From assembly GCA_050997075.1 (NCBI GenBank), contig JBPCRH010000039.1:1-30023 (forward strand): a DNA stretch of 30,023 bases, given 5' to 3'. Positions within the stretch are counted from its first letter, which is position 1. Every line of letters begins with the position of its first letter. The notes under the pieces are model-generated. The model was not told where the DNA came from. It made no database searches and saw only the letters and a program-made list of their open reading frames with translations. Shown here piece by piece: positions 1 through 30,023 of this stretch. Source of the stretch: Chthoniobacterales bacterium. Lineage in GTDB: Bacteria > Verrucomicrobiota > Verrucomicrobiia > Chthoniobacterales > UBA10450. A program made the translations under genes and the position numbers.

Positions 1-172
1 GCCTGGCCTCGCGGGTAGCGCCCGCGTTCTGTGGGCTGGTCGCGGCCTTCTGCCGCGAAAAACTTTCCGAACGGCTTCCCCGTCCCGAGAAGGCCAACCG
101 GTAAGAAAAGTTCGCGACGGTGGAACACCTTCGCCAGCCCACGGAACGTGGGCGCTACCCGAGAGGCCGGGC
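1..172. repeat. REPIN-like inverted doublet of a GTAG-type REP (family A, core CCCACG-TTC-CGTGGG); may extend beyond the window start
   Basis: 1-39 and 134-172 are 39-bp inverted arms with 4 mismatches (3 are G-U compatible). Each arm has GTAG followed by a short hairpin. An internal stem GGCCTTCT/AGAAGGCC lies at 45-52/88-95. Confidence 0.8.
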
Positions 173-184
173 ACGGCTCCTTCG

Positions 185-973
185 TTAGGCGCGCGCTTCT
201 TCGCTCGAATACACGGCCGGGTCCTGCTGAAAGAAGCGCTGCATCTCGCCGTAAAGCTTGGGATGCAGACGCCGGAGTGCGTGCGGCTGCTCGAAAAACG
301 CTTCCGTCGTGACCGCGAAAAACTCCACGGGATTGGTCGCGCCGTAGGTGTCGAGCAAGGTCGGCATCCCCGTTTCATCGGAGGCCCGGAGGAGGGAAAA
401 TTCCGTGCGCATGACTATCGACCACGCGCGCACGTCATCGCGCGACGCGAGCGCGGGCACGCCGTCGGCCGCGAAATCTTCGAAGTCGAGCTGATGCGCA
501 AACTCGTGGATGACGAGATTTTTCCCATCGGCCGGATCGTGGCCGCCTTCCTTCGCGGCGTCCCAGGCGAGGACGAGCGAGCCCATCTGCCGCTGGGTTT
601 CGCCGAGGCGGCCGGAGTGACCTTCCGACCAGATCGCGCCGGAGAAGGGCTGATTTTCTTTCACCAAATAGCCGCTCGGATAAACCAGGATCGTGAGGAG
701 CCGCGGGAAGTAGTTCGTCTTGCGATGGAGGAGGAGCAGGCAGGCCTGGGTCGCGATCGTGACCCGCATCTCGTCGGTCACTTCGAGGCCGGCGCAGCCT
801 TCGAGGCGTTTCTCCGCGAGGAAGACCTGGAGATGACCGAGCAACTCGCGTTGATCGGGGGCCGGGAGGCGGTGAAAAAACGGGAGGTTGCGCGCGATGA
901 TTTGCTGCCACGCCGGTGGCACCGGCTCCTTGCGCAAGCGCCGCCGCCGCCGTTCCCGTCCGAGTCCGAACAT
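185..973 (-). CDS. Zinc-dependent peptidase, M90/MtfA family
   Basis: HEFAHQLD (HExxH), YGATNPVEFFAVTTEAFFE and ILVYP motifs typical of MtfA-like proteins. Start placed at ATG 973 (MFGLGRERRR); the ORF-track extension to 1111 runs into a REP element. Confidence 0.9.
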   Translation of the reverse strand: MFGLGRERRRRRLRKEPVPPAWQQIIARNLPFFHRLPAPDQRELLGHLQVFLAEKRLEGCAGLEVTDEMRVTIATQACLLLLHRKTNYFPRLLTILVYPSGYLVKENQPFSGAIWSEGHSGRLGETQRQMGSLVLAWDAAKEGGHDPADGKNLVIHEFAHQLDFEDFAADGVPALASRDDVRAWSIVMRTEFSLLRASDETGMPTLLDTYGATNPVEFFAVTTEAFFEQPHALRRLHPKLYGEMQRFFQQDPAVYSSEEARA

Positions 974-1023
974 AAGGCCGGAAGGTAGCGACGGAACCCG
1001 AGGCGCGCCAACCGCAGGTAGTT

Positions 1024-1140
1024 GTAGAGGCGGCCGTGTCGGCCGCAGAGCGAAGGCTTGCCCCCTGCCATGGGTCGGAAACAGGCGCGCTCCCCGACCA
1101 CTACGCGCCAACTAACTACGGGCGACACGCCCACCGCTAC
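1024..1140. repeat. REPIN-like doublet, GTAG-type REP family B
   Basis: GTAGAG-GCGGCCG-TGT-CGGCCGC at 1024-1046. The inverted partner reads GTAGCGG-TGGGCG-TGT-CGCCCG on the minus strand (1120-1140). Confidence 0.7.
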
Positions 1141-1182
1141 ACCGGCTTTCCGGGGCGGCAATAAATCTCGCGAATGACTCCG

Positions 1183-1307
1183 GTTGTCATACCGAGTCGC
1201 GCAGACGACGAGGGATCTCGCAGGCGCCTTTCGGCGTCGTTCCAGAAATCGCGTCGGGCAACGCTTGTGCGATCCCTCTCCGTGCTGCGGAGGATCGGGA
1301 TGACAAC
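1183..1307. repeat. Long palindromic repeat, family E (GTCATCCCGAG...GGATC / GATCC...CTCGGGATGAC), copy 1, degenerate
   Basis: Terminal arms GTTGTCATACCGA...GAGGGATCTC and GCGATCCCTC...TCGGGATGACAAC. Homologous to the copies at 5974 and 27805. Confidence 0.75.
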
Positions 1308-1319
1308 GACCGCTTCGCG

Positions 1320-1751
1320 TCAGCGCTGATCGAACACGTAGATCGCGAGACCGTGCGCGCCGGTTTTCACGAGGGGCGCGGCGCCGCTCGCTTCGCCGTT
1401 GACCGCGCTGTTCCGTGGGTAACCGCCGCCACCAAAACCGAGACCGATCGAGCCGCTCGGCTCATCGCCGACGAGACTGAGCAAGACGCCGTTCGCGCCG
1501 ACTTTCGCGGCTTCTTCTCTCAAGCGCTGGATCGCTTCCGCATCGGTCTGCTGATCGCCATGGAAGAAGTGCGCGCTCGTGCTCGCGTCGATCTGCGCGA
1601 TCTCCTGGAAATGCGCCGGGCGCGTCTGATAGATGCGCACCTGCGCCGGATCGATCAGCGGTCGCGCCGGACCGACCAGGTGCGTGGAACTGCTCGCGCA
1701 ACCGGCGAGAAAAAGGGCACCTACGAGAGCGGCCGAAGGGAAATATCTCAT
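1320..1751 (-). CDS. Putative lipoprotein with a YbjQ/heavy-metal-binding-like small domain
   Basis: Signal peptide with lipobox LAGC; segment AIQRLREEAAKVGANGVLL is typical of this fold. ATG 1751 is preceded by a purine-rich AAAGAAG. Confidence 0.7.
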   Translation of the reverse strand: MRYFPSAALVGALFLAGCASSSTHLVGPARPLIDPAQVRIYQTRPAHFQEIAQIDASTSAHFFHGDQQTDAEAIQRLREEAAKVGANGVLLSLVGDEPSGSIGLGFGGGGYPRNSAVNGEASGAAPLVKTGAHGLAIYVFDQR

Positions 1752-1801
1752 CACTTCTTTAACGCTTCTCGGGAGCAGCGCGGTCGCCCGCATGCAGCCC
1801 G

Positions 1802-2335
1802 TCACGACAAGTGTTTCTCCACGAGCTTGTGAAGGCTGGTCAGGTTGCGCATCGAAGAGCTGGGAAGTTTTAGTGCCTTCAACTCCGGCGACGTCCAGAC
1901 TTTTGATTCGGAAGTGCGCACACGGCAGAGCCAGTAATACTCGCGGCCGCGGACGCGAAACGCATCCTCCGCAGTGCGCACGGCCTCGAGCATTCGCGCA
2001 ACTGCGACCGGGAGTTTTTCATGCAGAAATCCTACGTGCACGGTGTCGCCGGCCTTCGTGGGAAACGCCGCGAAGCGGTCGATCGCAACCACCTCGTCCG
2101 CGGTCCGGACGAACGTGTCGACCTTGTAGCCTAACGACTCCTCCAAATGCCGCGCGATCTTCGTTTCGAGCTGGCCTGTCTCTGTCGCCTTGCTCGCGAA
2201 GAGGACGTTCCCGCTCGCGATAAAAGTTGCGACCTCCGTGAAGCCCAGCTCTGCAAAAAGCTCGCGCAACCGACTCATCGGCGGGCGCCGGCGGCCGAGA
2301 TTTATCCCGCGCAGGAAGGCGACATATTTCTGCAT
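1802..2335 (-). CDS. DUF1697 domain-containing protein
   Basis: YVAFLRGINLG, VATFIASGNVLF and C-terminal S(M)RNLTSLHKL motifs. Start at ATG 2335. Confidence 0.9.
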   Translation of the reverse strand: MQKYVAFLRGINLGRRRPPMSRLRELFAELGFTEVATFIASGNVLFASKATETGQLETKIARHLEESLGYKVDTFVRTADEVVAIDRFAAFPTKAGDTVHVGFLHEKLPVAVARMLEAVRTAEDAFRVRGREYYWLCRVRTSESKVWTSPELKALKLPSSSMRNLTSLHKLVEKHLS

Positions 2336-2465
2336 GGCGTGAGCTTTCCTTTCACCCGCGTTCACGTCGAGACCACTCTGGGGCGAGGCGCGTGGGGTCA
2401 ACTATTCATTTGCCACCGCCGTGGCGACACCGACATATTGCCCGCTCGCCGCACGGCGTTTTCCT

Positions 2466-2936
2466 ATGGCTGCAAAGACTCCCGAGACTACTTCCCAAAT
2501 CAACGGCCCGCTGGTGAAGCAGTTTTCCGTTTTCCTGCCGAACAAAGTGGGCGCGATGCTCGACATCGTGAAACTCCTGAGCTCTCGCAACACCCACGTG
2601 GTCGCGCTCAGCATCGCCGAGCAGACCGATTCCGCGATTGCCCGCATCGTCGTGAGCGATCCCGAGACGGTGGAGAATATCTTCCACGAACACGACGTCG
2701 CCTTCAGCGTCTGTGAGCTCCTCGTGGTGGAAATGGCGGAGGTCGCGACCGAACTGGCGGAGTTGCTGGCGGCGCTCCTCATGGCGGAGGTGAACATGCA
2801 TTTCAGCTACCCGCTCCTCACCAGGCCGCACGGTCTCGCCGCGCTCGCACTCCATGTCGACGACACCGAATGTGCCGCTTCAGTCCTGCACGGCGAAGGC
2901 TTCAAGATGTTGAGCCAGGCGGATATCTCTCGTTAG
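2466..2936 (+). CDS. Tandem ACT-domain protein (amino-acid-binding regulatory type)
   Basis: [22 protein letters not shown] ... ARIVVSDP and a second ACT repeat ([15 protein letters not shown]). Start at ATG 2466. Confidence 0.8.
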
Positions 2937-2963
2937 GCCAGCGCTCACCTGGAGAAACTCACC

Positions 2964-3044
2964 TGGAGGGACGAGCTCCCGCGAGCGTTGGGAACGCCCC
3001 GTTGCCCAATTCGCGCCCACGGCGTCGCGGAGCTCCGCCCTCCA
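2964..3044. repeat. REPIN-like doublet, GGAG-type REP family D (TGGAGGGACGAGCTCC)
   Basis: TGGAGGGACGAGCTCCCGCG at 2964 and inverted CGCGGAGCTCCGCCCTCCA ending at 3044. Overlaps/follows the direct repeat CTCACCTGGAG x2 (2944, 2958). Confidence 0.65.
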
Positions 3045-3123
3045 CATCCGAGCCGCGCTTTGCCTCTCTCAGCGGCGAAAATCCGTTGCCCCAGCGCAGG
3101 CGGAAGGGAATGTTACCGGCCCG

Positions 3124-4302
3124 ATGATCGTCCAAGCGCCGGAAGCTTTTCAATTCGATACGATCGACGACGTCCTCCACGATCTCGCCGCCGGGAAGAT
3201 GGTGATCGTGACCGACGACGCCGATCGCGAGAATGAAGGCGACCTCATCATGGCCGCGGAAAAAGCGACGCCGCAGGCGATCAATTTTATGACCATGCAC
3301 GGGCGCGGACTCATCTGCGTGCCGGTGACGACGGAACGCGCCGAGCAGCTCGGTCTCCAGCGGATGGTCGCGCAAAACCGCGAGATGTATCGGACCGATT
3401 TTACGGTCTCGGTCGATGCCGCGCACGGGGTCACGACCGGGATCAGCGCGCACGATCGCGCCGCGACCATCCGGACGATCGCGAACCCGAAGTCGACCCC
3501 GGACGATCTCGTCCAGCCCGGTCATATTTTCCCGCTCCGGGCCAAGGAAGGTGGCGTCCTCCGCCGCGCCGGGCACACCGAGGCTGCGGTTGATCTCGCG
3601 CGGCTCGCCGGACTCCAGCCCGCCGGGGTGCTCTGCGAAATTCTGCACGACGACGGCACGATGGCGCGGCTCCCCGAACTCATGGTTTTCCGCCGAAAAC
3701 ACCGGCTGCGCATCTGCACGATCCAGAATTTGATCGCCCACCGGCGGGTGCGGGAGAAGCTGATCGTGCGCGAACAGGTGGTAAAGTTACCGACCGATTA
3801 CGGCGATTTCGATTTGCATATGTACCGCTCCACGATCGACGGCGCGCATCATCTCGCGCTCGTGAAAGGGAAAATCTCGAAGACCAAACCGACCCTCGTG
3901 CGCGTGCACAGCGAGTGCCTCACCGGCGATGTCTTTGGCTCGCGCCGCTGCGATTGCGGGAACCAACTCCACGCCGCGCTCCAGCAGATCAGTGAAGCCG
4001 GCGGCGTCCTCGTTTACATGCGCCAGGAAGGGCGCGGCATCGGGCTTGCCGCGAAGATCCACGCCTACAAACTTCAGGAGGACGAAGGCCTCGACACGGT
4101 CGAGGCGAACGTGCGCCTCGGCTTCGCCAGCGACCTCCGCGACTACGGCATCGGCGCGCAAATTTTGCACGATCTCGGGGTCCGCAAATTTCGTTTCCTC
4201 ACGAACAACCCGAAGAAGGTAGTCGGGCTCGAAGGTTACGGCATCCAGATGGTCGAACAGGTGCCGATCCGGAGTGCGCCGAATCCGAACAGCGCCAAGT
4301 AG
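3124..4302 (+). CDS. ribBA: Bifunctional 3,4-dihydroxy-2-butanone-4-phosphate synthase / GTP cyclohydrolase II; premature TAG at 4300-4302, conserved tail continues to TAA 4339-4341
   Basis: [51 protein letters not shown] and TNNPKK motifs. Past the TAG the frame reads LETKNLKRGHLL. Confidence 0.97.
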
Positions 4303-4340
4303 CTCGAAACGAAGAACCTCAAGAGGGGGCACCTGCTGTA

Positions 4341-4472
4341 AAATGACGAAACCAGAAACCCGAAATCCGAAACAATGACGAAGGCACAAATGACGAAAGA
4401 CGCCGCAAGCTGCCGTTTCGGATTTCGTCATTCGTCATTATTTCGTGCTTCGGATTTCGGATTTCGTCATTT
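4341..4472. repeat. Imperfect inverted array of heptamers (AATGACG/CGAAATC versus CGTCATT/GATTTCG)
   Basis: AAATGACGAAA (4341) pairs with TTTCGTCATTT (4462). Several AATGACGA and CCGAAA units are mirrored by TTCGGAT and TCGTCAT units. Confidence 0.8.
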
Positions 4473-4478
4473 CCCCTA

Positions 4479-4952
4479 ATGTCGCAATTCGTCCCACCGC
4501 GGCCCCGGATCGTCAGCGTGAAGCGCGGCTTCACCCTCGTCGCGAGCCAGTTCAACGCGAAATATGTGCAGGGCCTCGTGACCCATTGCACCGAGGAACT
4601 GCGCACGCTTTCGCCGCAGGCGAACGTGACCTTGCACCTCGTGCCGGGCGCATTTGAAATCCCCTTCGTCGTCCGGGAAGTCGCGCTCAAGCGAACGGCC
4701 GACGCAATTATTGCGCTTGGCGTGATCATTGACGGCGACACCGACCACGCGCGCCTCCTCGGCGAAGTCGTGACCCGGGCGCTCCAGCAGGTCGCGCTCG
4801 AAGAGGGCGTGCCCGTCATTCACGCGGTCCAGAGTTTGAAAAACGAAGAGCAGGCGCGCGAGCGTTGCCTCGAGCAACGGATCAACCGCGGGACGGAAGC
4901 CGCGCGGGCCGCCTTCGAGATGGCCAACCTCGTCGCCGAGCTCCGGAAATAG
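4479..4952 (+). CDS. ribH: 6,7-dimethyl-8-ribityllumazine synthase
   Basis: ASQFN, VPGAFEIP, DAIIALGVII and EQARER..NRGTEAA motifs; directly downstream of ribBA. Confidence 0.95.
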   Translation: MSQFVPPRPRIVSVKRGFTLVASQFNAKYVQGLVTHCTEELRTLSPQANVTLHLVPGAFEIPFVVREVALKRTADAIIALGVIIDGDTDHARLLGEVVTRALQQVALEEGVPVIHAVQSLKNEEQARERCLEQRINRGTEAARAAFEMANLVAELRK

Positions 4953-4953
4953 C

Positions 4954-5379
4954 ATGGGCAAGCGTCACTCGGCGCGGCGCGCGGCGCTGCAATATCATTT
5001 CTGGCGCGACCTCCATGGCGGCGACAGCCCGGAATCGCTCGCGGAATTCTGGGAGCTTTGTCCGGCAAAAACCAGTGTCCAGGATTTCGCCCAGCCGCTG
5101 ATCGAAGGGATGCTCCTGCACCTGCCGGAGATCGACGAGCGAATCGCGCGTTACTGCGAGAACTTCGAGTTTCGCCGCATCGCCGCGGTCGATCGCAACG
5201 TCCTCCGGCTCGGGATTTACGAGATGTTTTACCGCGACGACATCCCGCCGGTGGTCTCGATCAACGAAGCGATCGAGCTCGCGAAGGAATTTGGCGGGCC
5301 CGATTCGGGCCGGTTCGTCAACGGCATCCTCGACCGGGTGAAAGACGACCTCTCACGCCCGCTGCGCGACGCACTGTAG
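4954..5379 (+). CDS. nusB: Transcription antitermination factor NusB
   Basis: RHSARRAALQ, RIAAVDRNVLRLGIYEM and INEAIELAKEFGGPDSGRFVNGILD; canonical ribH-nusB order. Confidence 0.97.
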   Translation: MGKRHSARRAALQYHFWRDLHGGDSPESLAEFWELCPAKTSVQDFAQPLIEGMLLHLPEIDERIARYCENFEFRRIAAVDRNVLRLGIYEMFYRDDIPPVVSINEAIELAKEFGGPDSGRFVNGILDRVKDDLSRPLRDAL

Positions 5380-5399
5380 ACGCTTCGCTCTGCGAAGCG
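5374..5399 (+). repeat. GTAG-type REP family C, single copy (CTGTAGACGCTTCGCTCTGCGAAGCG)
   Basis: Identical to 24238-24263. Hairpin CGCTTCGC-TCT-GCGAAGCG; its TAG is the nusB stop codon. Confidence 0.85.
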
Positions 5400-5426
5400 C
5401 GGGCGCGGCCCGCCTCAGAATCTTTA

Positions 5427-5494
5427 ACTTACACTTACACTCTTCTCAGTGGTGTAAGTGAAAGTGAAAGTGTAGGTGCAGGTATGAGTAGAGT
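5427..5494. repeat. Degenerate inverted hexamer array (ACTTAC)n / (GTAAGT, GAAAGT, GTAGGT)n between convergent genes
   Basis: ACTTACACTTACAC at 5427-5440 is mirrored by GTGTAAGTGAAAGTGAAAGTGTAGGTGCAGGT from 5452. Confidence 0.7.
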
Positions 5495-5496
5495 GG

Positions 5497-6741
5497 CTAA
5501 GTCGCATCGACCCTCAGCCTCATTTGCACGCTCAACCCTTCGCGCGGAAGCGGCGGCGAAAAAACCGGCGGATAAAGCTGCGGATCCATCCCCGTAACCT
5601 GGAGGCGAAACGGCTCCGCGCTCAGGCGCACACAATCGCCACCTAACGACAACTCGTCCAGCTTCAGGCCGCGCCCGTCGGCCGCGATCTCGGCAATTTC
5701 GACCACGGTGAGGGCACTAAAAAAATCAATCCGCAGGTGACGCACCGGCTCGTCCGCCGGAAGCGGGATGACCACTTCCTTCCAGCTCCCGTGTCCGATC
5801 CGGGCATCGACCGATTGCGTTTCCGAGAAGTTTCCATCCGTCGACCAGAAAACCTGGAGCACGGTCTCGCTCGCCATCGGCGCGCGGCGAACGCTCCCAT
5901 CGCGCCATTGCCGCGCCATCATCTCCTGCAAGGCGCCGTGGCGCTGCCGATAATAAAAGCGCAAACCATCACGGTCATCCGGAGCGGAGCGCAGCGCAGT
6001 CGAAGGATCCCGGGGAGTCGCCGTGAGGCTCCCAGCGCCCGTGCGGTCGCTTCCCAGAAACTCAGCGGGATCCCTCGACTCCGCTCCGCTTCGCTCGGGA
6101 TGACCGAGTAACGTCTCCAGGAGCGCCGATTGCGCGCGCGCCGGCGGCTTTTCCCACACCCCGAGTCCCGGCGGAGTCGCGAAGGTAAAAGAGCGTCCGC
6201 GCGTCGCGAGTTCCTCCCACACTTTCCAAACGCCAAACCCTCGCCCACGCACCGCCACATCGTGGAGTAGAAGAATCCCACCCGGGCGCAGCTTCGGCAG
6301 CCATGACTCGACGTCGTGCCGCGCCGCCTCTTCCGTGTGATGACCGTCGACGTGCAGCAGATCAACGCTCTCCCGCGCGAACCGGCTGAGCGCGTCATCG
6401 AAGCTCGACCGCAGCAAAGTCGAGAAGGCCGCGTAGTGAACCCGATTATGTTCACTCACGTCCTGGTAAGTCGCTTCGTCATAAGATCCGGCGTGCGAAT
6501 CACCCAGCCAATGATCGACCGCGAAACACCTGGTGCCGGTCTGGTTTTCGCAGACCGACTGACAGAAGGCAAAATAACTTTCCCCGCGATCGGTGCCTAA
6601 CTCCACGAACACTTCGGGGCGCAACTGCGCGACCAGGTCGTAGGCGAAGAAGATATGTTCCGTCCACGCGCCCAAGCCATAGCGCAACGGCTCGAAATCG
6701 TGCGAAGGATAACTCGGGAGGCAACGCTCAAGGGGCGGCAT
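5497..6741 (-). CDS. Class I SAM-dependent methyltransferase (Methyltransf_24-like) with an in-frame palindromic insert and a C-terminal beta-sandwich domain
   Basis: FVELGTDRGES, CFAVDHWLGD, VDLLHVDGHHT and GGILLLHDV motifs. ATG 6741 is preceded by GGAGGAGG. Confidence 0.9.
   Translation of the reverse strand: MPPLERCLPSYPSHDFEPLRYGLGAWTEHIFFAYDLVAQLRPEVFVELGTDRGESYFAFCQSVCENQTGTRCFAVDHWLGDSHAGSYDEATYQDVSEHNRVHYAAFSTLLRSSFDDALSRFARESVDLLHVDGHHTEEAARHDVESWLPKLRPGGILLLHDVAVRGRGFGVWKVWEELATRGRSFTFATPPGLGVWEKPPARAQSALLETLLGHPERSGAESRDPAEFLGSDRTGAGSLTATPRDPSTALRSAPDDRDGLRFYYRQRHGALQEMMARQWRDGSVRRAPMASETVLQVFWSTDGNFSETQSVDARIGHGSWKEVVIPLPADEPVRHLRIDFFSALTVVEIAEIAADGRGLKLDELSLGGDCVRLSAEPFRLQVTGMDPQLYPPVFSPPLPREGLSVQMRLRVDAT
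5974..6105. repeat. Family E palindromic repeat, copy 2, inside the methyltransferase CDS (132 bp = 44 codons)
   Basis: GTCATCCGGAGCGGAGCGCAGCGCAGTCGAAGGATCCC ... GGGATCCCTCGACTCCGCTCCGCTTCGCTCGGGATGACC. Translated as GHPERSGAESRDP...RDPSTALRSAPDD. Confidence 0.92.
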
Positions 6742-7201
6742 GACTGGCAATCGTCCTCCTCCCCAAAGATGGCCAGAGAAACCGCCCCAGACGATTACTG
6801 CTCCGTTCGAGCAGGTGATAGCTGAGATAGGAAACGGCGAAAAGAAGCAGGAAAGCGACCGGGTAGGGTGGACAAATTCGCCAGAAACGGCGACAAAAAT
6901 CTTCTGGCCCGCAGCTCGCCGGCCTGGAGCGCGGAGGCGTGGATGCAAAAGCCGCTGATGATGAAGAAGAGCGAGACGCCCATCCACCCATAGCTAAGTG
7001 GGTAGAAAAACCAGAAGGCGCGACCGGGTGCAGAACTGAAATCGCGCACCAACCCCTTCCACTCCAGATGATCGGTCCCGAAACTGGCGCCATACCAGTG
7101 CAGCAATAACACGCCGAGAATGGCCAGGCCGCGCAGGACATCGATGCGGCATAAATGAATCGCCGGTCCCGCCCCCGGCTTCGCCTGTGCCTCGCTCCCA
7201 T
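6728..7201 (-). pseudogene. Acyltransferase-3 (OafA-like O-acyltransferase) remnant with frameshifts and a large internal deletion
   Basis: One frame gives RIDVLRGLAILGVLLLHW...GVSLFFIISGF. Another gives RRFWRICPPY joined directly to the family's C-terminal SYLSYHLLER. ATG 7201 is out of frame with the RID motif. Confidence 0.85.
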
Positions 7202-7254
7202 GGTCGCGCTACCTTCTCAAGTGGGGTCCGCCTGAGCGAGCCGCACGCTTCATC

Positions 7255-8793
7255 CTATGAGGCGCTGATTGGGAGGTGGTGTGATTTGATCGGACAATTG
7301 GCGCAGGCCGGGTCGCCTTCCGGCCGAAACATGTTCCGGCGCAGACGTTGGAACGCTTCCCCATGGAAGATTTCGGCGAGAGTTTTTCCTTCGCTCAGAA
7401 ATCCCAGCGGCTTTTCGTGAAAGGGACAGGGCAGCACTTCATTTTGGTCCCGCAGCGTGATTTCCGAGAACGGCCGATTACAAAAGGTGGTGGAAAATTC
7501 CTCGGCCACGGAGCCCTCCCAGATTCTCGACCGATCGTTGCTGTACTTTGTGAGCGCCGGTAACGCTTCGCCCGACGGCTGCGGTTGCACGTGATTAAAA
7601 TCGGTCCAGTCAACCTCCGGCTCCTCAAGCGGCGGAGTCCACGAACCCGCGCCTGCAAAGGCCGGTGGAAGGAAAATCCCCACTCCCAGCCGATTCGCCT
7701 CCGCCAGGATCCGCGCTCGATAAAAATTATATCTTGCGGGCTGATCCGCGAGCAGATCATCAGGCGAAAAGTATTTTTTGATCGGCACCAAATGCCGGAA
7801 GTCGATCGATTCCGCGCCCAGCGCCTGCGCCATCCTAACGAACGCCGGGGCTTCGTGAATGTTCCGATTCATCATCACGAAATTAAAAACAAAGGTGGGC
7901 CGTTGCGCGCCGCAACTCCGCCGGAGATCACGCAACGCCATGATGTTTCCCACCACCTGCTCATAAGAACAGCCCACGCGGATCGATTCGAGCAGAGGCT
8001 TGCTCACGGCATCGATCGAAAAAAGCAATCGCGCCACACCCGTCTCCAAAATGCACCGGCGGATCGGCGCCCGCAGGAGCATTGCATTGGTGCAGAATTC
8101 GATCGCCACCTCGGGATGTTCGCGCGCGAGATACTCGAGAATCCCGGGGAGGTGTTTCGAAACCAAAGGCTCGTCGCCGCAGGAAAGCATCACCTCGCGC
8201 ACGGACGGCCCGATGCCGTCGAAAAGCCTTTTGAATTCGTCGGTCGTGAGCTGGGTAGTCGGCCGCTTGAAAATGGCGTCATCGCTGAAGTGACACATCA
8301 CGCAGCGCAAATTGCACTTGTTGATGATATCGAGACGCAGAGTGAGCGCACGCTGTTTGCCTAACGAACGGAGAAAACGATTTTCAAATTCAGCGGGCTC
8401 CTCCAGCGCGCCGAAAACCTCGTGATCCTCCTCCACCGCCGTCGTGTCGTTCAGCGCGATCTTCTGAACCTCGCGCGTGTCAAAGTTTACCGAGACGCGA
8501 TGTATTCCAGCGCCGACCCTGACGAACAGAGTGGCCTCGCCGCCAAACAAGATTTGAGTAGCGATCGTTAGGCGAAATCCGGAATCTTCCGCGCCCGGAT
8601 AAAGCGGGTAAGCCGCGCGCACATCTGGCCGCGGAAAACCGAGCGGCAGTTGTTCGTACTGAATATCGACATTGTAGAGATAGAGCGCGCCGATGGGAGT
8701 GGTCGCAATGCACCAACCTTCCACTCGGGTGATCCGCCCGTCGGCAGGATCGCGCCGTGCGAGATCGCTGCAAAAAATGAGGTGCTCGTCCAT
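7255..8793 (-). CDS. Radical SAM protein with a SPASM/twitch-like C-terminus and an N-terminal GW..RPDV..SGF module
   Basis: CNLRCVMC (CxxxCxxC), SCGDEPL, FCTNA and FSIDA motifs; C-terminal CNRPF...LPCPF...CANCP. Confidence 0.92.
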   Translation of the reverse strand: MDEHLIFCSDLARRDPADGRITRVEGWCIATTPIGALYLYNVDIQYEQLPLGFPRPDVRAAYPLYPGAEDSGFRLTIATQILFGGEATLFVRVGAGIHRVSVNFDTREVQKIALNDTTAVEEDHEVFGALEEPAEFENRFLRSLGKQRALTLRLDIINKCNLRCVMCHFSDDAIFKRPTTQLTTDEFKRLFDGIGPSVREVMLSCGDEPLVSKHLPGILEYLAREHPEVAIEFCTNAMLLRAPIRRCILETGVARLLFSIDAVSKPLLESIRVGCSYEQVVGNIMALRDLRRSCGAQRPTFVFNFVMMNRNIHEAPAFVRMAQALGAESIDFRHLVPIKKYFSPDDLLADQPARYNFYRARILAEANRLGVGIFLPPAFAGAGSWTPPLEEPEVDWTDFNHVQPQPSGEALPALTKYSNDRSRIWEGSVAEEFSTTFCNRPFSEITLRDQNEVLPCPFHEKPLGFLSEGKTLAEIFHGEAFQRLRRNMFRPEGDPACANCPIKSHHLPISAS

Positions 8794-8856
8794 GGAAACC
8801 GCCGCCTCAGCTTAGGTCATCCCCGCCGGAATGCCATGTGCCGCGCTCGCGAGCTG

Positions 8857-9978
8857 CTACGCCTGCTGGTCGAGCAGACAGGTGCTGGAGAATTCTTTCG
8901 GGTGGGATGCGCTAAAATCGTGATAGCACACGGCGCCTTTCACGAAATAGTGGCTCACCAGCGCGTGGCGCGAGAGCCGCAGATCGCGCCGGGGAGAACC
9001 GCCGTGGATGAGGTTCGCATGCCAAAAAAGGACATCCCCTTTTTTGGCGTGGAAGTAATGAGGTTTCATCCCGTGCTCCTTCAGCAGCTCTTGTATCCGC
9101 GGTTCATATTTTTCGTAATATGCCGTGAACCCGGTTTCCCGGTAATCGTTTTCCCCAATGCCGACGTCTTTGCTCAGCACGTAAGGGAGACGATGACTAC
9201 CTGGATAATAAACGAGCGGTCCTGAGTCCGGGTGAATGTCTTCGAAAGCAACCCAGGAGGCAGTCAAATAACCGATCGGATAAGTCGTCATGTGGATCGA
9301 ATCGGAATGTTCTTTTTGCTGACTTCCTTTATGAGAAGCGATCGTCTGAAATGGCGCCGGCTCGTGCTCCATCAGCAGACGAACCCAATGGAGAAGCTTC
9401 GGGTGCCGCATCACCCGGCAAATAGCCGGCACTTTCATATGCGGATCCTGATACCGCCCCGGCCAGGGATCATCAGGTCCGATCTTTTCCGGTTGCAGCT
9501 CGACCACACCGTCGGCGATCGCCTTGTCATATGCGGCCCACACTTCATCCAGCAGTTCAGGTTCGATCGCGCGTTCGAGAATGAGGTAGCCATTCTCTTT
9601 CCAACAGCGGAACTGTTCTGCTTCGTATTCTCCGATGGCGCCGGCTGCGAGTTTGGCTTCAATCTGCGCGTCGGCGTCGGCGCAATCGAGCCACGGGAAA
9701 GGACCGGCGTAGGGAAATTTCTCGAAGCGCGGCTTCTCAAAGTCGCCGGCGGCGACCTTCACCTCAGCAAACGGCACGCTCTCCTCCTCATGAGCAACTG
9801 GCCCGACCTCGGTGAGACTTAGCGCCAGGGCTTGCAGTCGCGCGTCACGTTCCGCGACAGTTGTTGTGAGACGCTGAATCTTGCGATCCAGTTTCTCGCG
9901 CTCTTTCTCCAGCCGTTCGACGTTCTTGATTAACGGCCGAAACAAAGGCAACGCGCGCAGGATCGGATGCTGTTTCAT
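8857..9978 (-). CDS. Phytanoyl-CoA dioxygenase (PhyH)-family Fe(II)/2-oxoglutarate dioxygenase with an N-terminal coiled coil
   Basis: HSD...WVAFED...SGPLVYYPGSH...GDVLFWHANLIHGG (HxD..H triad). Start at ATG 9978. Confidence 0.9.
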   Translation of the reverse strand: MKQHPILRALPLFRPLIKNVERLEKEREKLDRKIQRLTTTVAERDARLQALALSLTEVGPVAHEEESVPFAEVKVAAGDFEKPRFEKFPYAGPFPWLDCADADAQIEAKLAAGAIGEYEAEQFRCWKENGYLILERAIEPELLDEVWAAYDKAIADGVVELQPEKIGPDDPWPGRYQDPHMKVPAICRVMRHPKLLHWVRLLMEHEPAPFQTIASHKGSQQKEHSDSIHMTTYPIGYLTASWVAFEDIHPDSGPLVYYPGSHRLPYVLSKDVGIGENDYRETGFTAYYEKYEPRIQELLKEHGMKPHYFHAKKGDVLFWHANLIHGGSPRRDLRLSRHALVSHYFVKGAVCYHDFSASHPKEFSSTCLLDQQA

Positions 9979-10087
9979 GCTTTGATCGTTGGCAAGTTTA
10001 AGTCCTTGCGCAACTTCAGGGGTCAGCAAAGATGACCGGGAATTGGAATTGGCACAACGCCAAAACTGCATTTCCCGTTTTCTTCGC

Positions 10088-11191
10088 ATGGAAAGTTTTT
10101 CCGCACTCCGGGTTTTGTTTTTCGCGCATGAGACGACCTGGAGCGGAGCGCCGATTCAGCTGCTCCATTTGGTCACGTGGCTACAACGCCACGGCTGGCA
10201 GGTGGCCGTCGTGGTCCCCAATCCCGCTACGCCGGAATCAGGTCCGATTTCGGATCAGCTCAGAGAGAACGGTTTGGAGATTTTTCCGTTGCTCGACCTT
10301 GCCGTTGAGCCTGATTTGGCGGCGCTGCGCTCCTTGTGCAAAAAATTCGACGCCGTCGTCGCCAACACCCTGGTCATGTCCGCGGCGGTGCGCGCGGCGC
10401 ACGAGGCAGGCATAGCGGCCATCTGGTATATCCATGAAAGCCTCGTCGCTCGGCAGTTGATGGCGCAACATGCCGAAATTCAACCGACATTCGCGCTGGC
10501 TGATCTCCTCGTGATGCCGACCCGCCGCACGTCGCAAATTTATCTTTCCTTCACCGATCGTCCGATCGAAGTGGTGCCCTACGGCATTCCGGCGGCCGTG
10601 GCTTCCAAGGCCACGAAGCGGGATGATCCCGCACTGTGCACGTTTCTGCTCCTGGGTTGCTACGAGTTACGCAAGGGCCAGGATATCTTGCTTGAAGCGA
10701 TCGCGGGAATGCCCGCGACCGTGCGCGAGCGGGCCATCTTTCGAATGGCGGGCCGCAAGCTGGATCGGAAGTTTTACGAAGCGCTCGCGCGCACGGCGGC
10801 GGCTTTGCCTGAGGTTGAACTGCTCGACGCGCTCGACCATGACGAGGCCTGCGCCGCCCTTGCCGCTGCGGACGTCCTCGTCTGCGCCTCGCGCGATGAA
10901 ACAATGCCGATCGCGATTCTGGAAGCGATGAGTCTCGGGAAAGCAGTCGTGAGCACAGAGGTCGGCGGCATCAGTGAGTGGCTCTGCGACCGCCAGAACG
11001 CGCTGCTCGTTCCAACGGACGATAGCCCTGCTCTCATGCAGGCGATGAGACGCTGCATCGAAGAGTCGCGGTTGCTGGAGTCGTTAGGCAGGAACGCGCA
11101 AGCTACCTTTCGCGAGAATTTTTCTGTCGATCGGTTAGGCGAACGCTTTTCGGCTTTGATCGAGCGCGCGCTGAGCATGAAAATTCGATGA
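10088..11191 (+). CDS. Glycosyltransferase family 4 (GT-B)
   Basis: SGAP, WYIHE, RKGQDILLEA and ETMPIAILEAMSLGKAVVSTEVGG motifs. Start at ATG 10088. Confidence 0.92.
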   Translation: MESFSALRVLFFAHETTWSGAPIQLLHLVTWLQRHGWQVAVVVPNPATPESGPISDQLRENGLEIFPLLDLAVEPDLAALRSLCKKFDAVVANTLVMSAAVRAAHEAGIAAIWYIHESLVARQLMAQHAEIQPTFALADLLVMPTRRTSQIYLSFTDRPIEVVPYGIPAAVASKATKRDDPALCTFLLLGCYELRKGQDILLEAIAGMPATVRERAIFRMAGRKLDRKFYEALARTAAALPEVELLDALDHDEACAALAAADVLVCASRDETMPIAILEAMSLGKAVVSTEVGGISEWLCDRQNALLVPTDDSPALMQAMRRCIEESRLLESLGRNAQATFRENFSVDRLGERFSALIERALSMKIR

Positions 11192-12795
11192 CCTACACCG
11201 ACTGGATCGTCCGCTACGACACTTTGACGCCCGAGAAACGTGCTGAGCTTCGCCGCGAAGTCTACGCGTTGAGTGATCAGCCGCTCATCTCGATTCTCCT
11301 GCCGGTTTACAATGCCGATCTAAGATTCCTGGACGAAGCGATCGCTTCGGTGCGGCGACAGATTTATGACAAGTGGGAGCTCTGTATTGCCGACGATGCG
11401 TCCACCAACCTGCGAGTAAGGTCCTATCTCGAGGCGCTCGCCTGGAGCGATACGCGCATCAAACTGCTCTTCCGCGAGGTGAACGGCCACATCTCTGCCT
11501 GCTCCAATTCGGCGCTCACGCTGGCCAGCGGTGATTGGTGTGCGCTCCTCGACCAGGATGATGCGCTCGCCGAAAACGCGCTCGCCGAAGTCGCCTGCGC
11601 AATCGCGGGACACGCAGACCCTGGCATCATTTACTCCGACGAAGATTTCCTCGACTCGTTAGGCGCGCGTTCCAACCCATTCTTCAAGCCGGATTGGAAT
11701 CCCGAACTCTTTTTGGGACAGAATTACCTTAACCATCTTGGCGTTTATCGGACGAGTCTGCTGCGCGAAATCGGCGGATTCCGCGAAGGGTTTGAAGGTT
11801 CCCAGGATTACGATCTTGCGCTGCGCTGTCGCGCGCGTTTGCGACCCGATCAAATTCTTCACGTCCCGCGCATTCTTTATCATTGGCGAATGATTGTGGG
11901 AAGTCTCGCCGACCAGCCCGATGCGAAACCATACGCGCGCCACGCCGCGCGCCGGGCGCTCAACAGTTACTTGCGCGAATGTGGGATCGCAGCTCAGGCA
12001 GAGGCCTGCCCGGAAAATGCAGAATCGCATCGTGTCATTTACGAGCTGCCAGTACCGTTTCCGAGCGTGACAATCCTGCTGATGGGGCGCGACAGGCCGT
12101 CCTCGCTGGAGCGCACTGATTATCCCGCGCTTGAATTTATTCTGGCGGAACCCGGTGCAGCCGGAGCGAACTTCGCGGCGAGAAATGCTCGCGGAGAAGT
12201 CCTCGTTTTTTTGAGCGGCGAAATTGAAGTTATCGAACCGTCCTGGCTCAGAGAGATGGTTAGTCACGCCATCAGACTCGAGGTCGGGGCGGTGGGCGCG
12301 CGCCTTTGGTCGGCCGATGGGAATCTTGACGATGGAGACCTGATCCTCGGCCTGGGCGGAATTGCCGCCCCGGCGTTTCGCGGCTTTCCGCGGGGGCACC
12401 CGGGCTATTTTAATCGCGCCTGGCTCCAGCAAAATTGTTCGGCTGTTTCGGCCGCCTGCATGGTCATGCGGAAAGAAGCTTTTACTCAGCTCGACGGCTT
12501 CGACGAACGGAATCTCTCGCGCCGCTTTTTCGACGTGGATTTCTGCCTCCGGCTGCGCCAGCGCGGGTTGCAAGTGGTCTGGACGCCGTATGCCAACCTA
12601 ATCTTTCGCGGGTCCGGCTCGCGCGAGGAATCGCAATCCTCAGCCGAAGCGGTTTACATGCAGAAGCAGTGGGGCCCGCAGTTACGCAACGATCCATTTT
12701 ACAATCCTAACCTGTCGCTCGATCCACCAGGATTTGGGATAGCGTTTCCGCCCCGGCCCAATGACATTAACTCTGGCCAACGACCGGTCCGGTGA
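11188..12795 (+). CDS. Glycosyltransferase family 2, two GT-A domains, second domain degenerate
   Basis: ISILLPVYN, CIADDAS, LLDQDD, YSDED and SQDYDL in domain 1. ATGA overlap with the upstream GT4. Confidence 0.92.
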   Translation: MTYTDWIVRYDTLTPEKRAELRREVYALSDQPLISILLPVYNADLRFLDEAIASVRRQIYDKWELCIADDASTNLRVRSYLEALAWSDTRIKLLFREVNGHISACSNSALTLASGDWCALLDQDDALAENALAEVACAIAGHADPGIIYSDEDFLDSLGARSNPFFKPDWNPELFLGQNYLNHLGVYRTSLLREIGGFREGFEGSQDYDLALRCRARLRPDQILHVPRILYHWRMIVGSLADQPDAKPYARHAARRALNSYLRECGIAAQAEACPENAESHRVIYELPVPFPSVTILLMGRDRPSSLERTDYPALEFILAEPGAAGANFAARNARGEVLVFLSGEIEVIEPSWLREMVSHAIRLEVGAVGARLWSADGNLDDGDLILGLGGIAAPAFRGFPRGHPGYFNRAWLQQNCSAVSAACMVMRKEAFTQLDGFDERNLSRRFFDVDFCLRLRQRGLQVVWTPYANLIFRGSGSREESQSSAEAVYMQKQWGPQLRNDPFYNPNLSLDPPGFGIAFPPRPNDINSGQRPVR

Positions 12796-12806
12796 CGGGA
12801 TCGATC

Positions 12807-12890
12807 GTGAATGTCCTCGGTATCTCCGCCTTTTATCATGATCATCCCGCCTGTCTGCTAAGGGAGGCGAGATCATCGCCGCCGCGCGCG
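12807..12890 (+). pseudogene. N-terminal remnant of a NodU/CmcH-family carbamoyltransferase
   Basis: GTG start gives (M)NVLGISAFYHDHPACLLR, then a frameshift to GEIIAAA. Matches the family N-terminus (ILGISAFYHDSAA..DGEIIAAAQEERF); the rest of the gene is absent. Confidence 0.75.
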
Positions 12891-12913
12891 AGTTTTTCCC
12901 CGCGACGCCGCTC

Positions 12914-13080
12914 GTGATCAACCCTAACGGCAATTACAAATTCGCCCGCGTTTTCAAGCGCGGGCTCTATCCAGATAAGCTCATCGTTTCCGTCGATGGC
13001 CTTTACCAAAGTTCCTACGAGCAATATCGCATCAATGGCGACGCCGCGACTGCCTTCCAGTTCATGCACGATGCCAAGCG
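12914..13080 (+). pseudogene. Internal fragment of a radical SAM-type protein
   Basis: KLIVSVDGLYQSSYEQYRING resembles the SxDG..Y..YR.G strand of radical SAM/SPASM proteins. No CxxxCxxC; the frame degenerates after ~13080. Confidence 0.55.
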
Positions 13081-13398
13081 CGCTCCGGGCCGGTCGAGGA
13101 ACAGGCCGCGGAACTCGGCATCGACAACCTACAATTTGTCCTTACCCACACCTCCGAAAGATCGCGGCGCTTCACAGCTGCCAACATTGAAGATCTGCCG
13201 ATCGTCTGGCCGCTCGCCTATCCGGAGACGACGGCCAACCTTTATTTCAAGCGGCCGCAAGCTCGCGCGCTCACGCCGAACCGCACCGGTTTGGTCGCGG
13301 ACTTCGCGGGAGCCCGGGCGGGTGCAGATTACGCTGGACGATGTGCGCTCTTGGGCCGGCCGGCTTTTTCTCCACGGCCCCGCCGCTGCGGTTGCTCG

Positions 13399-15900
13399 TT
13401 AGGCAAAGCCGGAATCCGGGCGCGCGATCCCGAAGACGGTCGCGGCCGGCGGGAAGCGCCGCAGCAATTCGCCGTAGCGTTCGATGAAATGGTCGGCCAG
13501 CTCAGCCTCGAACAAGTTGGTCGAATTGATCATTGAAGTTTCGTGCTGGCGATAGAGGCAAAGTATATTCGGAACAAAAGCCACGCGAACTCCGCGGACC
13601 GCGAAACGCAGCCAGGTATCGTAATCTTCCCAGCCGAACCAACCAACTTGGCTTAGCTGATTATCGTAGCCCCCGAGATCGAGGAGAACGTCGCGGCGGA
13701 AAAGCGCCATCGCGTCAACGTAAGGATGTTGCACCAGGATTTGCGGGTCCCAGGCGTAAGGTGAAAGAAGCCCGACGCGATTCGCGGGACTGCCGTTGAA
13801 GCGGCAGAGCAAAGAATAAGCGGCGTCGCTCTCCTCCGCCGTGATTGCCGCAAACAACTCCCGCAAGGCGGCCGGAAAGACGAGGTTATCGGCGTCCATC
13901 ATGAAGACGAGGGAGCCTCGGGCGAGCTGCGTCCCGAGATTGCGTGCGTCGGCCAGGCCGGTGTTGAAACGCTTCGCGACGATGCGCACCGGCAAGCTCG
14001 AGTGGTTCTGAGAAAGGATCGCCCGCGAGAGCGAGTCATCCGTCGAGTTATCGTCGACTATCACAATTTCGATCGGTTCCCGCAATTGATTCGCCGCTTT
14101 CTCAATACTCTTGACGCAGTCGCCGATAAATTGCGCGTAATTGAACAGAGTGATGACAACAGAAAGAGCCGGCGTCTCGTCGCGCAGTGACGCCGCGTTG
14201 TGGTGTAGCGTCCAGACGCTCTTACCCGCGGTGCGCAGCTCTTCCTGTTCATCGAGGCGCGCGCGATAAGCCGCCCGGTTTTCGATCGCGCGGGCGCGTT
14301 GCGCGGCGAGCATGTCGGCGCTCGGTGGCGGCGTCGGCGCTTCTGGCGGATCGGGCCGATGAATGACCTCACGCAAGTCGGCCACCGCCGCCCGACGGAA
14401 ATCACGGCGCCGGAGACGCGAGAAATTTCGCCGCAACGCGCTTGGCAACGGCACCGGCGCGGCGTCGCGCGGAACATCGCAGCCCGCCGTCGCAAGTTCG
14501 CGCAGGAAATTTTCGCAGAGCTGCGCCTGCCGCAGATGTTTCTCGACAAAGGCGAAGCCCTGCTCCGCGATCCGCGCGCACTCGTTAGGCTGGCTCAGAT
14601 AATACTCGCAAGCCGGGATCAGATTTTCCGGCTCGACCATGATGAAATGCTCGCCCGGCACGAGCCGTCCGTATCCGTCGCAGGTTTCGGTGATGATGCA
14701 GCAGCCGTTGGCCAACCCGACGAGCATGCGATGCCATTCAAAATAGCGCTGCTCGGAATAGTGAACGTTGAGCAGGATTCGGGTGTCGGAGAGAAGCTCG
14801 TTGCGGCGTGCCGCGCTCAGGTAGCTGCGGGTTGCGGCCGTTTTTGCGAAGTGCAACGGGACGAAGCGAAGATGGCAGCGGCGTCGCGAAAAAAAATCGG
14901 CGTGCCGCGCGAAAAATTCCTCCCGGCGCGGCGTCAGCGACCCGAGAAAGGTGATTTCCGTGGCCCGAGCGCCGTGCGTCGGGCGCAGCGCGTGGGCGAG
15001 GAGGGGATGATAGCCGAGTGCAAGATGATGGCAGGTCACTTCGCGCGCGCGGTAGGCGAGCACGCCTAACGGGTTGATATCGGCCACCGCGCGCGCGGAG
15101 GGCGCCCACTCCAGATTGCTCAGGAACCAGCCGGTCTCCGGTTGCTCAGTGCAAAGGAGGACGGTGTGGCGGGTCAGCTCGCGGGCGCGCTCCCGCGAGA
15201 CCTCGCTCGTCAGGTAAAGATTGTATAACTCGTGCGGCGTGACGATGAGCTGCAGGATGTCGTGAGGCGGATTCTCCTCCGGCGGTTGATCGAGGTGCAG
15301 TTGCGCCGCGCAACCAAGCTCGCGAAAGCCCGCCGCGAGCAGCTCGGCAATCTCGAGAATGAACAGGTTCGAGCGGCTCGTCGCGAAAAGTTCGATTTCC
15401 CTGACCGCCCGCTCTGACGAAGCTGCGGGCGGCGCGGCGTCGTTCCCCCGGGGGGTGCTCCTCCTCTTCGTCGCAAAGGAGCGCGTGAGCGAGGAGGCGA
15501 CCAACTCCCGGACCCGCGGAAATCCCGCCCGCGAAAGACCCCGCAAGGGAAACGCCGTCACCGTTACGGTCCCAAAGGTGCGCCAGACGCGCATGTCATC
15601 GAGCACCTGCAGTTGCAAGCGGTTTCTGCCTAACGACAGCCGCAGCTCGAGGAGAAAGCCGCTTTTCATCGCTTCCGGCTGATCGGGAAAGGCGGCCGCC
15701 ACGTCCGGCCGGTTTCGTTTGCGCCGGCCGCGCACGATTTGCGGCTTCGCGAGCGGCCGTTGCACGAGCGCGCGGACGCCCTGGATCGGTTCGCCGCGGC
15801 GATGGAAAATCCAGCCGCTGATGTCGAGCTTCTCGCCAAAGAGCCGCGGCGCGATCCGCGCATCGAGGCGGAAAGCGTAATCCTCCGCAACGTCGCTCAT
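13399..15900 (-). CDS. Multidomain glycosyltransferase: N-terminal RPDV module, central CgeB-like GT-B domain, C-terminal GT2 domain
   Basis: Central ILLNVHYSEQRYFEWHRMLVGLANGCCIITE; C-terminal SVVITLFNYA, IVDDNS, ARNLG, MMDADN and WEDYD. ATG 15900 overlaps the upstream stop (ATGA). Confidence 0.88.
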   Translation of the reverse strand: MSDVAEDYAFRLDARIAPRLFGEKLDISGWIFHRRGEPIQGVRALVQRPLAKPQIVRGRRKRNRPDVAAAFPDQPEAMKSGFLLELRLSLGRNRLQLQVLDDMRVWRTFGTVTVTAFPLRGLSRAGFPRVRELVASSLTRSFATKRRSTPRGNDAAPPAASSERAVREIELFATSRSNLFILEIAELLAAGFRELGCAAQLHLDQPPEENPPHDILQLIVTPHELYNLYLTSEVSRERARELTRHTVLLCTEQPETGWFLSNLEWAPSARAVADINPLGVLAYRAREVTCHHLALGYHPLLAHALRPTHGARATEITFLGSLTPRREEFFARHADFFSRRRCHLRFVPLHFAKTAATRSYLSAARRNELLSDTRILLNVHYSEQRYFEWHRMLVGLANGCCIITETCDGYGRLVPGEHFIMVEPENLIPACEYYLSQPNECARIAEQGFAFVEKHLRQAQLCENFLRELATAGCDVPRDAAPVPLPSALRRNFSRLRRRDFRRAAVADLREVIHRPDPPEAPTPPPSADMLAAQRARAIENRAAYRARLDEQEELRTAGKSVWTLHHNAASLRDETPALSVVITLFNYAQFIGDCVKSIEKAANQLREPIEIVIVDDNSTDDSLSRAILSQNHSSLPVRIVAKRFNTGLADARNLGTQLARGSLVFMMDADNLVFPAALRELFAAITAEESDAAYSLLCRFNGSPANRVGLLSPYAWDPQILVQHPYVDAMALFRRDVLLDLGGYDNQLSQVGWFGWEDYDTWLRFAVRGVRVAFVPNILCLYRQHETSMINSTNLFEAELADHFIERYGELLRRFPPAATVFGIARPDSGFA

Positions 15901-18410
15901 GTCTTCCACGGCTGCGTCAGCCGCGGCGGGAAAGCGGGAGTAAAAAGCTCTTCGTCCAGCGAGAGATTCGGGTTGTAAAACGGGTCCGCGCGCAGAGTCT
16001 CGCCCCACTTCGCGTTCATGTATGCCACCTCCGCGAGAAAACGCGCCTGCTTCTCCCCCGTGTCTTCGAGACCGCGGCTGGCGGATTCATGATGGACCAG
16101 CTCGGCATGCGGCGTCCAGACGATCGCGAAGCCCGCCGCACGCAGCCGGAGGCAGAAATCGATGTCGTTGAAGGCAACCGCGAGGTGTTCCTGATCGAGC
16201 CCGCCGACTTCCAGATAAAGTTCCCGCCTAACGACTGCGCAAGCGGCCGTGACCGCGGAGAAATTCTGCGTCAGATGCGCGCGCGCGAAATAGCCGTCTT
16301 CCTCCCGCACGCCAAGATGGGCGTGGCCGGCGATGCCGCCGACGCCGAGGATGACGCCGCCATGTTGCAGCGTCCCGTCCGGATACCGGAGCCGCGCGCC
16401 GACCATCCCGACTTCCGGTCGGACCGCATGGCTCACCATCTCGCTCAGCCATTCTGCATTTTTCACCTCGATGTCGTTGTTGAGGAGGGCAACGAGCGAG
16501 CCGCGGGCGAGGGCGACGCCGAGGTTGTTCAGCCGGCTATAATTGAATGCGCCCTCGACCCGTTCCACCCGCACCCTCCCGCCTAACGAATCCAGATAGG
16601 CGAGCGTCTCCGGCTCGCGGCTCTCGTTGTCGAGCACGAGCACTTCAAAATTTTCGTAAACGGTTCGCGCGAAAATGCTCTCGATACATGCGCGCAGGAG
16701 CGCCATCCGATCGCGCGTCGGGATCAGAATCGAGACCAGCGGAGCCGGCGCCGGCAGCGGATATTTCACGCGCTGATAAATCCGATGATGGGGCACGACC
16801 AGGCCGCCGGTTCCGCGCCGGTCGAGATGTTCCTGGACGGCGCGGATGGCGGCGTTATGCGCATACGGTTTCGCGCGCAAGTCCGTGGCGGTGCTCTCCT
16901 CCGTCATCCGCCAATGATAAAGCACCCGCGAAATGTGGCCGATCTGCTCTGGCTCGATCTGCTCGAGGACGCGCAAAGCGAGATCGTAATCCTGCGAGCA
17001 TTCAAAACCTTCACGAAAGCCACCGATTCGCCTAACCAGCTCGCGCTCATGGACGACGAGGTGGCCAAAAAAATTCTGCCCGAGGAAAAGCTCGGGGTTC
17101 CAGTCGGATTTAAAATAGGGATCGCAACGCCGGCCGCGCGGGTCGAGCTTATCCTCGTCGCTGTAGAGCAGGCGGAGCGCACAATTTTCCCGCAGGGCAA
17201 GAGCGACGAAATAGAGCGCGGCCGGCGCAAGCTCATCGTCGTGATCGAGCAGGGCGATGAACTTTCCCTGCGCGAGCGCAAGGGCCTCATTCGAGGCGGC
17301 GGCGATCTGGCCGTTCGCCTTCCGGCGGAGCAGGCGGATGCGCGCATCGCGCCGGGCAAACTTCTGCAGAAGCGGCCAGATGCCGGGGCGGCTCGAGGCA
17401 TCGTCGGCGATGCAAAGTTCCCAATGCGGATAGAGCTGCGCTTGCGCCGAGCGAACGGCGCGACGGAGCCAGCGCGGGTCCGGGTTGTAAACGGGGAGGA
17501 GGATGGAGATGAGCGGCGGATCCTCCCAACGGGCGATCTGCCCAGCAATGGCGCGGCGATCCTCGCGGGTGAGCTGGTCGTAGCGGCGAATCCAATAGGC
17601 GTAATCGCCGATCGTTTCCCCCCCGTCGCCTTCGCGCCAGAGCGGTCCGCGCACTGGATGCGTGAAGAACTTTTCCCACTCGCCCGCGCCGCTCCGCACT
17701 TCGAGGAAAAGTTGGGCGCGGCCAGGCGGCGCCACGATGTCGATGGTGAATCCGCTCACGAGCGCGCCCGGCCGATCGGGGAAAAGCATCGCGATATCGG
17801 GTCGGACCAGCCCGAAGCGGCCGGCAAATTCCTTCCGCCGCAGCCGCGCCCGCACCGCCGTGAGAGGTTCCCCCGCCGTCGCGAGACACCAGCCGGAGAG
17901 GCGGAGATGGCGCCGCCGCACCGACCAGTCGGCGGGCCGGTCGAGCCAGAAATCGATCCGCGAGCTGGCCGCAGGATTCGGGATGAAATATTTCGGGTCC
18001 TGCGGTGGCGCCGGCTTTTCGTTAGGCGCGCCGATCCAACTGCGGCAGTCGATCGGCTGCCACGTTCCCGGTCCATCCCTGATCTCGACCAGCACATCGG
18101 ATGGGCCCGCGGGCAGCGGCACGGCGACGGCGAAGCCCACGCGCTCCGCGCCTGGGCCGAGATCGTGCGCGCAGGCGACATCCTTGCGTTCACTGCCGTA
18201 ATTGCCCGGAAAAACGCGCCGCCCGATCCGCGCCCGAATCTCGTGAATCCTTGCGCCCTCCTTGCGAGGGAGGCACCAACCCTGGAGATAGAGCGTGTGG
18301 CGCGGCGCGCTCGTTTCCGGCGGATGATCGAACCACCAACGATAACGCTTCTTCGTCCGCTTAATCTGGTTCGCCAGCGAGAGGGCGGGCGCTGCCGAAA
18401 AAAACCTCAT
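15897..18410 (-). CDS. Glycosyltransferase family 2 with two N-terminal RPDV modules and two GT-A domains
   Basis: ISILLPVYN/CIADDAS/LLDHDD in domain 1 and SILIPTRD/VLDNES/LLNNDIE/HHESASRG in domain 2. ATG 18410 preferred over TTG 18434. Confidence 0.92.
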   Translation of the reverse strand: MRFFSAAPALSLANQIKRTKKRYRWWFDHPPETSAPRHTLYLQGWCLPRKEGARIHEIRARIGRRVFPGNYGSERKDVACAHDLGPGAERVGFAVAVPLPAGPSDVLVEIRDGPGTWQPIDCRSWIGAPNEKPAPPQDPKYFIPNPAASSRIDFWLDRPADWSVRRRHLRLSGWCLATAGEPLTAVRARLRRKEFAGRFGLVRPDIAMLFPDRPGALVSGFTIDIVAPPGRAQLFLEVRSGAGEWEKFFTHPVRGPLWREGDGGETIGDYAYWIRRYDQLTREDRRAIAGQIARWEDPPLISILLPVYNPDPRWLRRAVRSAQAQLYPHWELCIADDASSRPGIWPLLQKFARRDARIRLLRRKANGQIAAASNEALALAQGKFIALLDHDDELAPAALYFVALALRENCALRLLYSDEDKLDPRGRRCDPYFKSDWNPELFLGQNFFGHLVVHERELVRRIGGFREGFECSQDYDLALRVLEQIEPEQIGHISRVLYHWRMTEESTATDLRAKPYAHNAAIRAVQEHLDRRGTGGLVVPHHRIYQRVKYPLPAPAPLVSILIPTRDRMALLRACIESIFARTVYENFEVLVLDNESREPETLAYLDSLGGRVRVERVEGAFNYSRLNNLGVALARGSLVALLNNDIEVKNAEWLSEMVSHAVRPEVGMVGARLRYPDGTLQHGGVILGVGGIAGHAHLGVREEDGYFARAHLTQNFSAVTAACAVVRRELYLEVGGLDQEHLAVAFNDIDFCLRLRAAGFAIVWTPHAELVHHESASRGLEDTGEKQARFLAEVAYMNAKWGETLRADPFYNPNLSLDEELFTPAFPPRLTQPWKT

Positions 18411-18528
18411 CGCGCCCTCGACCGGGCGCTGCAAGCGATCCTGCGCAGCGCTCGTGCTTTTCGGCTCCAGCTTCTCCGGGCCTCGAGCCCGCGGTCAAAA
18501 TCGTGCGTTGGCATGGCGTGGTGAAAAC

Positions 18529-21015
18529 TTAGGGTAAAGAATCGGTCGCGCGCAGAAAACGAATCCCGTTCTGCACGCGAAACTCGGCAAAGCCGGGAAT
18601 GTTCGTCTTCTTCTCCGAGGTCATTATTTCCAGAAGATAGCGCACGCCGAGCCGGCGGATGAAGTCGTTCCCGACCGGAAGACGGACGGAGTAGCTGTCG
18701 GGCGAGATCAACTCGAAGCTGGGCGTCGCTGTCGATTCGGGGAGAAAGGAGATGTGCGCGTAGCGCTCGTGCACCGCGCGATATTTCCCCGCGGGATCGA
18801 GCAAGCGCAGCAGCTCCGGGTCGGGCGTGATGCGGACGCCCCCGAGCACGTGTGCGCCGGTCGATTTGGCGAACTGCGCGATCAGGTTGCTCCGACCCGG
18901 AGGCCCGAGGACGAGCCAGGCGGCTTGCGGATCGGTGCGCTCGAGGGACCGGATGTTTTGCCAAAGCGGGCTCTGCGCAAAAGCAGGCAGGCCGCGGCTG
19001 ACGGGATTGACGAGGCCGTAAGCGCAAAGCAAAGGCGCGAGCAGAAGGAGCCCGGCGATCCCCCGCTGCCGTTGCCAGATGAGGAGAAAGAGAAGCGCAA
19101 AATAGAGACTAACGACCACGACCGCGCCGCGGCTGAGGTAATGCTCGACGCGCAGGTTCGCCCGGAAAAATATCCAGCCGAGCACGAGCGCGAGGATGGC
19201 GAAAGCGGCAAACGACGGGCGCACGAAGGGGAGTCTCACCGGGTTCTCCCGCGCGAGATAGCGGACGATCCCGATGAAGCTTGCGATTCCCACCCCGATG
19301 ATCCCGCGCGTCGGCATGACGAGCGCGAGGCCCGTCCAGCGCGCGACCGCTTCGGGCAGTCCGATGGACATGAAAACGACGAGGAAGACGGCCGAAGCCG
19401 CGGGCGCGATCAGCAAAGGATCGAACTTCCGGCGGCAGGCGTCCCGCACGACGAGCGCGAGCACGAGCGGCAGAAAGAAAAGATAACCGGAAGCTTCACA
19501 GGCATTGTACATGTGCGGGGGAAAATCTTCCTCGGTCATTCCGAATTCGAGGAAGGGCGCGGCAAACCAGAACCAGGGAAAGGTGCCGCCGGTGTAGAGC
19601 AAACGTCCGGGATAAATCAGTCCGTGAATCGTGATGAGGAGGGCGCGGACTTCGCCGAACCAAACCCACAAAATCAGGCCGGCCACGAGCAGCGTTCCCC
19701 CGATCAACGTGACCCGAGCGAGGTGCGTGTAAACCTGGGGGAGGCCGCGCCGGAAAGAACGGAGGGCGATGGCGACAAGGAGGAAGAGCGCGAGGTGAAG
19801 AAGCGGAATCTGAAAACGCGGGTAACAACAGAAAGTGAACTGGACGATCGCGAAGAGGAGAACGATGCCGGCGCCGAGCGCAGCGCGATGCGAGGCAGCG
19901 CGGAGAAGGAGCGCGCCCGACCATAGCCCGAAGAAAAACATCGCCAGCATCTCCGGCATCATCGTCGGACTGCTGAACCACCATTGGGTGAAGCCGGAAA
20001 ATAGAACGAAGCCCGCGCCGGCGAGAGCGAGACCGCGCTGGCCGCGCGTGATGAGGTCGAAAAAGAGAAATGCCCCGAGGAGGAGCGCGAACCATTTGAA
20101 GTTCCAATAGAAAGCGAAGGCCTGCCCGAACGGGAGAAAGAAGAACCCGAGATATTGCGGACGAAAAATGATCGACCAATGGCGCACCGGCAGGGAGGTG
20201 ATGAGCGGCGCGCGCCCTTCGCCAACGTCGGGGTTGACCACGGGCAGACTCGGTTCCTGGTAATACTGGGAAGCCAGCCAGGGCGTGTGTACGAGCCATT
20301 CATCGGAGCGGATGTGCTGCGGCTCACCCAGAAGCACACCGGCCGCGGGACTTTCATGCGCGCTCATGAGTTGCCAGAGCGCGGACGAGCTTCCGTTCAA
20401 GCCCGCGAAGCTGCTGGCGAAGTAGAGGAGCGCGAGCAGCCCAACGATCCAGGCCCGCGCGGGCAGCGCGAAGCCCGAGGAGCTGCGCGCCTGCGTGAGG
20501 GTCCAGATGAGCGCCGCGCTGACCAGCCCGAGGAGGAGGGGAAGAAGAAAAGCGAAGAGCGAGGCGGCCGGACTCCGATGGATCGTGCTCTTGGGCCGAA
20601 TCCGCAGATCGGTCGGTTGAAATGGTGAAGCGCGAAGAATCCCGACATCGCTTTGCGTCCGCGCCAGTGCGGAGATTCCCGCGAAGGGGCGCAGCCGATC
20701 GAGTGCGATCGGCGCGCTCCGGCCGCCCCATCGTTCGATCGTTATCTGGCGCACGCGATAGGCGCTGCTTCCGTCCCACTGTTGCAGCCGAAAACTGCGG
20801 AGCGCTTTCTCCTCAATCGGGAAACGGACGCTCTGGAACGTGGGTTTGCCGGCCAGGTTGCGCGAAATCCGGCCGTGCTCGGAGACACGACTCCCGCCCT
20901 CGTAGAACAGGATGAAACGCGCAGGATGCTCGCTCAGGATTTCCAAGCGGATCGCGAGAGGCGCCGGATGCCACGGAAATTCCAGCAGAAAAAGCAACGC
21001 ACAGGCCGCGGCCAA
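18529..21015 (-). CDS. Large polytopic membrane protein, probable GT-C-like glycan-transfer/modification enzyme; start may be 21015 (TTG) or 21051 (CTG)
   Basis: More than 10 hydrophobic segments, an RSDEW acidic motif in the first large loop, a soluble N-terminal beta-rich domain and a soluble C-terminal domain. Confidence 0.75.
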   Translation of the reverse strand: MAAACALLFLLEFPWHPAPLAIRLEILSEHPARFILFYEGGSRVSEHGRISRNLAGKPTFQSVRFPIEEKALRSFRLQQWDGSSAYRVRQITIERWGGRSAPIALDRLRPFAGISALARTQSDVGILRASPFQPTDLRIRPKSTIHRSPAASLFAFLLPLLLGLVSAALIWTLTQARSSSGFALPARAWIVGLLALLYFASSFAGLNGSSSALWQLMSAHESPAAGVLLGEPQHIRSDEWLVHTPWLASQYYQEPSLPVVNPDVGEGRAPLITSLPVRHWSIIFRPQYLGFFFLPFGQAFAFYWNFKWFALLLGAFLFFDLITRGQRGLALAGAGFVLFSGFTQWWFSSPTMMPEMLAMFFFGLWSGALLLRAASHRAALGAGIVLLFAIVQFTFCCYPRFQIPLLHLALFLLVAIALRSFRRGLPQVYTHLARVTLIGGTLLVAGLILWVWFGEVRALLITIHGLIYPGRLLYTGGTFPWFWFAAPFLEFGMTEEDFPPHMYNACEASGYLFFLPLVLALVVRDACRRKFDPLLIAPAASAVFLVVFMSIGLPEAVARWTGLALVMPTRGIIGVGIASFIGIVRYLARENPVRLPFVRPSFAAFAILALVLGWIFFRANLRVEHYLSRGAVVVVSLYFALLFLLIWQRQRGIAGLLLLAPLLCAYGLVNPVSRGLPAFAQSPLWQNIRSLERTDPQAAWLVLGPPGRSNLIAQFAKSTGAHVLGGVRITPDPELLRLLDPAGKYRAVHERYAHISFLPESTATPSFELISPDSYSVRLPVGNDFIRRLGVRYLLEIMTSEKKTNIPGFAEFRVQNGIRFLRATDSLP

Positions 21016-21047
21016 ACTCCCGCGTGAGATCGTGGCGCGGTCCGGCT

Positions 21048-21650
21048 TCAGGATCTCTCGATCGACCGTTCGAGCCAGTTATTCAACTGGCGGCGCCAGT
21101 TGCGCTTTTGCTTTTCGTTAGGCCGACGGGCCACGAGGACGGAGTCATGCCATTTGTTGCTCTCCTCGTCGAAGTCCTGGAGGTCGTCCCATTGCGTCCA
21201 GGCTTCGAGCGTCTCGAGCCCACCGTAACGCGCCGCCGCGCGCAAGCCGTCGGGATAAAACCGCCAACAATCGACCGGATAGCGATGCTCCGGGCCGCTC
21301 GATGGCGCGACGATGCAGCAAAGACCGCCCGGTCTTAATGCGTGACAAATCTCGCGCATCGTTAGCCAGAAAAATTCCGTGTGCTCAAACGTCTGGCCGG
21401 AAACGATCACATCGGCGCTTCCGCTTCGGATTTCCCGCCAGCGATAGGGTTCGCGCAGGACGATGTCGACATTCGGGCCCGCGGCCATGTCGATCCCGAG
21501 GTAGCGCCATGGTTTGCGATCGAAAAGCGGGCGATAGGAGCCGTTAAAATCCTGGCTGCCGAGGTCGAGAATGACGAGCGGTTCGGCCGCCCGGTCGCCG
21601 AGATATTTCTGGGCGAAGGCGGCCATCTTCTCGAACGAGCTCGGATGCAT
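21048..21650 (-). CDS. Class I SAM-dependent methyltransferase (Methyltransf_11-like)
   Basis: ILDLGSQDFNGSY, GIDMAAGPNVD, SGQTFEH, LRPGG and HRYPVDCWRF motifs. Confidence 0.9.
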   Translation of the reverse strand: MHPSSFEKMAAFAQKYLGDRAAEPLVILDLGSQDFNGSYRPLFDRKPWRYLGIDMAAGPNVDIVLREPYRWREIRSGSADVIVSGQTFEHTEFFWLTMREICHALRPGGLCCIVAPSSGPEHRYPVDCWRFYPDGLRAAARYGGLETLEAWTQWDDLQDFDEESNKWHDSVLVARRPNEKQKRNWRRQLNNWLERSIERS

Positions 21651-21706
21651 CGGCGCTACTCAACCGTTCGCGGGGGCTTTGTGCAATCTGCGGGTGGTCC
21701 CCGAGT

Positions 21707-21797
21707 TGTAGACGCCTCCCTCTGGGAGGCGCGAGGGTGAGGTCGCTATCTGGATCGGGCGCCAACGCTAGCGCTTCGCAGAGAGAAGCGTCTGCAG
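21707..21797. repeat. REPIN of REP family C, variant arms
   Basis: TGTAGA-CGCCTCCC-TCT-GGGAGGCG (21707-21731) and inverted CGCTTCGCAGAGAGAAGCGTCTGCAG (21772-21797). Confidence 0.8.
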
Positions 21798-21881
21798 GTC
21801 TGTTGTTCGCGAAGACTGACGGGTGGGATCTGGGTTGAACGGTTTTTGGAGACAGGATTAACGGGATTCACAAGAACAGAC

Positions 21882-22360
21882 TCAGAGATTTGCTTTGCGG
21901 AGAACTTCGGCGAAGGCCGGGTCGTCGTGGAGGTTCTGGAAAGGGTATCTCCCTTCATTGAGACGGTCAGAAAATCACGCTCATCGACCGCCCTGTTCAG
22001 ATATCTAATTGCCCAGTGCGTTATTTATGATCGCGAAATTATACGGTGATACGTAAAGCCGGCTCGCCGCCTCCTTTAGTTCCGCATGGATGGCAACGGC
22101 CTCGGAGGTTTGCCCGGCTCGCGCCAGGACGGCGGCGAGGTTTGCCTTCATATAGAGGCTCTCGTTCGATGTCGCATAAGCCATCCGGGCGGATTCGATG
22201 GCGCCCTTGAAGTCGAGCTTTAGCAGCTGCGCGGCTGCGATAATGATGGGCAAACGCGAAGCGTCGATCCATGGCAAGGACCTCATCGATTATCTCCAAC
22301 GCCTTGTCCTGCTGGCCCGAGCGCAGATACGGGAGGGCGAGAGCAGCGGAAGCCCTAAAG
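21882..22360 (-). pseudogene. C-terminal TPR region of a kinase/adenylate-cyclase-type TPR protein, degraded
   Basis: Fragments across several frames: YLRSGQQDKALEIIDEVLAMD / KLDFKGAIES...ANLAAVLARAG...YVSPYNFAII..LGN* / YLNRAVDERD..MKGD / FQNLHDDPAFAEVLRKANL*. At least three lesions; the 5' boundary is approximate. Confidence 0.75.
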
Positions 22361-22561
22361 CCGGCTACCCCTTCGTGTAGGCTGGGATGATGGCGCGTTT
22401 GATTTTTCAATCACTCGACGTGGCCCCAAACTCGCTGACTCTGCTGCGGTGGCGCAATTTTGGCGAGGCAGGCGAAAATCGCCGGAAGGTTTCTTGCAAG
22501 CTGCGGTTCGGTTCTCATCTTAAGATAAGGTGCGTCCGTTTTCTTCACATCAGCGCGCTGC

Positions 22562-23683
22562 ATGAGAATCACCATCGTCACCGGCGCGTTTTTCCCGGTC
22601 CCCGCGCTCATGGGCGGCGCGGTCGAGAAAGTCTGGTTCACGCTCGGTCAAGAATTCGTTAGGCGTGGGCACCAGGTCACGCACATCTCACGAGCGCATC
22701 CGGAGCTGGCGGCGGCGGAAGAAATCGCCGGGGTGCAACATCGCCGCGTGCGCGGTTACGCCCAGCCGCGCGCGATCGTTAGGCTGAAGTTACTCGACCT
22801 GTTTTATTCGCTCCGGGTGCGCCGGATTTTGCCGGCCGCCGATATTTTGGTGACCAACACTTTCTGGCTGCCGATGCTCGTGCGCGGAAGGCAGCGCGGC
22901 TTGGTTTACGTGCACGTGCAGCGGGGGCCGAAGGGACAGATGCGCTGGTATGCGCATGTCGCGCGACTCTGTGCGGTCTCGCGAGCGATCGCGGACGACA
23001 TCGTCGCGGAAGCGCCGCAGCTCCGCGAAAAAGTGCGGGTGTTGCCGAACGCGCTCCCCTTTCGAATCGATCGCACGCCGAGCGCGACGCGGGAGAAGAC
23101 GCTGCTCTTCGTCGGTCGAGTGCACCCCGAAAAAGGGATCGAACTCTTCCTGTGCGCGCTCGCGGAATTGCCGCCGCCGGTGCTCGAGGGCTGGGCCGTA
23201 AAAATCGTCGGCCCGCATGAGACCGCGCTCGGCGGGGGCGGCGAAGATTTTCGACGCGAGATGCAGTCTTTAGGCGAGCGGAGCGGCGCGCCGCTCGAGT
23301 GGGTCGGGAAGATTTTCGATCCGGCCGCGCTCACCGCGCAATACCGCGCAGCGCAGTTGTTCATCTATCCGTCGATCGCGGAGACGGGCGAGGCGTTGCC
23401 GGTCGCGCCGCTCGAGGCGATGGCGAATGGCTGCGCACCGATTGTTTCCGGTCTTGCCTGTTTTCGCGATTACATTGCGGACAACGTGAACGGGTTTGTC
23501 TTCGATCATCGCGCGCCGGAGCCGGCGAAAGCCCTCGCCGCGCGGCTCACGCAGGTGCTGCGCTTGCCCGCGGACGAAGTGCGTCGAATCGGCGAGGCGG
23601 CGCAGGCGACGGCCGAGGAATTCTCGGTCGAAAATGTGGCCTCGCGTTATCTGGAAGACTTCGCGAGTCTCCTCGGAAAATGA
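22562..23683 (+). CDS. Glycosyltransferase family 4 (GT-B)
   Basis: GGAVEKVW, LFVGRVHPEKG and GEALPVAPLEAMANGC motifs. Confidence 0.92.
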   Translation: MRITIVTGAFFPVPALMGGAVEKVWFTLGQEFVRRGHQVTHISRAHPELAAAEEIAGVQHRRVRGYAQPRAIVRLKLLDLFYSLRVRRILPAADILVTNTFWLPMLVRGRQRGLVYVHVQRGPKGQMRWYAHVARLCAVSRAIADDIVAEAPQLREKVRVLPNALPFRIDRTPSATREKTLLFVGRVHPEKGIELFLCALAELPPPVLEGWAVKIVGPHETALGGGGEDFRREMQSLGERSGAPLEWVGKIFDPAALTAQYRAAQLFIYPSIAETGEALPVAPLEAMANGCAPIVSGLACFRDYIADNVNGFVFDHRAPEPAKALAARLTQVLRLPADEVRRIGEAAQATAEEFSVENVASRYLEDFASLLGK

Positions 23684-24243
23684 CCGCGCCGCTCCAACCT
23701 GTCGATCCGGCGCAGAACTCGCCCTACGCGTCGCCGTGGTCGAGTTCGGAGCGGGCACTGCGCGTTCTTTGGGAATTTTGCTGGGCGGTTTTTTGTTCCT
23801 GGACGCCGAAACCGCTGAACCCGTGGCGGCTTTTCTTGCTGCGCACGTTCGACGCGAAAATTCACGGGATGCCGTTTGTGCATCAGCGCGCGCGGATCGC
23901 GATTCCCTGGAACCTGACGATGCACGACCGCGCCAGCCTGGGCGATCGGGCGAATGCCTATTCGTTAGGCGAAATCGAAATCGGCCCACGCGCGATCGTC
24001 GCCCAGGAAGTTTATTTGAGCTCGGGGAGTCACGACTTTTCCCAACCCGCCTGTCCGCTGGTGGTCGCGAAAATCACGATCGGGGAGGAAGCGTTTATCG
24101 GCGCGCGGGCGTTCGTGATGCCGGGCGTGACGATCGGGGCGCGGGCGCTCGTAGGCGCCTGCTCGGTCGTGACCAAGGATCTGCCGAGTGATGTCGTGGC
24201 CGCGGGCAATCCCTGCCGCGTGTTGCGTCCGCGCGGGCTGTAG
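23680..24243 (+). CDS. wcaF: WcaF-like polysaccharide O-acetyltransferase (left-handed beta-helix)
   Basis: WTPKPLNPWRLFLLRTF, PWNLTM, SSGSHDFS, hexapeptide repeats and VAAGNPCR. ATGA overlap with the GT4 gene. Confidence 0.85.
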   Translation: MTAPLQPVDPAQNSPYASPWSSSERALRVLWEFCWAVFCSWTPKPLNPWRLFLLRTFDAKIHGMPFVHQRARIAIPWNLTMHDRASLGDRANAYSLGEIEIGPRAIVAQEVYLSSGSHDFSQPACPLVVAKITIGEEAFIGARAFVMPGVTIGARALVGACSVVTKDLPSDVVAAGNPCRVLRPRGL

Positions 24244-24326
24244 ACGCTTCGCTCTGCGAAGCGCGGGAGGAGCGTATGCGGGCGGACGGCGTCGATCCCG
24301 CGTTTCGCAGAGCGAAACGTCTACAG
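24238..24326. repeat. REPIN of REP family C
   Basis: CTGTAGACGCTTCGCTCTGCGAAGCG (24238-24263) and inverted CGTTTCGCAGAGCGAAACGTCTACAG (24301-24326). Supplies the TAG stop of the wcaF-like gene. Confidence 0.9.
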
Positions 24327-24359
24327 TAGCAGCAGCATTCGCCAGGGTTACGCGCGAGG

Positions 24360-25172
24360 TCAGGCGCGGGCGAGCGGCTTGCGAAAGCGCGCGACGATCT
24401 GGGTGGAAAGCCGGCGGCGCCACTCGTGCGGGAGGCGCGAGCTCAGGTTTTCGATCTGACCGACGACGGCCTGGGGCGTGGCCCGGAGGAGGAACCGGGT
24501 CTTCATGTGGCCGCTCGTGAGCGGATTGGTCATAAGATCGAAACGCTCGAGCTCGAGACCGGCACTCTGCGCAAGCGGCTCGATTTCCTCGGGATGAAGG
24601 AGGAAAATGTGGCCGTCGGAATCGGGCTTGAACTGCTGCGCTTCGTAAACCGTCGGGTCGGAACACTCGGAAAATTTCGGGAGATGATTGCGAAAATAGG
24701 CGCCGTTCGGCGTGGTCATGACGATGTAACCGCCGGGCCGGACAAGGGTGGCGATGCGGGTGAGGAACTCATCGGGATGCGCGGTGTGCTCGATCACCTC
24801 GGTGATGAGGGCGGCATCGAAGAGATGGGGCAGATCGATCGCAAAGGCATCGCCGGGCGCGTAGCGGATGGCGCCCTTCTCGTATTTTAACCGGACGTAA
24901 TCGGCGAGCTCGGCACGGAGATCGTTCCAAGTGACCTCGTAACCCATCTCTGCGAGGGTGAGCGAGAAATTTCCCTGGGCGGCGGCGACGTCGAGGACGC
25001 GGGTGCCGGGCGGGAGCACTTCGGTGAGGAGGCGCAGGGTTTCGCGCCGCCGTTTCTTGTAGGCGTAGGCGTAGCCGAGGTGGTGGAACGGGCCGTAGAC
25101 TTCCTCGAGATCGTAACTGTACGAGGCCTTCCAGGAGCCCGGCCAGTTATCGTCAAATGTGGGGCGCTTCAC
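24360..25172 (-). CDS. Class I SAM-dependent methyltransferase (UbiG/Methyltransf_23-like)
   Basis: VLDVAAAQGN, FDAALITEVIEH and LVRPGGYIVMTTPN motifs. Likely GTG start at 25172. Confidence 0.88.
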   Translation of the reverse strand: MKRPTFDDNWPGSWKASYSYDLEEVYGPFHHLGYAYAYKKRRRETLRLLTEVLPPGTRVLDVAAAQGNFSLTLAEMGYEVTWNDLRAELADYVRLKYEKGAIRYAPGDAFAIDLPHLFDAALITEVIEHTAHPDEFLTRIATLVRPGGYIVMTTPNGAYFRNHLPKFSECSDPTVYEAQQFKPDSDGHIFLLHPEEIEPLAQSAGLELERFDLMTNPLTSGHMKTRFLLRATPQAVVGQIENLSSRLPHEWRRRLSTQIVARFRKPLARA

Positions 25173-25452
25173 AAAAAGGCAGAGCCGAATGACCGGCCGC
25201 GAAAGAGGAACCACGTCCGGCGGCTGCGCCGGGGTGGGACAGGGCGGGAGATGGCCGCGGCTGTTCCGCTGTCCTCATCGCATGATATGTGCGCATTTAT
25301 TGTTCCGGGACTGTTTTTTTACTGAGCGGGAACTGTGCCTCCTGGAAATCATTCTACCGGCCCATTCCCGGGGCAGGTGGGCCCAATTCCTGCGAAGGTT
25401 ATTCCGTGGCTGCGATCTTCGCAGATGCAGCGAAAACCGGCTACGATAATTC

Positions 25453-26286
25453 TTGTCCTTCTCAATTCCCGACGTGGCTGAGCCCTTTTCCCTCTCGATT
25501 CTGATCCTGACCCGCGATGAAGAGCGGGATTTGCCACGCTGTCTGGCTGCGCTCAAGGATTTTAGCGTTGAGGTTGTTGTGATCGACTCCGGAAGCGCGG
25601 ACCAGACGGTGGAGATCGCGCGCACCGCCGGGGCAAGGGTCGTCACGCATCGGTTCGGTTCTTTTGGGGAACAGCGGAACTGGGCGCTCGACTCCGCCGG
25701 GCTGACCACGGATTGGGTGCTCTTCCTCGATGCCGATGAGGTGGCGACGCCGGCTTTCCGGGCGGCGGTGAAGGAAGCTTTGCGCTCAGCCGACGAGACG
25801 GTTGCAGGATTTTACTGCTGCTGGAAAACGATGCTCGGGGAGCGCTGGCTGCGCCGGAGCGATTCGTTTCCGAAGTGGCAGTTCCGGCTTTTGCGCCGCG
25901 GTCGTGCGCGGTTCATCGATAGCGGCCACGGGCAGAAAGAGGGCGAGATCGACGGGACGATCAGTTACATCCGGGAGCCGTATTTGCACTACGCCTTCAG
26001 CAAGGGCTGGGAAGCATGGTGGGCGAAGCACCAAAAATACGCTGGCCAGGAAGCGCACGATCGCTTGGCGCGCGGGGTGGCGTGGGGCGATTTACTGGCG
26101 CACAATCCCTCGCGAAGGAACCGCGCGCTCAAGCCGCTCGCGAGTCGACTGCCCGGATGGCCGCTCCTTCGTTTCCTGCACATGTACGTGCTCAAAGGCG
26201 GATTTCTCGAGGGGCGCGAAGCGTTCATCTACAGCCGGAACATCGCGCGCTATGAAGCGATGATCCGCGCGAAGATGAAGAGATGA
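25453..26286 (+). CDS. Glycosyltransferase family 2 (beta-1,4-glucosyltransferase-like, single GT-A domain)
   Basis: SILILTRDEE, VIDSGSADQT, QRNWAL and WVLFLDADE motifs. Start codon uncertain (TTG 25453 or GTG 25474-region). Confidence 0.9.
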   Translation: MSFSIPDVAEPFSLSILILTRDEERDLPRCLAALKDFSVEVVVIDSGSADQTVEIARTAGARVVTHRFGSFGEQRNWALDSAGLTTDWVLFLDADEVATPAFRAAVKEALRSADETVAGFYCCWKTMLGERWLRRSDSFPKWQFRLLRRGRARFIDSGHGQKEGEIDGTISYIREPYLHYAFSKGWEAWWAKHQKYAGQEAHDRLARGVAWGDLLAHNPSRRNRALKPLASRLPGWPLLRFLHMYVLKGGFLEGREAFIYSRNIARYEAMIRAKMKR

Positions 26287-26288
26287 GC

Positions 26289-26323
26289 TCCGCGAATCCG
26301 ACCACGGAACGTGGATTCGCGGA
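26289..26323. repeat. GC-rich hairpin between convergent genes, containing the family A REP core CCACGGAACGTGG; possible bidirectional terminator
   Basis: TCCGCGAATCC / GGATTCGCGGA 11-bp arms; the loop region matches 139-151. No U-tract. Confidence 0.6.
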
Positions 26324-26341
26324 CTAGGTCTGGCGTGCCCG

Positions 26342-27733
26342 CTAAAACTCGGCGCTGCCCGGGGTGCGCGCGAAAGGGATGACGTCCCGGATATTCGCCA
26401 CTCCGGTCACGAACATGAGCATGCGCTCGAAGCCCATTCCGAAGCCCGCATGCGGGACGGTGCCGTAGCGGCGCAGGTCGAGATACCATTTGTAATCGGC
26501 CGGATCCATTTGATGCCGGCGGATGTTTTCCTCGAGCACCTCGAGGCGCTCTTCACGCTGGCTGCCACCGACGATTTCGCCGATGCCCGGGACGAGCAGG
26601 TCCATCGCTGTCACCGTGCTCTCGTCGTCGTTCAGGCGCATGTAGAACGGCTTGATCTCCTTTGGGTAATCGAAAACCGTAACCGGACACTTGCAGTGTT
26701 TTTCGGTGAGCCAGCGCTCGTGTTCGGATTGGAGGTTGAGGCCGTAATCGACCGGGAACTCGAACTTCTCGCCGCTCGCGAGGAGGAGTTTTATTGCCTC
26801 TTCGTAGCTGATCCGCTGGAAGGGTCGCTCGACCACAAACTCGAGGCGCGCGAGCAGTTCCTTGTCGACGCATTTCGCGAAAAGCCCGAGGTCTTCCGCG
26901 CAGTTCTCGCGGATGTCGCGCACGAGGTATTTCACCATTTCCTCGGCGAGATCCATGTCGCCCGCGAGATCGCAAAAAGCCATCTCCGGCTCGATCATCC
27001 AGAACCCATTCGCGTGCCGGGACGTGTTCGAGTTCTCCGCGCGGAAAGTCGGACCAAAGGTGTAAACCTTCGAGAGCGCGCAGGCGAACGCCTCGGCCTC
27101 GAGCTGGCCGCTGACCGTGAGATAAGTGCGCCGCGCGAAAAAATCCTGCGCGTAATCGACGCCGCCGTCGTTAGGCAAAACCGGCGCGTTTTGCGGATCG
27201 AAGGTGGTGACGCGGAAGAGCTCGCCCGCGCCTTCGCAGTCGCTCCCGGTGATGATCGGCGTGTGCACGTAAACGAAGCCGCGTTCCTGGAAGAATTGGT
27301 GCACGGCGAATGCGAGCCGGCTGCGCACGCGGAAGACGCAACCGAACAAATTCGAGCGCGGCCGCAGGTGCGAGATCTCACGGAGAAACTCCGGCGTGTG
27401 TCCCTTTTTCTGGAGCGGATAGGTCTCGTCGGACGCGCCCACGATCTCAATTTCATCGGCGACCAGTTCCCAGCTCTGGCCTTTCCCTTGCGAGGCGACG
27501 AGCGGACCGCGCGCGCGAAGCGAGGCGCCGGTCGTCAGGCGCTGGACGGCGTCGTAGTTCAGCAAAGTATCGCGCGCGATGATCTGGAGATTGCGCAGGC
27601 AGGAGCCATCATTGAGCTCCACAAAAGAGAACTCCTTCGCGTCGCGCCGGGTGCGCACCCACCCCTGCACCGTGATCACATCTGCCGGGACCGTGCGCGC
27701 GAGGGCTTCTTTCACTGATGTCGCCGAGGCCAT
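26342..27733 (-). CDS. asnS: Asparagine--tRNA ligase
   Basis: [48 protein letters not shown] and [11 protein letters not shown] motifs. Confidence 0.98.
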
Positions 27734-27804
27734 GACGAGAAACTCGCCGACGATCCAGTTCCGACAAGTAAAAGGCGAGCTCGTTAGGCACGGACGAAGG
27801 CCCG

Positions 27805-27907
27805 GTCATCCCGAGCGCAGGGCAGCGCAGTCGAGGAATCCCGGAGCAAGCTTTAAGGTTTCGCCACCGGATCCCTCGACTTTGCCTCCGGCTCCGCTCG
27901 GGATGAC
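27805..27907. repeat. Family E palindromic repeat, copy 3
   Basis: GTCATCCCGAGCG...GTCGAGGAATCC ... GGATCCCTCGAC...CGCTCGGGATGAC, intergenic upstream of asnS. Confidence 0.88.
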
Positions 27908-27979
27908 GGGTTTTGCCACCGGTTTCCCTTCGGACCGACTTCGGTTTTGATCGGGAGGACCGGCTCGCTCGACCGCTCG

Positions 27980-28381
27980 TTAGGCAGTTTCCCGCATCGG
28001 TTCATCGTCGCCGAGCATTTCGTCGACGCAGTTGATGAGGTCGGAAATCTGAAACGGCTTCGCGACGAAGGAGTAGCCGCTGAGATAGCCGACCGAGCCG
28101 ATGACGCCGTTCGCGGCGAGGCTGCTCACGAAGACAATCGGCACATCCTGAAGCGCGGGATCGTCGCGGAGCTGTTGCGCGACTTCGTGGCCGTCGAGCT
28201 CCGGCATCATCATGTCGAGCAGGATCAGGTCCGGGTGAAAATGCCGGGCGGCATGGAGCGCGCGCAGACTGCGGTTCTCTTCCTTGATCACATAGCGCCC
28301 GGTGGCGGCGAAGGCGGCGCGGACGAGCGCGGTCAGATGCGGTTCGTCGTCGATGATGAGGAGGCGGCGCGGGAAGAACAT
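27980..28381 (-). CDS. Single-domain response regulator (CheY-like receiver)
   Basis: LIIDDE, DLILLDMMMPELDG (phospho-acceptor Asp), FVSS and VAKPF motifs. Confidence 0.92.
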   Translation of the reverse strand: MFFPRRLLIIDDEPHLTALVRAAFAATGRYVIKEENRSLRALHAARHFHPDLILLDMMMPELDGHEVAQQLRDDPALQDVPIVFVSSLAANGVIGSVGYLSGYSFVAKPFQISDLINCVDEMLGDDEPMRETA

Positions 28382-28402
28382 AAGCGGCTTTCGGTTATGG
28401 TA

Positions 28403-28411
28403 ATTATAGCA
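28403..28411 (-). promoter_or_regulatory. Extended -10 sigma70-type promoter for the receiver gene
   Basis: Minus strand reads TGcTATAAT, ending 21 nt before ATG 28381. No consensus -35. Confidence 0.6.
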
Positions 28412-28490
28412 TCCGCTGTGCCACCCCTTCCGTTAGGCAAACCGCTCCTTTTTTATCCCTCCCGCTATGCTTAATTGCTCCCTTGCCCTT

Positions 28491-28829
28491 ATGCCGAACC
28501 CAGTGAAGAAAGCCGCCCCCCAGGCGAACTTCGAGCAAGCGATGTCGCGCCTCGAGGAGATCGTCGAGAAGATGGAGTCGGGCGACCTGACCCTGGAAGA
28601 TTTGATCGTGCGCTACGAGGAGGGCATGAAACTGGTGAAAGTCTGTCAGGAACGCCTCGCCTCGGCCGAAGAACGCATCGAGATGATCACCCGCAACAGC
28701 GCCGGCCAGCCGGTCGTGCAAAATTTTGAAACCGCCCCGGCCGCCGCGTCCGTCCCTGCGTTCGCGCCGCCGCCGGCACCCCAAGGAGAACCTAAAGATG
28801 TCGATGTCAGCCTCTTCTCAAACGCCTAA
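28491..28829 (+). CDS. xseB: Exodeoxyribonuclease VII small subunit
   Basis: FEQAMSRLEEIVEKMESGDLTLEDLIVRYEEGMKLVKVCQERLASAEERI. Start at ATG 28491. Confidence 0.95.
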   Translation: MPNPVKKAAPQANFEQAMSRLEEIVEKMESGDLTLEDLIVRYEEGMKLVKVCQERLASAEERIEMITRNSAGQPVVQNFETAPAAASVPAFAPPPAPQGEPKDVDVSLFSNA

Positions 28830-30023
28830 TGAAACCGGAAAACACCTGCTCGCGGGCATTCATTCGCCCGCCGACGTGAAGGCGCTCGCGGAAGACGATC
28901 TGCCCCAGCTCGCGCAGGAGGTGCGCGACGAATTGATCAACGTGCTCTCGCAGACCGGCGGGCATCTCGGGCCGAATCTCGGCGTGGTCGAGCTGACGAT
29001 CGCGCTTCATCGCGTGTTCACGACGCCGAAGGACAAGTTCGTTTTCGATGTCAGCCACCAGGGCTACGTCCACAAAATGTTCACCGGCCGGCTCGATCGC
29101 ATCCACACGATGCGGCAATACCAGGGCCTCAACGGCTTCCTCCTGCGCACCGAAAGCGAGCACGATTCCTACGGCGCCGGGCACGCCGGCACCGCCCTTT
29201 CCGCCGGTCTCGGTATGGCGGTCGGGCGCGATCTCATCGGCGCGGATGACAACGTCGTCGTCGTCGCGGGCGACGCCGCGCTCACTTGCGGCATCAGCTA
29301 CGAGGCGCTCAACAACGTCAAAGCGCAGACGAAAAAATTCATCGTCGTGCTCAACGACAACGAGTGGTCGATCGCGAAAAACGTCGGCGCGATCGCGGCT
29401 TACCTGAACAACATCGTGACCAACCCGACCTACGCGCACCTGCATGAAAAGGCCGGGCGTTTCATCAAGGCGGTGGCCGGCCGCGGGATCCTCCAACTCG
29501 CGCACAAGGTCGAGGAAGGCTTCAAAAACCTGCTCGTGCCGAGCGTCATTTTCGAGGAGCGCGGGCTCCGCTATTACGGCCCGATCGATGGCCACGATAT
29601 CCGGCTGCTCACGCGCACTTTTGAATTCCTGAAAACCCAGGACGAGCCCGTCCTCCTTCACATCCTCACGAAAAAAGGGAAGGGTTACGAGCCGGCGATC
29701 GCGAAGCCGGACAAGTTCCACGGGCTCGGCAAATTCGCCGCGGAAACGGGCGAGACCGTAGCCGGGACGACGCCGACCTACTCCGAAATTCTCGGGAAGA
29801 CGCTGGGGAAATTTGCCGACACGAATCGCAAGATCGTCGCCATCACCGGCGCGATGCCGAGCGGGACCGGCCTCGGCTTTTTCCAGCAAATGCACCCCGA
29901 TCGCTACTACGACGTCGGGATCGCCGAAGAACACGCCGCACTCTTCGCCTGCGGTCTCGCGACCCAGGGGCTGAAGCCGTTTCTCACCATCTACTCGACC
30001 TTCATGCAGCGCGCCTACGACAT
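28798..30023 (+). CDS. dxs: 1-deoxy-D-xylulose-5-phosphate synthase, 3' end beyond the window
   Basis: GGHLGPNLGVVELTIALH, DVSHQGYVHK, GHAGTALS, GDAALTCG...LNDN and DVGIAEEHA motifs. ATG 28798 (or 28804) follows AAGGAG and overlaps the xseB 3' end. Absent from the ORF track, presumably because no stop lies in the window. Confidence 0.98.
   Translation, partial: MSMSASSQTPNETGKHLLAGIHSPADVKALAEDDLPQLAQEVRDELINVLSQTGGHLGPNLGVVELTIALHRVFTTPKDKFVFDVSHQGYVHKMFTGRLDRIHTMRQYQGLNGFLLRTESEHDSYGAGHAGTALSAGLGMAVGRDLIGADDNVVVVAGDAALTCGISYEALNNVKAQTKKFIVVLNDNEWSIAKNVGAIAAYLNNIVTNPTYAHLHEKAGRFIKAVAGRGILQLAHKVEEGFKNLLVPSVIFEERGLRYYGPIDGHDIRLLTRTFEFLKTQDEPVLLHILTKKGKGYEPAIAKPDKFHGLGKFAAETGETVAGTTPTYSEILGKTLGKFADTNRKIVAITGAMPSGTGLGFFQQMHPDRYYDVGIAEEHAALFACGLATQGLKPFLTIYSTFMQRAYD

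Follow-up and report, generated by a model that had tools for sequence, protein, structure and literature searches.

TCGTTAGGC, a lineage-specific and orientation-independent word in one family of soil Chthoniobacterales, best fits the behaviour of a DNA uptake signal

Introduction

The receptor for the DNA uptake sequence (DUS) of Neisseriaceae is the minor pilin ComP. Cyanobacterial HIP1 (GCGATCGC), a palindrome linked to methyltransferases, occurs about once per kb in all reading frames, is kept in orthologues and has no polarity. The uptake signal sequence (USS) of Pasteurellaceae (core AAGTGCGGT / ACAAGCGGT) is a nine-base, non-palindromic core found about once per 1–1.5 kb, equally on both strands. 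It is mainly genic, uses every tolerated frame, is present family-wide and is kept at orthologous positions with turnover; its one-off variants are enriched at certain positions only, and a weak A-rich tendency follows the core on the 3' side. Approximately half of DUS and USS copies sit in terminators as inverted pairs. DUS (GCCGTCTGAA and dialects one or two bases apart) is a family-wide self-tag with lineage differences (PMC3630211, PMC3868556); it is depleted in foreign DNA, in bacteria that carry type IV pilus genes. In the literature that we searched, such words are described for Neisseriaceae and Pasteurellaceae only. Here we describe TCGTTAGGC (word A), which is a lineage-specific, orientation-independent word in one family of soil Chthoniobacterales (Verrucomicrobiota). 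Among known behaviours, that of a DUS/USS-like uptake signal appears to fit it best.

Results

The window, a stretch of 30,023 nucleotides, contains 22 exact copies of CGTTAGGC (16 on the plus and six on the minus strand), compared with 0.63 expected and a maximum of three in 100 dinucleotide shuffles. All were found exactly where the original prediction had placed them; 20 have the predicted form TCGTTAGGC and the remaining two are CCGTTAGGC (Table 1). With up to one mismatch allowed there are 32 matches against 5.7 expected, and the ten additional ones accord with the claim of at least nine. In the whole 2.48 Mb Chthoniobacterales MAG, TCGTTAGGC is the top-ranking 9-mer by count, with 1595 copies (797 forward, 798 reverse; ∼1 per 1.5 kb), whereas Markov models of orders 1–3 give 13–21, an excess of ∼120-fold. 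The 1239 copies within coding sequences compare with 31.6 ± 6 when synonymous codons are shuffled and 6 ± 2 when the order of codons is, so that the excess over codon-aware nulls is 39- to 200-fold. An enrichment of about 100-fold, originally estimated from the window, therefore agrees with the genome count. An assembly artefact was ruled out, since more than 150 independent MAGs, long-read ones among them, carry the word and the window region is also spanned by Logan contigs, assembled separately from four public runs.

Table 1. Copies of word A, its position-1 variant and word C in the window
Sequence	Coordinates	Strand	Context
TCGTTAGGC	182..190	+	reverse complement gives TAA stop of gene 185-1111 (-)
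TCGTTAGGC	2129..2137	-	sense (TCG TTA GGC), DUF1697 gene 1802-2401
TCGTTAGGC	2930..2938	+	gives TAG stop of ACT-domain gene 2421-2936
TCGTTAGGC	8359..8367	-	sense, radical SAM/SPASM gene 7255-8793
TCGTTAGGC	8565..8573	+	antisense, radical SAM/SPASM gene 7255-8793
TCGTTAGGC	11081..11089	+	sense, GT4 glycosyltransferase gene 9989-11191
TCGTTAGGC	11656..11664	+	sense, GT2 glycosyltransferase gene 11188-12795
TCGTTAGGC	13396..13404	+	reverse complement gives TAA stop of glycosyltransferase gene 13399-16008 (-)
TCGTTAGGC	14582..14590	+	antisense, glycosyltransferase gene 13399-16008
CCGTTAGGC	15064..15072	-	tolerated position-1 variant; sense, gene 13399-16008
TCGTTAGGC	15628..15636	-	sense, gene 13399-16008
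TCGTTAGGC	16226..16234	-	sense frame GTT AGG, GT2 gene 15897-18434
TCGTTAGGC	16581..16589	-	sense, GT2 gene 15897-18434
TCGTTAGGC	18019..18027	+	antisense, GT2 gene 15897-18434
TCGTTAGGC	21115..21123	+	antisense, methyltransferase gene 21048-21650
TCGTTAGGC	22656..22664	+	sense frame GTT AGG, GT4 gene 22562-23683
TCGTTAGGC	22776..22784	+	sense frame GTT AGG, GT4 gene 22562-23683
TCGTTAGGC	23962..23970	+	within hexapeptide-transferase ORF 23299-24243
TCGTTAGGC	27168..27176	+	antisense (CCT AAC GA), asnS 26342-27733
TCGTTAGGC	27781..27789	+	intergenic; REP-like palindrome 27805-27907 starts 16 bases on
TCGTTAGGC	27977..27985	+	reverse complement gives TAA stop of gene 27980-28381 (-)
CCGTTAGGC	28430..28438	+	position-1 variant; in overlapping ORFs 28404-28784 (-) / 27947-28474 (+)
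GCACTAAA (word C)	1869..1876	-	copy of second, genome-specific word
GCACTAAA (word C)	5714..5721	+	copy of second, genome-specific word

Genome-wide, sense copies of TCGTTAGGC lie in frame 0 (SLG; 435) and frame 1 (xVRx; 212), antisense copies occupy two frames (228 and 364), and a further 130 copies fall at gene boundaries and 226 in intergenic DNA. The frame usage claimed for the window extends to the genome in that all four stop-free frames are occupied, the exception being the two stop-containing frames, which are empty within genes. TCGTTAGGC supplies 7% of the genome's stop codons, and 20% of TTA, 15% of AGG and 13% of CTA codons in coding sequences fall within it; the view that selection acts on DNA and not on protein is supported. 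The word is non-palindromic and lies inside genes, as had been proposed, and its intergenic share (14.2%) equals the non-coding share, the coding and non-coding densities being equal.

Flank information is approximately zero. The base 3' of the word, which had been called unconstrained, is nearly so, with purine/A slightly favoured at +1 to +4 (0.1–0.2 bit). One-off variants are enriched at positions 1, 2 and 9 only and not at positions 3–7, and by ending the genome counts are GGC 1595, GGT 57 and GAC 16. This position-specific tolerance would be like that of a protein binding site. In the REP-like repeats of this genome the flanks are conserved, and 69–75% of copies are intergenic. We rejected a dispersed REP/MITE repeat as the identity of TCGTTAGGC, given its flank information and an intergenic share of only 14%.

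To the extent that it could be read from strand bias, TCGTTAGGC has no polarity. The per-contig variance of strand skew is 0.2356 compared with 0.2334 ± 0.018 under a binomial null, orientation is uncorrelated with GC skew or gene strand, and an uninterrupted 400 kb stretch from a relative has 79 plus and 81 minus copies. Within coding sequences 647 copies are sense and 592 antisense, and the 16:6 split in the window is sampling noise. Gaps between copies are exponentially distributed (CV 1.03), neighbours agree in orientation in 50% of cases, and the spacing is Poisson, irregular and unrelated to gene starts or ends. Close inverted pairs are few (26 within 100 bases, ∼3% of copies).

Orthologous genes were examined for conservation at motif positions, a check proposed with the original prediction. 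A relative with 74.5% nucleotide identity retains 40% of TCGTTAGGC sites exactly compared with 9.7% for control words of the same composition, a four-fold better retention. Turnover is nevertheless considerable, with 74 + 37 unshared and 49 shared sites. Within well-aligned flanks, 47 sites differ at four or more of nine bases versus 23.5 expected, which indicates directional creation of the word, and new copies in orthologous genes arise by substitution and not by insertion. The copy claimed for the core gene asnS was confirmed; this lineage acquired it, along with one inserted codon in a variable loop, and 15 orthologues do not have it. Depletion falls where it would be expected: density is reduced in atypical genes, and the longest contig lacking TCGTTAGGC is a type I R-M island.

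The signal had been proposed to be lineage-specific, and its range proved to be a single family of Candidatus Udaeobacter relatives, which are soil bacteria not yet in culture. In the genus of the window genome all 32 genomes are enriched, with 1000–4300 copies each, and most of the family's 36 genera are enriched 2- to 100-fold. No enrichment was seen in 16 sister families (at most 19 copies) or, phylum-wide, in 400 genomes. Density differs 100-fold between genera and spans 15-fold (160 to 2400 copies) within a single genus (g21). The family is a mosaic of unrelated words: TCGTTAGGC (A), AAGATCGACA (B) and GCACTAAA (C). Word B is found in other genera, one of which (g42) carries both A and B. 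Word C is enriched beside A in the window genome alone and is confined to a single species, where synonymous changes made in concert write it, for example from GCS CTC AAG to GCA CTA AAA. Such fast, patchy turnover looks more like that of mobile sequence-specific systems, for example methyltransferases, than that of a stable receptor.

The original prediction did not recognise the word from any described system. However, seven of its nine bases (bases 3–9) are GTTAGGC, the canonical integron core site (GTTRRRY). We located 67 attC sites, in six genomes of two families, without use of the word. Their R' junction is TCGTTAG+RY, with the TC prefix in 65 of the 67, and TCGTTAGGC is its commonest form in this clade (26 of 67); junction endings GC:AT:AC:GT stand at 28:18:12:8. 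In genome G000, 21 of ∼1590 copies have an attC-type upstream context and full attC sites number 11; with ∼99% of copies devoid of attC structure, the word matches neither the imperfect palindrome R''-L''...L'-R' of attC nor an integrase-adjacent attI. IntI was detected in 69 of 121 family genomes and does not track the word: the densest genome (G014) gave no IntI match, and two genomes (G064 and G028) share the attC family and IntI, yet show no genome-wide enrichment. No attC counterpart was found for words B and C.

Genes for DNA uptake are widespread in the family. Of 121 genomes, 115 encode ComEC, and the repertoire further includes DprA, three to four secretins and 12–18 prepilin-type genes per genome, and type IV pilus genes. 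Since these are equally frequent in the word-less genera g23 and g40, they discriminate nothing. ComEA-type HHH_3 proteins occur in 68 of 121 genomes, and several genomes that are word-rich and near-complete (G060, G074) yielded none. Two receptor candidates, one pilin (L115) and an SNase-ComEA fusion, do not co-vary with TCGTTAGGC, and none of the candidates compared with the word's distribution emerged as a cognate protein.

Discussion

Besides the enrichment itself, the analysis brought out the word mosaic, the identity with the clade's commonest attC R' junction and the absence of tracking by ComEA-like genes, IntI or one pilin. Of the described systems, USS shares with TCGTTAGGC the asymmetric nine-base form, spacing, strand balance, genic location in every tolerated frame, family-wide range, conservation with turnover, position-dependent variants and weak 3' A-richness. 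It differs in that TCGTTAGGC belongs to another phylum, is unrelated in sequence, shows no association with terminators or inverted pairs, having no intergenic excess, and has unrelated companion words within one genome. DUS is similar as a family-wide self-tag with lineage differences, depleted in foreign DNA and accompanied by type IV pilus genes. Unlike DUS, which is concentrated in terminators and whose dialects are near-identical, TCGTTAGGC, AAGATCGACA and GCACTAAA are unrelated. No receptor resembling ComP emerged, and the single pilin tested does not follow the word.

We give a probability of about 40% to TCGTTAGGC being an analogue of DNA uptake signals that is upheld by a DNA-level drive. 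Such a drive would both keep the word and make new copies across the chromosome, most likely by the mechanism of Neisseriaceae DUS and Pasteurellaceae USS. A surface or periplasmic uptake component may prefer double-stranded DNA bearing TCGTTAGGC, so that word-bearing fragments from relatives would be imported more often and then recombined into the chromosome, and the word would therefore spread wherever the encoded protein tolerates it. We infer uptake as the reading process from the pattern in the DNA, and the receptor would be one of its putative components. The sharing of a genome by unrelated words (A and B in g42, A and C in the window genome) counts against uptake, as do the scarcity of inverted pairs, the missing intergenic excess, the equal presence of uptake genes in word-less genera, the gaps in ComEA-type proteins and the failure of any receptor candidate to track the word.

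The same mosaic, with gains at the level of genus and species, would suit rapid turnover of methyltransferase specificity, as would the density range within g21 and the coordinated synonymous changes that made word C. TCGTTAGGC could thus be the whole or part of a site for an intracellular sequence-specific system, e.g. DNA modification, with linked repair or gene-conversion bias turning near-matches into the word or shielding it from mutation, and no uptake. HIP1 has the same statistics (∼1 per kb, hyper-abundant, genic in all frames, non-polar, conserved in orthologues). On the other hand, HIP1 is palindromic and has its methyltransferase link while the family's words are asymmetric, 8–10 contiguous specified bases exceed the usual methyltransferase site, and a 100-fold enrichment would lack a known mechanism, Vsr-type effects being small; we consider this reading possible but on balance improbable. 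Very unlikely, in our estimation, is an architectural role, in which an abundant nucleoid-associated or chromosome-organising protein would bind TCGTTAGGC and each copy would be selected in cis. Position-dependent tolerance, conservation of copies and the family-wide distribution are compatible with it, but the Poisson spacing, lack of polarity and of any relation to gene ends, density spread between genera, word-free sister families and high turnover are not, and no known nucleoid protein requires thousands of exact 9-mers. A polar Chi- or KOPS-like signal for RecBCD/AddAB or FtsK, as the original prediction had suggested among recombination and chromosome-organisation roles, would explain an over-represented, non-palindromic word of comparable length. 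It is rejected because TCGTTAGGC is without polarity: skew variance at the binomial null limits any bias to less than roughly 60:40, the relative's 400 kb are balanced, and orientation is tied neither to GC skew nor to gene strand. This reading is extremely improbable and, so far as sequence can tell, already refuted.

The integron core site offers a further candidate reader. Because TCGTTAGGC equals the clade's attC R' junction, an integron integrase or related tyrosine recombinase might read it, and genome-wide copies would serve as docking sites or secondary (attG/attI-like) targets, or would be left by recombinase activity. A random 9-mer would match a conserved attC window with a chance of ∼1 in 1000 or less, by rough estimate, the 67 junctions were collected independently of the word, IntI is frequent in the family, and integrases put cassettes into genomic attG sites (10.1101/2022.09.11.507474). 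Yet the genome word is much stricter than attC junctions, with no RY degeneracy; 99% of copies lack attC structure; copies lie in core genes, and docking sites within essential genes would do harm; copies come from substitution; and neither the distribution of attC and IntI among genomes nor words B and C fit. We regard such a recombinase as quite unlikely.

A broader possibility, which we hold to be unlikely, is that soil Verrucomicrobia of the Udaeobacter family have multi-word recognition of their own DNA, the oldest word having been recruited from the integron. In this scenario the attC R' junction of the clade would be the target of the uptake apparatus, or of whatever else reads the word; import would then favour gene cassettes and DNA from kin, and the word would later be driven through the whole chromosome, while new unrelated words would emerge and spread in genera (AAGATCGACA) or single species (GCACTAAA). 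If true, this would couple natural transformation with cassette recruitment, a link that has been shown experimentally for Vibrio cholerae only (PMC12614218).

Abundance of word A and the bases that matter

All 22 exact copies of the core form CGTTAGGC originally listed for the window were recovered, against a mean of 0.63 and a maximum of 3 in dinucleotide shuffles. They comprise 20 copies of the 9-mer TCGTTAGGC (word A) and two of its position-1 variant CCGTTAGGC; ten more copies differ by one base. In the metagenome-assembled genome (MAG) that includes the window as contig C28 (G000; 2.48 Mb in 480 contigs, 62% G+C, completeness 61%), word A is the top-ranking 9-mer, with 1595 copies (797 and 798 per strand) compared to 13 to 21 expected under Markov models of order 1 to 3. 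Genes were called with a simple codon-usage model (2182 genes, coding share 85.8%). Coding DNA contained 1239 copies, compared to 31.6 +/- 6 when synonymous codons were shuffled per gene and 6 +/- 2 when codon order was shuffled. The synonymous null is generous because rare codons supplied by word A itself are re-used; one fifth of the TTA codons in G000 lie within the word. By Markov and codon-aware nulls alike, the roughly 100-fold enrichment given in the original prediction is therefore right. An artefact, a concern raised at that time, is countered by the occurrence of word A in over 150 MAGs, which stem from many studies and include long-read assemblies. Independently built Logan contigs from four public runs in four studies also cover the window region, and contigs of the probable source run show 0-5 differences from it over several word sites.

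One-mismatch variants of word A numbered 968 in G000, compared to about 496 expected. The excess fell only on positions 1, 2 and 9 and, to some extent, on position 8 (TCGTTAGTC, 47 copies); none was seen at positions 3 to 7. Variants included TTGTTAGGC and TCGTTAGGG (114 copies each), CCGTTAGGC (61) and TCGTTAGGT (57). An apparent depletion at position 4 is measured against a Markov expectation that the word's own trinucleotides inflate. Within the same CpG, C-to-T at position 2 outnumbers G-to-A at position 3 by a factor of 14; the variant pattern therefore reflects tolerance rather than a bias in mutation, and it resembles a specificity profile such as DNA-binding proteins have.

Placement, reading frames and polarity

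The intergenic share of word A, 14.2%, is exactly the non-coding share of G000. Use of every frame, first noted in the window, holds genome-wide: the four stop-free frames are all occupied (sense 435 and 212, antisense 228 and 364), with no coding-strand preference (647 sense versus 592 antisense). The two remaining frames put TAG or TAA in frame, and accordingly 139 of 1912 genes, four of them in the window, take their stop codon from word A (61 TAG, 78 TAA). Stop usage in G000 is TGA 680, TAG 654 and TAA 578; the TAG share is unusually high for 62% G+C and only partly accounted for by the TAG stops that word A provides.

The only signal in the 15 bases on each side of word A is a slight purine/A preference at +1 to +4; since its flanks carry almost no information, a MITE or REP element is ruled out as its identity. 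In a REP-like palindrome of G000 (GTCATCCCGAGCG ... GAGTCGAGGGATCCCG), which served as an internal control, the flanks are conserved, and 69-75% of copies are intergenic. We counted about 270 copies of this palindrome, about 70% of them intergenic, and word A and a second word of G000, word C (GCACTAAA, 8 bases), often lie 5-16 bases ahead of it at gene ends.

Gaps between copies of word A in G000 were exponential (median 718 bases, CV 1.03), and adjacent copies agreed in orientation half of the time. Strand-skew variance over the 273 contigs with at least three copies was 0.2356, compared to a binomial null of 0.2334 +/- 0.018, which bounds replication-linked polarity below about 60:40 without recourse to replication direction. 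Orientation in G000 correlated with neither GC skew nor gene strand, and a contiguous 400 kb of G158, a long-read relative, carries 79 plus and 81 minus copies; the 16:6 split in the window is chance. A Chi-like or KOPS-like role, one of the options in the original prediction, is therefore rejected, since skew variance is at the null level and the strands are balanced in G158.

Two further observations concern individual loci. Eleven FtsX/MacB-type permease paralogues of G000 (on contigs C104, C126 and C144, and eight more) share word A at the same place, where it reads GTT AGG in a conserved I/L-V-R-Q motif. In the window, two short multi-copy sequences (Table) bound a 2.56 kb segment with GT4 and hexapeptide-transferase genes; in four metagenomes, depth peaks at these sequences, where joints and loose ends are also numerous.

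Conservation, gain and foreign DNA

Alignment of G000 to the 400 kb of G158 covered 201 kb at 74.5% identity. Of 123 word A sites in G000, 49 (40%; reciprocally 49 of 86) have an exact copy at the corresponding position of G158, on the same strand. Generic 9-mers were identical in 11.4% of windows and control words of the same composition in 9.7%, so that conservation in orthologues, proposed as a check, was borne out. Among sites with the word in a single genome, 47 had at least four of the nine bases changed, versus 23.5 expected, while their flanks aligned at 64-68%; in one example TCG TTA GGC stands opposite GAG CTC GGG between near-identical flanks. Word A is thus not only kept but actively created, at a cost in rare codons and sometimes in amino-acid changes. 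The window's asnS copy is itself a gain, lying in a variable loop with a one-codon insertion and missing from 15 orthologues.

Depletion in foreign DNA, likewise anticipated, was also seen. Density in G000 was 0.36 per kb in the gene decile of least typical codon usage versus 0.57-0.73 in the mid-range, and it was reduced in the most codon-biased quartile as well (0.44 per kb). Among contigs free of words A and C, the longest (C30) measures 11.9 kb, with a Poisson probability of about 0.0005; it is a type I restriction-modification island encoding HsdM, HsdS, an AAA ATPase and HsdR.

Taxonomic range

The window's asnS product is 79-85% identical to MAG proteins labelled Spartobacteria, Chthoniobacterales or Candidatus Udaeobacter sp. 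In its own genus, all 24 + 8 sampled genomes contain 1000 to 4300 copies of word A and 30-90 of a reversed control word. Across the family, soil Chthoniobacterales related to Candidatus Udaeobacter, counts in 120 genomes of 36 genera range from background (13 copies in G064, 22-60 in some genomes of genera g23 and g49) up to 2600, and within genus g21 alone from 160 to 2400. Sixteen other families of the order have at most 19 copies; a 0.9 Mb genome in the order we take to represent Xiphinematobacter endosymbionts. In 400 genomes from about 80 families of the phylum no enrichment was found outside the family, with genus g99 about 2-fold over control, and the supposed lineage specificity is therefore upheld. 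Three g99 genomes from another family of the class (G496, G508, G523) have 61-134 copies, about twice the reversed-word control; large attC arrays or a mild enrichment may account for this excess. Four genomes (G004, G042, G047, G054) are unpublished and genera g18 and g30 are represented by unpublished genomes only; no conclusion rests on them.

Unrelated words in the same family

We counted a further word, unrelated to word A, over the same 121 family genomes. This word B (AAGATCGACA, often extended as GCAAGATCGACA) is hyper-abundant in G046, G050, G067, G074 and others, with a maximum of 4650 copies. Genera g1, g19 and g35 are high in word A and have 8-63 copies of word B; g22, g26, g28, g31, g39, g46, g47, g49 and g50 are low in word A and have 500-2600 of word B. 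In g42 both are abundant (350-1800 and 2700-4650 copies, respectively) and interleaved within the same genes, and in g40 and most of g23 both are at background.

A scan of G000 for more bare words yielded word C, with 398 copies, 17 times the Markov expectation, 13% of them intergenic, and with all four stop-free frames and both strands in use. Of the 121 family genomes, G000 alone is enriched in word C, the others having 3-50 copies. Words A and C share 231 contigs, so the G000 bin is not a mixture, and common flanks at only 7 of 391 sites rule out a repeat. Word C was absent from G158 at all 37 aligned sites, which differ at 3.35 of 8 bases versus 2.28 expected, and the changes are largely synonymous and coordinated over Ala-Leu-Lys codons (GCS CTC AAG to GCA CTA AAA). 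Such words are therefore gained on a species time scale.

Word A and the integron attC junction

In G028, from a sister family, the few copies of word A lie mostly in contig-end arrays, 400-900 bases apart and in a single orientation. Each copy closes, on the 3' side, an imperfect palindrome of 95-115 bases, GCCTAACCAAGCGATGCAGC ... GTCGCTGATCTTTGTC-TCGTTAGGC, which by its R''-L''...L'-R' arrangement is a classical integron attC site; an integron integrase is encoded on a neighbouring contig. Most of these clusters being attC arrays, transfer from the family is ruled out for them. A separate contig-end cluster in G028 (L152) holds four copies in 2.4 kb outside any attC context, in a genome otherwise lacking the word; acquisition from the word-rich family, or a join made in binning or assembly, may explain it.

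Whatever their word type (A-rich G066, word-less G064, B-rich G052 and G094), genomes have the same attC family beside intI, and it recurs on five G000 contigs (Table), where homogeneous attC sites of about 120 bases read RYCTAACCAAGCGATGCAGCCAAC ... GGTGGCTGATCTTGTTCTCGTTAGRY; no integrase was found in the incomplete G000. A search for the L' box and the R''-L'' half, from which word A was left out, yielded 67 attC sites. At the R' junction of these sites TCGTTAG precedes RY, with the TC prefix in 65 of 67. Endings were GC in 28, AT in 18, AC in 12 and GT in 8, so TCGTTAGGC is the commonest form, and bases 3-9 of word A are the canonical core site GTTAGGC. By rough estimate, a random 9-mer would match the conserved window of this attC family with a chance of about 1 in 1000 or less. 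Word B was in no array examined and is ruled out as part of attC. Many intI genes of the family have one in-frame stop (TGA, TAA or TAG) in an otherwise full-length match.

That word A and the attC junction are identical suggests that transformation and the capture of integron cassettes may be linked. Cassettes of Vibrio cholerae reach its chromosomal integron via natural transformation (PMC12614218), and on this analogy we speculate that a word-reading system could possibly have been tuned to the attC junction.

Uptake machinery and candidate readers

Competence genes, whose co-occurrence was a suggested check, are present in the family, equally so in word-less genera. ComEC was found in 115 of 121 family genomes and all 36 genera, and DprA in four of five genomes checked (G000, at 61% completeness, being the exception); secretins number three to four and prepilin-type genes 12-18 in every genome checked. 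Candidate readers did not track the words. The sole ComEA-type protein of G000 fuses a staphylococcal-nuclease domain to a C-terminal HHH_3; open frames of about 300 aa resembling this fusion recur through the family. HHH_3 proteins (68 of 121 genomes) follow neither word A nor word B, and their presence in word-less G064 and absence from searches of word-rich G060 and G074 rule them out as the specificity factor. Clustering of 63 pilin loci, drawn from four genomes that differ in word type, gave a single candidate with a fitting pattern, L115. The family-wide test rejected it, since full-length orthologues occur in word-less and B-type genera but not in A-rich g21. Minor-pilin operons had diverged too far for assignment. 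Thus the machinery is present but uninformative, and no reader was identified among HHH_3 proteins and screened pilins.

Coordinates of features in the window, G000 and related genomes
Feature	Genome and contig	Positions	Strand
REP-like palindrome	window	about 1183-1304	
REP-like palindrome, within methyltransferase ORF	window	5974-6104	
REP-like palindrome	window	27805-27907	
Word C	window	1869-1876	-
Word C	window	5714-5721	+
Short multi-copy sequence	window	21707-21745	
Short multi-copy sequence	window	24237-24300	
Cassette array	G000 C11	6046-8931	
Cassette array	G000 C70	2124-3600	
Cassette array	G000 C309	396-516	
Cassette array	G000 C321	1036-2857	
Cassette array	G000 C380	5821-5944	
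Type I restriction-modification island (L149)	G000 C30	1-11945	
Nuclease-HHH_3 fusion (L085)	G000 C403	1498-2265 of L085	-
Word A cluster (L152)	G028 C2	640583-643004	
intI with in-frame stop	G066 C2	1405166-1406125	
intI with in-frame stop	G067 C2	135351-136295	

Discussion

The hyper-abundance of word A is confirmed and extended to a whole genome and family. We tentatively read the word as an analogue of uptake signals, with a probability of about 0.4. Its enrichment, symmetry, frame use, family range and conservation are like those of Pasteurellaceae and Neisseriaceae uptake sequences. Unlike these, word A shows no association with terminators, and in the family unrelated words coexist and turn over rapidly. 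An intracellular drive of the kind represented by HIP1, the cyanobacterial word, is a rather unlikely source of such copies.

A role linked to a recombinase appears improbable. It would fit word A being the commonest R' junction of the attC sites; however, only about 1% of copies have an attC context, and copies come by substitution within orthologous genes. Genome-wide, moreover, GGC exceeds GGT 28-fold and GAC 100-fold, whereas attC junctions use all four endings. IntI occurs in 28 of 36 genera and, with the same attC family, in genomes without enrichment, and no IntI match was found in the genome densest for word A; any association is weak, and the integrase is unlikely to drive the word. 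That word A is an architectural site seems the least probable of these explanations. In the literature searched, uptake-type self-recognition words are described in two proteobacterial families only, and we found no report there of word A or of uptake sequences in Verrucomicrobiota, a query with the word itself returning primers only.

Word A offers a simple sequence marker for binning, for transfer into or out of the family and for foreign islands. The family also presents natural contrasts, with 100-fold differences in density, two or three words unrelated to each other and a word restricted to one species, and these make long-open questions, the origin of such words and their reader protein, directly testable by comparative genomics. 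Candidatus Udaeobacter ranks with the most abundant lineages of soil bacteria worldwide. If the word tags kin DNA, recombination in this dominant uncultured soil lineage would be frequent and biased towards kin.

What the first reader, a model, noticed from the sequence alone, without database searches (positions are those of the whole stretch)
5974..6105. Palindromic repeat translated in frame inside a methyltransferase (RPE-like protein insertion)
Seen: a 132-bp family E palindrome, whose relatives are intergenic at 1183-1307 and 27805-27907, sits inside CDS 5497-6741. It keeps the frame open and adds 44 residues (GHPERSGAESRDP...RDPSTALRSAPDD) right after the methyltransferase fold and before a helical linker. 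Established: Rickettsia palindromic elements insert into ORFs and add surface-exposed peptides. Inference: the same route of protein innovation is used here by a different repeat family, possibly with an RNA hairpin that affects expression.
Basis: partly seen in the sequence, partly recalled or inferred. Interest (0 to 1): 0.75.

Follow-up and report, generated by a model that had tools for sequence, protein, structure and literature searches.

The report
Mobile palindromic repeat translated inside methyltransferase
A 135-base hairpin-forming repeat, present in hundreds of copies in this soil Verrucomicrobiota genome, sits in frame in the linker of a working methyltransferase gene and in at least six other genes; this is a real example of a habit already known from Rickettsia and other bacteria.

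Summary
Window 5972-6106 is a 135-nt imperfect palindrome (RNA fold -96 kcal/mol, z = -7) lying in frame in CDS 5497-6741(-), a Methyltransf_24 protein, where it adds residues 213-256.

It belongs to a repeat family with 331 arm copies (123 paired elements) in this 61%-complete Chthoniobacterales MAG. The family has no target-site duplication, a strict outward-facing arm pair, and compensatory changes within each arm, so it is REPIN-like. It lacks the GTAG/CGTC tag and shows no link to a RAYT gene.

In the same genus, three other genomes carry the insert at this site and 13 have a short linker instead. AlphaFold places the insert as a disordered loop between two confident domains. The downstream domain has dN/dS of 0.12-0.20, so translation runs through the insert.

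At least six other genes here (Mfd, an SNF2 helicase, an alpha-amylase, a class-V aminotransferase, a DNA methylase and a helicase) carry in-frame copies. Two of these were verified against filled and empty orthologues.

Between species the arms stay 90-95% identical while synonymous sites are near saturation, so something constrains or homogenises the DNA itself.

Verdict: a new member of a known kind (Rickettsia RPEs, intragenic REPs). This scan has found similar cases on other genomes. No function is shown for the peptide or the hairpin.

The parts
5972..6106 (-). Complete palindromic element (135 nt = 45 codons), in frame in the host CDS; encodes residues 213-256 plus parts of the two bordering codons
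6067..6104 (-). Arm 1 in mRNA sense (38 nt, matches the family pattern with 0 mismatches); read as the HPERS... peptide
   Evidence: (45.5 bits)
6012..6066 (-). Spacer between the arms (55 nt); extends the hairpin; diverges at the neutral rate between species
5974..6011 (+). Arm 2 (38 nt); its reverse complement is read in the mRNA as the ...RDPST...DD peptide
   Evidence: 42.7 bits
5497..6741 (-). Host CDS, 414 aa: Methyltransf_24 domain, then the insert, then a long helix and a beta-sandwich domain
6106..6741 (-). N-terminal class I SAM methyltransferase fold (aa 1-212), confidently modelled; dN/dS 0.04-0.13 among insert-bearing orthologues
5497..5973 (-). C-terminal part (aa 257-414): helix 256-281 and beta-sandwich 292-412, confidently modelled; dN/dS 0.12-0.20 among insert-bearing orthologues
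27805..27907 (.). Intergenic member of the same repeat family (short-spacer form), between ORFs 26342-27733(-) and 27980-28381(-)
1183..1307 (.). Intergenic palindrome of a different, at most distantly related, family; not detected by the arm model

Best explanation
A non-autonomous, hairpin-forming mobile repeat inserted into the interdomain linker of a SAM-dependent methyltransferase gene. The repeat is two 38-nt arms in inverted orientation around a 28-65-nt spacer and is REPIN-like. The copy survived because its length keeps the frame, the frame that is read has no stop, and the site is a flexible surface linker. It is transcribed and translated with the gene as a roughly 44-residue disordered loop, and both flanking domains keep working. 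It is most likely a tolerated passenger rather than a functional module. Shown: the element, its family, in-frame status, filled and empty orthologous sites, purifying selection on both flanking domains, recurrence in other genes, and arm conservation far above the synonymous rate. Inferred: that it arrived by transposition of a single-strand hairpin type (no target duplication), that it is translated, and that the arms are kept similar either by gene conversion from the many other copies or by a factor that recognises them. Whether the methyltransferase insert arose once with later loss, or two or three times at the same site, is not settled.
For: Family and architecture: there are 331 arm hits and 123 paired elements in 2.48 Mb. 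All 123 close pairs are '+ then -', with spacers clustering at about 28, 49 and 63 nt. No direct flanking repeat of 2-8 nt exceeds chance. Within-arm compensatory pairs: positions 8-31 are C-G in 244 arms and T-A in 57; positions 6-33 are C-G in 262 and T-A in 39. Insertion: the six nearest homologues have the insert and the rest do not; the same-genus genomes G366, G382 and G313 are filled and 13 loci are empty. Frame retention: inserts of 132-145 nt in four species, including one with a 10-nt arm expansion, all stay in frame without stops. Translation through the insert: dN/dS is 0.12-0.20 for the downstream domain with dS of 0.9-2.0. Structure: pLDDT is below 50 for residues 222-249 and 84-96 for the flanking domains. 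Recurrence: in-frame copies sit in Mfd, an SNF2 helicase, an alpha-amylase, a helicase, an N6/N4 DNA methylase and a class-V aminotransferase. The Mfd and aminotransferase cases have filled and empty orthologues in the genus. Arm conservation (G000 vs G366): arms 95% and 90% identical, flanking CDS 73%, third codon positions 54%, loop 54%. Arm scores decay where the family is rare (G382, G301). Not an assembly artefact: the same insert appears in independent assemblies.
Against: There are no expression, proteomic or transposition data. No mobilising enzyme was identified: none of the 20 Y1-transposase loci examined has an arm nearby, and no full-length IS carries these ends. The filled allele does not equal the empty allele plus the element: about six linker residues (xxPNEx) are missing, so the original junction cannot be reconstructed. 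The flank-only tree needs at least two or three changes. An empty-site protein (P0007) nests inside the insert clade, and the P0005/P0006/G313 clade carries a different arm variant. High arm conservation could also mean recent, independent insertions.
Confidence: 0.8

Rival explanations
1. The element is retained because its nucleic-acid structure does something in cis. For example, the long mRNA hairpin could be an RNase III target or a translational pause site between the two domains, or the DNA could be a binding site for a host protein. Selection on the DNA or RNA would then explain why the arms stay near consensus inside a coding region.
For: The predicted hairpin is very stable. The arms are 90-95% identical between species while synonymous sites are only about 50% identical. 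Arm 2 of the aminotransferase insert is identical in G000 and G265 although third positions are 59% identical. The arm consensus is nearly invariant across 12 genera.
Against: The arms decay in G382, and in G301 and G382 at the aminotransferase site, while both genes stay intact, so the host gene does not need them. The same pattern is expected from gene conversion by the other copies. G265, the genome richest in repeats, has an empty methyltransferase site. Most orthologues work without the element.
Confidence: 0.15
2. The insert is an adaptive protein innovation: the 44-residue peptide acts as a functional linker, interaction motif or localisation signal.
For: It has persisted in frame in several species. 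Similar peptides occur in several proteins.
Against: The loop part evolves at the neutral rate (about 50% DNA identity). The peptide is predicted to be disordered. The same DNA is read in different frames in different hosts and species. The host proteins are functionally unrelated. Close relatives lack it.
Confidence: 0.08
3. The segment is ancestral and was deleted in the 'empty' lineages, or the gene in this MAG is a chimeric assembly or a pseudogene.
For: The host genome is a fragmented MAG with 480 contigs and 61% completeness.
Against: The segment is a member of a 331-copy dispersed repeat. Every listed match from other genera and families breaks at aa ~212-221, before the insert. Independent assemblies carry the same insert. 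The frame is intact and both domains are under purifying selection.
Confidence: 0.02

Closest known systems
Rickettsia palindromic elements (RPEs; Ogata et al. 2000/2002, Claverie & Ogata 2003, as summarised in PMC10969869 and PMC3733652)
   Same: Palindromic repeats of about 100-150 bp, dispersed in the genome. Some copies are inserted in frame in unrelated, apparently functional genes, where they add a peptide at a permissive site. Orthologues lack the insert. No known transposase.
   Different: Different phylum (free-living soil Verrucomicrobiota, 62% G+C, versus an obligate intracellular alphaproteobacterium). Sequence relatedness to RPEs was not tested (see the membership table). A smaller share of copies is intragenic: about 7-13 of 123 elements plus a few solo arms, against nearly half in three RPE families.
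REP / REPIN elements and intragenic REPs (Bertels & Rainey 2011, PMC3116915; Di Nocera et al. 2013, PMC3733652)
   Same: Short imperfect-palindrome units arranged as inverted doublets that can fold into a long hairpin; no target duplication; hundreds of copies. [quoted passage not shown]
   Different: The arms start with GTCATCC and carry no GTAG or CGTC tag. None of the 20 Y1 (RAYT-like) transposase loci examined is flanked by these arms. The arm loop is a run of three or four pentamers whose number varies.
Bacterial MITEs with in-frame intragenic copies (ERIC, QMITE1 of Coxiella, Nezha; PMC10969869, PMC5896051)
   Same: Size range, terminal inverted repeats, occasional in-frame fusions with host ORFs.
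   Different: No target-site duplication, and no parent insertion sequence with the same ends was found.

Membership tests
RPE-like in-frame palindromic elements (functional class) | Dispersed palindromic repeat of about 100-150 bp | tested here: met
   123 paired elements of 93-291 nt, mode 124-150; stable hairpin
RPE-like in-frame palindromic elements (functional class) | Copies inserted in frame in otherwise conserved genes, with orthologues that lack the insert | tested here: met
   Methyltransferase, Mfd, aminotransferase; four more by Pfam flanks
RPE-like in-frame palindromic elements (functional class) | Host gene remains functional | tested here: inconclusive
   Purifying selection on both domains and a confident fold, but no activity or expression data
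Rickettsia RPE families proper (RPE-1 to RPE-10) | Sequence homology to a described RPE family | not tested
   No RPE sequences were at hand. Rfam gave only generic hairpin look-alikes far below threshold
REP/REPIN-RAYT system | 20-40-nt imperfect palindrome unit | tested here: met
   38-nt arm with an internal stem supported by two compensatory pairs
REP/REPIN-RAYT system | Units arranged as inverted doublets | tested here: met
   123 of 127 close pairs are '+ then -'; the two arms of a pair are often of different covariation types
REP/REPIN-RAYT system | GTAG or CGTC terminal tag (Di Nocera superfamilies) | tested here: not met
   The arms start sharply with GTCATCC
REP/REPIN-RAYT system | A RAYT (Y1 transposase) gene flanked by the same REPs | tested here: not met
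   5 Y1 loci in G000 and 15 in G265/G313/G246 have no arm on the same G000 contig or within the roughly +/-1.5 kb loci
MITE | Terminal inverted repeats and a size of 70-300 bp | tested here: met
MITE | Target-site duplication | tested here: not met
   No excess of 2-8-nt direct flanking repeats at any of six boundary offsets
MITE | Parent insertion sequence with the same ends | tested here: not met
   No inverted arm pair 250-6000 nt apart in G000. The MAG is fragmented, so this is weak

The most novel reading that the evidence does not exclude
The arms of this repeat are under direct nucleotide-level maintenance even inside coding regions, either through recognition by an unidentified enzyme or through gene conversion. 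This Chthoniobacterales lineage has a general 'live in frame inside genes' ecology shared by at least three element types: this untagged REPIN-like family, GTAG-tagged REPs, and whole REP-RAYT cassettes. The same permissive protein loops are colonised repeatedly and independently.
Probability: 0.3. Interest if true: 0.6.

Novelty: new member of a known kind. Interest (0 to 1): 0.36.

Why it matters
It extends RPE-type 'selfish DNA inside protein genes' to a free-living, GC-rich soil lineage. It also provides a natural series of filled, empty and decaying sites across dozens of species of one genus. That series can be used to measure how long such inserts persist, whether they are lost precisely, and what keeps their arms constant. 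In practice, these repeats break MAG assemblies, create spurious ORFs and inflate protein lengths, so recognising them improves annotation of Chthoniobacterales genomes.

Tried and rejected
Orthologue DNA came from the genome search instead.
- A search of the 5.8-billion-protein collection with the 44-aa peptide returned only the query itself; such a short query cannot reach significance there.
- Rfam gave only plant and animal microRNA-precursor models far below their thresholds, which are generic hairpin matches.
- The RAYT link was rejected: no arms lie near any Y1 transposase gene.
- The classic MITE reading was rejected for lack of a target duplication and of a parent IS.
- The idea that the element is specially stop-free was rejected. 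It has 2.76 open frames of 6, against 2.0 for shuffles and 2.85 for random genomic windows of the same length.
- Element lengths show no bias toward multiples of three (40/41/42), so there is no sign of a family-wide adaptation to coding.
- A single clean origin of the methyltransferase insert could not be shown.

Full report
**The sequence.** Window 5972-6106 is an imperfect palindrome: arms 5972-6029 and 6049-6106, 58 nt, 79% complementary. It lies wholly inside the minus-strand ORF whose likely start is the ATG at 6741 (5497-6741, 414 aa). The palindrome is 135 nt, which is 45 codons. Pfam finds Methyltransf_24 at residues 46-162 (E 2e-26). As RNA, the sense strand folds to -96.3 kcal/mol against -63.7 +/- 4.7 for shuffles (z = -7). 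Rfam has no family for it.

**The repeat family.** The window is a whole contig of a 2.48-Mb, 480-contig assembly that is 61% complete and belongs to the order Chthoniobacterales.
- An iterated nhmmer model of the 38-nt arm (consensus printed) finds 331 arms. Of these, 123 form pairs and 85 are solo, 20 of them near contig ends.
- Every close pair is '+ then -', with the GTCATCC end outward. Spacers cluster at about 28, 49 and 63 nt. Total lengths run from 93 to 291 nt with no bias toward multiples of three.
- There is no target-site duplication of 2-8 nt at any boundary offset.
- Within the arm, two position pairs covary in Watson-Crick fashion: 8-31 is C-G in 244 arms and T-A in 57, and 6-33 is C-G in 262 and T-A in 39. 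Each arm is therefore itself a small hairpin. Its loop is a run of pentamers whose number varies, which explains why different copies are read in different frames.
- The two arms of one element are often of different covariation types.
- This is the anatomy of a REP doublet (REPIN). However, the arms carry neither the GTAG nor the CGTC tag of the described REP superfamilies (PMC3733652). None of the 20 Y1-transposase loci examined (5 here, 15 in three sister genomes) has an arm nearby, and no IS-length element carries these ends. The mobilising enzyme is unknown.
1183-1307 is an intergenic palindrome that the arm model does not recognise.

**Distribution.**
- In the genus (50 genomes) arm counts range from about 393 (G265), 165 (G000), 118 (G313), 75, 63, 31 and 20 down to zero in 31 genomes. 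A reversed-pattern control gives zero everywhere.
- In an order-wide sample of 301 genomes, 19 of 39 genomes of the same taxonomic family are positive, spread over 11 further genera. Only 2 of 261 genomes from the other 15 families are positive. The arm consensus is almost invariant across genera.
- One of the 19 positive genomes (G155) is flagged unpublished; without it the count is 18 of 38.

**Is it an insertion?** Among 1524 homologues, the six nearest (66-84% identity) have 44-55 extra residues at this site, and all more distant ones have a short xPNE linker.
- Whole-genome searches found three other same-genus genomes with a filled site (G366, G382, G313) and 13 loci with an empty site.
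- The inserts in G000, G366 and G382 share boundaries and length (132-135 nt). G313 has a 10-nt arm expansion that shifts the frame inside the arm and is compensated, plus seven extra residues after arm 2. All four remain open.
- The filled allele lacks about six linker residues that are present in the empty alleles, so the original junction cannot be reconstructed.
- A maximum-likelihood tree of the flanks only needs at least two or three changes of state. The main insert clade (support 97/92) contains one empty-site protein, P0007. The P0005/P0006/G313 clade, which has the different arm variant, is placed separately in an unresolved node.
- So either there was one old insertion followed by losses, or there were two or three hits on the same loop.

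**Is the gene still working?** Among insert-bearing orthologues, dN/dS is 0.04-0.13 for the methyltransferase domain and 0.12-0.20 for the domain downstream of the insert, with dS of 0.9-3.9. The downstream domain has therefore been kept by selection since the insertion, which requires translation through the insert. The AlphaFold2 model (pLDDT 84, pTM 0.82) has confident domains on both sides: the methyltransferase fold to about residue 212, helix 256-281 and a beta-sandwich at 292-412. Residues 222-249 have pLDDT below 50. The insert is best read as a disordered interdomain loop.

**Recurrence.** I screened the 123 elements for spanning open frames with a coding-type GC pattern on both flanks and then ran Pfam on the candidates. 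In-frame copies lie in the following genes:
- Mfd/TRCF;
- an SNF2 helicase;
- an alpha-amylase, where the insert splits the catalytic-domain match;
- a helicase;
- an N6/N4 DNA methylase;
- a class-V aminotransferase, where the match is also split.

Two further long ORFs have no Pfam match, and four solo arms beyond those already counted also sit in long coding-like frames. Two cases were checked against orthologues:
- The Mfd insert is present in G366, G382 and G265 and absent from most of the genus.
- The aminotransferase insert is present in seven other species, with lengths of 102-180 nt, always in frame. It is absent from about 35.
- At that same loop G319 carries a different, GTAG-tagged palindrome. 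Mfd of G000 carries a second in-frame palindrome of yet another GTAG-tagged family at residues 526-558. Permissive loops are evidently hit repeatedly, and by several families.

**What keeps the arms?** Between G000 and G366 the arms are 95% and 90% identical. The flanking CDS is 73% identical, its third positions 54%, and the element's spacer 54%. In the aminotransferase, arm 2 is identical in G000 and G265 although third positions are 59% identical. Protein-level selection cannot explain conservation at synonymous positions. The arms are consensus-like in genomes where the family is abundant and decayed where it is rare: in G382 (20 arms) the hairpin drops to -61 kcal/mol, and G301 (9 arms) is weak. 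I infer maintenance that depends on the family, either gene conversion or recognition by a family-specific factor, rather than a need of the host gene. Recent independent insertion remains possible.

**Comparison with the literature.** In-frame palindromic repeats are established for Rickettsia (RPEs), and reviews call in-frame intragenic MITE fusions 'not unusual' (PMC10969869). Di Nocera et al. (PMC3733652) report REPs inside genes in several species, many of them in replication and repair genes, which fits Mfd, the SNF2 helicase and the methylase here. They also note GTAG REPs in the verrucomicrobium Opitutus terrae. I found no description of this particular family. Earlier reports of this scan describe similar in-frame repeats on other genomes. 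The finding is therefore a new member of a known kind.

**Use of flagged genomes.** The tools flagged G337, G379, G393, G152, G271, G403 and G155 as unpublished. No specific claim rests on them. They enter only the genus and order tallies, as zero-copy or empty-site rows or, for G155, as one positive.

Noticed in passing
G000 contigs C276 (L064:1-1875, -), C359 (L065:1-1881, -), C205 (L067:2-2281, +); also L119 (G265), L120, L122, L123 (G313): Y1/HUH (IS200/RAYT-like) transposase domains lie in frame inside housekeeping genes. In ValRS the domain is between tRNA-synt_1 profile positions 256 and 279. In CarB it is between the oligomerisation domain and the second pre-ATP-grasp domain. In MetH it is between the B12-binding and activation domains. 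RecG of G313 has a weak Y1 hit (24 bits; not recovered by Pfam at 1e-4) in an insert-sized gap between DEAD and Helicase_C. The CarB insert of about 270-300 aa is orthologous in G000, G265 and G313 and is bracketed by direct peptide repeats that look like translated REPs. In the genus it is present in at least 13 genomes and absent from at least 9. Earlier reports of this scan describe the same lifestyle in other Verrucomicrobiota.
   Followed up: partly
L001:3081-3224 (G000 C259, Mfd residues 526-558); a half copy at window 1023-1050: A second palindromic repeat family, unrelated and GTAG-tagged, is inserted in frame in the CarD/TRCF RID domain of Mfd. It has about 30 BLAST hits in the genome, and most same-genus Mfd genes lack the segment.
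   Followed up: partly
L105 (G319:C6:393127-394263): At the aminotransferase loop where seven species carry the GTCATCC-type element, G319 carries a different, nearly perfect GTAG-tagged palindrome in frame. This is an independent insertion at the same permissive site.
   Followed up: partly
window 5373-5405, 21706-21797, 24238-24327: A third hairpin repeat, containing GTAG near its outer end, occurs once just downstream of the NusB-like ORF (4954-5379) and as inverted doublets at two other places (D2, I8-I10, I17).
   Followed up: no
window 4341-4491: An A/T-rich inverted and direct repeat built from TTTCGGATTTCGTCATT-like units lies just upstream of the 157-aa ORF at 4479-4952 and overlaps its first 13 nt. 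It stands out in a 62% G+C genome (I4, I13, D9).
   Followed up: no
window 12244-12370 and 16325-16451: A 127-nt inverted repeat, 71% complementary, with arms 4 kb apart (I1). It is probably two paralogous gene segments in opposite orientation within the glycosyltransferase cluster.
   Followed up: no
   Followed up: no
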